IMG/VR virus record: IMGVR_UViG_3300032007_000041
Strand: one strand, 5' to 3'
DNA from: an uncultured virus (IMG/VR IMGVR_UViG_3300032007_000041)
Taxonomy: Duplodnaviria; Heunggongvirae; Uroviricota; Caudoviricetes
Length of the DNA stretch: 57,737 nucleotides
Position 1 is the stretch's first letter. The number at the start of each line of letters is the position of its first letter. The notes beneath the pieces were generated by a model. That model saw only the letters and a program-made list of their open reading frames with translations, was not told the origin of the DNA and made no database searches. A program made the position numbers and the translations under genes. Positions 1 to 57,737 of this stretch are shown here, piece by piece.

Positions 1-132
1 CTGTTTTGCTTCTGTTTCAGAATTTACAACAGAAAATAATTTCTTACTCTGTTTATGCATTGATTCCGCAATTCGTGTAAACGTATCATTATCAAAGATT
101 TCATCTGAAACTCTTTTAATCACGTTTTTCAC
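1..132 (-). CDS. partial hypothetical protein (runs off the left edge)
   Basis: Open frame GTG-KNVIKRVSDEIFDNDTF... from 132 (or GTG at 123) to position 1, preceded by an AGGGAG RBS; read by hand. Confidence 0.6.
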   Translation of the reverse strand, partial: MKNVIKRVSDEIFDNDTFTRIAESMHKQSKKLFSVVNSETEAKQ

Positions 133-274
133 ACTCCCTAATTCGTAAATTCTGAAACCAAAAGTTATAGTGGTATCAGAACGTTTATATCTATTAAAAA
201 AATAATATAAACGTTTTATATTATTACTTTTTCTTATATATACAAAGCTATAATACTTGTTTTATAACATAAAA

Positions 275-304
275 ATAAAAGGTAAGATTAATCTTACCTT
301 TTAT
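275..304 (-). terminator. intrinsic terminator-like palindrome after the methyltransferase
   Basis: Perfect inverted repeat ATAAAAGGTAAGATT/AATCTTACCTTTTAT just past the stop at 312. Confidence 0.6.
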
Positions 305-311
305 AAAATTA

Positions 312-983
312 TTATTTATCATTAATCAAATCGCAACCAATAAAATTGCGATTTGTATCTTTACAACAAGTTAAAACAGAATAGCCACCTGCACATGGGT
401 CTAATACAAAGTCTTGTTCATCTGTTGTGGCTAAAATTAATCGTTTCTGTAATTCAATTGGTTTACTATGTGGATGTACTTTTACTACCTTTTCTTGCCA
501 AACATCAGGTATACCGTGGTCATTCCAACAGCCCTTTGCACGAATAGGCTTCTTCTGTAATACTACCATATATTCTGCCTTATGTCTTGAACGGTATCCC
601 ATTCCTATTTTCATCTTATCCCACGTAATCATATCAACTACTTCAAGTGGAAGTCCTTTCCTCCATTTATGAGCACTACCTTCACAAAGATGAAACCTAT
701 CTACCCACAAAAATATATGTCCACTTGGTTTTAATACTCTTGAAATTTCAGTTAAAAATTCAACAATTTTTTCTTCAGTCATTTGTGGTAATGCACAACG
801 GTCTACATTACGATTTTTACCTTCATCACCGTAATGCAATTGGTCTAAAATACCTCTATACTGTGGGTCAAACACACAAAGTTTAATTGTTTCATCTTTT
901 AAACTTTTCATTAACTCCATGCCATCAGACTTATTCTTATCGTTAATCACATAATTAGTTTGGCTAGAAAAAATATCCTGCAT
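312..983 (-). CDS. DNA N6-adenine/N4-cytosine methyltransferase (beta class)
   Basis: DPQY (motif IV, DPPY-like) precedes HPHSKP and VLDPCAGGYS (motif I); ends RNFIGCD. Confidence 0.9.
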   Translation of the reverse strand: MQDIFSSQTNYVINDKNKSDGMELMKSLKDETIKLCVFDPQYRGILDQLHYGDEGKNRNVDRCALPQMTEEKIVEFLTEISRVLKPSGHIFLWVDRFHLCEGSAHKWRKGLPLEVVDMITWDKMKIGMGYRSRHKAEYMVVLQKKPIRAKGCWNDHGIPDVWQEKVVKVHPHSKPIELQKRLILATTDEQDFVLDPCAGGYSVLTCCKDTNRNFIGCDLINDK

Positions 984-985
984 TA

Positions 986-1645
986 TTAATCCTCTTTCTT
1001 CAACAATTTTTCATACAAATAACTTTTTAATTCCTCTACGTGCATTTCACGTTTTTCCTCATCTGTATGTTTTTCATCTAAAATCATATATAATTCTTTT
1101 AATGCTTTTTTCTTGATAACTGAAACTCTACTTTGACTGATTTTAAGTTTCTTACCAATTTCTTGTTGTTTATATCCTTCTAAAGTAAGTCCAATAACTT
1201 CTTTTTGACGTTTATTAAGCAAACTAAATATATACTCTACATACATATCTGATTCACTATCACCAATGTCATCAACAGTTTTATTTTGTAATAAATAATC
1301 ACAATCAGAAGGTTTTTCTCTATTTCCTTTAAAATAATACCTTTGAATGTAAGCTCTTAATTTAATAATTAAATTCTTAAATAAATATCTATCAAATTTA
1401 AAGAACTTCCCATCATAATATGGGTCATATGCTTCACATAAAACTGTAAAATAAATATATGCTTGTTGTAATAATTCATTTTTATCAAATGATTTCATCC
1501 AACCTAGCCAACCTACTAATCTTTGTATTTTTTCCTCATACATAAACCATATTTTATTTCTATCTGTTTTAACATCCTCATATAATGGTTCAAAAGGAGG
1601 AACTAAATCAAAGTTTTCTTTGGTTTCATCAGACGTATTTATCAA
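986..1645 (-). CDS. phage sigma-70-family RNA polymerase sigma factor
   Basis: Region 2-like ELLQQAYIYF...YDP...F..YL and region 4 HTH LNKRQKEVI...GYKQQEIGKKLKISQSRVS. Confidence 0.8.
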   Translation of the reverse strand: MINTSDETKENFDLVPPFEPLYEDVKTDRNKIWFMYEEKIQRLVGWLGWMKSFDKNELLQQAYIYFTVLCEAYDPYYDGKFFKFDRYLFKNLIIKLRAYIQRYYFKGNREKPSDCDYLLQNKTVDDIGDSESDMYVEYIFSLLNKRQKEVIGLTLEGYKQQEIGKKLKISQSRVSVIKKKALKELYMILDEKHTDEEKREMHVEELKSYLYEKLLKKED

Positions 1646-1657
1646 ATTAATCCTTCC

Positions 1658-2878
1658 TTATTCACTTTGTTCAACAACAATAAATCCTATTTTCATATCA
1701 CGACACATATCTTTAATAAACTCATTTACATCATTTAAATCAATTGAATTTAATGTATCAATAATAACATCTTTATCTATTGTATCGTGTGCTGCATATT
1801 GGTCTAATTTAAAACTATTTGCATCTTCACAACAACGAAAAGCCTTTTTAAAATCACTTGTTAAAAATGCTTTTGCATGATTAAATTCTTTTTGTGTAAT
1901 GCCTTTATCTAAATCATTTAATTTTTCGACAATTAATTCTTTCGTTTTTTCAATATTATTTTTATTTAATGCAGTATAACAAAACATTAATGATGGTTCA
2001 TTTAAATCAAATGTCATAGTATCTGCACGAACAGTATACGCATATCCATACTTTTCACGAATATCCATAAACCTAGAGCCAAATCCTCCACCCAATACAT
2101 GAGCAATAATTTCATTTATTAATGTTTCTTTCGTGTTGGATGATTTTGTTTCCCATATAGCAACCATTGTTGATTGAATTCCTTCAATTGTATCTACATT
2201 ATCTTCAATAGTTATAATTGGATTGACAACACGATTATTAATGGAAGTTTTTGCAAATTCATATCCTTCTAAATAGTCAGATACAAATTCACAAATTTGT
2301 TCATGTTTTACATTACCTGTTACCATTAATGTAATATTTGATGGAATATAATTAGAATTAATAAAATTAATTAATTGTTCTCTAGTAATATTCCTTACGG
2401 TTTCAGGTGTTCCACCATTTGTCCAACGATTAGCATATTTTCTAAAAATTGTTTTAGTAATATTTTCCATTACTCTATGTGTAGCATCGTCATGATACAT
2501 ATTCAATTCTTCAATAACTACGCTTTTTTCTAATTCAAATTCTTCTTCAGGAATAGTATTATTAAATACAATATCAGATATTACATCTAATGCAGTTTTC
2601 CAATATTCTTTTAAAATGGTACAATGAAATGCAGTACTATTTTCTGCGGTATATGCATTCATGTCGCCGCCATATTGTTGTACATCTAACCAAATTTCAT
2701 CTTTATCTCTATTTGCAGTACCTTTAAAAACTTGATGTTCTGCTAAATGTGCAATACCCAAACAATCATTCGGTTCATCAAAACTACCTTTATTTACAAT
2801 ATATCCCATAGAAACAAAATCTTCATCTGTTTGTTCTGTTATAACAGTCAAACCATTATCTAAAATTGTTTTTTTCAT
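1658..2878 (-). CDS. M16 family (pitrilysin/MPP-like) zinc peptidase
   Basis: GIAHLAEHQVFKGT inverted HxxEH motif, NAYT, EKSVVIEEL, and C-terminal LGGGFGSR..IREKYGYAY. Confidence 0.93.
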   Translation of the reverse strand: MKKTILDNGLTVITEQTDEDFVSMGYIVNKGSFDEPNDCLGIAHLAEHQVFKGTANRDKDEIWLDVQQYGGDMNAYTAENSTAFHCTILKEYWKTALDVISDIVFNNTIPEEEFELEKSVVIEELNMYHDDATHRVMENITKTIFRKYANRWTNGGTPETVRNITREQLINFINSNYIPSNITLMVTGNVKHEQICEFVSDYLEGYEFAKTSINNRVVNPIITIEDNVDTIEGIQSTMVAIWETKSSNTKETLINEIIAHVLGGGFGSRFMDIREKYGYAYTVRADTMTFDLNEPSLMFCYTALNKNNIEKTKELIVEKLNDLDKGITQKEFNHAKAFLTSDFKKAFRCCEDANSFKLDQYAAHDTIDKDVIIDTLNSIDLNDVNEFIKDMCRDMKIGFIVVEQSE

Positions 2879-2956
2879 ATATATTTATCTCCATTTCATA
2901 ATCATAATTTATTATATATATTTATTCATAAAAAAAATAATATTTGATTGATAAAA

Positions 2957-2980
2957 AATAGCCTAGAAAACTAGGCTATT
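2957..2980 (-). terminator. intrinsic terminator after terminase
   Basis: AATAGCCTAG-aaaa-CTAGGCTATT hairpin followed by a T-run on the minus strand. Confidence 0.7.
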
Positions 2981-2984
2981 AAAA

Positions 2985-5900
2985 TCATCTAAATTTATAT
3001 CTACCTGCCGTTGCTTTTGGCATATGTCCTCTACGACCTTCTACTGTTGCAAAGTTGGCAAGAACATCACTATCAGGTACATCATCATGATAACCTAATG
3101 GTGCTTCAATTTTCTTATTAACAGAATAACCTGTAACTGTTTGTTCCAAATCTGCCCATTCGCTTACCATACGATGATAGTATCCAATATTATTTTCTCC
3201 TGCACCTTCCGCAGTTGATTTTAAAAATCTTTCTTTAGTCATATATTTAAATTTACCATTATCTAATTCCTGTCTCCACTTTGCATACATGATATTTTTC
3301 ATATTCATTCCTGAACCTGTAAATCTATCACGAGCATTAAAAATAATTCCCTCTAAATTTTTAATACCAAATTCTTCCTGCAAAGTTTGAACAACCGCAG
3401 CTCCACAACCTGTATAATCTGCAAAAATCTTTTTACATTCAAATCGTGGATGATAACCACCAAATAAATTAGATATATAGTACATTTGTTGTGGATAACT
3501 TGTATCCTGAAATTCTTTGGAGAAAACTTTTTGTTTTGTTCCATCACGAGCTACACGCAATACGGTAATTTGCGTACTATCTCCATCAGGATTACTACCT
3601 GCAAAGTCAATACCTGCTACATAATTTTCTCCAATAATTCCGTGGTCTATCCAATCAAATTGTCCATCTGTCATTTTCTTTATTTGGTCACTATCCAAAT
3701 ATTTGCCTGCGCCATCAATAAATTCAAGCATATATTGTGTTTTAAAATCTTCGATAGACAAGTTTCCTTCTGTCCATAATTCAGGATTATTAGGGAACAT
3801 TTCTTCTTTTAAAACTTTAGGCATAGCTTGTTCTAATACGAATCGTGAATATGGACGTACAATACCTGTTTTTGGGTCAGGTAAATATATTGCATCTAAT
3901 GCCCATAACTGTTGACATTGTGTCCAATCTCTACGTACTACAGTCCATTTATCATGTGCTTTACCTTCTACTGCATCATAAAAATGATTGCGAGTCTTTG
4001 GTGTACCAATTTGCACTATTTTAGCATTTGTGTTATGAACAAAGATGCCATTTGCAATAAATGAATGGTGTTTGTCTACTGTCAAATCATAAACGTGTTG
4101 TAATCCTGAGAATTCAACTTTTACAACTCTTGAAAATCTCAAATCAGTATCAAGTAGTTCCTTTGGAATTTTATGTTTATGTTGTTTTAAAATTTCTACA
4201 CCTTTGTTCAAAGTTTCTTGTTTATAAGAAACCAAAAGTTTGAAATTCTTATGGAAATTTTCAACTGATTCTTTATCCTTTACATGCAACACATAATATT
4301 TTTTGTAGCTAACTGTTTTGCCATTAATTTGATGTTGTTTTTTTCCATTTCTCTCTTGTATATAACTCTGTACGCCAAATTTACAAAGAATATCTTGAAC
4401 ATTTTTAACAATATTCAAACATATCGAAACAAATTCAATTCTGCAACGTCTATTTTCTTCAAGACGTACAGAACCATCAGTATCATACAGCCCGCCAATT
4501 AATTCCTGTAAAGACTCTTTATCCCATTTTTCAAAATCTTTTGGTAATATTTTACTCATAGACGTTTTACCATCCAATCCAGAGTCTTTCATATGTTGCA
4601 CAAAACCAATAATCGTACCGCTTTTATAATTACGATTATCTTTTGTCACAAAACACTTTGAAGAAATTTCGCTAAATTTAAAACCCATAGAGTTAATATA
4701 ATCAATCAATTCTTGGTCTTGGGTAAAATATTGTGCAGAGTTTATACAACATCCGTCACCTATCATCATTCCAAACAAACGGGCATACTGATTATGAATT
4801 GTACCAAAGAATGGCAATTCTTTCGGAATTCCCACCTGATAGCCAACTTTAATTTTATCCAAACGTTCCCATCTTGGAATTCTTGCTTTTTTTGTTTCTC
4901 TGCTTTTTACAATAATGGGGTGGTCATCTGTACCACAAATAGTTTTGCCATTAGCCAAAGTAATTGTTATGGTATCATATACACCTGTATCATGAAATTC
5001 TGTAATATTGCCTTTAACAATCTTTTTTGTGTCAAAATCAACACATGGAATTTCATTTATATTTTTATTATTCACCAATTCTTCTATAGTTTGCGTTGTT
5101 CCATCAAGCAATTGAATTTGGGAATTGCCTATCAAACAGCCGCCTCCCATAGGCACAATTCGTTCGCTGAATGTATAATCTGATACTTTCTGTGCCTCGT
5201 CCAATACAATAACGTCAAACGTTAAACCTTCAATATTGGATTGGTCACTTGCTGATACCGCAGTTACATAAGATTTATTGCTTAATTCAATTCTATCTTT
5301 TGTTAGTTTTACTATTTTATTATTCAATCTATCTTCATTCATTTGAAAGAATGTAGATAAACGTCCAATAGATACTTCTGCCTGTTGTAAACGTGGGGTA
5401 AAGACACCTACTCGCATTTGTGGATAATTATCTATTAAAAATCCACAAAAAGAGCTAATAGATTCTGTATTATGTGTTACTGTATAATCCCCCAATAAAA
5501 ACAAATGGTCAGGAGAATCTATTGTAAAACCGAAATATTCTCCTATTCCTTTTGGTTTAACTTTAAATTTAAAAATCAAACTGAAATTATTATCTGATAA
5601 ATTTTTAGTTTTAACAGAAGATAATAACGAAAATCTACCAAAGAAATAAATGGAATTAGTTTTCTTATTCTTTTTTAAATTAGCTTTCATACCAACAGAA
5701 CGAATTAAATCTAGCATTTCACAAGCAAAATTAAAATCATCAATCTTTAATTTTATTTTATCTTTTCCTATTGTTGAACTTTTTCCATCAACAAATCCAG
5801 ATAAAAATAGCAACCTTGTTTCTAATGAATTTATTTTTATATCATGCAAAATATCATTGTTTGTATGATGATTAATATAGTCTTGGATGTTTTTATCAAA

Positions 5901-7694
5901 AACATTTTTCTCTTTGTTTGACAAAATTTTTCCTAAATTATATACATTAAAATCAAAAGCAATATATTGATAATTTATATTTGCTCTATATCCAAATAAA
6001 GTTTTTCGTTCTTGTAAAGGTAATTTTAAATAATCTTTAATCTCTATATTAAAGATATTGTTTTTTGTATCAATCAAAGATATTATATGGGAAGCATTAA
6101 CAGTAAACGGTTCATATCCAATATCATTCGGTATTATTTCAAACATATCTTCATATCCATGACCTAAATTTGTAACTAATCTAGGTTCGCTTGTAGGAGA
6201 CATTACATAATCTCCGATTTTTATATCTTCTACGTTTTTCCTTGAGCCATCTGCCATCAAAATTTTTGTTCCCTTTGCGAAACACTTGCCCGAATTATGA
6301 ACTACCATACCTCCTGCAATAAACCATCCTTTATTTGGAAATTCTACATCCCAAACTTCTCCTATACCGATTTCTTTCCTTGATACAAACGGAGAATAAT
6401 ATAAATTTTCCCCATCTAAGCCTTTTTCTGTTTTTAATGGATTGCATCCTTTTGCATATTTAACATTAGGCATTGGCTTATCCAATATATCTCCAATAGT
6501 ATTTATAAAATTTTTTCTATTTCTTTGACCACCTATAGAGATTCTATAAAACCATTGTGTACTCTTTTTAAACCATTCTTTTTTTATTGACCCACGAATC
6601 CCTAATTTATTTAAATTTTCTCTTAAAAATTGTGCGTATTCCCATGATGTTTTTCCTGATAATCCCATTTCATAATTTAATTTATTTCGTTTTATCTTTT
6701 TAGAAATCCATCCATCACCACACCACATACCTCTGAAAAAAGCACATAATTGTGATTTTGTAAAATAATTTAATGCACGAGGTATTCTGTTTTCATCATA
6801 ATTTAAAATTCTAATAAAGTCTTTAAATGAGTTTTTATTATCTTTTTTACCAGTTGTAAATAATAATTGTGAGCCTTTTCCATTTGTATATTCTTTTATA
6901 TGAATATCATGGAAATATTTTTCAACAATATATTTCACTCTATTCAAATAATTTTTATTGATATTTGTAAATTTACATGATTGTCGTGGATTTTTAAAAT
7001 ATCCATCCGATGTTATAAAACCTACTAATTCTGCCAATTCATCATTCATTTCAAAAATACCTTCATGTACTTGATTTGGCGAATGTATATTTATAAAAGT
7101 TTCATAACGATATGGTATTTTACCATCACCAAATTTATCCCATGAATCCAAACATAAAACCCAATCTTGTTTTGCTAGTTCATCTGCACGTTTCCAACCA
7201 TTTTGTGTTTTGATAGGGTGATTACCTGTACATTTAATAATATGTCCACCTTTTACATGAATTTCAAAAATAGGAGCATTATCATTTGTTTTCCATGCAT
7301 CTTTATATTCTTCAATAGGAATTAATTTTCCATCACGAGTATGAATAATTGTTCCTTTTAATAAACATTGTCGGCTCATCATTCCTGCTACCTGTTTCAA
7401 TTTTGGATTACATACTGCACGAATTAAAGCAGTTTGATTTTCATGTAATTTCTGTCTGCTTTCAGGCAAATGGTGGCGTAACACATTTTCACAATATTCT
7501 ACAGGGTCTAATCTATTTAAAAAATGATGATAAATAAAATCATCTAATTCTTCACCGTTAATAACATTTTCTTTACTTGACGCTACTATATCATCTTTTA
7601 TAACAGATAAATTGTTTTGAATGTCTTTTGTCAACGCTTGTGTAGGCGTTTCTTCTTTATGCTTTATAGGCAATTTATATATCATTCCTTTCAT
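2985..7694 (-). CDS. terL: terminase large subunit with three inteins (spliced product ~570 aa)
   Basis: After removing the inteins: Walker A MSRQ-SGK-TES, Walker B VIVLDEAQ, motif C QIGTP, RNase H-like AGIDFAG...DYTG...HDDVPDS. Confidence 0.92.
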   Translation of the reverse strand: MKGMIYKLPIKHKEETPTQALTKDIQNNLSVIKDDIVASSKENVINGEELDDFIYHHFLNRLDPVEYCENVLRHHLPESRQKLHENQTALIRAVCNPKLKQVAGMMSRQCLLKGTIIHTRDGKLIPIEEYKDAWKTNDNAPIFEIHVKGGHIIKCTGNHPIKTQNGWKRADELAKQDWVLCLDSWDKFGDGKIPYRYETFINIHSPNQVHEGIFEMNDELAELVGFITSDGYFKNPRQSCKFTNINKNYLNRVKYIVEKYFHDIHIKEYTNGKGSQLLFTTGKKDNKNSFKDFIRILNYDENRIPRALNYFTKSQLCAFFRGMWCGDGWISKKIKRNKLNYEMGLSGKTSWEYAQFLRENLNKLGIRGSIKKEWFKKSTQWFYRISIGGQRNRKNFINTIGDILDKPMPNVKYAKGCNPLKTEKGLDGENLYYSPFVSRKEIGIGEVWDVEFPNKGWFIAGGMVVHNSGKCFAKGTKILMADGSRKNVEDIKIGDYVMSPTSEPRLVTNLGHGYEDMFEIIPNDIGYEPFTVNASHIISLIDTKNNIFNIEIKDYLKLPLQERKTLFGYRANINYQYIAFDFNVYNLGKILSNKEKNVFDKNIQDYINHHTNNDILHDIKINSLETRLLFLSGFVDGKSSTIGKDKIKLKIDDFNFACEMLDLIRSVGMKANLKKNKKTNSIYFFGRFSLLSSVKTKNLSDNNFSLIFKFKVKPKGIGEYFGFTIDSPDHLFLLGDYTVTHNTESISSFCGFLIDNYPQMRVGVFTPRLQQAEVSIGRLSTFFQMNEDRLNNKIVKLTKDRIELSNKSYVTAVSASDQSNIEGLTFDVIVLDEAQKVSDYTFSERIVPMGGGCLIGNSQIQLLDGTTQTIEELVNNKNINEIPCVDFDTKKIVKGNITEFHDTGVYDTITITLANGKTICGTDDHPIIVKSRETKKARIPRWERLDKIKVGYQVGIPKELPFFGTIHNQYARLFGMMIGDGCCINSAQYFTQDQELIDYINSMGFKFSEISSKCFVTKDNRNYKSGTIIGFVQHMKDSGLDGKTSMSKILPKDFEKWDKESLQELIGGLYDTDGSVRLEENRRCRIEFVSICLNIVKNVQDILCKFGVQSYIQERNGKKQHQINGKTVSYKKYYVLHVKDKESVENFHKNFKLLVSYKQETLNKGVEILKQHKHKIPKELLDTDLRFSRVVKVEFSGLQHVYDLTVDKHHSFIANGIFVHNTNAKIVQIGTPKTRNHFYDAVEGKAHDKWTVVRRDWTQCQQLWALDAIYLPDPKTGIVRPYSRFVLEQAMPKVLKEEMFPNNPELWTEGNLSIEDFKTQYMLEFIDGAGKYLDSDQIKKMTDGQFDWIDHGIIGENYVAGIDFAGSNPDGDSTQITVLRVARDGTKQKVFSKEFQDTSYPQQMYYISNLFGGYHPRFECKKIFADYTGCGAAVVQTLQEEFGIKNLEGIIFNARDRFTGSGMNMKNIMYAKWRQELDNGKFKYMTKERFLKSTAEGAGENNIGYYHRMVSEWADLEQTVTGYSVNKKIEAPLGYHDDVPDSDVLANFATVEGRRGHMPKATAGRYKFR
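4032..5138 (-). mobile_element. intein 3 (369 aa) with LAGLIDADG homing endonuclease
   Basis: Starts CLIGNS, block B TDDHP, RLFGMMIGDG and ELIGGLYDTDG, ends FVHN followed by Thr. Confidence 0.9.
5469..6284 (-). mobile_element. intein 2 (272 aa) with degenerate endonuclease region
   Basis: Starts CFAKGTKILMADG, block B VNASH, remnant LLFLSGFVDG, ends VTHN followed by Thr. Confidence 0.88.
6294..7367 (-). mobile_element. intein 1 (358 aa) with LAGLIDADG homing endonuclease
   Basis: Starts CLLKGT, block B TGNHP, LAGLIDADG-like ELVGFITSDG and AFFRGMWCGDG, ends VVHN followed by Ser. Confidence 0.9.
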
Positions 7695-7749
7695 ACTCTG
7701 TTATATTGGTCTTTTTAAATATTATATAAAATTTTTATGTAAATATAAC

Positions 7750-7781
7750 AAAACAGGTATCTGAAATCAGATACCTGTTTT
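7750..7781 (-). terminator. intrinsic terminator
   Basis: 15-bp stem AAAACAGGTATCTGA/TCAGATACCTGTTTT. Confidence 0.75.
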
Positions 7782-7787
7782 TTGTAA

Positions 7788-7928
7788 TTATATAATTTTA
7801 AGTGGATAATTTCTTTTTAATTGATAAAAAACGCTTAAAAATTTATCATAACCTATATCACTTACATTTGTTTGCCATTCCAATTCACGGAGCTTGTCAT
7901 CTGAAGGATAGGCAATTAATTTTTTAAT
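7788..7928 (-). pseudogene. small ORF or remnant beginning IKKLIA (ATT in place of a normal start)
   Basis: 47-codon frame IKKLIAYPSDDKLRELEWQ...PLKII* ending just before the terminator; no ATG. Confidence 0.35.
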
Positions 7929-8003
7929 TTTAAATCACTTTCATAATTTTCAGGATTATCATATTATTCATCATATGAAAAATCTGCTTCATTAAGTGCT
8001 TTT

Positions 8004-8426
8004 TTAGTAACTTTTTTTACCATCAATTATAGTATCAATATAATTTTTATATTTATCTGATAAATCGCCTATAAGCATATCATATGCGTTCCAAAAATCT
8101 TCTTCTCCAACTCTTGCAGTATCATTCCTACTAAACAAATGCAACACATGATTATTATCCTTTAAATTTACAAGTGTATCATCAACAAATGAAATATCAA
8201 TCATATCTGAAATTGCATCTGAAACGATAGTTTGTATATCTTCATCATTTAATGTTTTTTTATCACTATAAAAATTATTAACAACGTTATTAATATTTTT
8301 TTTAATTTCTGCATCGGATTTATTACAAAAATCCATCATAATTTCAAAAAAATCATGTTCTGTTTTCGGAGTTCCATCACTATTGATATTTTTAATTTTA
8401 ATATTATTTGCAAACAATCTTTTCAT
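8004..8426 (-). CDS. hypothetical acidic protein with N-terminal MKRLFA
   Basis: 140-aa ORF with GAGG RBS; a 7-A run near the 3' end may be a frameshift (the other frame continues KKVTKKALNEADF). Confidence 0.7.
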   Translation of the reverse strand: MKRLFANNIKIKNINSDGTPKTEHDFFEIMMDFCNKSDAEIKKNINNVVNNFYSDKKTLNDEDIQTIVSDAISDMIDISFVDDTLVNLKDNNHVLHLFSRNDTARVGEEDFWNAYDMLIGDLSDKYKNYIDTIIDGKKSY

Positions 8427-8445
8427 TTCAACACAACCTCAATCT

Positions 8446-9477
8446 TTATTCTATATTATTATTTTTAAATTCTACATCATAACCAATTTTAGCTTTATCT
8501 AAAAGTTGTTTTGTATTATTATCATACAATGCAAGGTTCATTGTATGATTCCCATTATTATGGAATTTAAATGCAAACATTTCATAAAAACCGCTTTTAT
8601 TTAATTCTAAATTGGTTATCTTAAATTCATTTTCTTGATAATGTGGTGTATAATTGCTACTGAATATCGTTGTATCATCACAACGCACATATAAAGTACA
8701 ATTTAAATTATTATTTAAGCTATCAAATGATTTGATTTTTATTGCTACTTTAACAAAGTCATCACAGGATTCCGTTACAATATTAACTGTATCTGCATTA
8801 TAAACAAATTTATAATCTGTATGAGTGTTTTTGTTATCTTCTGATGGATTATCATTATAAGCATCTGCTCTAGTAAAATAAGGTGTTCCATCATCTTTAA
8901 AACGTATAATATACTCTATTCCACCATCAGATAACACATGATATTCTTGTTTTGGGTTAAACATTAATTTTAATTTATCTATTTCTGCGGACAATGCTTC
9001 ATATTTATCATAAAATTCTTTTAATTGTTTTCTATCTTCAGAAGTAAAAGAATAGTCCGATTCTAATCCACATTTATATGTGCAACGCATTTCCTGTGTA
9101 GAACTAAAATTAAATACATTACGTAAATCATAAATCATGTCTTGTGTAATCATTATTGTACTAGCATTTAATTCAATAATACACAAATGAAAACAATCTT
9201 CAGGTAATTTAGGAATACGTTTTTCTTCAGTAGATTGTACACCATACGTATATACGATTTCGCCTTTTGAATTAATAGATAAAACAACTAACCATGTACC
9301 AATGCGAGGTGCTTGTAATATTTCACTATCTTGTTCACTAAAATTAATCACTTGATTATTATAAATAATTGTACCACTATTAATATGTACGGACATATCT
9401 GCTACATCTAATTGTGTTACTTTGAACATATCCATAATCTTTTTTGATTTAAAATATTTTTCAGAATTTAATATCAA
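8446..9477 (-). CDS. hypothetical protein, possibly virion structural
   Basis: 343-aa ORF, beta-rich, central coiled coil, located among late genes. Confidence 0.6.
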   Translation of the reverse strand: MILNSEKYFKSKKIMDMFKVTQLDVADMSVHINSGTIIYNNQVINFSEQDSEILQAPRIGTWLVVLSINSKGEIVYTYGVQSTEEKRIPKLPEDCFHLCIIELNASTIMITQDMIYDLRNVFNFSSTQEMRCTYKCGLESDYSFTSEDRKQLKEFYDKYEALSAEIDKLKLMFNPKQEYHVLSDGGIEYIIRFKDDGTPYFTRADAYNDNPSEDNKNTHTDYKFVYNADTVNIVTESCDDFVKVAIKIKSFDSLNNNLNCTLYVRCDDTTIFSSNYTPHYQENEFKITNLELNKSGFYEMFAFKFHNNGNHTMNLALYDNNTKQLLDKAKIGYDVEFKNNNIE

Positions 9478-9483
9478 TTATTC

Positions 9484-10941
9484 TCACCTCACATCTATGA
9501 TATTCTTTCTCATATCTATGATATTGTTTTTAACGATATTTTTAACTTTATTACGCAAATCTATACATACTTTTCTTAAATCTTTTACTAAATGAAATTT
9601 GTTTGCTAAACGAACAAAATAGTTTTCTCCATAATAAGGATTTGTATAAACCTTATTTATATTTGATTCGTTTTTTAATGCTTTTGCTACTTCTTCTTGT
9701 GAACAATTAAATGTATCGTCATCAACAAAAGCAATATCTCCAACTACATGACCAAATCCTACTTTTTCATCATTGATTTGATTTTGCACAGACCTTCTAC
9801 TACGATTTTTATTACTATCATCACCTGTTATCATATTAACCAAATCTCTATGTGTCGCATTTGAATCTTTTCCAAAATAAATTTTTCCTTCATAATAAAT
9901 AAAAGGTTTATCACGATTAAAATCATTAATGTGGTCAATATTTTTAGTTGGTATTCTCCTACCAATCGCATCATCATTATTATCTAATTCTGTTACCAAA
10001 TCATTTGCTTGCGCATTTTTTATTTTAGAAAAAGCACTTCTATATTTATAAGCAGAAGAATCTGTATTTAAATAATTAAACCATTGTTTTTCTTCATCAT
10101 CTGTGGAAATTTTATTTTGTTTTCTCAAAAAATTTATTACATCACTGGGATATTCAACACCTAATTGGTCTAATGGCATATTAGCAAAATGTTTTTTTAT
10201 ATCATCGGAATCGAGTAATTCAGTATATTGCTTATCAAAATCTATATCTGCCGTTCTACGTAAATCTAAAACTTTTTTACTACCATACGCATAAACTAAC
10301 GGGAAATTTTCGTCTCGTGGTTCATCACGCATGTCTAACATGGGATATTCTTCTTTATATTTCTTTAATTCACGTAACCAATGAGCCAATTGTAAGTGTT
10401 CTTCTCCACAAGCATCACAACCAGTCAAGCTATATAAATTATTATATGCTACTTCATCTGCATGTTCAATTGCTTCATCTAAAGACATTAAAGCAGTTTT
10501 TTTATTGTTATTACGTAAATCAACAATATTCAATCTTAAATCTTTAATAATTGGACTCACCTTCTTGGCTTGCAATTCTATCTGTTGAAAAGAATTATTA
10601 ATTTTTGTAATACGATGAATAAGACGATTTGCATTATAATTTACACAATGATAAGCATCGCTTTTACGTTTAAGATTAAATTTACTTAAACGACCAAAAT
10701 ACTTATCTTTTACATTATCTCCACGCAAATATACTTTGCCATTACAACAATCAATAATTACAGAATCATATTTATTCATATATTTACCATTTAAAGCTAC
10801 TTTTACATAGCTATTATTTCTTTTGCTATTCAAATTATTATTTTTAAATTCTTGATTAAAATAATCAACTAATGCAAGCGTGAAGTCATCATTTTTACTA
10901 TCATTTGGTTTAACTGTAATCTTAGCCACAAGTCTTTTCAT
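9484..10941 (-). CDS. hypothetical protein with N-terminal MKRLVA and repeated [IVL]D[LMV]R motifs
   Basis: 485-aa ORF; KDLR, VDLR, LDMR, LDLR, KDLR, IDLR, IDMR, IDVR. Confidence 0.75.
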   Translation of the reverse strand: MKRLVAKITVKPNDSKNDDFTLALVDYFNQEFKNNNLNSKRNNSYVKVALNGKYMNKYDSVIIDCCNGKVYLRGDNVKDKYFGRLSKFNLKRKSDAYHCVNYNANRLIHRITKINNSFQQIELQAKKVSPIIKDLRLNIVDLRNNNKKTALMSLDEAIEHADEVAYNNLYSLTGCDACGEEHLQLAHWLRELKKYKEEYPMLDMRDEPRDENFPLVYAYGSKKVLDLRRTADIDFDKQYTELLDSDDIKKHFANMPLDQLGVEYPSDVINFLRKQNKISTDDEEKQWFNYLNTDSSAYKYRSAFSKIKNAQANDLVTELDNNDDAIGRRIPTKNIDHINDFNRDKPFIYYEGKIYFGKDSNATHRDLVNMITGDDSNKNRSRRSVQNQINDEKVGFGHVVGDIAFVDDDTFNCSQEEVAKALKNESNINKVYTNPYYGENYFVRLANKFHLVKDLRKVCIDLRNKVKNIVKNNIIDMRKNIIDVR

Positions 10942-11015
10942 TGAAAAATATCCCCTTTAAAAAATTTCCGTTCTATTTTACTCTATATAAAAAATAGTAT
11001 TTATCATAAAAAAAA

Positions 11016-11047
11016 TAATCTATCTATATAATGATATAGATAGATTA
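11016..11047 (-). terminator. intrinsic terminator
   Basis: 14-bp stem TAATCTATCTATAT/ATATAGATAGATTA with a T-run on the minus strand. Confidence 0.7.
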
Positions 11048-11059
11048 AATTTAATTTTA

Positions 11060-13240
11060 TTAAGATACAATTGTATATTGACCTTCTGAAAGTCCTGCTT
11101 TTGAAGCATCAAAATCAGACAGAACATTTTTCAGTTTAACTCCTGTTAATTTAGTACTTCCTCTAAACATATCTTGATAATTTGTACAAGATTTCATATC
11201 TATTACACCAATAATAGTAGTTAAATTATAAGCACCCCCAAACATATAGCTCATATTCGTTACATTACTAGTATCCCATTTAGATACATCTAATGTAGTT
11301 AAAGATTTACAACTATTAAACATTTGACTCATATCTTTTACATTACTGGTATCCCAATTTGATAAATCTAATGAAATTAAAGAATTACAAGATGCAAATA
11401 AGTTTTTCATATTTGTTACATTACTAGTATTCCATTTAGATACATCCAATGAAATTAAAGAATTACAATTATTAAACATATAACTCATATCTGTAACTTT
11501 ACTAGTATCCCATTTAGATACATCTAATGAAATTAAAGAATTACAACCATAAAACATTCCACTCATATCTGTAACTTTACTAGTATCCCATTTAGATACA
11601 TCTAATGTAGTAAGAGATTTACAACTATAAAACATTCCACTCATATCTGTAACTTTACTAGTATCCCAATTAGATACATCTAATGAAATGAGCGAATTAC
11701 ATCCATTACCGTAATAAGCACCCCCAAACATATAGCTCATATTCGTTACATTACTAGTATTCCATTTAGATACATCTAATGTAGTAAGAGAATTACAACT
11801 ATAAAACATATAACTCATATCTGTAACTTTACTAGTATCCCATTTAGATACATCTAATGAAATTAAAGAATGACAAGATGCAAATAAGTTTGTCATATCT
11901 GTAACTTTACTAGTATCCCATTTAGATACATCTAATGAAATGAGCGAAATGCATCCTCTATCGTCGTAATAAGAACTCCCAAACATATAGCTCATATTCG
12001 TTACATTACTAGTATTCCATTTAGATACATCTAATGTAGTTAAAGATTTTAACTTATTAAATAATCCACTCATATCTGTAACTTTACTAGTATCCCAATG
12101 AGATACGTCTAACAAAGTTAATTTAGTATTCATATTATAATTATATTTCCCACCATAGCCAAACATTTCACTCATATCTGTAACTTTACTAGTATCCCAT
12201 TTAGATACATCTAATGAAGTTAAAGATAAGCAATCATTAAACATTTGACTCATATCTGTAACTTTACTAGTATCCCAATTTGATACACCTAATGAAATTA
12301 AAGAATGACATCCACGAAACATATAACCCATATCTGTAACTTTACTAGTATCCCAATTAGATAAATCTAATGAAGTTAAAGATAAGCAATTATTAAACAT
12401 TCCACTCATATCTGTAACTTTACTAGTATCCCATTTAGATAAATCTAATGTAGTAAGAGATTCACAACTTATAAACATTCCACTCATATTCGTTACATTA
12501 CTAGTATTCCATTTAGATACATCTAATGTAGTAAGAGATTCACAACCAAAATACATTTTATATTTTTTTTCATCATAATTAGAAGCATAACTATTTGCTC
12601 CAAACATATAACTCATATCTGTAACATTACTGGTATTCCATTTAGATACATCTAATGATATAAGAGAACCACATCCACAAAACATTCCACTCATATCTGT
12701 AACTTTACTAGTATCCCAATTAGATAAATCTAATGACGTAATAGAACCACAATTATAAAACATATACCTCATATTAGTTACATTACCGGTATCTAATTTT
12801 GGGATTGATAATAATGAATGGCATTTAAAAAACATAAAATTATTATTTGTCGATTTATTAGTATTAATTATTTTAGGTATTTTAGTAATAGCATAGCAAC
12901 TAGAAAACGAATTTGCTAGACTATCTGTAATTAAATCAATGCTTCCATCATCATTTAATAATTCTCCTGGTATTTCAGCCATCGTTCGATATGTATCAGG
13001 ATATAATTCAGACATAGTATATTTTGGATAACCTATACCTTTATGTTTTATTTCGCCCAATACCAAGTAAAAATTTTTATCTTTATCTAACCCAACAAAA
13101 TTACATTTATTACCATTGAAATATATTTCTTTTATTTGATTTGAATTATAATATAAATCATTAACTGATACATTTTCCTTTATTTCATTACCACTAGAAT
13201 CTACAATTTTACCATCAATAATTTCATATTTTAATGACAT
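11060..13240 (-). CDS. BspA/DUF285-like leucine-rich-repeat surface or adhesin protein
   Basis: About 20 tandem 26-aa repeats SL(T/I)(S/T)LDVSKWDTSKVTDMSxMFxxC. Confidence 0.9.
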   Translation of the reverse strand: MSLKYEIIDGKIVDSSGNEIKENVSVNDLYYNSNQIKEIYFNGNKCNFVGLDKDKNFYLVLGEIKHKGIGYPKYTMSELYPDTYRTMAEIPGELLNDDGSIDLITDSLANSFSSCYAITKIPKIINTNKSTNNNFMFFKCHSLLSIPKLDTGNVTNMRYMFYNCGSITSLDLSNWDTSKVTDMSGMFCGCGSLISLDVSKWNTSNVTDMSYMFGANSYASNYDEKKYKMYFGCESLTTLDVSKWNTSNVTNMSGMFISCESLTTLDLSKWDTSKVTDMSGMFNNCLSLTSLDLSNWDTSKVTDMGYMFRGCHSLISLGVSNWDTSKVTDMSQMFNDCLSLTSLDVSKWDTSKVTDMSEMFGYGGKYNYNMNTKLTLLDVSHWDTSKVTDMSGLFNKLKSLTTLDVSKWNTSNVTNMSYMFGSSYYDDRGCISLISLDVSKWDTSKVTDMTNLFASCHSLISLDVSKWDTSKVTDMSYMFYSCNSLTTLDVSKWNTSNVTNMSYMFGGAYYGNGCNSLISLDVSNWDTSKVTDMSGMFYSCKSLTTLDVSKWDTSKVTDMSGMFYGCNSLISLDVSKWDTSKVTDMSYMFNNCNSLISLDVSKWNTSNVTNMKNLFASCNSLISLDLSNWDTSNVKDMSQMFNSCKSLTTLDVSKWDTSNVTNMSYMFGGAYNLTTIIGVIDMKSCTNYQDMFRGSTKLTGVKLKNVLSDFDASKAGLSEGQYTIVS
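11220..12830. repeat. 78-bp coding tandem repeat array
   Basis: Near-identical units such as catatctgtaactttactagtatcccatttagatacatctaatg recur across the interval. Confidence 0.9.
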
Positions 13241-13254
13241 ATAAAATCACCTCT

Positions 13255-13689
13255 TTAAGAAACCGAATCTGATTTTATATATAAAATACCATTTGTTTTA
13301 TCAAAAGAAACAAATTTTATTGCTTCTGTATTTTTTACATATGTAGTCGTAATATCTGAACCATTTTTATCATTCGTTGCGTTAACTGCATTTCTTACAG
13401 TTAACTCTTTATATCCGTTATTATTTGATAAATTATTATTATCACATATCACATATGTTGCTTTTGTATCAATTACACGAACAATATCTCCATTTGACAC
13501 AGAAGAAGATGTTAAACTAAATCTGCTTGTATCATTTTGCACTTCTATAATTTTATTACTAGATGACAATGTTTTTGGTAAATTTTTATTATTAATAATT
13601 CCTTTTAATCTACTAACATTAATATCATCTGTTTCTAAGTGATATACTCTATTTAATAAATCCTTTATTGTTTTTGATAAAGAAAGCAT
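13255..13689 (-). CDS. tail-fibre-like hypothetical protein
   Basis: RFSLT...VSNGDIVRVIDT..TY and NATNDKNGSDITTTY motifs typical of phage fibres; N-terminus resembles that of the ORF starting at 15134. Confidence 0.55.
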   Translation of the reverse strand: MLSLSKTIKDLLNRVYHLETDDINVSRLKGIINNKNLPKTLSSSNKIIEVQNDTSRFSLTSSSVSNGDIVRVIDTKATYVICDNNNLSNNNGYKELTVRNAVNATNDKNGSDITTTYVKNTEAIKFVSFDKTNGILYIKSDSVS

Positions 13690-13745
13690 ATTATAATCAC
13701 CACACTTTTATACAAAATATGTTATATCTACTTATAACATAGCTA

Positions 13746-14692
13746 TTAAAACCAATCAAACCATGTATTTTTCAATTTATTAATATAATCTTGTTTATCA
13801 GTAAATTGTGTATTAGAATCAGGTGTTGGATTCAATAATACCAAAAAATTGTCAATATCTTTAATATTATAACAATTATTCGTATTATGATTAAATTCAT
13901 ACGTTGATATAGATGTTAATTCTCTATCTGTGCAAACACAATCTCCAAATCCATTTGTTTTTGATAATTCAAATGATTTTTTTATTTTATCTTCATCTGA
14001 ACAATAATCAATAACAAGTGACCTAACTCCAACATTTTGTGATATCCCCATTAATCTATAAAATTCATCACGATATTCTTTTGGTGTTTCTTGATTATCT
14101 GCCATATTCCAATCAATATCTGTACCATAATTAATATCTTCTACTGTTACTGCATCAACAATACTTCCGAATCGTTTAGTATCTTCTAATGTCCAATCAT
14201 GTTCTGCATTCGGTTCAAATATACCAACACCACCATTATTAATTATAGCAAATGATGGATAATTTCTTTTGGTAGCATAATTACGTATATCTTCAATTAA
14301 TTGAAGCATAGCTCTACGATAATTCGTTGGTGTAGGAGTTGTTGTGGTTTTTTGTACTTCTACAAAAGACGGAACAAATAACGTACCTTTTGGTTTTGCA
14401 TTTAAATTCCATTCAACAACACAATCAGAAGGAGCACCCCACGGAGCATCTTTAATAGAATCTTTTTTCTTTGCTACTACAATCTTTTTAAATTTGGACA
14501 ATCCTTAAATGTATGTTTATCAATAGTTTCTGTAATAGATGGAAAATATACTTCTTTTAAATTTGGAAAATTTACAATAGAATATTCTCCTGTGCCACTA
14601 TGTTCTTCATTTAAAGGCAATTGTAAATATATGACATTACCAGATAAAACAGATTCATCTAGTAATTCAGGAAAAATCTTTATATGTTGTAT
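13746..14692 (-). pseudogene. frameshifted and truncated LRR + P/T linker + GH114/MJ1477-like polygalactosaminidase fusion
   Basis: Start-less LRR frame 14692-14477 (FPNLKEVYFP..IDKHTFKDCPNLK) joins KIVVAKKKDSIKDAPWGA by a -1 shift; then TTTPTPT and NYRRAM..IINNGG..VEDINYG..IDYCSD..NFLVLLNP; second glycosidase repeat truncated. Confidence 0.6.
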
Positions 14693-14701
14693 TTACAAAC
14701 A

Positions 14702-15134
14702 TTATGCTACACCATCCCATATCGCTTGTGGATTTTCTGTACGACCTCCATACCAAGCAGGGTTATGCCATTCATCAAAAGCATCTGTCCAACCATAAGA
14801 GCCATCAGGTATAGCGTCTTTTTTCTATGAATAGTTAATGATTTAACCGCGCAGTCAAATGCACTTTGTCCTATTTTTTGTATTCCACTACCAATTTCTA
14901 TTGTAACACCTTCTAGAACATCCATACCGCTAAATGCTTCATCTTCAATTATTTTAACAGAATTTGGTAATACAAGTTTTGATATAACAGGTCCATCCAT
15001 AAATGCAACTTTTCCTAACCACCGCCTGACGAACTAATATTTGATATTTTTGTAGAAAGATTATTTATACGTGTTTCTAAAGTAGGTATTTTTGATAATA
15101 CATCTTTAATTATTTCTGATAAAGCAACACTCAT
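14702..15134 (-). pseudogene. fragmented LRR_5/BspA-type protein
   Basis: MSVALSEIIKD... stops at 15015; another frame continues LGKVAFMDG..LPNSVKIIEDEAF..IGQSAF; a -1 shift at the A6 run gives DAIPDGSYGW...AIWDGVA*. Confidence 0.6.
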
Positions 15135-15224
15135 ATTTCTATCTCCTTTTTTATTTTTATTTTCTATAAAATTAATATAATCAATAAACAAAAAAACCAC
15201 CCATAAAATTATGGGCGGTTTGAA

Positions 15225-15797
15225 TTAAAATTCAATCAAATCAGATTCACTACTAAGTTCATCATATTTTGATTCTGCTCCATCTGTACCTGCTTTAACC
15301 ACTTGATTAAAAACATCCTTTAGAGCATTTGTAATTTTGCTATTAACCTGATTTTTTGTAACAAGATTTGTTCCTTTAATTGTGTGAGCAACCAATTGAT
15401 TTACTTTGTCTTGTTGTTCTTCTGTTAAGTCTTTTGTCTCTTTATAAATATATTTTGTTGATTCTTTACCAATTAATGTATCAAAATAAGAATTAATACC
15501 TTCAACAAATTCTGTAACAATTTCATTTACAGGAATATCTGCAAAATTAGGTTTATCTCCATTAGAAATACTATTTAAAACTTCCGTAAATGCGTCATCT
15601 ACCAATGCATAATAGCCACCTAAACAATCATCTGCTTCAGGTTCAACACTATCTTTTAAACCAAATGCAAAAGATTTATATTCATTTGAATTTTCAACTT
15701 TAGTTTTAGCTTGCATAAAAATTCTTGTAGTAATTCTAGCTACATCCATATTTAGTTTTTCTGTTGCTTCAATTAAACGTTTTTTAATAATATTCAT
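15225..15797 (-). CDS. hypothetical acidic protein with N-terminal KKRLIE
   Basis: 190-aa ORF followed by hairpin AAACCACCCAT/ATGGGCGGTTT. Confidence 0.7.
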   Translation of the reverse strand: MNIIKKRLIEATEKLNMDVARITTRIFMQAKTKVENSNEYKSFAFGLKDSVEPEADDCLGGYYALVDDAFTEVLNSISNGDKPNFADIPVNEIVTEFVEGINSYFDTLIGKESTKYIYKETKDLTEEQQDKVNQLVAHTIKGTNLVTKNQVNSKITNALKDVFNQVVKAGTDGAESKYDELSSESDLIEF

Positions 15798-15814
15798 TCA
15801 TAAAACCAACTTTC

Positions 15815-16396
15815 TTAATAATTTTCAATTATTCTTTGTACATCTTTTGCACATTCAACAATACTATTATTTTCTACTCGAATATCATGTATCCCTAAAC
15901 GATTAAAATTCTGTACACTAAAATCTTTACTATCTGCAATAAATCTACGGCACATTTCTGTGTAATCTTCATTACCATTCATTTCACGAGAAAGATTTCT
16001 TAGCAACCTCTCTCTGTCTGCTACTACTAAATGTATAACAACAACATCTTTCCCATAGATTTTTTGTAATTTGTTAACTCCATCAAGTGTATTAATCATA
16101 ATATACTTATTATTTGATTTCATATCAAATTGTCCATCATTTACTGTAAAATACGTCCAATCTCCATGAACAGTTTTATAAGTACGATATTCAATTACCT
16201 TACCTTGATGTTTTAATTTAGAAAAACTTCTTCTGTTAACAAAATAATATTCTTTCCCATTATTTTCATTCGCACGAATAGGTCTAGTTGTATATGTAAT
16301 AATTGGCGTTAAACCAATATGCATATCTAATAAGTTATTAAATATTGTATCTTTACCACTACAACTAGCACCAACAATACAAAATATTTTTGCCAT
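15815..16396 (-). CDS. gmk: guanylate kinase-like protein
   Basis: P-loop GASCSGKDT, TTRPIR..ENNGKEYYFV, EYRTY. Confidence 0.88.
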   Translation of the reverse strand: MAKIFCIVGASCSGKDTIFNNLLDMHIGLTPIITYTTRPIRANENNGKEYYFVNRRSFSKLKHQGKVIEYRTYKTVHGDWTYFTVNDGQFDMKSNNKYIMINTLDGVNKLQKIYGKDVVVIHLVVADRERLLRNLSREMNGNEDYTEMCRRFIADSKDFSVQNFNRLGIHDIRVENNSIVECAKDVQRIIENY

Positions 16397-16412
16397 ATGT
16401 TACTATCCACCT

Positions 16413-17207
16413 TTATTCATAATTTAAATATAACGATTCATACACTTCTTCTGTATTTCCTCTTAAACGATTAAAAGAACTTAATCCTGATTTTATATAT
16501 TCATGTCTTACATATATATCTTTAGGTAGTTCAACAGTTCTATCTGTATTACCACGAATACCATCATATGATAATGCAAACTTAACTTTTTTATTATTTA
16601 ATTCTTTCAGAAAGTTAATAAATTCTTCATAATTTATTGTACCATAATACATACCTTTTGTATTAAAATATGGAGGGTCTAAATATACAAAATCATTACT
16701 TTTAACCATATGTAATATTTGTTCATAACTTTGATGAACAAATATTACATCTTGTATTTTATTACTCCAATCCATCATAATCTTATGTAATTTATCAGGT
16801 TTGATACCTTTTCTACCATGATGATAAGAATTATTAAATTCACCTTTTTTATTAAATCGAATCAATCCATTTGTACAAGTTCTCGAAAGAAACAGAAAAT
16901 ATGCAGGGTTTTTTGTTTGATTAAATTTATCTCTTATAGAATAATAAAATTCTTGTCCTTGTTCTTGCAATTCATTCCATAATGTTTCATATTCTTTTAT
17001 TAAATATAATGGATTATTCTGTATAATTTGCCATAAATCAATTAACGGTTTACATATATCACTACATACTCGTTTTCCTTTTATATGATACATAATACTC
17101 CCACCACCTATAAATGGTTCATAATATGTATCATAATCAGGAAAATACGATATAATTTTTTCTGCTTGCGACCGTTTACTTCCACTCCATTTAATTACTG
17201 GTTGCAT
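16413..17207 (-). CDS. D12-class (Dam-like) N6-adenine DNA methyltransferase
   Basis: IKWSGSK, YYEPFIGGGS, NGLIRFNKKGEFN, FVYLDPPY. Confidence 0.92.
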   Translation of the reverse strand: MQPVIKWSGSKRSQAEKIISYFPDYDTYYEPFIGGGSIMYHIKGKRVCSDICKPLIDLWQIIQNNPLYLIKEYETLWNELQEQGQEFYYSIRDKFNQTKNPAYFLFLSRTCTNGLIRFNKKGEFNNSYHHGRKGIKPDKLHKIMMDWSNKIQDVIFVHQSYEQILHMVKSNDFVYLDPPYFNTKGMYYGTINYEEFINFLKELNNKKVKFALSYDGIRGNTDRTVELPKDIYVRHEYIKSGLSSFNRLRGNTEEVYESLYLNYE

Positions 17208-17446
17208 TATTTATCTCCATTACTCCCAATTCCCAATAGAACTTTTGTAATATATATTGCAAGTGCGACAATGAAGGATTGCCCCCATGTTAATTGAGTT
17301 AATCCAAAACCACAATTGAGTAAATATCCTATAAAATATACTAATACTGTACATACACCTAAATGGGTTAAAATTAGTCCAATTGTAATAACAGCAAACA
17401 TACATAATAATATAAGTTTTTCCATTATCTCTTTTTTCCTTTCCAT
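17207..17446 (-). CDS. small membrane protein
   Basis: Two hydrophobic segments; probable start MEKLIL. Confidence 0.6.
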   Translation of the reverse strand: MERKKEIMEKLILLCMFAVITIGLILTHLGVCTVLVYFIGYLLNCGFGLTQLTWGQSFIVALAIYITKVLLGIGSNGDK

Positions 17447-17919
17447 TTTAAAAAATCTACGTAATTATTTATTTTCATAAATTTATAAATCAAATCGTTT
17501 GTAATGCTACGACACGAATTTTTTAGTGTGGTATCAAATCTTGTTTTTAATTTCGCGTTCCGAATCGGTTTTTGTACTATTTCTATTTTATTATTTTCAT
17601 CTACGTATAATAAACCAAATTCTTTTAAAACTAATTCTTTTGGTATTACATCTTTTGGACACATAATATAAAAGTAGTTACAATGTGGATAATATGATTT
17701 TTCTAAATTAAATAATTTTTTGTCTCTTTTATAGTCCTTTAAAGAAGCCTTTACTTCTACTACACGCACTTCTTTCCGTTTTAAATTCATCCCACAAGCA
17801 TCTGCCACACTACGTAAATTTCTGAATTTAGTTTCTACCGATACTATATCTGTACAATATTTTTTTAAAAATCCACAAGCTACTATTTTTAATCTCTTAT
17901 GTACTTCACTCTCTGCCAT
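17425..17919 (-). CDS. PD-(D/E)XK nuclease, MmcB-like
   Basis: ADACG...VVEVKASLKDYKRDKK...CNYFYIMCP...GLLYV. Confidence 0.7.
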   Translation of the reverse strand: MAESEVHKRLKIVACGFLKKYCTDIVSVETKFRNLRSVADACGMNLKRKEVRVVEVKASLKDYKRDKKLFNLEKSYYPHCNYFYIMCPKDVIPKELVLKEFGLLYVDENNKIEIVQKPIRNAKLKTRFDTTLKNSCRSITNDLIYKFMKINNYVDFLKWKGKKR

Positions 17920-17961
17920 TTATACCACCTCAATAAAAAAAAGGATATATAACATATCCCT

Positions 17962-18369
17962 TCATTTTTCTTTATTATATTTATTATTGAGAAATTCAAT
18001 CTTTTTCTGCATTTCTCGTATATCTTTTGCTAAATTTTGAATAATCATTTGATAACGTTTCCGTTCCTCATTACTTCCACCATTATTATATAAGTAATGA
18101 GCTAAATCCAAATCTATTTCTTTTGTTATTAATTGTTCATTATAACGATTAATTAATTCAACCAAAATCTCTAATCTACTTTTCGGCTGAATGATATTTT
18201 TTTCTTCAACTACTTTTGGTACTTTTCTTTTCTTTATTTGTTTTTTAGGTTTTTTTTCAACTATAGTTTTTTCATCTATAGTTTCTTCTAAACCTAAATC
18301 TATTTCTTCCTCTATAGGAGTATCAGATTCTTTTTTAATTATATTTTCTTCATCTAAAAATTTATTCAT
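17962..18369 (-). CDS. hypothetical coiled-coil protein
   Basis: 135-aa ORF with GGAG RBS. Confidence 0.65.
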   Translation of the reverse strand: MNKFLDEENIIKKESDTPIEEEIDLGLEETIDEKTIVEKKPKKQIKKRKVPKVVEEKNIIQPKSRLEILVELINRYNEQLITKEIDLDLAHYLYNNGGSNEERKRYQMIIQNLAKDIREMQKKIEFLNNKYNKEK

Positions 18370-18388
18370 AATTCAATACTCCAAAAAC

Positions 18389-18592
18389 TTAACAATTAAC
18401 CAAAAGCACATCAGAAACTTCTAATACGTCATAACCATAATTAAAACAATTTTCTAATACGTTTAATATATCTTTTTTCTTACCGATTAAAGATACTTTA
18501 CGTCCATTTTGTATACATAGCACATTATTATCTATACCGTCTTTTTTAATTCTCTCTGTATCACAATATTCAAAAAAGTTTGTTCTGTACAT
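18389..18592 (-). CDS. hypothetical protein
   Basis: 67-aa ORF in operon order. Confidence 0.5.
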   Translation of the reverse strand: MYRTNFFEYCDTERIKKDGIDNNVLCIQNGRKVSLIGKKKDILNVLENCFNYGYDVLEVSDVLLVNC

Positions 18593-18613
18593 TTCACATC
18601 GCCATTATTATTA

Positions 18614-19405
18614 TTATTCACTAATTGTATATTCCCATACAATCGTTAATGGTGCTATATAAGTTGTATATGTCACATCAAAATTATCTTTGTCTAATGT
18701 TATTTTATTTAAATTTAACATTTGACCAACAGTAGAGCTACTAGACGAACTACTACTTGAACCACTTCCACTAGAAGAACTACTCGTGAGACTACTTATA
18801 TTAGTGCTTAGTACTTTCTCATATTGTTCTTCTAATTTACTCGCATTATTAGCATTATTATTAGATAGACGATGAATTGTTAATTTTCCATTAACATAAT
18901 TCACATTCCCCCATACACTTATTCCATTATCATTCCCTAAAAAAGAACCTTTTTCTTCATCATCTGCGGAATCAGTATAACTATTTTTACTATCTTTTAA
19001 CGTAACACTTTTTTCTTTGATGGCATATTTCCAACTAATATATCCACCCATCGGGTCTTTTAACAGTTTTTTAGAAAATAATTCTTTCTCTGCTAAAAAT
19101 TTCACGTCATTAATTGTGACATGATTTTGACCCTCACTTATTTTATACAAATATACCTTATTTTTATTTACTGTATCTATTCCAAGTACATTGATTCCCA
19201 TCATACTTTGATTTTTATCAAACATACTAACAAATCGTTGTTTGACAGTAGCGTCAAATAAAACTCCACCTTCATCATCTAAATGTTTTTTAAATTGTGC
19301 TTGCGCATTACTACCTAGCTTCCATCCATATCTACCATTATCTTTGATTTCATTACTACTTTTCCAATTATCAAACTCCATAACAAACGAACTATATGCA
19401 CTCAC
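18614..19405 (-). CDS. hypothetical protein with poly-Ser linker, possibly structural
   Basis: 263-aa ORF adjoining the upstream stop; SSSSSGSGSSSSSSSS tract. Confidence 0.65.
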   Translation of the reverse strand: MSAYSSFVMEFDNWKSSNEIKDNGRYGWKLGSNAQAQFKKHLDDEGGVLFDATVKQRFVSMFDKNQSMMGINVLGIDTVNKNKVYLYKISEGQNHVTINDVKFLAEKELFSKKLLKDPMGGYISWKYAIKEKSVTLKDSKNSYTDSADDEEKGSFLGNDNGISVWGNVNYVNGKLTIHRLSNNNANNASKLEEQYEKVLSTNISSLTSSSSSGSGSSSSSSSSSTVGQMLNLNKITLDKDNFDVTYTTYIAPLTIVWEYTISE

Positions 19406-19918
19406 TTATTTTTTCTTCCTTTCAGTTATATCTCTTATAACAAAATCTCCATTAAAAGGCGATAAAGAAATATAATTAATATTTTTTAATAATTTGATTA
19501 AATCTTTATCTACTTTTCTAGCTATCTTTTCGTCTCCAACTCTACCATCTGTCTGCCAAAAACCATCTATTCTATCTAACAAATAATTCATATTATCATA
19601 CTTGTTAAATTCATGCCATACTAATTCCTCAAATATTTTTCCTTCATTTCCATAAATCAAATTTAATGGTAACGGACTGTCTGATACTGCTATATCTACT
19701 CCACTTTTTTCTAGCCCACGTAATCTATGTACTTGTGTAGCAAATAAATATAATTGGTCTTTTAACATTTCAAAATTTTGTTGTAAAATGCATTCTTTCG
19801 CATATTCTCCTACTAATTCCGTTTTATATCCTAATTTTTTTAATTTACTAAATACTTCAGCAGAAATTGTAGATTTACCTGCTCCTGCACCAGCAAAAAA
19901 ATTAACCACTAGCATCAA
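19406..19918 (-). CDS. P-loop kinase/ATPase (NadR/AAA_28-like)
   Basis: VVNFFAGAGAGKST, ELVGEYAK, VSDSPL. Confidence 0.8.
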   Translation of the reverse strand: MMLVVNFFAGAGAGKSTISAEVFSKLKKLGYKTELVGEYAKECILQQNFEMLKDQLYLFATQVHRLRGLEKSGVDIAVSDSPLPLNLIYGNEGKIFEELVWHEFNKYDNMNYLLDRIDGFWQTDGRVGDEKIARKVDKDLIKLLKNINYISLSPFNGDFVIRDITERKKK

Positions 19919-20239
19919 AAAATCACATCCTATATAAATAGTATACAGAATATCATTAAAATGATAGCGGTTAATAAAATAAATATATTTATCTATCCAT
20001 GTATACTTGCAATATCTCTTGCAAGTATTTTTTTTATATTTTTTATTTTTCCCACCCCTAGAACGCTCTCTAAGCGTTCATTTTTGGTCATAGGTAAATT
20101 ATACCTAAAGTGGGTTAGACACCTGTCATCTGGCGTTCTACGGCGCGTACAGGGGCGTTATTAAAACAGTTTACGCTCGGAAATGACAAACAGGACACAA
20201 CGACTGCAAATAAAAAATAGACTACTTTCAAAAAAAAGG

Positions 20240-20268
20240 TTGACAATCTATTGTGTTTGGTATACAAT
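20240..20268 (+). promoter_or_regulatory. sigma70/sigmaA-type early promoter
   Basis: TTGACA-17 nt-TACAAT upstream of the plus-strand gene cluster. Confidence 0.75.
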
Positions 20269-20322
20269 GTGAACAGAAAGTCAAAGGAAAAATAATTATG
20301 AGTTGGAAAGGAGAAAATATTC

Positions 20323-20478
20323 ATGTGGTATTATGTTAAAATTGACGGCTTGACATTTTCCAGTAAAGATTATTTAATCATGGAACAATTTGTTGAAGAA
20401 TCCTGTGGTAACTACATTATACAAGAAACAACAGAAAATTTAAGCAACTATGAAATTGATGAGCAGTATTTTATATAA
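20323..20478 (+). CDS. small hypothetical protein
   Basis: MWYYVKIDGLTF...EQYFI* with AAGGAG RBS; below the ORF-track length cutoff. Confidence 0.55.
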   Translation: MWYYVKIDGLTFSSKDYLIMEQFVEESCGNYIIQETTENLSNYEIDEQYFI

Positions 20479-20603
20479 TAGAAAAAAGGAAAGATAAAAA
20501 TAACACTTGATGATATTCTTATTAGTATTATTGTGTCTGCTATTGTATCTACTACTGTAAGCATTACTATCAATGTATTGTATAGTATTTTAAGAAGGAG
20601 AAA

Positions 20604-20858
20604 TTGATATTGAACAGGTTAGAAAAAATTAAATGGTTAGTAAATAACCCAAATCCATGTTTTAAATGTAGTGATAGTGATTATTGTTGTGGTTGTCATC
20701 TCCATTATGAGTGGAAAGCGAGGTTTGACAAACTTAATATTGATAATATTACTAATGAAGAAGCATATAGTGTTAGTGCGGTAATTTCTCTTAAAAAAGA
20801 AATAGAAAAACATATGCTAAATATATCAGAAGAAGTTAAAAAAGAATTTAGGTTGTAA
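20604..20858 (+). CDS. Cys-rich hypothetical protein
   Basis: PCFKC....YCCGC; AAGGAG RBS. Confidence 0.6.
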   Translation: MILNRLEKIKWLVNNPNPCFKCSDSDYCCGCHLHYEWKARFDKLNIDNITNEEAYSVSAVISLKKEIEKHMLNISEEVKKEFRL

Positions 20859-20906
20859 TTACTTTAATAGATAGACATGTGAACAAAAACATAGGAGGAC
20901 TAAGAA

Positions 20907-21221
20907 ATGACTAAAAAGGAAATCATAGAGACTATTAAGAAGATGGACAACGCAAAAGTTATTAATCTTTGGAATAAATGTGTTGAAGAAAAAAGCTATC
21001 CATATAACACAGTTTATACTAATAATTGTGCTGTTTTCAATTCATTCTTTACTCCGTATGATGCAGTGATGTCTGTCCTATATGGTCATTACAACGAAAA
21101 TGATGACTATGTAATAATTGATGAGCATGAAAATGTTCAGTCTTTTACAGACTGGGACGATACGAAAAGCCCAGTTAACATTGATATTCTTGTAGATTGG
21201 TTGTTTGAGAAGGAGAATTAA
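20907..21221 (+). CDS. hypothetical protein
   Basis: 104 aa, AGGAGG RBS. Confidence 0.75.
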   Translation: MTKKEIIETIKKMDNAKVINLWNKCVEEKSYPYNTVYTNNCAVFNSFFTPYDAVMSVLYGHYNENDDYVIIDEHENVQSFTDWDDTKSPVNIDILVDWLFEKEN

Positions 21222-21224
21222 AGA

Positions 21225-21548
21225 ATGATAAAATTTGTAAACTTAACTCCCCAAAAAGTTAATATCTATGGTAAAGATAAAAAACTCATTTTGAGTGTTG
21301 AACCTGAAAATGTTTCAGCTAACTGCACTCAAAAGAAAGTAATTTGTGGATACATTGGGGAAGTTCCTGTGTATCGTGTGGTATTCGGACAGGTTTTCAG
21401 CGTACCTATGCCAAAAGAGAATACGATTTATATTGTGTCTCAGGATGTAGCAAATGCCGTGAAACGTCCTGATGTATATTGCCTAGGTGAAGAAATTAGA
21501 GATAAGCAGGGATATGTGATTGGCTATGAGGGACTTTCAACCTGCTAA
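21225..21548 (+). CDS. conserved-looking phage hypothetical protein
   Basis: NLTP..VNI, PKENTIYIVS, RPDVYC, RDKQGYVIG pattern; AAGGAG RBS. Confidence 0.7.
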   Translation: MIKFVNLTPQKVNIYGKDKKLILSVEPENVSANCTQKKVICGYIGEVPVYRVVFGQVFSVPMPKENTIYIVSQDVANAVKRPDVYCLGEEIRDKQGYVIGYEGLSTC

Positions 21549-21876
21549 AAAGGAGAAATAAAAGATGAGACTGATTGATATGTAAAGTCAATGAAAACTA
21601 TTTGTTATTTTTCTAACATAAGTATAGGGAAGGAGAGAATAAAATGATACATGATAAAGACGAGATATACGATGAGCCAATAGGTAGCTCAGAAGATTAT
21701 GATAATAATTGGAGTCCAATGATGATATCATGTAGACTTTCTGAAGAACAAGTAGAAGAGTGGCTTAAGATTAAAAAAGAAATTAAAGAAGAATGTGGGG
21801 AGGTATAAAAATAATGAGAACATATAGATGTAAGGTAAAAACTATTAAATATGCGGAAGTAGTTGTTTTTGCCAAA

Positions 21877-21926
21877 AATAAATTTAAGGAACCCACGAAT
21901 TTATTCGTGGGTTCCTTAAATTTATT
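21877..21926. repeat. perfect palindrome with 24-bp arms at a convergent junction
   Basis: AATAAATTTAAGGAACCCACGAAT-tt-ATTCGTGGGTTCCTTAAATTTATT. Confidence 0.9.
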
Positions 21927-21939
21927 ATCCTTTATTCAT

Positions 21940-22266
21940 TTAACTAGCATATTTATACGGACTACCTTTTACAATTACTCCACTATATGTATGTGGGCAT
22001 TTTTTACATCCAAATTGGCAAGTCCCTGTTACTTTATCTGTTACTCTTGCTATTTTTAAATCTTCTGCATAACTATATGGACTACCTGTGATAATCTGTC
22101 CTTTCCCTCCACAAGTACAACATACTACGGTATCTGTTATTCTTGCTATCTTTAAATCATCACTATAACTATGTGTACTTCCACTCGTAATAATTCCTAC
22201 TTGCGTTCCATGTGGACAAGTTATTTTTACTGTATCTCCCAATCTTGCTACAGGTTGATTACTCAT
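21940..22266 (-). CDS. PAAR-repeat spike-tip protein
   Basis: PVARLGD, KIARITD, KIARVTD repeats with G.I..GS and Cys/His metal ligands. Confidence 0.85.
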   Translation of the reverse strand: MSNQPVARLGDTVKITCPHGTQVGIITSGSTHSYSDDLKIARITDTVVCCTCGGKGQIITGSPYSYAEDLKIARVTDKVTGTCQFGCKKCPHTYSGVIVKGSPYKYAS

Positions 22267-22562
22267 AATTTTTCTACTGCTTCACTTACTAATTTAGCAT
22301 ATTCATTGCAAATATCATTTCCGATTTGTGTATCTTCTGTATCCATCATTTCAGAAATCTTATCTACTACATCATCCAATGTACCATCAATCGTTAAAAT
22401 TCCTTCAATTGTTCCTAAATCTGCCGTTTCATCTTCAGACATATCTTCTTTAATTTGTTTGCATAATGTATCAAATTCATCTTTATTTTCAGAAATATAT
22501 TCTTTTACATATTTCACTACATCTGCTTCATTTACTTCTGCAATTAATCTTTTCTTCATCAT
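22263..22562 (-). CDS. acidic hypothetical protein with N-terminal KKRLIA
   Basis: 99-aa ORF overlapping both neighbours. Confidence 0.7.
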   Translation of the reverse strand: MMKKRLIAEVNEADVVKYVKEYISENKDEFDTLCKQIKEDMSEDETADLGTIEGILTIDGTLDDVVDKISEMMDTEDTQIGNDICNEYAKLVSEAVEKL

Positions 22563-22648
22563 TTTCCATCTTCCTTAAAAATATATTTGTACATTTTATA
22601 TAGGATAATTCCTAATATACATCCAAAAATAAATCCTATTATATTCAT
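22559..22648 (-). CDS. 29-aa single-TM peptide
   Basis: MNIIGFIFGCILGIILYKMYKYIFKEDGK* with AGGAG RBS and ATGA overlap with the next gene. Confidence 0.5.
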   Translation of the reverse strand: MNIIGFIFGCILGIILYKMYKYIFKEDGK

Positions 22649-22679
22649 TATTTTTGACTCCTATCTAAAAAATACTATA

Positions 22680-23276
22680 TCAAATAAAATTAATTACTAT
22701 TTTACTTTTATTTTTTTCTGCCTTTTCTATTGCCCCTATCAATACATCTATTACGGTATTAATTTTTATATTTTCCATATGATACGATTTTATATCTTCT
22801 TGTATCACACACGTTATACTATTTGTTTCTCTTTTTGCTTTTTCTTCTTTTTTGTTTTTCCGTTTATCTATATAAAATACTTTACTGCTTTTATCTTCAA
22901 ATAATTTTTCTGCACCACTTAATTGTACTAAGTAACATATGCTATCATTTAATTTTTTCTTTATATCTATTAGATTGTTTTTTAATCCATTGATTTCTTC
23001 ATATGGTATTTCATTTCCATTATCGCATAAATACATAAAACTAGGATATAATCTACCAATATCTGTAATATTTCTTTTTTCTTTTCTTTCTAAATTATAC
23101 CATACTATATCTTGTAATAAATTAAAATATTGTTCTTCTATATCTATCTTTACTTCAAAATGTTCCGCTATATCTCTTTGTATATTATTCATTACTTCTA
23201 AGATTTCTTCTTCTTGTATTCCTTCTCCTATTAATAAATTATATACTTTAGTACTGATAGGCATCAAATTTTTCAT
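22680..23276 (-). CDS. hypothetical protein
   Basis: 198-aa ORF. Confidence 0.65.
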   Translation of the reverse strand: MKNLMPISTKVYNLLIGEGIQEEEILEVMNNIQRDIAEHFEVKIDIEEQYFNLLQDIVWYNLERKEKRNITDIGRLYPSFMYLCDNGNEIPYEEINGLKNNLIDIKKKLNDSICYLVQLSGAEKLFEDKSSKVFYIDKRKNKKEEKAKRETNSITCVIQEDIKSYHMENIKINTVIDVLIGAIEKAEKNKSKIVINFI

Positions 23277-23643
23277 TCGTACTCATTTCCTCTATACTTG
23301 GCATTTTTATTCCATTTAATAACATTGTCCTAAACCCATATATCAAACAAGGCTTACATATATAATGTTCATTATCTATGGTAAATAATGGTTTATTTTC
23401 TGTTCCTGTATGTCCACAAAATATACACCTATTTATATTTAAATCTACTTCCATTGGTATTCCATTTAATTCAATTTCTCTATTCTTCGTTTTTATAGTA
23501 GTTGTATTACCTTTTATTTCTATATCTTCTGCCCCTGATTCCAATTCTTTATCCAATTCATTTATCTCTTTTTCTTCATTCTTTTTGTTTTCTTCTTCTG
23601 CTTTTATTTTTTTCTTTTGTATATCTAAAATATTTAATCCCAT
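23248..23643 (-). CDS. protein with ClpX-type C4 zinc finger
   Basis: RCIFCG...LF....YICKPC. Confidence 0.6.
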   Translation of the reverse strand: MGLNILDIQKKKIKAEEENKKNEEKEINELDKELESGAEDIEIKGNTTTIKTKNREIELNGIPMEVDLNINRCIFCGHTGTENKPLFTIDNEHYICKPCLIYGFRTMLLNGIKMPSIEEMSTNEKFDAYQY

Positions 23644-23787
23644 ATATTTACCTTCCTTCTTTTTATTCTCATTACTTGTATTATATTAAAATTGTCTATT
23701 CTTTTTAAAAACGATATTGTTATATAATGATGTATATAATTAAATATAAATAGATACTTTCATATAAATGACTAATCCAATATCATG

Positions 23788-24217
23788 AAATTAGATTTAT
23801 TAGTATAACAGTTTTAACCATTTTTTTACCACATAAACTAATCTATTTTATGGGTTATTAATTTAAATTAGATTTATTAGTATAATTAAACAAGAAAAAG
23901 GTATCAATTAAATATATCCACTATCTTATCCATCTATATTATTTTTTATATAGAGATAAGATAGTGGATAAAATATTAATAAAAAGATAATGTTGTATAA
24001 GTAAACAGATAAAATAGATAAAACAGATAAAATATGAATAAATAGATAAATAGAACAGATAGAATAGTATAATTAAATTGATAAGTAAAAAGGTATCAAC
24101 TAAATATACGCATCTTTTTATCCTTTATTTTATCTCTATATAAAATTCTATAAAAAGATAAATGGATAAGATATGGATAAAAAGATAATGTTGTATAAAT
24201 AAATTGATACCATTTTT
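23788..24217. repeat. non-coding direct and inverted repeat region (candidate replication origin)
   Basis: 21-bp direct repeat at 23788/23865; 16-bp inverted repeat at 23915/23955; duplicated AAAAGGTATCAA.TAAATATA and AAAAGATAATGTTGTATAA; several TTATCCA heptamers. Confidence 0.65.
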
Positions 24218-24219
24218 AT

Positions 24220-25383
24220 TTATTTTTTCTCTGTATATTTTAAGTGAACTAAATCATAATAATTGTATAATTTTCTCGAATGGTTATAATTAAGCCATTG
24301 ATTTCTCATATCCTGCATATCAGAATAATAAGGATTTTCTACATCATTAGCATTAATAACAAATCCTGTACTTTCATCACACGTACAATAACTTTGTGTA
24401 TCTATTAATGTCTGATATGAATCACTTTTTTCTTTCATATTTTCTACATCTTTACCAAATATGAAACATCCACGAACAGCTTCTTCATCTGTATATGAAA
24501 CCCCATTATGATTATCGTAGAATTGAATTTTATATTTTTTCCTTGGTTCAAATTTTACTAACATAGCATCTGCTTTATGTTTATTATCTCCTTTATACGA
24601 TGTATCATTTAAACCATCATTAAAAGTAGTTAATGTAATACTATTAGTAAAATCATCAGAATCATTATCATTCCATGATATACGTAAATCCAAACCAATC
24701 ATAAACATTTTTGTAATACCACACGTATATTGTGGTGTTTTTAAAATAATTCCATCATCTATTAATCTAACTCTACCACCAAAAATTGCTTTAAATGCTT
24801 TATATAAATAACTGTAATCTGTAGCATTAATAAAATAATTATCTTGTACAAAATATTCTTTTATTAAGTTATAAATAACATTTGTACAAATTTGCCAAAC
24901 TGTACCATCATTTTCTGTGTATCTCATTCCACTATCATACTCTGAACCAACAGGAGCTAATGGTAAATAACCAAATTCTCCATTATCATCTAATTGTACT
25001 TTTACATATTTATTTGGATAAGGAAAATAAACTGTATTATGAAAAATAACACATTCTATTGGTTTTCCTGTTTTAGAATGTACATAAAATGAATGGTCAT
25101 ATACAGGAACATTAGAATGAACCTCTCTATATGTATCATTATGTATTATTTCCTGACGATTAATTTTTCTAGTAGTATCAAAGCAGATATTATTCATATT
25201 ATGAACGTGTCGTACTGTATCATTTTTAAATACGTCTGTACGATATATTTCCCTACACGTATCATTTCTATCTGTTCTACTATTTCCTATATTGCGAAAC
25301 GTATCTAACTTTTGTGTTACTCGTTTACCTTCTACAATACCTTTAACAATAAAGATTTTTGGAGTGGAAATTTTTTGTATCAT
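24220..25383 (-). CDS. tail-associated protein with DTxR repeats (paralog of 28706-30070)
   Basis: DTFR/DTCR/DTVR/DTTR/DTYR; shares Y.PL...S..DSGMR, MF.IGL..RI, A.AML.KF and YNYYDL with 28706. Confidence 0.7.
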   Translation of the reverse strand: MIQKISTPKIFIVKGIVEGKRVTQKLDTFRNIGNSRTDRNDTCREIYRTDVFKNDTVRHVHNMNNICFDTTRKINRQEIIHNDTYREVHSNVPVYDHSFYVHSKTGKPIECVIFHNTVYFPYPNKYVKVQLDDNGEFGYLPLAPVGSEYDSGMRYTENDGTVWQICTNVIYNLIKEYFVQDNYFINATDYSYLYKAFKAIFGGRVRLIDDGIILKTPQYTCGITKMFMIGLDLRISWNDNDSDDFTNSITLTTFNDGLNDTSYKGDNKHKADAMLVKFEPRKKYKIQFYDNHNGVSYTDEEAVRGCFIFGKDVENMKEKSDSYQTLIDTQSYCTCDESTGFVINANDVENPYYSDMQDMRNQWLNYNHSRKLYNYYDLVHLKYTEKK

Positions 25384-26342
25384 TCAGAACACCCACTTTC
25401 CATTTTATAATCTCTTTGTAAAGTATTATAATCCCAAAAAATACCTTCTATTGGTTCTATTTCCATTACTTCTGATTGTATTCCTGCTTTTGGTTCATTA
25501 TAAGGTACAGTTTTTATAGAATCGGTAAAATTATTCACATTAAATTTCATAAAATTACCTAAGTTCGTATCACAACTTGCTTTTAATGCAGAAATGGATA
25601 ATCCATATACAGAATATTTATCCACCTTTATATCTTCTATTTGTTTTAAATCTTTTAAATTTTGTTGGATAAATTTGCCTTCCTTATTTGTTTTAAAACC
25701 ATCACCATCTGCTTGCCAATTTGAAGTGATATTAGTATCTAATATTTCACAAGTAAGATTTCCCAATTTAGAATCGCCTATAATAAAATTAGATAATGCA
25801 GTTCCAAATTGAGTATAATAATTCACATCATCTGTTAATATAGGAATAATATTTTTGATTTGTACTCTATATGGTTGCTCATTATCAAAGAATTTAATTA
25901 ATCTATCTTTAAACGTATATAATAGTTCATTTTCTTCCCATAAATCTATCTGTTCTACTGTTCCATTACTGTGTAAATGTAATTCATAAGAATGAATTTT
26001 ATCAAATTCCATATAACCTTCATATAATTGACTATTATCACAAGTAAGAACAATATTATTGTGAGAACCAATATTAAAAGTTAAATCATGGTGTTCACTA
26101 GTAATTCTAAGTAAACCTTTCTTATCGTTTGTATTCTCATTAGACAAATTGGTATATACATCGAAACGTACATACCAATCAAACATTTTTTTATTGCTAT
26201 ATACATTATACCAATATACATTACTAAATGGAATAATGTATTGTTTACAATGTGTATATTTTTTGTCCTGACCTTCTTGATAAGAAAAATTACTTTCTTG
26301 AAATAAAGACCCAAAACCAGGGTTTATATATACAATACTCAT
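25380..26342 (-). CDS. tail-associated YxNPG-family protein
   Basis: N-terminal VYINPGF; lectin-like beta-rich body; SN.II motif. Confidence 0.65.
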   Translation of the reverse strand: MSIVYINPGFGSLFQESNFSYQEGQDKKYTHCKQYIIPFSNVYWYNVYSNKKMFDWYVRFDVYTNLSNENTNDKKGLLRITSEHHDLTFNIGSHNNIVLTCDNSQLYEGYMEFDKIHSYELHLHSNGTVEQIDLWEENELLYTFKDRLIKFFDNEQPYRVQIKNIIPILTDDVNYYTQFGTALSNFIIGDSKLGNLTCEILDTNITSNWQADGDGFKTNKEGKFIQQNLKDLKQIEDIKVDKYSVYGLSISALKASCDTNLGNFMKFNVNNFTDSIKTVPYNEPKAGIQSEVMEIEPIEGIFWDYNTLQRDYKMESGCSE

Positions 26343-26356
26343 AATTTTCCTCCCCC

Positions 26357-26785
26357 TTAAACCGTTACAATATATGTATCTAAACGAATTGATACAGATA
26401 TATCTTTACGTGGCTTTTCATCAGAAGAAGAAGAAATTTTTAACCAAAAAATTGTATTCGTTGATGTAATTGTATCTGTTATAACTAAACTATTTTTGAA
26501 TAACCCTTTTGTTTTAGCTTCTGTTTCATTCTTAAAATCTTCATCTTTTGCAATTTGCCATTTTTCTCTCGTCAACCCAATAAATGAAATGGCTGTTTTA
26601 TTTGATTTGTACCCTGGTTGTGTTCTAATTGCACATTTCAAATACTTTACTTCACTTTTTGTAGCATCTAATGATACTGAAACTGGGTCAGTCTGTAAAT
26701 CATTTTGTGATACTAATGTACCGTCCGTCTTTCCTTTTGTTACAGTACCTTTATATATGTTTATATATTCATTAGGCGTTGCCAA
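26357..26785 (-). CDS. tail-associated structural protein
   Basis: YINIYKG..T.GKTDGTLVS...SLDATKSE...AIR..PGY...NTIFWLKISSSSDEKP; pattern recalled from phage tail modules. Confidence 0.6.
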   Translation of the reverse strand: MATPNEYINIYKGTVTKGKTDGTLVSQNDLQTDPVSVSLDATKSEVKYLKCAIRTQPGYKSNKTAISFIGLTREKWQIAKDEDFKNETEAKTKGLFKNSLVITDTITSTNTIFWLKISSSSDEKPRKDISVSIRLDTYIVTV

Positions 26786-26804
26786 TTATATCACACCTTT
26801 TATA

Positions 26805-28667
26805 TTAATTATTAATTACGGCAGTTGATGTTCCATTGAACATAAAAGTATTACCTTCCATATATCCCAATTCTTTAATTATTTCACCTGTAGTAGATGG
26901 CATTGTATATGTAGTCTTACCGTTTTTACCCAAATATACAACATAACCGTTATGAGTAGAATCTGTTGTTGGTAATGCATAAGATTGTGATACTAATGTA
27001 GTTCTTGTAGCATCGCTATCAGATAATGCAATAACAATTTTTGTGGCAGTTAATGTATTACCATTATCTGCCAATTTATACCCACCTGAAGAATAATATA
27101 ATATGTCTCCTTTTTTACAACTACTACCTATAGCCATTCTAGCTTTATGAGCACCTATAGCATTAACCGCTTTTAACTGTTTTATATCTAGTTGCATTTG
27201 TGCTATCTCTGCTAATGTTTGTGGATTGAATGTAGAACCATCTACGGCATCTACAGATGTATCTATCCATACCCTACCACCTGGGATATGCATCATATCC
27301 GTAGCATGGATTACAGGCGCACACAGGTCGTTTTTTTGTATATAAGCATAACTATTATATTCTAATTTACCATTTTTACCTTGATTTATCGTTAAATAAC
27401 GTTTATCTGTATCGTTTTTATAAATTTTTACAGTATAAGCGTCACCACCTGATTTATCTGAACCAGCATAATTATGGGTATGATTATATAAAGCATTACT
27501 TGTAACTAATTTATTACTACCATTAACACCTTGTATATTCGTTTCTACGTCTCTTGAACAAGCCTCTCTTAACGTATATCCTTCATATGTCTTATTTGTT
27601 AATGCTTGACTATCAGATGTAGTAATAACAGGCTTATCATTAGAATATAATTTACCATCTATCATATACGCTTTGCTATTTGAATACGTATATTCTTTTT
27701 GGTTTTGATGTTCACCACCAACTAAATATAATTTACCATTTTTTTGCGTAGCATTCGTTGTACCACTAACTGCTTCATCAGGTAAAGTTAAGGTTCTGTT
27801 TTCTATACCTGTAATTAATCCTTTATTATTAATAATAATCCTAGGAACTAGAAAACTTTCATTCATTTTTAATTTACGAGCTTTATTATCACCATAAGTA
27901 CCTGCAAACGAACCAATTGTATTTAACGATAAATGCACAGAATAATTATTATCTGTACCATCAAACATATACGAACCAATAACATCACCATAGTAAGAAA
28001 TTTGTGATTTCTTACTTAATTTCGTAGCTTTTGTTGCAGTACCATCTAAATCACCATGAAATTTCGTTGCAGTAATATCATCACCCTGTACAAATACATT
28101 TGATGTATGATACATTTTATTTGGATTACCTGATGTTACACCTGATAGTAAAATCTTATTCGCATTATCGACTAACACTTTAATAGTATTAGCGTCTCCG
28201 CCAATGGTATCTGAACCTGCATACTTATGTGTATGATGTGTCATATCATACATTAACTTATTTACATCTTTACGTAAATCATTAATTAATGATTGATTTT
28301 TGCTATCTTGTAAACTAACATGATTTTTTAAAGCATCTAAATCAGAACGTATATTAGAAGCAATATTTCTTATATCTAAAAATTCTTTTGTATTTTTATC
28401 ATCTTGTGATTTTACCGCATTTTGAAAATCTGTTAAATCTTTTCTTAATTTATCACAAGTAGTTTTTAAGAATTTTGTTCGATTTGCTAATTGCTGGTGG
28501 GGAATATTATCATATCCGTCAACTCCACCATGTATATAATCTTGTTCGTCTATTAGATATATTGTATTTTCCCACGTATCTTTTTCTTGTACAACAGAAT
28601 TTTCAGTCAATACATCTTTTTGTTGTGGAACACCATCTTTATATGTAACTTTTGACAAATCTTTCAC
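26805..28667 (-). CDS. tail fibre protein (module 2)
   Basis: GG.DG..N...QQLANRTKFLK N-terminus, HTHxYAGS repeats, FHGDLDGTATKATKL. Confidence 0.75.
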   Translation of the reverse strand: MKDLSKVTYKDGVPQQKDVLTENSVVQEKDTWENTIYLIDEQDYIHGGVDGYDNIPHQQLANRTKFLKTTCDKLRKDLTDFQNAVKSQDDKNTKEFLDIRNIASNIRSDLDALKNHVSLQDSKNQSLINDLRKDVNKLMYDMTHHTHKYAGSDTIGGDANTIKVLVDNANKILLSGVTSGNPNKMYHTSNVFVQGDDITATKFHGDLDGTATKATKLSKKSQISYYGDVIGSYMFDGTDNNYSVHLSLNTIGSFAGTYGDNKARKLKMNESFLVPRIIINNKGLITGIENRTLTLPDEAVSGTTNATQKNGKLYLVGGEHQNQKEYTYSNSKAYMIDGKLYSNDKPVITTSDSQALTNKTYEGYTLREACSRDVETNIQGVNGSNKLVTSNALYNHTHNYAGSDKSGGDAYTVKIYKNDTDKRYLTINQGKNGKLEYNSYAYIQKNDLCAPVIHATDMMHIPGGRVWIDTSVDAVDGSTFNPQTLAEIAQMQLDIKQLKAVNAIGAHKARMAIGSSCKKGDILYYSSGGYKLADNGNTLTATKIVIALSDSDATRTTLVSQSYALPTTDSTHNGYVVYLGKNGKTTYTMPSTTGEIIKELGYMEGNTFMFNGTSTAVINN

Positions 28668-28705
28668 CCACCTTTATTTTCTCTATAAATAAAATAAATC
28701 AGACA

Positions 28706-30070
28706 TTATGTTATATCGGTTTGATACCTTAATTTTGATAAATCGTAATAATTATATGTATGACGAGAATTTGTATAAGACAAATAAGCACTTCTAAAAT
28801 AATTAATATATTTATTTGTCAAATCAACACAATGTATATAGTTTGTTTTTACATCATATAAGAACCATTTATAATTTCTATTTAATTGTTCAAATGAATA
28901 ACTATATCTAGGTAATGATTCTGTTGTCATCCCAAACACAATTGCATTTTTAACTAATGCACTACTATCATAAGATGTGCCATAATATTCATCATTAAAT
29001 TCTATTTTAAATGTTTCTCCTTTATTAAATTTAATAAGCATGGCATTTGCTAACCAATTTTGGTCTCCACCAAATGATGTTGTTTGCAAACCATTATTAT
29101 AAGTAGTTAATTCTACTCCATATTTGTTTGTTATTCTTATATTTAACCCGATTACAAACATTTGTGAAATTCCTGTAATTGGATTTGGTGGTGTAAAATA
29201 AATTCCTTTACTGTCAGAAGCCATTTTAACGTGTGCTCTACCAAATATACCACATAATATTGCATATAATTCTGCATATGTTGTCATTGGTATTAAAATA
29301 TCTCCAAATGGGAAATATTTATTATTTATATTATCTTGCCTAGCTACACAAATCTGTAATTCGTTACCATATTCATCTGTTACTCTCATACCACTATCAA
29401 AATCAGAATCTAATCTATCTAATGGTACATATCTTGTTTTACCATCGGAACAATAACAAGACAAATGAGCATTTTGTAATGGAAAACCTTCTGTATTATC
29501 ATACATCTTACATTTGACTGTTTTTCCCCATTTCTCCATATAAAAATTAAAATACCATTGTCTTATAGATTTTTTCCCTGCACCAAAATCAGAATCATGA
29601 TATGTAATATATGGATATTCATTTACATCCAATCCATTTATTTCATTATATGTAATATAAGGATACTGATATACTTGTTCTTTATTGTTAAATTGATAAG
29701 TAATATATGGATATATTGTTGTATCTTTTTCATTTTGTTTAACATCAAATTTAATTTGTGTTGCTTTTTGTTTTATATTTACACGTTTCGCTATATCCAT
29801 TTGCGTATATAAATGAGAATGTGTTTGAGGTATTTTTGGTATTGTCATAACACCAAATAATTTTGGTTTAAAAAAGGTTTTATTTTCAGATATTACACCA
29901 AATGCCTGTGGTTTTACATAGGTATCCTTATTTGTATGTACACCAAATAATTGTGGTTTAATATATGACGTTTTCATCGTCATAACACCAAATGATTTTA
30001 CTTCCTTCACTATACTATCTAGGTAAGATACTACCGCAAAAATTTGCGGGGTTACATAGATTTTATCCAT
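28706..30070 (-). CDS. tail-associated protein with repeats (paralog of 24220-25383)
   Basis: Four Y.KPQ.FGV-type repeats, three YPYITY repeats; C-terminal half matches 24220. Confidence 0.7.
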   Translation of the reverse strand: MDKIYVTPQIFAVVSYLDSIVKEVKSFGVMTMKTSYIKPQLFGVHTNKDTYVKPQAFGVISENKTFFKPKLFGVMTIPKIPQTHSHLYTQMDIAKRVNIKQKATQIKFDVKQNEKDTTIYPYITYQFNNKEQVYQYPYITYNEINGLDVNEYPYITYHDSDFGAGKKSIRQWYFNFYMEKWGKTVKCKMYDNTEGFPLQNAHLSCYCSDGKTRYVPLDRLDSDFDSGMRVTDEYGNELQICVARQDNINNKYFPFGDILIPMTTYAELYAILCGIFGRAHVKMASDSKGIYFTPPNPITGISQMFVIGLNIRITNKYGVELTTYNNGLQTTSFGGDQNWLANAMLIKFNKGETFKIEFNDEYYGTSYDSSALVKNAIVFGMTTESLPRYSYSFEQLNRNYKWFLYDVKTNYIHCVDLTNKYINYFRSAYLSYTNSRHTYNYYDLSKLRYQTDIT

Positions 30071-30085
30071 TATCTCACCTACTTT

Positions 30086-31111
30086 TTAATTATTCTTGAT
30101 TTTATTCGTTATTGTAAAAATAGCTTTTGAAAAGTTATCTTCATTCCACTCTACATTATTATTAGGATTTTTAACTAAGATTTTAGAATTGTTTCCATAA
30201 TATTTTTGATTTGCTAAATGTTGTTCATCATATTGTGTATCATTAACAGAATATGTAATATCATTATTACCATATGAATAAGCAACTTCGCTACCTAACA
30301 TAACGGCATCTATAGATGTATTATCATACCAATCTATTTTCTTTTTTAATTCGGTCATATCTACCTGATATTTGATTACATCATCATTATTCCCTGTAAC
30401 ATATGTTCCATCAGATTTTTTTGCCCAATTTGTACCTGTCATTACTTTTATTGGAAATTCTACACAATATTTATCATCTAAATTATTTTCACTTATAATA
30501 ATATTTGAAATATTGCGACCACATGTAGTAGCCCCACATATAGATATGTTATCAATATAAAAGAATTTTTCAGGCTTATATAATAAATAAATTCCTGTTT
30601 TAACATCTAAAGTAAAATTTTTATCGTTATTTAATTTTACTTCAATATGTGTCGATAAATCTAATTCGCTATAATATATATGTAATTTTACATTTATCAA
30701 TGTTGCTTTAAAAATATCTACATTATTTAATTCTCCAATTATGGAAGCATTATTGTTTTTATCTGTTACTTCTATATACATTGTTTTATCTTTATATTTT
30801 AATGATATTAAAGGATAATTTTCGTTTGATGTTGCTAGATTTATTAATGGGGATTTTTGTGTCTCTTTTTCATAATAATCATAAGATATATATAGTTCTT
30901 TAATTGATTTTAATTTATCTTTCGTATTCGTATTAAATAACCATGTATCAATATGAGTATTATCAGGATAATTGCACCAATAACTATTAGTAAAATTGTT
31001 TTTACATTTTATTTCATTACCGTTTTCCCTAGTATCTGCACATACCATATTAGGTAAAAATTGATAGTACCCCGGGTTTATATATAAAAAATTATTAGAC
31101 AATATCATCAT
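30086..31111 (-). CDS. tail-associated YxNPG-family protein
   Basis: LYINPGY; ISNIIIS; NP.....W near the C-terminus. Confidence 0.65.
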   Translation of the reverse strand: MMILSNNFLYINPGYYQFLPNMVCADTRENGNEIKCKNNFTNSYWCNYPDNTHIDTWLFNTNTKDKLKSIKELYISYDYYEKETQKSPLINLATSNENYPLISLKYKDKTMYIEVTDKNNNASIIGELNNVDIFKATLINVKLHIYYSELDLSTHIEVKLNNDKNFTLDVKTGIYLLYKPEKFFYIDNISICGATTCGRNISNIIISENNLDDKYCVEFPIKVMTGTNWAKKSDGTYVTGNNDDVIKYQVDMTELKKKIDWYDNTSIDAVMLGSEVAYSYGNNDITYSVNDTQYDEQHLANQKYYGNNSKILVKNPNNNVEWNEDNFSKAIFTITNKIKNN

Positions 31112-31117
31112 TCCTCC

Positions 31118-32146
31118 TTATATATTTTCTTTACTCTTTATTGTAAAATTTGCTTGCGATAAACTATTTACATTCCACGTAAAATCATTTGAAGGATTTT
31201 TATCTAATATTTTAGATTTAAATCCTTTATTTTTATTGCTATCTACAACTATCGTTTCTATTGGAACATTATCTATACTTAATTCTACGTGTTCTGTACC
31301 TTCTGAATATCCTGTCGTTGCACCAAATAATACATCATGAATATTTACTTGATTACTTATATAATAATCATAATCTAAAAAAATTGCCGTATTCGATGAA
31401 AAATTCATTTTTTGATTATTAGAATCTGCATAGTACAAATTGTTCTTCTTTGTCCATGTAGTACTATCTATTTTAGTAGGTACTAAAATACTTTTCTTCC
31501 CTTTTAATGTTTCATTACCTGCAATAATACTAGATATATAACTAGTATCAATATTAGAACCGATATATGTATTTATAATATTATTCGTATTAAACCATTT
31601 ACTTATATCTACTTTTTTATATACTACATTATTTATCCATAATTCTATACTGTTTTCAGTTCTCATATTAATGTGTATATCAAAATTTGTTATTGATTTA
31701 TACAATCCTATCTGTTCTATTTCAAATAAGTATTGAAATGTATCTGATGATGTATCTACTTCATTTTTTCTGTTTTCTATTTGTGATAAAAGATTTGATT
31801 GCATAATATTATTGATTCCATCTGTGGCTATAAATAACAAATTATACTCTTTTTGATTATCTAAAATCATATCTATATATGGATATTTTTCATTATCTAA
31901 TTTAAATCTTACCAATGGAGTATAATTATTTGTTCTTCCTTTAGTTTCAGTAATATATAAATCGAAATCGAAGTAATACTCATTTGATTTAAATAAAGTA
32001 TCAGTCTCATATAAAGCGTAATATTCATTTTTATTAAGTGATATATATGTTCCTATATGAGTTTTCTTTTTATCTATATTTGTATCACTTTTTTTAGTTG
32101 GATTAACTAACAATTCATTGAACCCTGGGTTTGCATAATATATCAT
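31118..32146 (-). CDS. tail-associated YxNPG-family protein
   Basis: YYANPGF; ISSIIA; NPSNDFTW. Confidence 0.65.
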   Translation of the reverse strand: MIYYANPGFNELLVNPTKKSDTNIDKKKTHIGTYISLNKNEYYALYETDTLFKSNEYYFDFDLYITETKGRTNNYTPLVRFKLDNEKYPYIDMILDNQKEYNLLFIATDGINNIMQSNLLSQIENRKNEVDTSSDTFQYLFEIEQIGLYKSITNFDIHINMRTENSIELWINNVVYKKVDISKWFNTNNIINTYIGSNIDTSYISSIIAGNETLKGKKSILVPTKIDSTTWTKKNNLYYADSNNQKMNFSSNTAIFLDYDYYISNQVNIHDVLFGATTGYSEGTEHVELSIDNVPIETIVVDSNKNKGFKSKILDKNPSNDFTWNVNSLSQANFTIKSKENI

Positions 32147-32150
32147 ATTA

Positions 32151-33083
32151 TCACTTCCTGCTTAGTTCAATGTATATTTTTTTATTAGAAAATTCATTTG
32201 CGCTAAATGGTTTTTTGGTTTCAGTATTAGTAGATACATACGCATTATTATATCCTGTCTGATTTGACTCAATTTTGAACGAACCTAAATCTTGATTATC
32301 TAAATGTTGTACCGCTTCTGTTTTATATGTATCTTCATTTTCTACTTTAGTAACCAATCCAAAACCTGTTATATCTTTATACATATTATTGTCTAATAAC
32401 TCATTTATTGTAAATTCTCCTGAAGTATTATTAGCAATAATTTTATGTGTATAATCTGTGGTAAGCATATGAATACGTTCATTTCCAATTTTATTTGAAT
32501 CATTATAAATAATGTTAGATATACAAGTATTTACATCTAATACATAATTACAATAAAAATTTATACGATTCACTTTATTTATTGCACCAGTTTTATATAA
32601 ACTAGTATCTAATAAATTACGTACTAATCTTCCGTTTACATACACTTCAATTGTTGTGGTATTACTCCATATAACATGTAATTCAAATGTATTAATTTCG
32701 TTTATTTTTACATATAATGGGTCGGACATTAATGGAATTTTGCTATTAGTTAAAATATTCACTTCAAATGTATCTTTTAAATATTGTTTAAAACATAATT
32801 GCAAATTTTTATTTGGGTCAGAGTCATGATAAAAATCAAATACTTTTACCCAATCATTAATAAAATTTGTACTTCCTGGAGCTTTTGTAATAGACATATC
32901 AAACAAAATATAAAAATTATCTACTAAATTAACAGTTTTATAAAAAACACAATTATCACAATCATTTAATTTTAAATAGTATCCTGTATTTGACCTTTCA
33001 TGATTTTCATCTATTCCGATTACATTATCATTAAATATTTGGTATTCAAATATCTGTGGGAAACCAGGGTTTGTATATTTCAT
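32151..33083 (-). CDS. tail-associated YxNPG-family protein
   Basis: KYTNPGF; FELHV..IEVYVNG; ISNII. Confidence 0.65.
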   Translation of the reverse strand: MKYTNPGFPQIFEYQIFNDNVIGIDENHERSNTGYYLKLNDCDNCVFYKTVNLVDNFYILFDMSITKAPGSTNFINDWVKVFDFYHDSDPNKNLQLCFKQYLKDTFEVNILTNSKIPLMSDPLYVKINEINTFELHVIWSNTTTIEVYVNGRLVRNLLDTSLYKTGAINKVNRINFYCNYVLDVNTCISNIIYNDSNKIGNERIHMLTTDYTHKIIANNTSGEFTINELLDNNMYKDITGFGLVTKVENEDTYKTEAVQHLDNQDLGSFKIESNQTGYNNAYVSTNTETKKPFSANEFSNKKIYIELSRK

Positions 33084-33096
33084 TTATATCCCTCCT

Positions 33097-34842
33097 TTAT
33101 ACGTTAATTATTGCTACTGTATTTGGATTAAATATTAACATATTACCTTCTACATAACCAATTTTCTTACACACACGTCCTGTAGTAGTTATTGGTACAT
33201 AAGAAATCTTACCATTGTCTCCAACATAACAAGTCTGACCATTGTGAGAAGTAGTACCTAAATCGAATCTTCCACTATACATAACTGCTATATCTTGTGA
33301 TAAACCATCTGTAGTAGCCAATACAATATTATCACAGTTACTATTGTTTTTGTTATTAGCAGGTTCATATCCTGATGGTTTATATACTAATAAATCCCCT
33401 GCATGAATTTTTATATCGGTAGCATTTGTACCTCCATACGATGGATTTAATTTAACAATTTGTGTTGTCCTAGCAATGCCAGTAGTATCTTTTGCTATAT
33501 CTGCATTACCACTCCATGCTTCTTCATCAATAGGTACTTTATTAGAATCAATCCATATTTTACCACCAGGAATATACATATTTTGTGTAGCATATAAATC
33601 TTTAGAATATAATCCTGTACCTTTAACGTATATATTGGTATTTTTCTTTAAAGCCCCTTTTTTATCATTATTAACAACCAAGTAATTAATATTATCGTTA
33701 TCTATATCAATCTTGCTATATAAACTTCTCCCATCAACACTATCTGCTAAAGCATAATTATGTTTATGTCTATATAAAGCATTACTTGTTGTTAAACGAT
33801 TATCATCAGGCGACCCACCAACTGTTTCATCTACTCCACGAGCACAGGCATCTCCTAAAACATATCCTTCATATGTTTTATTTTTCAATGCCTGATAATC
33901 TGTTAAATTAACAACTTCTTTACCATTTGAGTATAAATGATGTTCGTCTATATAAACTAAATTTTGTGTATACGTAGACGCTTTACTTGCTTGTTCACTT
34001 GTACCCAATACAAATATTTTTTTATTGGTTGGTAAAGAACTAGTAATTCCATTAATACCTAAATTATTTGGTAATGAGATTGTTCTATTATGAATATCAG
34101 TAACTAATCCCATACTATTAACTGTAATATCAGGAACGGTAAACGAACCACTTGTACCCAAAGTCATATCGCCAACTGTACCATATTCACCTTCATTTAC
34201 AGATTGTGTACGAATATTAGTATTAATAATAATATCATTTGACCCATCCATTTGGACAGAACCCAATACATCACCTGTTAATGTCAATGTAATAGATTTA
34301 TTTAATTGTTTTGCTTTATCTGCAATACCTTCCAAATCACCTACTATTTTTGGTGCTTTTAAAGTATCATTTTCTATACTAATTTTAGAATTTCTTCTTA
34401 ATTTATTTGGCATAGCTTCCATAGAGCCAATCAAATTATATTCTGTTAAATTATCTGTAATTACATCTACTGAATTAGCATCTCCACCAGGCTTTTTACC
34501 ACCTGCATACATATGCGTATGAGTTTTCAATCCATTTTGTAATACACTTACATCTGTCGTAATAGACTTTAATTGAGCTAAAATAGATTTTTCGTCCATA
34601 GCAGAAGAAGTGTTTGATAATGTGGTTAAATCAGTAGATAATTTATCTACTTTGTTTTTTAAATCATTATATTCTTTTGTATGGTCTGTTTTATATGTAG
34701 CTAAATAATTCTTTAACGCTTCTAAACTTGTTTTTAAATATAATGTTCTGTTTGCCAATTGTTGATTTGGCACATCATTATTTATATCTACAGAAGTTAT
34801 AGAAGGAGAATAAATATCTGTTTCTGTTAAATTCTTTGGCAC
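33097..34842 (-). CDS. tail fibre protein (module 1; paralog of 26805-28667)
   Basis: QQLANRTLYLK, HTHMYAG; QAL.NKTYEGY.L..AC.R, IPGG..WID and GY.EGN shared with 26805. Confidence 0.75.
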   Translation of the reverse strand: MPKNLTETDIYSPSITSVDINNDVPNQQLANRTLYLKTSLEALKNYLATYKTDHTKEYNDLKNKVDKLSTDLTTLSNTSSAMDEKSILAQLKSITTDVSVLQNGLKTHTHMYAGGKKPGGDANSVDVITDNLTEYNLIGSMEAMPNKLRRNSKISIENDTLKAPKIVGDLEGIADKAKQLNKSITLTLTGDVLGSVQMDGSNDIIINTNIRTQSVNEGEYGTVGDMTLGTSGSFTVPDITVNSMGLVTDIHNRTISLPNNLGINGITSSLPTNKKIFVLGTSEQASKASTYTQNLVYIDEHHLYSNGKEVVNLTDYQALKNKTYEGYVLGDACARGVDETVGGSPDDNRLTTSNALYRHKHNYALADSVDGRSLYSKIDIDNDNINYLVVNNDKKGALKKNTNIYVKGTGLYSKDLYATQNMYIPGGKIWIDSNKVPIDEEAWSGNADIAKDTTGIARTTQIVKLNPSYGGTNATDIKIHAGDLLVYKPSGYEPANNKNNSNCDNIVLATTDGLSQDIAVMYSGRFDLGTTSHNGQTCYVGDNGKISYVPITTTGRVCKKIGYVEGNMLIFNPNTVAIINV

Positions 34843-34924
34843 ATTTATTCACTCCCTATTTTTATAATTTCTCTAAAAACAAAATAAAAAAAGCACGTAA
34901 TTTTACTACGTACTTTCAGTTAAA

Positions 34925-35115
34925 TCAATATTATTATACAGGTATATCATTTCATTATATCATTTCATTATATCATTTAATATACCTGTATTTTTAATAA
35001 TAATATTATTAAATTTTTATATATAGTTTAATCACATCAATTTAATTATACCAACATATCTAATTTAATATCTATATGCAAAAATTATACCAATATATCT
35101 ACTTTAATATCTAAT
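34925..35115. repeat. non-coding AT-rich repeat region
   Basis: Inverted repeat ATACAGGTATA/TATACCTGTAT enclosing tandem TATCATTTCATTA units; near-duplicate AATTATACCAA.ATATCTA.TTTAATATCTA. Confidence 0.6.
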
Positions 35116-35303
35116 TCATTATACGAAACAATCTTTTTATCTTAATATACAAATATATCTTTTCTTCTATTCTTTTTTCTATATATTAAATTACCAATCA
35201 TGTGAATCAATATATTATGCACTATAATCTGTTTATAAAATAAAGAAGTAATATTATTATTGATAAAATGATTATATAAGAATATCAATCTATATAATTT
35301 TTA

Positions 35304-37490
35304 TTAAGGCATCCAATCGAAATTTTCATTAGGTTTACCGATAGTTTCACATTCATCAATATCATCAATACCGTTATGGTTCATATCAATATAATCCTTA
35401 TTATAAGGATTAATTTGAATATCAACGCCATAGAATTTATCAGGAGTATGTTGGAATAAACCATTATGTTTAATTTTTCTATCATAATAATGATAATTAG
35501 TATATTTCAATTCATCTTTACGAGTAAAGTTTTTAGTTTCCTTATCTATAACAGTAAAATTGTGGATGTGAATATTATCAACGAAAGAACAAGTCCACGG
35601 AGAATCAGACATTTTCATTTGTTCCCATCTATGGATAGCATAATCCAAATTATAGAAATATTCTTTATAGTGTAGCCATTTATCTTCCGTATCAACGATT
35701 TTCAATTGACGTTTATCATTAATATAATAATGGTATCTATCCAAATCTGTTTTCGTAACGGTTTTATAATCGAATTCGATATAGAAATATTCAGGAACAG
35801 TTTCTCTTAGAATAACCAAGGGAGCAACGTCCTTTTTTTGTTGTTTATCTACCATCCATACTTCTTTTTTCTTAGCATTAGCTTTGACAACATGATTTAA
35901 AGAAGGTAATGCATAATCATCGAAATCATGATTTAAATACCATTTACCGATATAAGTAAAATCGAATTCATCAGAAAAGTATTCATCTTTGACAAACCAC
36001 GGTTTAATTTTAACAATAGTTTGATATTCTGTACGAATATCAGCATCGGTATCTATATAAACAGGAAACACACCAAACACCCAATACGTATTAGAAGCAA
36101 GACCTGTAATATTAATTTCGTAATGATAAGCTGCGTGTATAGCAGGAACATCAACGATTTTATAAGTACCGTCATCATCGTCAGTAATATATTGGTCATC
36201 TTGTTTAAACATAATACGTATATGGTCGATATGGTTTCTAATTTTCAAATCATAAGAAATTTTCATAGAGCGGATTCCGTCCTCGAATTTCAGATTATAC
36301 ATTTCATCATAATAAGGTTTATAATGAATCAATTCTGCTTGTGAATCAGTATTCCAAAAATACAAATCAGGATATATTTGATGGTCGTTATCCCAATCCT
36401 TTTTAAATAATTTACTTCTTATATAAGGTTTAATAAAATAAGAAGTATTGTTATCAGGAAGGTGGAATTTTTCATGATTTTGAAATTGATAATCAGTAAT
36501 AAAATAATCTAAAGAAGGAACGTGGTCGGAGTTTAATTTAAAGAACACGTCACCGAAATCTATATCGTTATTATCCTCATAATAAGCATAGATAAAATCA
36601 TCTGTAACTAATTTACCTGTAACTAATTTACCTGTACTATCTTTAATCAAATGGCGGTGTTGTTTATATTTTAAATTTTTCAATAATTTAGGGATATGGT
36701 CAAACCATGTTTTATTATATGTATGAGCAAAGATGGTTTGGAAATTCATATTATCTACGTCATAATATTCCAAAGCGTAATAATAAGCTCTACCATCAGC
36801 TATCATAGTATCATTATAAGATAAAATATCATTATTGTGAAAAGTATCTACATAACGATACCAAACTTTTTCATCATTTTGTAAGATAAATTTGCCTTTT
36901 GATAAATCAGGGACATCATTGCTATCTTTATCTTTAATAGTATCTATTTGTGTATTATCTGCGCGTTTATATAACTTGACTGTAAAATCAAAAGGATAAT
37001 CAATAGGATTCCACGATATAGTAGCAGAATGACAGTCTGCATTAATGGTAGCTTTTAAATCATATTCAAATTGCAGTAATTGATGTGTATTTACAATATC
37101 AGGTTTACGAGAACCACAATTTCTACAAAAACGACTAAATAAAACGCTTGCTTGACGTAAATTATCTTCATTATATTTAATCTTTTTATTGCCGTATTTA
37201 TTGATAATGAGTTTATTTATATCTTCATTATAAAATGTCATATCATTTAGAAGATTGTTATAAAATTTATGTACTTTACTTTCTGCTTCTAGTGTATGTA
37301 ATTCACCGTAGCCATTTACGAGCATATCTTCTAAAACATTCCATTGTTGTTGCAGGTAATCTTTATCATAATTTGGAGTTTTAAAAATTTCTTCTATATA
37401 ATTATATTGTTTATCTATAGCGGAGCATAAAGAACAGTTATCATTATGTTCCCACATTATTTTAGTTTCATCAACAATATATTTAGGCAC
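35304..37490 (-). CDS. large hypothetical protein, possibly structural with Ig/FN3-like domains
   Basis: GTG at 37490 after AAGGAGG; ATISWNP...YYYALEY and ITGLASNTYW.F.VFP resemble FN3; C-terminal DMNHNGIDD resembles a Ca-binding motif. Confidence 0.65.
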   Translation of the reverse strand: MPKYIVDETKIMWEHNDNCSLCSAIDKQYNYIEEIFKTPNYDKDYLQQQWNVLEDMLVNGYGELHTLEAESKVHKFYNNLLNDMTFYNEDINKLIINKYGNKKIKYNEDNLRQASVLFSRFCRNCGSRKPDIVNTHQLLQFEYDLKATINADCHSATISWNPIDYPFDFTVKLYKRADNTQIDTIKDKDSNDVPDLSKGKFILQNDEKVWYRYVDTFHNNDILSYNDTMIADGRAYYYALEYYDVDNMNFQTIFAHTYNKTWFDHIPKLLKNLKYKQHRHLIKDSTGKLVTGKLVTDDFIYAYYEDNNDIDFGDVFFKLNSDHVPSLDYFITDYQFQNHEKFHLPDNNTSYFIKPYIRSKLFKKDWDNDHQIYPDLYFWNTDSQAELIHYKPYYDEMYNLKFEDGIRSMKISYDLKIRNHIDHIRIMFKQDDQYITDDDDGTYKIVDVPAIHAAYHYEINITGLASNTYWVFGVFPVYIDTDADIRTEYQTIVKIKPWFVKDEYFSDEFDFTYIGKWYLNHDFDDYALPSLNHVVKANAKKKEVWMVDKQQKKDVAPLVILRETVPEYFYIEFDYKTVTKTDLDRYHYYINDKRQLKIVDTEDKWLHYKEYFYNLDYAIHRWEQMKMSDSPWTCSFVDNIHIHNFTVIDKETKNFTRKDELKYTNYHYYDRKIKHNGLFQHTPDKFYGVDIQINPYNKDYIDMNHNGIDDIDECETIGKPNENFDWMP

Positions 37491-37572
37491 AAAAATACCT
37501 CCTTCTTTAAAATTCATCTAATAATAAAATAATACAAAAAAAGCGTATGATTTGTTTTTATACGCTTAATTT

Positions 37573-37968
37573 TTAGATACCGAAGAATTTCATATATTCA
37601 TAGATAAAATCTTCTTTGTAATTATCTAAAATTTCTTCAAAGATTTTATGATGAATGAATTTATTATTTTTTTCTTTAATAAACTGATTTTTGATAGTTA
37701 TAAACGGAGTACAATTTAATTCCCTTAATGTAAAACAATGACCATTACTGTAATCTTTTTTTATAGAACACCATTGATTATAATGGACAGTATGTACATG
37801 TACACTATCGTCTGCAAAAAAAACATAGATGTAATAAGCAGATTTTTTCATTTCACATACATATCCAAAACAATATTGAATATCAAAATCATTGATATAA
37901 AATTTAAATGGAGTAAGTAAAGCACGGTTTTCTTTTTGAGATAAGAAAAAATTGGTTAATTTTCGCAT
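37573..37968 (-). CDS. small protein, C-terminal G-hydrophobic family
   Basis: Ends YEYMKFFGI*. Confidence 0.65.
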   Translation of the reverse strand: MRKLTNFFLSQKENRALLTPFKFYINDFDIQYCFGYVCEMKKSAYYIYVFFADDSVHVHTVHYNQWCSIKKDYSNGHCFTLRELNCTPFITIKNQFIKEKNNKFIHHKIFEEILDNYKEDFIYEYMKFFGI

Positions 37969-39422
37969 GGGAACAACAACTCACTTTTCGTTCTACCTGA
38001 AAGTTTAATCATCGTAGTAAGTTTCTTCTGATACTCATTAATCAGAAGATTGAGTTTCTTCACAATGGTTGCATGGTTATCAGAAACATGGTCTACCCAA
38101 TCATAATTAACTTTTGCTAAACCACAATTGGTTTTTACGAAATATGTATCATACTTATAGCTATCAGGTTTATATGTATCCTGTTTATCAATAACAACGT
38201 AACCGTGTTCAAATTCAAGGGTTTTAAACCCATTGACTTTAGCATAATCTTCCAAACGGAAAGTCGCTTCAGTAAGAGTATCGAATGCCAATTCCAATTC
38301 TGTATTATCAACGTTCTTTTTGTGTTTTGTTACGTTAAATCCACAATTAATAAACTCTTTTGGAGTCTGCGGAAGATACGTAGAACCATAACGATAGTAT
38401 CTCTTATTATATCTTCTGCTAAAAGCTATAGGAGTAGTCATGCGAACCGTAACGGAACTGTTATCAATAATGGGGACAGATATACGGTTATATTCCTTGC
38501 CTAAAATACGTTTTGCAAGAGCTTTCTGATGACGGTTCATTTTATCAAATCTCGTAAATAAAGTCATAAATGTATCATAGATGATTTTTGTTTCTTTGTT
38601 TACGTTTTTGATACGTTTCAGGACGTTGAATATATCAAATGGAGTAGTAAGAGTAAAATATGCCTCGCCAATTTTAATTCTGCAAAAAACATTAGGAACA
38701 TTAAGTGCATTTTTCCTTTTTACAGAAATAATGTATTTCTCTTCCTTACTTGCATTTTTGTCATAAGGATAAGAATTATATCTTCTATTACCAATATTAG
38801 GAGAAGCACTATCATGAATAACGTTAAATAAAGACATAATAATACCATCGTTTTTATGATAATAGTAAAGAGATTTAAAAATATCATCTTTATTAATATC
38901 ATTATGAGTATAGTCATATCCAAAATCTTTATCCTTATTTACGAGCTTGTAAAATTTGAAAGAATTTTTTGGTGTTTCAATATTATAGTAAGTTTTAAAA
39001 CCTGATTTAACATATACCTTTTTACCAAAAAAGTTATTAAAACAGACTAATGTATAACTACTATTAGATTTAGCCATACAATCATCAAGAATGAGAACAT
39101 CATATAATTCAATATTGCTATCAGGTTCGGTTTCATTAAAATGAATGTGGTCATAATCATAAGTAGAATAAGAGCCATTCCAACTACTTACGGAATAAGA
39201 CATATTATAAGTAGTGAAATAACCAATTTTATTCTGTACTTCACGTTCCAGAGTTTGAAGGTACTGTTCCGTATTTTTATTGTTAAGTTTATTTCCGTTA
39301 TATTTAACAACAACAATACGATTATTATACATAGCTGTAGAATACATGATACGATTTTTTGTAAAACTATGATTAAGAATATCTTCATTCAAATCAATTA
39401 AATATTTTCTAAATGATTTCAT
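37956..39422 (-). CDS. early hypothetical protein (paralog of 39558-40904)
   Basis: Shared IL..SFT, CFNNF.G, VRM.TPI.F, NGFK..F..G.VVI, TTM.K..G. Confidence 0.8.
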   Translation of the reverse strand: MKSFRKYLIDLNEDILNHSFTKNRIMYSTAMYNNRIVVVKYNGNKLNNKNTEQYLQTLEREVQNKIGYFTTYNMSYSVSSWNGSYSTYDYDHIHFNETEPDSNIELYDVLILDDCMAKSNSSYTLVCFNNFFGKKVYVKSGFKTYYNIETPKNSFKFYKLVNKDKDFGYDYTHNDINKDDIFKSLYYYHKNDGIIMSLFNVIHDSASPNIGNRRYNSYPYDKNASKEEKYIISVKRKNALNVPNVFCRIKIGEAYFTLTTPFDIFNVLKRIKNVNKETKIIYDTFMTLFTRFDKMNRHQKALAKRILGKEYNRISVPIIDNSSVTVRMTTPIAFSRRYNKRYYRYGSTYLPQTPKEFINCGFNVTKHKKNVDNTELELAFDTLTEATFRLEDYAKVNGFKTLEFEHGYVVIDKQDTYKPDSYKYDTYFVKTNCGLAKVNYDWVDHVSDNHATIVKKLNLLINEYQKKLTTMIKLSGRTKSELLFPCEN

Positions 39423-39466
39423 TGTTAATTAACCTCCCACTTTGTATTTCTTTCTTTGTTAATATT

Positions 39467-39495
39467 ATAATAACATATTTTGTTTCATTTGTCAA
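39467..39495 (-). promoter_or_regulatory. sigma70-type promoter
   Basis: TTGACA-17-TATTAT with TG extension. Confidence 0.7.
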
Positions 39496-39521
39496 TAGTT
39501 TTAATTAATTTTTTTAAATAA

Positions 39522-39547
39522 AATCCCTATCTACATAGATAGGGATT
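39522..39547 (-). terminator. intrinsic terminator
   Basis: AATCCCTATCTA/TAGATAGGGATT. Confidence 0.75.
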
Positions 39548-39557
39548 AGGGAAGGTA

Positions 39558-40904
39558 TCAATTTTCTTTTTTAATAAGACTATTAATAAATGAATTTACG
39601 TCTGTTCCACGCATTTTAGCCATTGTCGTGATATATTTATCGTATTCGTCACGCAAAGCGATTGTACGGCGATACAGAGAGTTTTTGGGGAGTTTCTTTT
39701 TATCTTTTGTCTCCCATTTAGCGGTAACTAAATCAATATTGGTAAACCCTGTAATACTATTAACGAAATAATCGTTGTTTTCTTCTTTCGTTCCTTTGAT
39801 TACAACTTTTCCGTTTTTAAAATCGACAACTTTAAATCCATTGTCTTTATACTGTTCAATATCAGGATAATTATAAATAAGAGATTCTACCAAAATATTG
39901 ATAGCTTTCATATCATTTTTATCAACGTCACCTGTAATTTCAAAACTATTGTCGTACGTCATTTTATCATCTTTACAGAAAGAATGAAAATAGTTCTTAT
40001 CTTTGTTAAAATAGTACTGTGTACTATCATCAAAGAAACCATAGTTGAAACCAATAGGCGTAATCATGCGTACACGCACATTACCATTATTGAAAACGTC
40101 ATTATGGATAGAGTCAAAATTCTTATTCAAGAATTTCTTACTGATTTCAATTTCTTCATTCGTCATTTTTTCAAAATCCTTAAACATCACTTCAAAATAT
40201 TTCTGAAGCGTATTCATATTTTTATCATCTTTCATGGCTCTAAAAATGAAGAAAATCTGTTCAATGACATAGATAGGATAAGGAACATTATCAATGATAA
40301 TTGTGCAATATAACTGCGGAATGATATATTTATTGTATTTGCACAATTTATTAAAAGCATCATCAAAATCATCTTCAGCACTATCCAAAATCATATCTTG
40401 TGGAATACGGAGTCCAAAGATAATAGCGTCATTTCCTTTACGATAAACAACAGATTTGTGAATATCAGGAGCACCATTAATACAGGTATCGACAAATGAA
40501 ACCTCGTTATTTTTTGCATTCAAATACATAGATTTGTATAAATACATATTATCGGAATAATTCTTATTTTTAAATGTGGTAAGTAGACCAATTTTGTGTC
40601 CCATAAAATTATTGAAACAATAAATTGAATAGCTCATACCATTAGAAGCATACATTTTATGCGAATTGATAGTCATAATATTGTACATTTCTACGTTGTC
40701 AATATTATTTTCTTCCATATTATTCACGAAGAAATCTCGTTCACTAGGCGTACAATTGTTTTTGTCGAATTGTCCAATTATAATATCATATTTGTTTTCT
40801 TCATCGCGAATATACTTATGAGTAATAGGATGTTCTGTGAAAGAATTTTCAAGAATTTCATCTTCAATTTGTGTAAACAACTTGTTCATTTTATTTACCT
40901 CCAA
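39558..40904 (-). CDS. early hypothetical protein (paralog of 37956-39422)
   Basis: See the shared motifs listed for 37956; probable start MNKLF after GGAGG. Confidence 0.8.
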   Translation of the reverse strand: MEVNKMNKLFTQIEDEILENSFTEHPITHKYIRDEENKYDIIIGQFDKNNCTPSERDFFVNNMEENNIDNVEMYNIMTINSHKMYASNGMSYSIYCFNNFMGHKIGLLTTFKNKNYSDNMYLYKSMYLNAKNNEVSFVDTCINGAPDIHKSVVYRKGNDAIIFGLRIPQDMILDSAEDDFDDAFNKLCKYNKYIIPQLYCTIIIDNVPYPIYVIEQIFFIFRAMKDDKNMNTLQKYFEVMFKDFEKMTNEEIEISKKFLNKNFDSIHNDVFNNGNVRVRMITPIGFNYGFFDDSTQYYFNKDKNYFHSFCKDDKMTYDNSFEITGDVDKNDMKAINILVESLIYNYPDIEQYKDNGFKVVDFKNGKVVIKGTKEENNDYFVNSITGFTNIDLVTAKWETKDKKKLPKNSLYRRTIALRDEYDKYITTMAKMRGTDVNSFINSLIKKEN

Positions 40905-40934
40905 TTAGTTTTTGTCCTTTTTCTTTGTAATTAT

Positions 40935-40963
40935 ATATTAGCACATAATGTACTGTTTGTCAA
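40935..40963 (-). promoter_or_regulatory. sigma70-type promoter
   Basis: TTGACA-17-TAATAT with TG extension. Confidence 0.65.
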
Positions 40964-41012
40964 CAATTTTAATTAACTTTTTTAAAAAAAGATAACCATT
41001 TTATAGGTTATC

Positions 41013-41498
41013 TTATAATCCATCTTGTATAATGAATAGTTTATAAATTTGTGCCATGTTTCTATGTTGTAAATAAAATTTAAACAAGTCTAATAATAAC
41101 TGTACATCTTCATTATCATAATAATGTTCTTGTAAAAATGTTAGCAATTCACCATATAATTTATCGTTAGAAATTGTATAATTGAAATTCTCCATAGTAG
41201 CTGGTTTTTTGAATTTCCAATTATCGGTAGAAAAGGTAAATGAACGTTCAGAATTCAGTTTATGTATTGTAATCAAATGAATTTTAATACTGTATTTTGC
41301 TACATTATAGTTTATAGTTGGTTTTTCCCTATAAGTTGTAAATTTAGAATAAGTATAGTCTAAACTGTAATCTATTTGAATTTCTATTGATGAACTGATA
41401 ACATGATGAATTAGTTTATATCCTGTAATTTGATAATCTTGAAACATGGAATTGTTTCTCACTTTGATTATATCAGAAGTTTCTATTTTATAATCCAT
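41013..41498 (-). CDS. small protein, C-terminal G-hydrophobic family
   Basis: Ends YKLFIIQDGL*. Confidence 0.65.
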   Translation of the reverse strand: MDYKIETSDIIKVRNNSMFQDYQITGYKLIHHVISSSIEIQIDYSLDYTYSKFTTYREKPTINYNVAKYSIKIHLITIHKLNSERSFTFSTDNWKFKKPATMENFNYTISNDKLYGELLTFLQEHYYDNEDVQLLLDLFKFYLQHRNMAQIYKLFIIQDGL

Positions 41499-41612
41499 AT
41501 TTTTTTACTCCCATTAATTGTACTTAATTTATTATTTTATGTTTATGTAATAAATAACAGTACAAAGATGAAAAAAGGTATAAAAATAATCATATATTTA
41601 TAATTATATGAT

Positions 41613-42005
41613 TTATTTTTTTGACATTTTCATAAAATCTATAAAAGATTTTATATAGTTGTTGTAATAAGCAGGAAAATTATAAATAGATTGATACCAA
41701 ATAAAATGATTTTCACATTTTTCTTTGTAATTGACTAATATATCAACAATAAAATGTTGATTTGTAGAATAAAAAAAGTTTATATGATATTTATATTGGT
41801 TTATATATAGCAAGTATTCATAAGAAATATTCAACATGTTTACATTTGATGCTGGTGCAACAACAATTTTTTTTGTAAAATGAATAGAAATAACAAAATT
41901 ATATAATTTTATATATAGTTGATATAGTATCGTTATAATTGAATTAATGGGAGAATATATAATCATTAAAAATTGTAATATATCTTTCATAGTATTATAT
42001 TCCAT
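41613..42005 (-). CDS. hypothetical protein, hydrophobic N-terminus
   Basis: 130-aa ORF in operon order; may be truncated. Confidence 0.45.
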   Translation of the reverse strand: MEYNTMKDILQFLMIIYSPINSIITILYQLYIKLYNFVISIHFTKKIVVAPASNVNMLNISYEYLLYINQYKYHINFFYSTNQHFIVDILVNYKEKCENHFIWYQSIYNFPAYYNNYIKSFIDFMKMSKK

Positions 42006-42432
42006 GAAACATAATATATCGTTTATATAATAAATTCTTATCCATATATTTTAAGAAATATGTGGGATAGGTTTGTTTTATCATGTTTTGATATATGTGT
42101 GGATTATCCTCTGTATGAATAGAATATAATAAAGTATCAAGTGATTTTCGCATTTGATGTTTATTTAAATATGGTGGTTTCATAAATGATATAGACATAG
42201 CAACATTTTTTTCATAACATGATATATGTAAACGTATATGTATATCTAAATCTAATTTATTTACATATACAATATATTGAAAACGATATACATCGTATGT
42301 ATTTTTTGATATACTTGTATCAGTGGTATATATATCATATGTATCGCATAATAATATATATAATGATTTGGGTATTTGTGATTTGGGTATTTGTGATTTA
42401 AAATTTTTAACGGAAAGAAAATGCATAATCAC
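41995..42432 (-). CDS. small protein, C-terminal G-hydrophobic family
   Basis: Ends YKRYIMFHGI*; KSQIP tandem duplication. Confidence 0.65.
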   Translation of the reverse strand: MIMHFLSVKNFKSQIPKSQIPKSLYILLCDTYDIYTTDTSISKNTYDVYRFQYIVYVNKLDLDIHIRLHISCYEKNVAMSISFMKPPYLNKHQMRKSLDTLLYSIHTEDNPHIYQNMIKQTYPTYFLKYMDKNLLYKRYIMFHGI

Positions 42433-43031
42433 ATACCTACTTTCTGAATTGATTTTATAATAAATTTGTTGTAGTCTTTCTTTACATATTTATTGAAAGA
42501 ATATTTAATAAAACAGTAAATAAAAATATATTCACAAATCATACTAATTAAATCCATGTTTGTTGATTTAATATATGATTTTATAGATTTTGATAAAGCA
42601 TGATAATCCGTTTCAAAATTTATAGCATTGTTTTGGTCAAAACAATGTTTATTATATTTTATTTTGATATTTGGATAATAATATACTAAGTCATCTTTAA
42701 TATTAAAGTTTTTTAAATAAAAAAATACACTAGTAGATTTATTGAATAACAAAATGTTATAAAATTTTGTTGAAAGTAGATTGAAATCTTTATATTTATT
42801 CATATTCTTCTTATTAAAATCAAAATATTTATCTAGTCTTTTTATAGCTAATTCACAAATACCATATTTATCTTTCATATAAGTTAATTGTTCTGTTTCT
42901 TCATATATTTTAGAATATAGTATAATGTACAATAAATTAATTGGTAATGTAATAATATGAAATAATGGTATAATAATATTATACCATTTATTGATAATCC
43001 AATTAAATAGGTTCTTTAAATGCCAAAACAT
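42429..43031 (-). CDS. protein, C-terminal G-hydrophobic family
   Basis: Ends IIKSIQKVGM*. Confidence 0.55.
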   Translation of the reverse strand: MFWHLKNLFNWIINKWYNIIIPLFHIITLPINLLYIILYSKIYEETEQLTYMKDKYGICELAIKRLDKYFDFNKKNMNKYKDFNLLSTKFYNILLFNKSTSVFFYLKNFNIKDDLVYYYPNIKIKYNKHCFDQNNAINFETDYHALSKSIKSYIKSTNMDLISMICEYIFIYCFIKYSFNKYVKKDYNKFIIKSIQKVGM

Positions 43032-43417
43032 TTTGTCACATCATCCATTGTAAAATGAGGAAAATTTTTTAAAGCGTTTGGCTGAACTTCGTAATAAGAA
43101 GATAAATCGTGACGAATAAAATCAGTTAAAATATTCTTCATTTTGATATGCAGTTTATTTTTATTTTTTTCAGTCAAAAAATATTTATATGTTTTTGTCC
43201 AAAATTCATTCATGCAATATGTACAATAAAAATATTGTTTATCAAAATTATAATTAATTGTATATATTACATTAGTTGTATTATTAGAGATATGGTTATG
43301 ACCAAAAAGTTCAATAGTTTCTTTATTTGCATAAAAAATTTGTTGTTCCCATGTACTTGTTTCGTTCATTAAAGACGTAGTAATAAAACCTTTTTTGTAA
43401 ACGTTTTTTATAACCAT
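43016..43417 (-). CDS. small protein, C-terminal G-hydrophobic family (paralog of 43430)
   Basis: YTINY, NFPHFT..DVTKCFGI*. Confidence 0.7.
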   Translation of the reverse strand: MVIKNVYKKGFITTSLMNETSTWEQQIFYANKETIELFGHNHISNNTTNVIYTINYNFDKQYFYCTYCMNEFWTKTYKYFLTEKNKNKLHIKMKNILTDFIRHDLSSYYEVQPNALKNFPHFTMDDVTKCFGI

Positions 43418-43429
43418 AATTAGTACCTC

Positions 43430-43840
43430 TTATAAGCCAAAAGTTTTTACAATAATTTCTTTGGTAATGTGTGGAAAGTTCATAATATAATTTTTTGTAT
43501 ATCGAACTTTTTCATGATGATAATTTTTTAGTTTATCTACTAAAATATTTTCTAATTTTTTATAAAGAACTTTTTCTTTATTATAATCACAAATATATCT
43601 ATGTTCATCAAAACCACAATCATCTATTGCATATACCATATACAGAGTATTGTCATTATAATCAAAATTGATTGTATACTCTAAAATATGGTCACTTTCA
43701 GAATAAAAATAGCAATTGTACATAGAAAAATAGCAACTGTACATAGGAATGGATTGTTTAGAATGATAGATTTGTTGATTTTTCCATCTATCTATTTCTC
43801 TTTGTGATACAAATGTATTATGGTAATTGATAATAGGCAT
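43430..43840 (-). CDS. small protein, C-terminal G-hydrophobic family (paralog of 43016)
   Basis: YTINF, NFPHIT..IIVKTFGL*; AAGGAG RBS. Confidence 0.7.
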   Translation of the reverse strand: MPIINYHNTFVSQREIDRWKNQQIYHSKQSIPMYSCYFSMYNCYFYSESDHILEYTINFDYNDNTLYMVYAIDDCGFDEHRYICDYNKEKVLYKKLENILVDKLKNYHHEKVRYTKNYIMNFPHITKEIIVKTFGL

Positions 43841-43876
43841 TTGTGATTATCTCCTTTCTTTGTTTTTATATATTAT

Positions 43877-43906
43877 ATTATATCACTTATACAGTATATT
43901 TGTCAA
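43877..43906 (-). promoter_or_regulatory. sigma70-type promoter
   Basis: TTGACA-18-TATAAT with TG extension. Confidence 0.7.
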
Positions 43907-43923
43907 CATTTTTTTTAAATAAC

Positions 43924-43953
43924 AAATCCCTTATGTAAATACATAAGGGATTT
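43924..43953 (-). terminator. intrinsic terminator
   Basis: AAATCCCTTATGTA/TACATAAGGGATTT. Confidence 0.75.
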
Positions 43954-43956
43954 TTG

Positions 43957-44319
43957 TTATAATATCTGTGGCGAAAACCCCACGGGCTTGCCCGTGGGTA
44001 TTAGTGAGTTCGTAGAAGTTACATTAATTCGTTTACCATGAACAATTTCCTTTAAATTACGTGATACACCTGTATAATTTTCAAGTGGTTTTTGTTCATT
44101 TACTTGAAAATCGCTTGATACAGTTTGGTGAGAAAATGTTTTTGGAAGTGATAAACGATTTAACTCTGCACATATTCCATCAATGTAATCAATTTTTTCT
44201 TGCAGACGTGTTTGCAATAACTCTTTTTCTCTCTTTAATAACATATATTGAGTTTCTAAATTTTTATATTTAGCTTTTAATTCAATATATTTATCGTTTA
44301 TATCATATATATTACTCAT
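43957..44319 (-). CDS. coiled-coil hypothetical protein; 3' end reads through a GC-rich hairpin
   Basis: AAGGAG RBS; ends IPTGKPVGFSPQIL across CCCACGGGC-aa-GCCCGTGGG. Confidence 0.6.
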   Translation of the reverse strand: MSNIYDINDKYIELKAKYKNLETQYMLLKREKELLQTRLQEKIDYIDGICAELNRLSLPKTFSHQTVSSDFQVNEQKPLENYTGVSRNLKEIVHGKRINVTSTNSLIPTGKPVGFSPQIL

Positions 44320-44330
44320 TTCAAAACTCC

Positions 44331-46190
44331 TTATTTAAGTAGTTTAATTAATTCTTCTTCTGTAATAATTGGAATATTTAATCGACGAGCTTTATTAGCT
44401 TTTGTTGAAGTTGATGTTTTATTATTCATAACTAAATAATTGGTTTTTTTAGTAACTGTGCCTGTTACTTTATACCCTTTTGCTTCTATCAAATTAATAT
44501 ATTCTGTACGAGGTTTTGATAATGTACCTGTGATAACAAAAGATAAATTTTTGGTTTCTATTTCGTTATCAATTGGAGTAATATATTTACGTAATTCTTC
44601 CATTTCAGAAATAAATTTATCTGAAATTAATTTTTTTGCGGTTTTTTCACCAATACCATCAATAAAGGTTAAATCAGATTTTGTTGTAAGAATAGCATAT
44701 AATTTATCATAAGAATGAAATGTATGCGCAAGTAATTTTCCAACATTAATTCCAATATCAATAAATCCAATGGAAGATATAAATACTTCTAATGGTAATT
44801 CCTTAACAGATTTGATTTCATTGAAAAGATTTTGAGAACTTTTTTCTGCAAATCCATCTAATTGTTTGATTTGTTGTAACGTTAAATTGAATATATCTGT
44901 TGGTTTATTTACAAATCCTTTATCAATTAATTTAATAATAGTTTGTTCGGATAAACCTTTTACGTTAATATTTTTCTTAGAAAACATATATTCAATTCTA
45001 CTTACAAGTTTACCTTTACAGGTATCATTTGTACAAATTAGATTATATGAATTTGTATTTGTATTCTGCTTTGTCAATGGTTGTCCACAAGAAGGACAAG
45101 TAGAAGGAATAGTTAGTTTTTCTCCATTAGATGATTGAATTTTTTGTGTAATTTTTGGGATAATTTTATTGGCTTTAATAACCATAATAGTATCACCAAT
45201 ATGAAAATCAAAATATTCTGCAATACCTGCATTTGATAATGTGGCTTGTGATACTGTTGTACCTTCTAATTGAATCGGGTCAAAAATAGCAATTGGAGTA
45301 ATACATTCCTTTCCAACTTGCCATTTAATGTCTCTAATTGTTGTTGTTTTTGCTTCGTCCTGTGCTTTATAGGCAAAAGCATTAAGTGGGTGATGAACAG
45401 TAGAACCAAATTTTTCTAGGCTATGTTCAATATTTGATTTAACAACAATACCATCAATAGGAATATCTTTGTTAATGTTATCTTGATACATTTGTTCAAT
45501 GTATATAATAATTCTATCTGATGAACAATTTGGTAATAAGTATGATACTGTATTGAACGAAGTATTTTCTTCAATATATTTTAATTTATCCAATTCACTT
45601 TTATCATAGCCTATTACATCATAAGCTAGAAATTGGATTTTATCGAGGTAGGGACTTTTATCCAATCTACGTAAAATACCTGCTGCTGCATTTCTTGCGT
45701 TGGCAAAAAGTGGCTGGTTTTGTTTTTTTTGTTGTTCATTAATCCATTCAAAATCAGACTGCGTTAAAAATGCTTCTCCACGAATAGGATATTCAGAATG
45801 ATTTGGTTCACATGGGAAATTGTTAAGAACTTCACCATTTGAACCATTACCTCTTGTAACAAATTCTCCATTCGGATAAGCAACAATGGTTAATCCATCT
45901 AGTTTTAATTCAAGTACTACAGGGTATAGTTTTTTAATAGTTTTATTTAGTTTTTCTTTTTCATAAAATTTGATTTTATCCAACGAATTTATATTAGTAG
46001 GATGTTTAAAAGGTTTTAATCCTTTTTTAATATGTCCTGAAATATAATCTAATTCTTTTTTACCAAAATGAGTGATGAACTCATTACGGAGATTATCGTA
46101 ATCTTCATCACTCATAATTGGGTTATCATTATCATAATATGCTATATCTGCATTTTTGATTTTTTGAAGTAATGTATCATGTAAAATCAT
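44331..46190 (-). CDS. ligA: NAD-dependent DNA ligase
   Basis: AYY..D.P..SD..YD, KLDG adenylation motif, TRGNG, RGEA, RNAAAG, DGIVVK, CPSCG zinc finger, HhH motifs, C-terminal BRCT. Confidence 0.96.
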   Translation of the reverse strand: MILHDTLLQKIKNADIAYYDNDNPIMSDEDYDNLRNEFITHFGKKELDYISGHIKKGLKPFKHPTNINSLDKIKFYEKEKLNKTIKKLYPVVLELKLDGLTIVAYPNGEFVTRGNGSNGEVLNNFPCEPNHSEYPIRGEAFLTQSDFEWINEQQKKQNQPLFANARNAAAGILRRLDKSPYLDKIQFLAYDVIGYDKSELDKLKYIEENTSFNTVSYLLPNCSSDRIIIYIEQMYQDNINKDIPIDGIVVKSNIEHSLEKFGSTVHHPLNAFAYKAQDEAKTTTIRDIKWQVGKECITPIAIFDPIQLEGTTVSQATLSNAGIAEYFDFHIGDTIMVIKANKIIPKITQKIQSSNGEKLTIPSTCPSCGQPLTKQNTNTNSYNLICTNDTCKGKLVSRIEYMFSKKNINVKGLSEQTIIKLIDKGFVNKPTDIFNLTLQQIKQLDGFAEKSSQNLFNEIKSVKELPLEVFISSIGFIDIGINVGKLLAHTFHSYDKLYAILTTKSDLTFIDGIGEKTAKKLISDKFISEMEELRKYITPIDNEIETKNLSFVITGTLSKPRTEYINLIEAKGYKVTGTVTKKTNYLVMNNKTSTSTKANKARRLNIPIITEEELIKLLK

Positions 46191-46588
46191 TATTTATCTT
46201 CTCCAATCAATTCTCCATGATATGAAAGATAATTCAAACATTTATCAACGGCTTTAGCAAACTGCTTAGTGTTATTGTTTGTACAATGATTATAAGCATA
46301 TCCGTTTGCGTTTTTAAGAATTTTTGGAACGTCTTTCATAGATATAAATGCTTCACAGAATTTATCTTTTTCTGATTTGAATAAGCATCTATTATTATCG
46401 GTTACATCATCTACACGATAATTGACCAGCAATTTATCATTTTTTTGCGCAATATCAATCACATATTGATATCTAAATGCGTCCGATGTGAAGAAAAACA
46501 ATTGTCGAATGAGTTGACCATCAATATTCTTACTGTTACATTTGTGACGAAAAGTAACTTTGTAATTCATAACACTTATCCTTTCCAA
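46190..46588 (-). CDS. hypothetical protein
   Basis: 132-aa ORF coupled to the ligase start. Confidence 0.65.
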   Translation of the reverse strand: MERISVMNYKVTFRHKCNSKNIDGQLIRQLFFFTSDAFRYQYVIDIAQKNDKLLVNYRVDDVTDNNRCLFKSEKDKFCEAFISMKDVPKILKNANGYAYNHCTNNNTKQFAKAVDKCLNYLSYHGELIGEDK

Positions 46589-46938
46589 TATGACATATTA
46601 TTTGTATTCAGATATAGATAAATATAATTTTCATCTTTATCTACTGTAGGACTACAATTATCCATTTGACCTATATTTTTCATTATCAATGAATTGTGTA
46701 ATTCTGATGAAATACGCCAATACTCTGCATCGTTAATGAACGTAATATATGGGTCATGCAATGAATGTTGTTTGACTAAATTAGCAAATATAATCATAAT
46801 AATGTTTCGACAAAAAACCTCTAATGTATGGTTCAAGAAATATTTATGATTATCTGAATTGGCATCAAGAAACTCTTCCAATGATTGTTTAATCACTTTA
46901 ATGTATTTTTTGTTTTTTACAATAATTTCTACAATCAA
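46576..46938 (-). CDS. hypothetical protein
   Basis: 120 aa, AAGGTGG RBS. Confidence 0.6.
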   Translation of the reverse strand: MIVEIIVKNKKYIKVIKQSLEEFLDANSDNHKYFLNHTLEVFCRNIIMIIFANLVKQHSLHDPYITFINDAEYWRISSELHNSLIMKNIGQMDNCSPTVDKDENYIYLYLNTNNMSYWKG

Positions 46939-46952
46939 TTTTATACCACCTT

Positions 46953-48521
46953 TTAACAGATAATTGTTTCTTCAATGTCACGTTTGTAATCCTTGTTATA
47001 AGGAATATATGCACGGAGTTTATTCATACGGTCAAGATAAAAGCATACCTTACCATTATCATAATCCATTACATTATATACCAAATCATCATCAGTTTCA
47101 ACAATATTCGTATTGAATTTTAGACCATTTACTTCTTCTCTCAAATCGTCAGGAGGAACTTCTGAAAGGATATCGGTTGTAAGGTGTTTAAGCAAATCGT
47201 CTTTACCGAATTTACGTGCATGACGCAAGTCATATACTGCAAATTCTTCTTGTTCTTCTTCAATGCGAACAAAAACATTTTCATTGACTTTGCCAATGTC
47301 AATATATGGCGTTTTGTATTTATCTTCAATCAAATGTCCGTGATAAAAAGAATTGTTTTCATATGGGATTTTGTATTTTGGATTGTTATCTTTATCCAAA
47401 TATACAAATACATAGAAATCGTGATAACCATCAATATGGCACTTTACTTTATAAAAGTATACATGTTCATACTGAATATTTTCTTCTCCACATTCTGCCA
47501 TCTTTTCATCATCAATTTTGGTTTCAATTGTAACGGAATGCTTTAGTTTCATTTCCAACTCTTTTTTGAGCCAATTCAAGTTAAAAGAGTTTTTAATTTC
47601 ATCATGAGAACTTTCTTTGGCTTCTACCTTTTCATCTTTAATTTTCTCTACAGGAATACCATTCCATTTGAATAGATTTACACGAGAAAATTTATTTCTG
47701 CAAATACCTTTACGAATAATTCCTTTGCGGAAATCTTTGTCCATTTTTTTGAAGTCTGCGTAATCAATTTCTTTGTTACTTTTTGGTTCAATGGTAAAAC
47801 GGTTAAGGTTATTTCCAATAACAGGAATGTAAAGTCTTAAAGTGTTTTTGTTATCAATGAAAATGTAGCCAAAGAAATCTAAATTATCTTTAGAAGAAAA
47901 ACGCATTACCAAGTGTGGGACAATATCGTTTGAAAAATATTCAACTTTTACATTAGTAATGTCATCATAATCAATGGCAACGATACAATCTTTGTATACA
48001 AAGTCTAAGATGCTTGCATCCATATCTTTATTATATACATATTCGATGTACTTATCGAATTGTTCTTTATCAATAGTAGCATAGCTAACCATTTGCTTGC
48101 GAGAACGACCAGGACAAATATGCTTATGAAAATCATCATAAATATTGTGAATACTGTCTTTACTATCGAACCATTTGCTTAATTCAGTAGAATCAAGAGG
48201 AATAGCATGACGAATGTGGTTTTTATCTTCCTTAGAAAGAAAATTGTGTTTTGGGATATATGCGCGCAACTTATCGTTTATATCATAGTACAAAACAAAG
48301 AATACAGGCATTTCGTCCGATTTATGAGCACTACAAAGATATGTATATGTTCCTTTTGCATAATACATAAAATTGTCGAAAGTCATATCAACTTTTTTAA
48401 AGTCTGATTTAACTTTTTTGTAAAGTTTATCCAAATTATCCATTTCATTCAGAACATCTTCACTTGTTTTGTCCATCGTCATGCGTTTCATTTTTATTCT
48501 CCTTATCTTCTTCGGTATCAT
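46953..48521 (-). CDS. protein with four internal repeats of a [YF]xD...LRAYIP domain
   Basis: YYDINDKLRAYIP, FIDNKNTLRLYIP, YLDKDNNPKYKIP, YLDRMNKLRAYIP; probable start MKRMT. Confidence 0.75.
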   Translation of the reverse strand: MIPKKIRRIKMKRMTMDKTSEDVLNEMDNLDKLYKKVKSDFKKVDMTFDNFMYYAKGTYTYLCSAHKSDEMPVFFVLYYDINDKLRAYIPKHNFLSKEDKNHIRHAIPLDSTELSKWFDSKDSIHNIYDDFHKHICPGRSRKQMVSYATIDKEQFDKYIEYVYNKDMDASILDFVYKDCIVAIDYDDITNVKVEYFSNDIVPHLVMRFSSKDNLDFFGYIFIDNKNTLRLYIPVIGNNLNRFTIEPKSNKEIDYADFKKMDKDFRKGIIRKGICRNKFSRVNLFKWNGIPVEKIKDEKVEAKESSHDEIKNSFNLNWLKKELEMKLKHSVTIETKIDDEKMAECGEENIQYEHVYFYKVKCHIDGYHDFYVFVYLDKDNNPKYKIPYENNSFYHGHLIEDKYKTPYIDIGKVNENVFVRIEEEQEEFAVYDLRHARKFGKDDLLKHLTTDILSEVPPDDLREEVNGLKFNTNIVETDDDLVYNVMDYDNGKVCFYLDRMNKLRAYIPYNKDYKRDIEETIIC

Positions 48522-48654
48522 GATAATTAAATAATACTTTAGTTACCCTGACAATTGTATTACAAATCAAAAATAAAAGAAAGAAGGTTAATATTGGACT
48601 ATTATTCATAAAATCAAATATCGTCATTATTTTCCCTCTCTTTCTTTGAGCCAA
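48460..48654 (-). CDS. small membrane protein
   Basis: SPILTFFLLFLICNTIV hydrophobic segment. Confidence 0.55.
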   Translation of the reverse strand: MAQRKRGKIMTIFDFMNNSPILTFFLLFLICNTIVRVTKVLFNYHDTEEDKENKNETHDDGQNK

Positions 48655-49082
48655 ACCAATGTTTCAAGACGATTTTGTATAACATCTGATTTTCGTTTAC
48701 AATCAACAATGTTAATTTTATTTAGCTTATATGCTTCTTCTATTTTATATAAAAGTTCTCTTTGATATTCAATTTCTTTGTCTAAATCAATTTTTGTGTT
48801 CTTATTTTTAAAAAGAAGTAATTTATCAGAAATATCCAAATCTGGCATTTTAATATTAATGGTTTTGCTAATATGTATATATTTCAAATAGATATATACT
48901 CCAAATGAGACAATTGAAATTGTTGTACTCACAAATCCAATGATAATCATATAACACATAGAATTAAGTATAACACTATCCGCATTATGTGGCATTGGAA
49001 ATGCAGAATAACAAAATAATGGTGTAAATGTCAATATCATTCCTACTATAAAACTAGTTTGTGTAAATCGTTTTAAATTCAT
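48627..49082 (-). CDS. membrane protein with two TM helices
   Basis: Two hydrophobic segments; AAGGAG RBS; first gene after a promoter. Confidence 0.7.
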   Translation of the reverse strand: MNLKRFTQTSFIVGMILTFTPLFCYSAFPMPHNADSVILNSMCYMIIIGFVSTTISIVSFGVYIYLKYIHISKTINIKMPDLDISDKLLLFKNKNTKIDLDKEIEYQRELLYKIEEAYKLNKINIVDCKRKSDVIQNRLETLVWLKEREGK

Positions 49083-49106
49083 TGTTTATCTCTCCTTTTC
49101 TCATAT

Positions 49107-49135
49107 ATTGTAACATATTATTTGGAATTTGTCAA
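49107..49135 (-). promoter_or_regulatory. sigma70-type promoter
   Basis: TTGACA-17-TACAAT with TG extension. Confidence 0.75.
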
Positions 49136-49163
49136 CACTTTTAACTTTTCTTATAAAGAAATA

Positions 49164-49188
49164 AGGTAGTACGTGAATTGTACTACCT
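49164..49188 (-). terminator. intrinsic terminator
   Basis: AGGTAGTAC/GTACTACCT hairpin. Confidence 0.65.
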
Positions 49189-49189
49189 G

Positions 49190-49405
49190 TTATATTCCAT
49201 AAAAAATTATATAGTTAAATTTAATTATTTCTTCAGATTCTTTTTTAGGACAATTTGAATGTTGAGTACTAAAATTAGATGCTTTGCAACTCCAAACACT
49301 TTTATTATATATATTATATACTGTACCTACAGTATTATATAAATCATGTTCGTTTTGATTTATATATACTGTAACATCATTATTACAAGAATATTTCCAT
49401 TTCAT
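49190..49405 (-). CDS. small protein, C-terminal G-hydrophobic family
   Basis: Ends KFNYIIFYGI*. Confidence 0.55.
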   Translation of the reverse strand: MKWKYSCNNDVTVYINQNEHDLYNTVGTVYNIYNKSVWSCKASNFSTQHSNCPKKESEEIIKFNYIIFYGI

Positions 49406-49408
49406 CTT

Positions 49409-49756
49409 TCACATCCCCCAACAATATACAATATATGATTTTAAATTTTGAGGTGTTGTTACATTTTGTGATAATTCTTTAATTGTTTGTGTAATTTCGT
49501 GTGGATAACATTTTATATTCCTAACTTTTCTTAGATATATTGTATCATTACCATGATTATAAGCAAAGCAAAAAGTATTAGTATATTTCAAAGAGCACTC
49601 TTTAAATAAATTAATTAAAATTTTCCATTCTTTTTCAAAACAAACTATAATAGAGATTCTATATTCTGTATTCTGATAATGTCTCAAATCAAATCCACAT
49701 TGATATGAGTAACGTGGAAAAACATTATGAAAATTTGGCAAATAATAATAATACAT
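49409..49756 (-). CDS. small protein, C-terminal G-hydrophobic family
   Basis: Ends KSYIVYCWGM*. Confidence 0.65.
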   Translation of the reverse strand: MYYYYLPNFHNVFPRYSYQCGFDLRHYQNTEYRISIIVCFEKEWKILINLFKECSLKYTNTFCFAYNHGNDTIYLRKVRNIKCYPHEITQTIKELSQNVTTPQNLKSYIVYCWGM

Positions 49757-49759
49757 ATA

Positions 49760-50140
49760 TTATAGTCCCCCATTATAGCATAGCATTAATTGTACAAAAT
49801 CATCAGTTATATTCAATTCATTTAGTACATTTTGTACCATTAATTTTGGATATTTATCACCTAATGTTGTAAAATCTCCTAATAGATAAGTAAAATTATT
49901 TTTCTGTTTGTGTTTAAATATACGCATATAAACATCATGTAATCTATCATCTTCGTTGGGGATAATTAAATCAACCAATCCAATAGCAAAAGGTTCATAT
50001 TGTTTTAAATATTCTATATTGTCTGTGTCATATAGATTATCAAATGATTGCATTGATAATCCTATATACATAGTTATATCGTTCTGTTTAAATAAAAAAT
50101 AATTATGTTCACAATTGGTAGTAATATGATATGAAAACAA
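49760..50140 (-). CDS. small protein, C-terminal G-hydrophobic family
   Basis: Ends QLMLCYNGGL*. Confidence 0.65.
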   Translation of the reverse strand: MFSYHITTNCEHNYFLFKQNDITMYIGLSMQSFDNLYDTDNIEYLKQYEPFAIGLVDLIIPNEDDRLHDVYMRIFKHKQKNNFTYLLGDFTTLGDKYPKLMVQNVLNELNITDDFVQLMLCYNGGL

Positions 50141-50506
50141 TTATAACCCAACTCCATATATATACACAAATGGTATTATATCATCTAAATTGTCTCTTAT
50201 AAATTTTGTTACAATATCTTTTTCTTCTTTTGTTTTAAATTTATATTTTTCTTTAAATTTTAATTGAATTTTGTTTTTTGAATTTAAAACCATTTTTAAA
50301 TGGAGGAACTGATAATCATTTAGCATAATATCATGATATTTTTTCCATCCCTTATAATTAATGGCTAAATTCATTTCGACAGGATAATGATAATATTCAA
50401 AATGAAATGATATGTTTGACACATTATTTTTAAAGCGATATTCTAATATATGATGACATTGTGAACACGTAATATTTTTATTATTTGGTATAAATGAAGT
50501 AACCAT
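50141..50506 (-). CDS. small protein, C-terminal G-hydrophobic family
   Basis: Ends PFVYIYGVGL*. Confidence 0.65.
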   Translation of the reverse strand: MVTSFIPNNKNITCSQCHHILEYRFKNNVSNISFHFEYYHYPVEMNLAINYKGWKKYHDIMLNDYQFLHLKMVLNSKNKIQLKFKEKYKFKTKEEKDIVTKFIRDNLDDIIPFVYIYGVGL

Positions 50507-50907
50507 ATTCCATTTCTCATAATTATATAAGTTAAAACGATTTGATGAAATGTTTTGTTTATATTACAAATATTCATATATTATTGAAATAATGTTTGTT
50601 GTGTAATTTCATTCAATGGATTATTTGGTAAATAATTAAATTTAAGTATGTCTAATTTAAATTGATTATTTTTAAATATTAGTGAACAAATAACGTCTTT
50701 AAATTCAGTTTTGTATTGACCTTGTTCATCTATTTTATAGACATTTAAACTTATTGTTCCAAAACTATTTTTATTAAATTTGCTAGAAAAAAATTTTTTA
50801 ACAAATTTATATAAATATATTGAAAATACAAATTTACACGATTTTGTTTTTGAAACAATAATAATATTGTCATTAGCAATATTTATATATGTATCAATGT
50901 ATTTCAT
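50503..50907 (-). pseudogene. family member with premature stop at 50581
   Basis: The frame continues past TAA to ...LTYIIMRNGI followed by TGG, where a TGA overlapping the next ATG would be expected. Confidence 0.55.
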
Positions 50908-51437
50908 AAACCACGTACCTTTATAATCTTATCTTTATATTTATCAAAAATTTCATTTCTACTATTATACATACGTTTACAAATATTTTGTAATAAATCG
51001 TTTGGGATGGCAGATAAATATTTTGTTAATCTGTTAATTTGATTTTCTGTTAAATAACACATGTATTGATTTCTGTTATATGCAGATTTAGGAGATTCAA
51101 TTTTAAAAGTATCATTATCAATAAAAATTGATAATTTAAAATCTACATATGATATACCAGTAATAGTTAGACAAAGCATAAGTGGAGTATCTTTGGTTAA
51201 TTTATATGGCAAAATATTATCAGAATCAAATTGATAAAATGGCAAAATATCATCAGAATCAAATGGATAAAAATGTAAATTGATACTTACAGAATTGTAA
51301 TTGTTAAAAATAGTCCAATGTTCTGTTTTAAATGGAGCACAATAATATCTGTTTAAATCTTCACCTGTTTGTTTTTCTATTATAAAATTGTCAATAGACC
51401 TAAGATTTTTCAAAATCCACACCTTCTTATTGCCCAT
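50904..51437 (-). CDS. protein, C-terminal G-hydrophobic family
   Basis: Ends KIIKVRGL*; internal FDSD.ILP duplication. Confidence 0.65.
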   Translation of the reverse strand: MGNKKVWILKNLRSIDNFIIEKQTGEDLNRYYCAPFKTEHWTIFNNYNSVSINLHFYPFDSDDILPFYQFDSDNILPYKLTKDTPLMLCLTITGISYVDFKLSIFIDNDTFKIESPKSAYNRNQYMCYLTENQINRLTKYLSAIPNDLLQNICKRMYNSRNEIFDKYKDKIIKVRGL

Positions 51438-51844
51438 TCCGATACTTTTTTAAAGTTAAAAATTTTAGAGTTATTTAATAATTGTCTGATTGGTTTAATT
51501 TCATCTTGTGTTATATCACTTAACTTATCAATATCATATCCTTCTTTAATACCATCTTCAAACATATCATAATAGGATAATTTTATAATTAATTTTTTCG
51601 TATCTTTGGTTTCATATTGCGCATCACTTTTTTTATCAATAATAACATATACATTAAAATATCTATATTCAGAAGGGTATGGTATTAAATTATCGTTGAT
51701 AATATTTAGATTATCTTCTACAAATTTTAAATAAATATTATAATTTTGATAAGGTACATAAATATCATATGATTTTGGATTTCTTGTACCATGATAAAGA
51801 AGCCATTTATTATAGTATTTTTCCCATTTTTTATAATAATCCAT
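51410..51844 (-). CDS. small protein, C-terminal G-hydrophobic family
   Basis: Ends EWAIRRCGF*; AAGGAG RBS. Confidence 0.65.
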   Translation of the reverse strand: MDYYKKWEKYYNKWLLYHGTRNPKSYDIYVPYQNYNIYLKFVEDNLNIINDNLIPYPSEYRYFNVYVIIDKKSDAQYETKDTKKLIIKLSYYDMFEDGIKEGYDIDKLSDITQDEIKPIRQLLNNSKIFNFKKVSEWAIRRCGF

Positions 51845-51884
51845 TATACCATTTCTCCTTTCATATAATTATTCTTATATAAAT

Positions 51885-51924
51885 AGTTTATCAAAAAACA
51901 GGTGTTTTGTCAACACCTGTTTTT
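51885..51924 (-). promoter_or_regulatory. overlapping terminator hairpin and sigma70 promoter
   Basis: Minus strand AAAAACAGGTGTT-gacaa-AACACCTGTTTTT; TTGACA spans the loop, then 17 nt to TAAACT with TG extension. Confidence 0.7.
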
Positions 51925-52420
51925 AAATTCCATGATTAATATTGATAAGTTCAAGCAATTTATATTTGCAGAAATTATTGATAAAAAAATCTTTTATATT
52001 TATATCTGTTTCTGTTTTATCAAAACTTTCATATAATGAACTCGGTCGTGGATTTGGTAAGTCCCCAACGTATGTATCATAATAATCTAATTGTATTTCT
52101 CCATCATCTGTTCGGTGAATGGCATAATTAAAAATATCAATTTGTTTTACAATTGATAAATTATCATTAATATACTCGATTTTAATTTTTGTTTTAACTG
52201 TTTCCAAATGTTTAAAGTATCTTTCTAACCCTAGAAATGGAGTACTATAAAAAATTGTAATCTTAATATTAGAATTATTTGTTTTGTTTTGGAAATGAAA
52301 TATTGAAGTTAGTTTGTTATAATTAGAAATGTGATGTGTATCTATACAAAATGAACAACTGTGAGATAAGTAGTATTTATTATTAAAATTGTTTAATGTC
52401 ATCATTTCCTCATATCCCAT
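51923..52420 (-). CDS. small protein, C-terminal G-hydrophobic family
   Basis: Ends LELININHGI*. Confidence 0.65.
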   Translation of the reverse strand: MGYEEMMTLNNFNNKYYLSHSCSFCIDTHHISNYNKLTSIFHFQNKTNNSNIKITIFYSTPFLGLERYFKHLETVKTKIKIEYINDNLSIVKQIDIFNYAIHRTDDGEIQLDYYDTYVGDLPNPRPSSLYESFDKTETDINIKDFFINNFCKYKLLELININHGI

Positions 52421-52432
52421 TTAAACATTATA

Positions 52433-52816
52433 TCACATCCCATTTGTATAAACATACATATCCTTAATTAAATTTGTTGGGATTGAATTAATCATTTTTT
52501 CTATACGTATAGCATCTTTATCCATAATACTTTTTCTATCTTTAGGGAATATGTTAAAAGTAGGGATTTCTTGAAAAACAAAATTAAAGCACAGTTGATG
52601 TAAACATTTGATTTTCCTTCTGCATGATTGTTTATAGGTCGCGTTTAATCGAATATTCCCATTTTCATTAAATGATACACAAATGTTTAAATTGTTATTT
52701 TGATTAATTGTATATTGATTCCCGCCATAATATCCATTCTCATTTGACATTAAATGATAATAGTCATACTTAACTAGAGTAGAAATTTTTTCAAGAAACA
52801 TCGTTATACACCCCAT
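52433..52816 (-). CDS. small protein, C-terminal G-hydrophobic family
   Basis: Ends KDMYVYTNGM*; similar to 52804 and 53194. Confidence 0.65.
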   Translation of the reverse strand: MGCITMFLEKISTLVKYDYYHLMSNENGYYGGNQYTINQNNNLNICVSFNENGNIRLNATYKQSCRRKIKCLHQLCFNFVFQEIPTFNIFPKDRKSIMDKDAIRIEKMINSIPTNLIKDMYVYTNGM

Positions 52817-53178
52817 ATCATGATATACATTGCTTTTCTATCATCTTGTGGTATATTATCAATTAATTTGTTTGCTCTAATATACCATCTTTTAATATAG
52901 TCTTTATCGCCATCGAAATTAAATTGATATGGTTCAATAAAAATTATATCTATATTATGATTATCATTTTGATGGAAATATACAAGTTTATCCTTCACAC
53001 CTTTAACACAACAACGATTGCTTTTCGTTTTCCATGCGTCAATGTGGACATATCTTTCATTAAGAATTCGAATTAGATATGTATTTTGGTGAATATTATC
53101 TTTAAATAAAAAATCTTTGCCAAATGAAGAATGACTGTATTGTGTTGATTTTAGATTGTTTATATGATGTAATTCCAT
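52804..53178 (-). CDS. small protein, C-terminal G-hydrophobic family (paralog of 53194)
   Basis: NRCCVKG..W..R..K.ID.IPQ..KAMYIMIWGV*. Confidence 0.7.
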   Translation of the reverse strand: MELHHINNLKSTQYSHSSFGKDFLFKDNIHQNTYLIRILNERYVHIDAWKTKSNRCCVKGVKDKLVYFHQNDNHNIDIIFIEPYQFNFDGDKDYIKRWYIRANKLIDNIPQDDRKAMYIMIWGV

Positions 53179-53193
53179 ATCATCTTACCTCTA

Positions 53194-53565
53194 TCATAAT
53201 CCATAATTAATTATATATGCTTTTTGCACAATATTCTGTGGTAATATATCAACTATTTTACGTACACGTTTAAACCAATGCTGTTTAAATTCACTATAAC
53301 TATAGTATCCTGAATTTTCTCCATGACATATATTGTTATCTTTTAAATAAAGTTTTAATTCCCCATCATGAAAAATTGGTTTAAATTCGGTACAAGCTAA
53401 ACCTCTAATGCAAACTCGATTTGTGTTACTCATATGAGCATTAAAACGAACATTGAATTTATTGTTTAAGTATATTTCATAGTCATGACGATGTTCTTCA
53501 TCAATAATTTTGATATTACAAGCTCCAAATCTATGATATGCTTCAATTGAACGAATATAAATCAT
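53194..53565 (-). CDS. small protein, C-terminal G-hydrophobic family (paralog of 52804)
   Basis: NRVCIRG..WFKR..KIVDILPQ..KAYIINYGL*. Confidence 0.7.
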   Translation of the reverse strand: MIYIRSIEAYHRFGACNIKIIDEEHRHDYEIYLNNKFNVRFNAHMSNTNRVCIRGLACTEFKPIFHDGELKLYLKDNNICHGENSGYYSYSEFKQHWFKRVRKIVDILPQNIVQKAYIINYGL

Positions 53566-53589
53566 ATTTAATCTCTCCTTTTATAAAAA

Positions 53590-53618
53590 ATTATATCAAA
53601 ATTTTTTATTTTTGTCAA
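53590..53618 (-). promoter_or_regulatory. consensus sigma70 promoter
   Basis: TTGACA-17-TATAAT with TG extension. Confidence 0.8.
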
Positions 53619-53635
53619 CAGTTTTTTGAATAGAA

Positions 53636-53662
53636 AAACGACTATCAACTAGATAGTCGTTT
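53636..53662 (-). terminator. intrinsic terminator
   Basis: AAACGACTATC/GATAGTCGTTT. Confidence 0.7.
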
Positions 53663-54014
53663 ATAATCCAAAAGATATAATATAAAATTGTTTTAAACAA
53701 CGTTTTTTAACAAATCTTATGATTTTTTTTGATGTTTTAAAATCCATAGGCACATCATATTTAAATGCAGCTTGTTTTGTAATATCCATAATTTTAATTC
53801 CTTTTGAAGTTAAACGTACTTTATAATGACTACTATAATAAAAATTATATCTAATTATTAATATAAAATCTCTTTTATTATTATGACTATAATAATAGTC
53901 TATATTTAAAATACCATCTTTATATGTTAATTGAAATTGACTATATGTTTCATTGAATATTTCTATATATTTCGTTTTAATATGTTGAAAACGAAAATAT
54001 GAATTTATATTCAT
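53661..54014 (-). CDS. small protein, C-terminal G-hydrophobic family
   Basis: Ends KQFYIISFGL*. Confidence 0.65.
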   Translation of the reverse strand: MNINSYFRFQHIKTKYIEIFNETYSQFQLTYKDGILNIDYYYSHNNKRDFILIIRYNFYYSSHYKVRLTSKGIKIMDITKQAAFKYDVPMDFKTSKKIIRFVKKRCLKQFYIISFGL

Positions 54015-54364
54015 ATACCTCTACCTATCGTTACCATTTTAAAAATTTCTTCTTTATAATTTCTATATATTTTTTTTGCTTTTATAACATAATCCTTGTC
54101 AAAAATTTTTTCTATAAACCATATTGTTCTATACTTATCGTTTTTACCAACAATATTAGCATTAATTTTAATGCCATCTTTATTTGTTATATCAAAATGG
54201 AAGCTATCTGCAACATTATGATGAAAATTTTCATAGCAATAAGAACTACTTGTATTGACTCTAATATGTATGCGATAAGTTTCACCATGATATGTAATTT
54301 CAGTTGTATATAACGATAAATGGTCATTGTATATTATAGTACCATATTTTGTTATTTTGCTCAA
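54011..54364 (-). CDS. small protein, C-terminal G-hydrophobic family
   Basis: Ends FKMVTIGRGI*. Confidence 0.65.
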   Translation of the reverse strand: MSKITKYGTIIYNDHLSLYTTEITYHGETYRIHIRVNTSSSYCYENFHHNVADSFHFDITNKDGIKINANIVGKNDKYRTIWFIEKIFDKDYVIKAKKIYRNYKEEIFKMVTIGRGI

Positions 54365-54367
54365 TAT

Positions 54368-54850
54368 TTATAATCCTTCTGTATAAGTAATAATGTTTTG
54401 AATAAATCGTTGACCATCATTTATTAAAAAATCATCAAAAAAAATACAAATGTTTTTATATTGATTGATGTTTTGCTTGTGATTTCTCATATTTATATAG
54501 TATTTTTGTTTTTTATAATTGGTTATACTAAAATTTCCTTTTCGATATGGTATTTCTATTTTTTGTGATATAAATTTTAATCCATTTTTAATTTTTATAT
54601 CATACGCTCTATGAGTATAGTGAATATCTTTGTCTATTATAGATAAAACAAGAGTTTTATGGTTATTATGTTTCATTTCACCATAACTGTTCATGATATA
54701 ATCATTGGCAATTGTAATATCTATATTAGCCTTTTTGTCTTGATGAATAATATCAAACCGATAATGATATGTATCATGATATTTTTGTGAACACTTATTT
54801 CTATATACAATTTTAACATTTTGTTCTTCAAATGTCCATTGTTTTTGCAT
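54368..54850 (-). CDS. small protein, C-terminal G-hydrophobic family
   Basis: Ends QNIITYTEGL*. Confidence 0.65.
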   Translation of the reverse strand: MQKQWTFEEQNVKIVYRNKCSQKYHDTYHYRFDIIHQDKKANIDITIANDYIMNSYGEMKHNNHKTLVLSIIDKDIHYTHRAYDIKIKNGLKFISQKIEIPYRKGNFSITNYKKQKYYINMRNHKQNINQYKNICIFFDDFLINDGQRFIQNIITYTEGL

Positions 54851-54961
54851 TAAAATTCACCACTCTTTATGTTAAAAGTTTTATCTTCTACAATAAATAT
54901 ATAATAAAAATTGACTTATTATTTATTTACTATAACTATTAATTATAGTTTAAATAATAAG

Positions 54962-55096
54962 TCATAAACCAAATTTTTTACAAAATTCTTGTTTAAAGAA
55001 TGTTTCTAAATGAGTTAATTTTTTATTCATTTTCTTATCTAGGTTAATCATTTCTTCTTCATTTGGCATATTAGTAATTTGTTTAATACGTTTATA
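54962..55096 (-). pseudogene. 3' remnant of a G-hydrophobic family gene abutting the IS remnant
   Basis: Frame YKRIKQITNMPNEEE...KQEFCKKFGL* begins at the edge of the TnpB fragment. Confidence 0.5.
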
Positions 55097-55100
55097 TTAT

Positions 55101-55355
55101 TGTCAATGCGTCTATCAGTCTAACGATGACCGTATTGGAGCTATAAATATTCAACACCTCGGAACTATGTGGATTTCCGGAGATAACCATCCTCGCTACG
55201 AAAGAATAACAACTGCTTCGGAGTAAACTCCTTAGCAAAGCGGGTGTTGTTAGCCACCCGACGATGTAGGCGGATTTAGGGAGACATCTTGGATGTCGTT
55301 AGTACCTATGCAATTCCGACTTACAAGCTCCCGACTTTAGTCGGGAGTAGTTGAC
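55101..55355 (+). mobile_element. tnpB: IS200/IS605 remnant: 3' end of tnpB, omega-RNA region and right end
   Basis: GC-richer island encoding CQCVYQSNDDRIGAINI...* (55101-55226, RuvC-III-like); ends CTCCCGACT-tt-AGTCGGGAG-TAGTTGAC. Confidence 0.8.
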
Positions 55356-55357
55356 TG

Positions 55358-55702
55358 TTAAATGCCTTTTGTATATGATAAAAATAATTTTGCATAATTG
55401 ATAATTTCATTTTTATATTTAGCATAATATTTTATTATACTCTGTCGTTCTTTTTCAGGAATATCGTTAAAATCATCATAATTGTAAATTTTTCCTTGGT
55501 TGTTTATATCTAAAGTCATGTAATATTCACAATCTTTTACAAATACATCAACAACACAACAAGTTTCATATGAACAATCTTCTGTGACCTCATATTCTTC
55601 ATATTGCAATATTAATTGTATATTATCATTGATATAAATTGAAGCATATTTATCTATAAATGGATTTGTTAGATAATATTTTGTCTGTGTTATCATTTCC
55701 AT
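55358..55702 (-). CDS. small protein, C-terminal G-hydrophobic family
   Basis: Ends KLFLSYTKGI*; AAGGGGG RBS. Confidence 0.7.
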   Translation of the reverse strand: MEMITQTKYYLTNPFIDKYASIYINDNIQLILQYEEYEVTEDCSYETCCVVDVFVKDCEYYMTLDINNQGKIYNYDDFNDIPEKERQSIIKYYAKYKNEIINYAKLFLSYTKGI

Positions 55703-55724
55703 TTTTTATTCCCCCTTTTATTTA

Positions 55725-55753
55725 AATATACCATATATTATATTCATTGTCAA
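55725..55753 (-). promoter_or_regulatory. sigma70-type promoter
   Basis: TTGACA-17-TATATT with TG extension. Confidence 0.7.
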
Positions 55754-55772
55754 CAGTTTTAAATATATTTTT

Positions 55773-55801
55773 AAAAGGCTACTATTGAATAGTAGCCTTT
55801 T
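55773..55801 (-). terminator. intrinsic terminator
   Basis: AAAAGGCTACTATT/AATAGTAGCCTTTT. Confidence 0.7.
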
Positions 55802-56041
55802 TATAATCAGTATAAAATCACATATATATCTGCAATTTTTCTGTATGGTAAAGAATATTGTCCAACAAAATTATATATGGATTAAATAATTGATAATATA
55901 GTGTCTTGTATAACACACAATCACTTCATTTGTTGATTTGCTCGATTTAAATTCTATAACTTCTTTTTCCCATTTTCAAACGAAATATGTAAATTATTAT
56001 TTAAAATTTTGCAAAACAAATAATTAATCATAATATCATCA
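55801..56041 (-). pseudogene. decayed G-hydrophobic family gene
   Basis: Ends ...IADIYVILY-TGA-TTA-TAA, i.e. GGA>TGA at the Gly position; several upstream stops. Confidence 0.5.
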
Positions 56042-56419
56042 TTATATACCATTAACTAATATAAAGAATTGTTTTGTATTAACTAAAAATTCATCGTGAT
56101 ATTTAGATACAATTTGTCTAGTTATTTTTTGTGTTCGTTCACCAATAACTTTTGTAAATTTTTCTCTATTAAATTCCATATGATATATATCATTAATAAT
56201 GTAAGTTTGTTTTTCTGTACGACCCAATATAATATTTATTTCTAATCCACTATGTATTTTAAACATATATTTTAAACGCTCATTGTATGCAAATGTTAAA
56301 CGAACATTATCCTTAATATAATATTCGTAAAAATCATCAAATATATACGGATTTATATCTTTATGTGGAATAGTATATTTGCATTGTTTTAATGTAAAAT
56401 CTTTCATAATCCACCACAA
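56042..56419 (-). CDS. small protein, C-terminal G-hydrophobic family
   Basis: Ends KQFFILVNGI*. Confidence 0.65.
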   Translation of the reverse strand: MWWIMKDFTLKQCKYTIPHKDINPYIFDDFYEYYIKDNVRLTFAYNERLKYMFKIHSGLEINIILGRTEKQTYIINDIYHMEFNREKFTKVIGERTQKITRQIVSKYHDEFLVNTKQFFILVNGI

Positions 56420-56730
56420 CGAATATAAAAATTTTTCATTAAATCAGTTAAAATTTGTTTATGCGGAATAAATTTATCATCTAATTCATCTATATTTCTT
56501 TTATTTTTTATGTCAAAAACATCTAAAAAATTTTTAACTGTAATAACAGTAAGATAATTTTTTTGATGATTACAAAATCCAATTTTAAAATCACTATCCA
56601 TATTATAATAGAACAGTACTTCTAAATTCCAATTATAATAAATTTCTCTAATTTCATAAAAACTTTTATTTATTATTACTCGTTCTTTTAATACCCAAGG
56701 CATGATGTTACATTCCTTCCCATATAACAC
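56404..56730 (-). CDS. small protein, C-terminal G-hydrophobic family
   Basis: Ends KNFYIRCGGL*. Confidence 0.65.
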   Translation of the reverse strand: MLYGKECNIMPWVLKERVIINKSFYEIREIYYNWNLEVLFYYNMDSDFKIGFCNHQKNYLTVITVKNFLDVFDIKNKRNIDELDDKFIPHKQILTDLMKNFYIRCGGL

Positions 56731-56905
56731 GACATCGTTTTGTTAATTCTATTAATTCAGATTGATATTTATCTATAATTGGCATTAAATACTTTAGTTG
56801 TTTAGAATGTATATATGATAATTTGTTATTACAAACTGTAAAATCAATTTCCCCATAGCCTAAAATGTTTCTTTTTTCCTTTATATATGATTGTTTACAA
56901 TCCAC
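56708..56905 (-). CDS. short protein, C-terminal G-hydrophobic family
   Basis: Ends KRCRVIWEGM*. Confidence 0.55.
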   Translation of the reverse strand: MDCKQSYIKEKRNILGYGEIDFTVCNNKLSYIHSKQLKYLMPIIDKYQSELIELTKRCRVIWEGM

Positions 56906-57233
56906 TTTGATAAGTAACTAACATTCTATAATAATCCATGATTTTGTTATAATTCTTTTCTACATAATTTTTAATTTCATCATAATAAATGTGTTTTTTA
57001 TCATTGCTGTCTATATAAAATATGTTATCATCTAAACTATGTTTTAATACATATGTATATCTGTATTTATTTATTTTCAATGTGATGTGTTTTTTGTAGG
57101 TAAATTTTTCATAAACAATTTCAATTTGATAGTCATTGTAACTATCAAAAATATTCATTTTATTAATAGAACAAAAATTACCTTTTTTGTTTATTATAAT
57201 TTTATTACTTTGAAATCGCCCCATAATTATCAC
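56895..57233 (-). CDS. small protein, C-terminal G-hydrophobic family
   Basis: Ends RMLVTYQSGL*. Confidence 0.65.
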   Translation of the reverse strand: MIIMGRFQSNKIIINKKGNFCSINKMNIFDSYNDYQIEIVYEKFTYKKHITLKINKYRYTYVLKHSLDDNIFYIDSNDKKHIYYDEIKNYVEKNYNKIMDYYRMLVTYQSGL

Positions 57234-57597
57234 ATCCCAAAAGAATATACTAGTTTTTTCTGATTCGTTTCAGATTATGTTTATATATTTTTTTTGTAAA
57301 TTTTATACATGATATTTAATTTGCCATCTGTTAAATCAAAATTCGCTTCACCACGTAATGTTTTAAATTTACAAGAACGTTCTGAATAGAACTTTGTAAT
57401 TGGTTCGTTAATATGTAATGTTGAATTTTCAAATACACTAGTTTCTTGAATGTCAAAATGACCTAATTGAGATAAAAATCTGTATCTAAGTATTCTTGTT
57501 CATCATGATTAGTATAAATAGATATACCAATATTTGTATAATCTGATAAAGTAACCGATGTTTTATCCCAATTATCATTATAAAAATCTATATCCAT
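57230..57597 (-). pseudogene. frameshifted G-hydrophobic family gene
   Basis: Starts MDIDFYNDNW, is broken by stops and shifts; final frame KKLVYSFGM* is reached by one extra A in an A6 run. Confidence 0.5.
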
Positions 57598-57613
57598 TAA
57601 ATTTTTCATTTTT

Positions 57614-57736
57614 CTATATCCCAAATTCAATTATTATATCTTTTTGTATATCTTTCTTAATTCTGTTATATTTTGATAAATAATTTGCTAATTCTATAGT
57701 TGCTCTTTTTAAATAAAATTGATATTCATCATCTGT
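57614..57736 (-). CDS. partial G-hydrophobic family gene (runs off the right edge)
   Basis: Open frame TDDEYQFYLKR...IQKDIIIEFGI*. Confidence 0.6.
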   Translation of the reverse strand, partial: TDDEYQFYLKRATIELANYLSKYNRIKKDIQKDIIIEFGI

Positions 57737-57737
57737 G

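Follow-up and report, generated by a model that had tools for sequence, protein, structure and literature searches.

An undescribed family of about 37 small proteins (median length 127 aa), which accounts for about 9% of the genes, is encoded in the genome of an uncultivated, rumen-associated jumbo phage (a contig of 281 kb). Its members end in a glycine, one hydrophobic residue and the stop codon (G-[LIMVF]-stop), and most of them form an array that occupies the right part of the window, i.e. the whole stretch of 57,737 nucleotides of the contig that was analysed (positions are those of the window, unless given as genome positions). The reading favoured here, with a probability of roughly 55%, is that of a paralogue array in which the tail is mainly a structural helix cap and the protein surfaces are variable.

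The genome-wide count against a shuffled null, which the original prediction had called for, reveals a strong enrichment of this ending, which is real and far above chance. Indeed, a crude gene call (longest ORFs of at least 45 aa, greedy, non-overlapping) gave 414 genes on the contig, 40 of them with the ending for 5.4 expected from composition. The interval 138-165 kb of the genome holds 33 of these endings in 49 genes, vs 7 in 365 genes elsewhere (Fisher p 6.5e-30; binomial p 2e-50 for the interval), and 2000 residue shuffles yielded there a mean of 0.48 and a maximum of 4 motif endings. In the window, the ending is carried by 24 of 36 genes of the right part and by 1 of 44 genes of the left part, the latter being a 69-aa ORF (20115-20324) that is probably not a gene. 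All 24 endings first reported were found again at their coordinates in a listing of the minus-strand ORFs of at least 50 aa with their last residues and codons; the gene that crosses the window edge ends in EFGI, as first reported. The earlier figure of 18 of 19 main genes from 49190 on agrees with the 18 of 21 minus-strand ORFs counted by the crude gene call, the other three being 50581-50907 and two tiny ORFs (48 and 55 aa). The array extends about 6.3 kb beyond the right end of the window, up to genome position 164949, and four likely satellite members are located at genome positions 191721, 195677, 245635 and 245964.

All members in the window are encoded on the minus strand. From left to right, these are: a protein of 131 aa ending in FFGI (37573..37968), followed by a hairpin (37541-37567); one of 161 aa ending in QDGL (41013..41498), with a terminator-like hairpin (41014-40989); one of 145 aa ending in FHGI (41995..42432), which is a weak paralogue of 56895-57233 (31%, 71 aa); one of 200 aa ending in KVGM (42429..43031), the sole member with a TM-like N-terminal segment; two adjoining paralogues of 133 aa (CFGI; 43016..43417) and 136 aa (TFGL; 43430..43840), the second with a promoter matching the consensus at 12/12 positions upstream (43906-43877); a protein of 71 aa ending in FYGI (49190..49405), with a terminator-like hairpin (49188-49164); one of 115 aa ending in CWGM (49409..49756), whose orthologue in the related phage contig L002 ends in CWGI; one of 126 aa ending in NGGL (49760..50140); one of 121 aa ending in GVGL (50141..50506); one of 177 aa ending in VRGL (50904..51437; VFGL in L002); and one of 144 aa ending in RCGF (51410..51844; RCGL in L002), with a promoter-like site (51913-51885). 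They are followed by a protein of 165 aa ending in NHGI (51923..52420); a subfamily of three proteins, of 127 aa (TNGM; 52433..52816), 124 aa (IWGV, IWGM in L002; 52804..53178) and 123 aa (NYGL; 53194..53565), the last with a 12/12 promoter (53618-53590); a protein of 117 aa ending in SFGL (53661..54014), with a terminator-like hairpin (53662-53636) and a DNA sequence identical to that of its L002 orthologue; another of 117 aa ending in GRGI (54011..54364); one of 160 aa ending in TEGL (54368..54850); an acidic protein (pI 4.4) of 114 aa ending in TKGI (55358..55702), with a promoter-like site (55753-55725); one of 125 aa ending in VNGI (56042..56419), whose L002 orthologue is interrupted by a TnpB-like ORF; one of 108 aa ending in CGGL (56404..56730); one of 65 aa ending in WEGM (56708..56905), whose 49%-identical L002 orthologue ends in RNGI; one of 112 aa ending in QSGL (56895..57233), with database homologues ending in SGL or NGI; and the 3' part of the EFGI member (57614..57737), which extends past the window edge (151 aa in total; genome 158475-158930).

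A near-consensus sigma-70-type promoter with a TG-extended -10 lies on the minus strand (39467..39495), and further promoter sites are located at 40935-40963, 43877-43906, 49107-49135, 51885-51913, 53590-53618 and 55725-55753. These sites cut the array into short promoter-to-terminator units, which are bracketed by hairpin terminators and by promoters of the form TTGACA-17-TGnTATAAT, perfect or nearly so. Promoters of this type are concentrated at 140-270 kb of the genome, and the family, which is expanded as anticipated, is clustered where promoters and terminators of host type are found. The host RNA polymerase may transcribe the array early from these promoters; RNA-library contigs also span neighbouring structural genes, which bears against an early timing.

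The proteins combine highly divergent bodies with a constant C-terminal element, in line with the original prediction. By BLASTP, few pairs of paralogues are detected at E<1e-3 and most pairs share no detectable similarity; iterated HMM searches from six seeds recruited at most one paralogue each; and hhalign connects the subfamilies only weakly, through collinear links that fall mainly in the C-terminal halves (P<0.01 in 7 of 171 pairs, 6.8e-5 at best). The detectable pairs are mostly adjoining genes, as expected from tandem duplication. A common origin of the members is suggested by the tail and the predicted layout that they share, and by the similarity between adjoining genes. No Pfam family was found above cut-off for the 24 window members (E up to 0.1) and no PHROGs match for any family member, consistent with the first impression that no described system could be recognised. 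When two members were used for profile and homologue searches, libraries drawn from about 15 billion predicted proteins yielded no more than a handful of relatives, and the database homologues with an intact C-terminus share the ending. Arrays in which more than 30 paralogues stand in tandem are reported for jumbo phages G and 121Q by Hua et al. (2017, PMC5646251), and are also cited in a jumbo-phage review (PMC13282480). The array resembles them in that a jumbo genome was built partly by tandem duplication, with 33 same-strand members in about 27 kb (genome 138-165 kb). The G and 121Q arrays are, however, described as consisting of 'very similar genes', whereas most pairs here lack detectable similarity and only the C-terminal helix and cap remain.

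A syntenic array is present in L002, in which 22 of 22 tblastn matches, found without using the motif, end in G-hydrophobic-stop. The original prediction had hinged on the persistence of the terminal glycine in orthologues, and this residue is retained in all 21 orthologue pairs, five of which differ in its codon; the last residue is exchanged among L, I, M, V and F in 6 of the 21. The pooled dN/dS is 0.28 (range 0.10-0.68); the family is under purifying selection, and genes were gained and lost between relatives. Conservation between orthologues is 82% over the last 13 residues vs 49-100% over the whole protein, so that the tail is only slightly more conserved and its special status is visible mainly across paralogues.

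Across paralogues, the tail was profiled in 38 sequences, including that of genome 234461, which was afterwards dropped from the family because it is a DUF7004 protein. Position -2 is G in 38/38 and position -1 is L (18), I (10), M (6), F (2) or V (2), both by selection of the sequences. Together with these two, the most informative positions are -6 (I/V/T), -7, -5 and -13 (N/D/H). The lysine and the Y/F/I-rich stretch first noticed before the ending are real: K occupies position -10 in 15/38 sequences, and positions -7, -6 and -5 are Y/I/L, I/T/V and Y/I/L, respectively (at -6, I17 T6 V6 C2 S2 A2 M1 N1). The strongest periodicity of the family-mean hydrophobicity is at 100 degrees in both -30..-14 and -13..-1; against a helical tail, the Chou-Fasman propensity at -7..-3 is higher for a strand (Pb 1.27) than for a helix (Pa 0.97). 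The family is mostly basic (pI >8 in 28 of 37 members) and most members are apparently cytoplasmic.

Such an ending could also stem from a nucleotide signal, either because the GG of the glycine codon provides the gene that follows with its Shine-Dalgarno sequence or because GGNNTNTRA is an element of promoter or termination context. In 13 of 37 members, the next start lies between 4 nt before and 15 nt after the stop, which places GG at Shine-Dalgarno distance, and GGA is over-represented at the motif (21/37 vs 34% of the glycine codons genome-wide). However, all four glycine codons are used, as had been noted (GGA 21, GGT 9, GGG 4 and GGC 3, n=37), and the codon varies synonymously between orthologues, while the stop codon differs in 5 of the 21 pairs in which the glycine is kept. 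Moreover, the next same-strand gene is 21-1591 nt away in 16 of 37 members, several of which precede terminators, and eight more overlap the next ORF by at least 11 nt (given correct longest-ORF starts); hairpins indeed follow 37573, 41013, 49190 and 53661, and a gap of 78 nt separates 51923 from the next gene, in keeping with the original remark that the motif occurs on last genes before terminators and is not merely a ribosome-binding site. Genes of the left 37 kb have Shine-Dalgarno sequences in other frames and lack the ending, and the motif is invariably found in frame, at -2. The nucleotide reading is largely refuted and is regarded as highly improbable.

Two members of unrelated sequence (53194-53565 and 54011-54364) were modelled with AF2. 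The model of 53194-53565 (pLDDT 70, pTM 0.59) comprises seven strands (residues 4-74) and helices 92-106 and 110-121, directly followed by G122 and L123; that of 54011-54364 (pLDDT 58) comprises six strands and a helix (90-114), followed by R115, G116 and I117. The predicted layout is the same, with a C-terminal helix that comes after a beta-meander sheet and ends 1-2 residues before the glycine; the blocks of this C-terminal helix region score higher than most other parts of the models (72-78 and 74, respectively). The original view of a variable domain carrying a free constant tag is disfavoured by these models, in both of which the tail is the end of the C-terminal helix. No convincing solved-fold match was obtained for the two models (all Z <8; Foldseek E of at least 0.16). 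The weak neighbours common to both, p32/Mam33/gC1qR (Z 5.3-6.5), polo-box, YceB and ToxS, are sheets crossed by a C-terminal helix.

The Schellman loop, a helix C-capping motif, was reportedly described by Aurora and Rose in 1994 and 1998. In such a loop, the glycine takes a left-handed conformation and the backbone forms 6-to-1 and 5-to-2 hydrogen bonds. The family sequences have a glycine at C' and hydrophobic residues at C'' and C3, and the helix reaches the residue before the glycine in both models (pLDDT 70 and 58). This matches the hydrophobic C3-C'' patch with glycine at C' given, with the model peptide ...XAAXGX, in PMC9951308. The array proteins share with the loop the hydrophobic C3, the glycine C' and the hydrophobic C'' right after the predicted helix; they differ in that the motif is generic and does not require a chain end, whereas their chain always stops at C''. 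The conserved positions fit an N-cap and a Schellman C-cap, i.e. the outcome that the original prediction had named as reducing the array to a plain paralogue expansion with the glycine as helix cap.

According to the preferred reading, the family would consist of lineage-specific, tandemly amplified and fast-diverging small proteins that share an antiparallel beta-meander sheet in the N-terminal part and helices in the C-terminal part. The last helix of this fold would be the constant tail. It would start from N/D/H at -13 as N-cap, continue for about ten residues, of which -11, -8, -7, -6 and -5 would be buried hydrophobics, and close with an inferred Schellman-type C-cap in which the invariant glycine (-2) takes C' and the final hydrophobic residue (-1) takes C'' and packs back onto the C3 hydrophobic (-6). 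The tail would be retained as it closes the hydrophobic core, leaving the sheet surface free to vary, and the variable surfaces may bind differing host or defence targets, in a putative host-takeover or anti-defence role. The absence of even short C-terminal extensions in any member is not obviously explained by a structural cap alone.

This invariant chain end, observed in all 68 members gathered from two phages as well as in the motif-independent L002 matches, would be expected if the tail were a handle read by another protein, be it a shared docking hub, a non-polar degradation signal that shortens the life of early proteins, or clipping after the glycine. The last five residues are strongly non-polar, and the bodies have diverged past detection. 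Among the phage genes, those for an M16 peptidase, two SprT-like proteases and a DUF2201 metallopeptidase specify enzymes that could process proteins in principle. However, the tail lies within a domain helix in both models and is not free, and the conserved pattern with helical periodicity reaches about 26 residues back, further than known C-terminal peptide ligands. Furthermore, no PDZ, tail-specific protease, Atg4-like, ThiF/E1, JAB or UBC family was found by Pfam in 181 of 185 phage proteins of at least 150 aa, a scan that covered all proteins of this size except four whose genes cross locus borders. Docking, degradation or clipping, as first proposed, have become less likely, and only less likely because the models are moderately confident (pLDDT 70 and 58); a handle is the strongest of the alternatives and is nonetheless considered unlikely. 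Atg8/GABARAP and other ubiquitin-like proteins have an aromatic-Gly-X C-terminus, and several members likewise end in F/Y-G-hydrophobic after a Y/I-rich stretch. The beta-grasp of these proteins differs from the 6-7-strand meander with C-terminal helices predicted here in models of moderate to low confidence, no ubiquitin-like protein is among the structural matches listed for these models, and Pfam gave no ubiquitin-like match for the 24 window members and none of the Atg4-like, E1 and JAB families in the scanned proteins. The terminal Ala-Ala (LAA-type ending) of an ssrA-type degron is absent, all members ending in G-[LIMVF].

The C-terminal helix could also be an oligomerisation module of homo- or hetero-oligomers that display the variable sheets outward. 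A constant hydrophobic helix with a variable body suits such a role, and p32 and Mam33, which are homotrimers, are among the top weak neighbours, sharing an antiparallel sheet crossed by C-terminal helices (7te3_A, Z 5.7 and 6.2 in the two models; 1yqf_A, 4.4 and 6.5). These matches are weak (Z <7): the best p32-fold Z scores, 5.7 and 6.5 (rmsd 4.3-4.6 over 96-104 residues), are under the guide value of 8 and may reflect a mere common arrangement. Pfam MAM33 has no match among the 24 window members, and p32 is acidic, unlike this mostly basic family. Oligomerisation is considered rather improbable, clearly more so than a handle.

The capped-helix reading would show how far tandem paralogues can diverge while one small structural element persists, and where searches by sequence are of no avail, the exact chain end provides a simple signature for finding such families. 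Should the variable sheets bind host targets, the array could be screened as a ready-made library of early effectors. It is also conceivable, at odds a shade longer than those of the handle in general, that one host or phage factor, such as a hub, a protease or an unfoldase, reads the exact C-terminus of about 37 early proteins, so that the phage delivers, times or clips a takeover or anti-defence repertoire; if another protein does read the tail, phages would have a shared targeting signal of a new kind.

The original prediction held that a large array of small, divergent minus-strand genes shares a C-terminus made of glycine followed by a hydrophobic residue. This observation is confirmed, and every ending it listed was reproduced at the ORF level. 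A crude gene call over the whole contig gave 414 genes, 40 of which end in G-[LIMVF]-stop where composition predicts 5.4. The enrichment over a shuffled null is pronounced: the ending is found in 33 of 49 genes at genome 138-165 kb versus 7 of 365 elsewhere (Fisher p 6.5e-30), and 2000 residue shuffles of the 49 array-region genes gave a mean of 0.48 and a maximum of 4 genes with it. The array continues for ~6.3 kb past the window's end, and four look-alike satellites lie at genome 191.7, 195.7 and 245.6-246.0 kb; the gene at genome 234461, a DUF7004 protein, was dropped as a family member. Searched against all 414 crude genes, an HMM of the last 22 residues gave no convincing internal or non-family match (top non-family score, 6.4 bits). 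A 120-aa gene (window 46576-46938) ends in ...YLYLNTNNMSYWKG, with Gly as the very last residue, an ending kept in its orthologue on a related contig; the gene possibly represents a member that has degenerated and lacks the final hydrophobic position.

This related contig, of 29.8 kb, carries a syntenic array within a 20-kb locus (L002), in which 31 of 41 crude ORFs have the ending. The terminal Gly is retained in 21 of 21 orthologue pairs (49-100% identity), so it is not lost in orthologues, while the Gly codon differs in five pairs, the stop codon in five, and the last residue swaps within L/I/M/V/F in six. Both gene sets were selected by motif, and the test was therefore repeated motif-free by tblastn, with G-hydrophobic-stop found in 22 of 22 matches covering a member's C-terminus. 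Homologues with an intact C-terminus in large protein collections carry the same ending. The pooled dN/dS is 0.28, and the members are therefore real genes under purifying selection. Genes have also been gained or lost between the arrays: nine L002 members are without counterpart here and some members here are absent from L002. The gene at window 53661-54014 is identical in DNA to its L002 orthologue (dN = dS = 0), with neighbours' dS at 0.16-0.63, which suggests a recent single-gene exchange between the two phages. At L002:4526-6400, a mobile element seems to have inserted into an array gene: a TnpB-like ORF of 438 aa, with a Cas12f1-like TNB domain, interrupts the orthologue of window 56042-56419 and leaves a 78-aa N-terminal ORF on one side and a 61-aa C-terminal ORF on the other.

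The ending was also predicted to be more than a ribosome-binding site for the next gene, and gene spacing bears this out. The distance from stop to next same-strand gene ranges from -28 to +1591 nt, and 16 of 37 members lie at least 21 nt from the next gene, too far for their GG to serve as a Shine-Dalgarno sequence; several of these precede hairpin terminators. Eight further members overlap the next ORF by at least 11 nt, a figure that depends on longest-ORF start calls, and 13 stand at Shine-Dalgarno distance. As originally noted, all four Gly codons are in use among members. Recoding of TAG was considered and rejected: nothing pointed to another genetic code, and TAG stops 24 of the 414 crude genes.

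Apart from a few neighbouring pairs, most members show no detectable sequence similarity to one another. Profile-profile comparison with hhalign, covering 19 multi-sequence clusters (171 pairs of a possible 820), revealed weak but collinear links only, the best of which span the C-terminal halves. No family member matched Pfam or PHROGs. No match was found among 50,697 phage records by megablast of the 20-kb region or by tblastn of a neighbouring 737-aa protein, no related locus was recovered among viral contigs with 53194-53565, and the ESM Atlas gave no usable match. The whole-family profile (68 sequences), too weak for the purpose, returned 845 candidates from 5.8 billion proteins, none at E <=1, and a subfamily profile returned only seven proteins from 1.84 billion representatives. 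At gathering thresholds, Rfam gave 0 matches in the window. In the open-access literature searched, no phage family is described as defined by a G-hydrophobic C-terminus.

Two members were modelled. The model of window 53194-53565, from a 10-sequence subfamily alignment (pLDDT 70), has seven strands and helices 92-106 and 110-121, then G122 and L123; that of window 54011-54364, from the 68-sequence family alignment (pLDDT 58), has six strands and a helix 90-114, then R-G-I. The two models agree in layout even though no similarity between their sequences can be detected. Foldseek gave no match at E <=0.001 in PDB or BFVD for either model; weak structural neighbours common to both (p32/Mam33/gC1qR, polo-box, YceB and ToxS; Z <=6.7) each consist of a sheet with a C-terminal helix running across it. 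Homodimer prediction for 53194-53565 with its subfamily alignment scored 0.12 against a mark of 0.42, which is evidence neither way.

Anchored on the C-terminal residue (-1), the family logo shows G at -2, L/I/M/V/F at -1, I/V/T at -6, Y/I/L at -7 and -5, K at -10 and N/D/H at -13, and a helical period (100 degrees) can be traced in the family-mean hydrophobicity as far back as about -26. In the tail, the helix stops one residue before the invariant Gly, which is followed by the final hydrophobic residue. A hydrophobic residue is also conserved four positions ahead of the Gly, and a polar N/D/H comes about ten residues earlier. In a Schellman loop, as described in PMC9951308, Gly occupies C' and the side chain at C'' packs against C3. 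Judged from the models, the tail pattern has the hallmarks of an N-capped helix that ends in such a loop, and for that reason the supposed tag is read here as an element that would close a fold common to all members. Model confidence, moderate to low, tempers the cap reading, and the high strand propensity at -7 to -3 counts against a helix.

The tail had been proposed to be a tag, a docking element or a clipping site, and the cap alone leaves unexplained why the chain never extends beyond the last residue. Pfam scans of 181 of the 185 crude genes of at least 150 aa (four genes crossing locus borders were skipped) revealed an M16 peptidase (window 1658-2878), two SprT-like proteases and a DUF2201 metallopeptidase, but no PDZ, tail-specific protease, Atg4-like, E1 or JAB family, and likeness to Atg8 tails is limited to the last few residues. 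On the two models and the tail pattern, a structural helix cap is more probable than a tag, docking or clipping function. The helix cap, an outcome foreseen as reducing the finding to a paralogue expansion, is thus moderately favoured. A glycyl-radical site served by the phage's radical-SAM enzymes was dropped, because known glycyl-radical motifs sit well inside the chain and nothing ties the two gene sets together.

The array falls into short units bounded by hairpin terminators and by TTGACA-17-TGnTATAAT promoters that match the consensus fully or nearly so. Promoters of this type cluster at genome 140-270 kb, with few in the structural half, a distribution in line with early transcription by the host's polymerase. 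Four metatranscriptome runs contain contigs that are exact matches to array genes. These contigs also match neighbouring structural genes and so prove neither transcription nor its timing, and depths of the RNA-library contigs cannot be used to rank genes. In three runs, contigs begin near window 39549-39561, beside a terminator-like hairpin. The bin at window 43339-44005, which holds gene 43430-43840 and a 12/12 consensus promoter, reached a summed contig depth of 730 and 583 versus ~5-80 for its neighbours in two of the four runs, which is only a lead. Inside the array region, two large paralogues of 488 and 448 aa (window 37956-39422 and 39558-40904; 27% identity over ~396 aa), without Pfam or PHROG match, end in ...EN and have their own promoter-terminator unit each.

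The window covers bases 100862-158598 of a single contig of 281,186 bp with 28% G+C. Besides a portal-like, a capsid-like and an intein-carrying terminase/helicase-like protein, the phage functions encoded on this contig include tail-fibre-like proteins, DNA methylases, an NAD-dependent ligase, many radical-SAM enzymes and an anaerobic ribonucleotide reductase; it is therefore an uncultivated jumbo phage. Gene content, TG-extended -10 promoters and strong GGAGG-type ribosome-binding sites indicate that the host is probably an anaerobe of low GC content, and near-identical DNA is present in bovine-gut metagenome runs of several studies. A 1569-aa ORF (window 2985-7694) with PHROG matches to terminase large subunit and helicase-like proteins is broken up by two insertions of intein type (Hint / Intein_splicing with LAGLIDADG domains); the anaerobic reductase NrdD (genome 218-223 kb) is likewise split and intein-bearing, with HNH endonuclease genes close by. 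A sigma-70 region 4 protein (window 986-1645) adjoins the M16 insulinase-type peptidase, both being unusual phage cargo. At genome 40-97 kb, at least seven radical-SAM/Fer4_12 proteins occur with glycosyltransferases GT1, GT2 and GT8, a carbamoyltransferase, a UDP-glucose dehydrogenase and a DegT aminotransferase, a possible cluster for sugar or DNA hypermodification; at genome 260 kb there is also a TET-associated glycosyltransferase. A microbial-type PARG and a nearby NADAR domain protein (genome 264.9-270.4 kb) are candidates for reversing ADP-ribosylation, a function that would point to counter-defence.

In summary, clustering, the L002 array and the shared model layout support the predicted expanded paralogue family, to which any biological role is assigned by inference. 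Compared with the tandem arrays of more than 30 paralogues in jumbo phages G and 121Q, as described in PMC5646251, this array is equal in scale, but its members have diverged almost beyond recognition.
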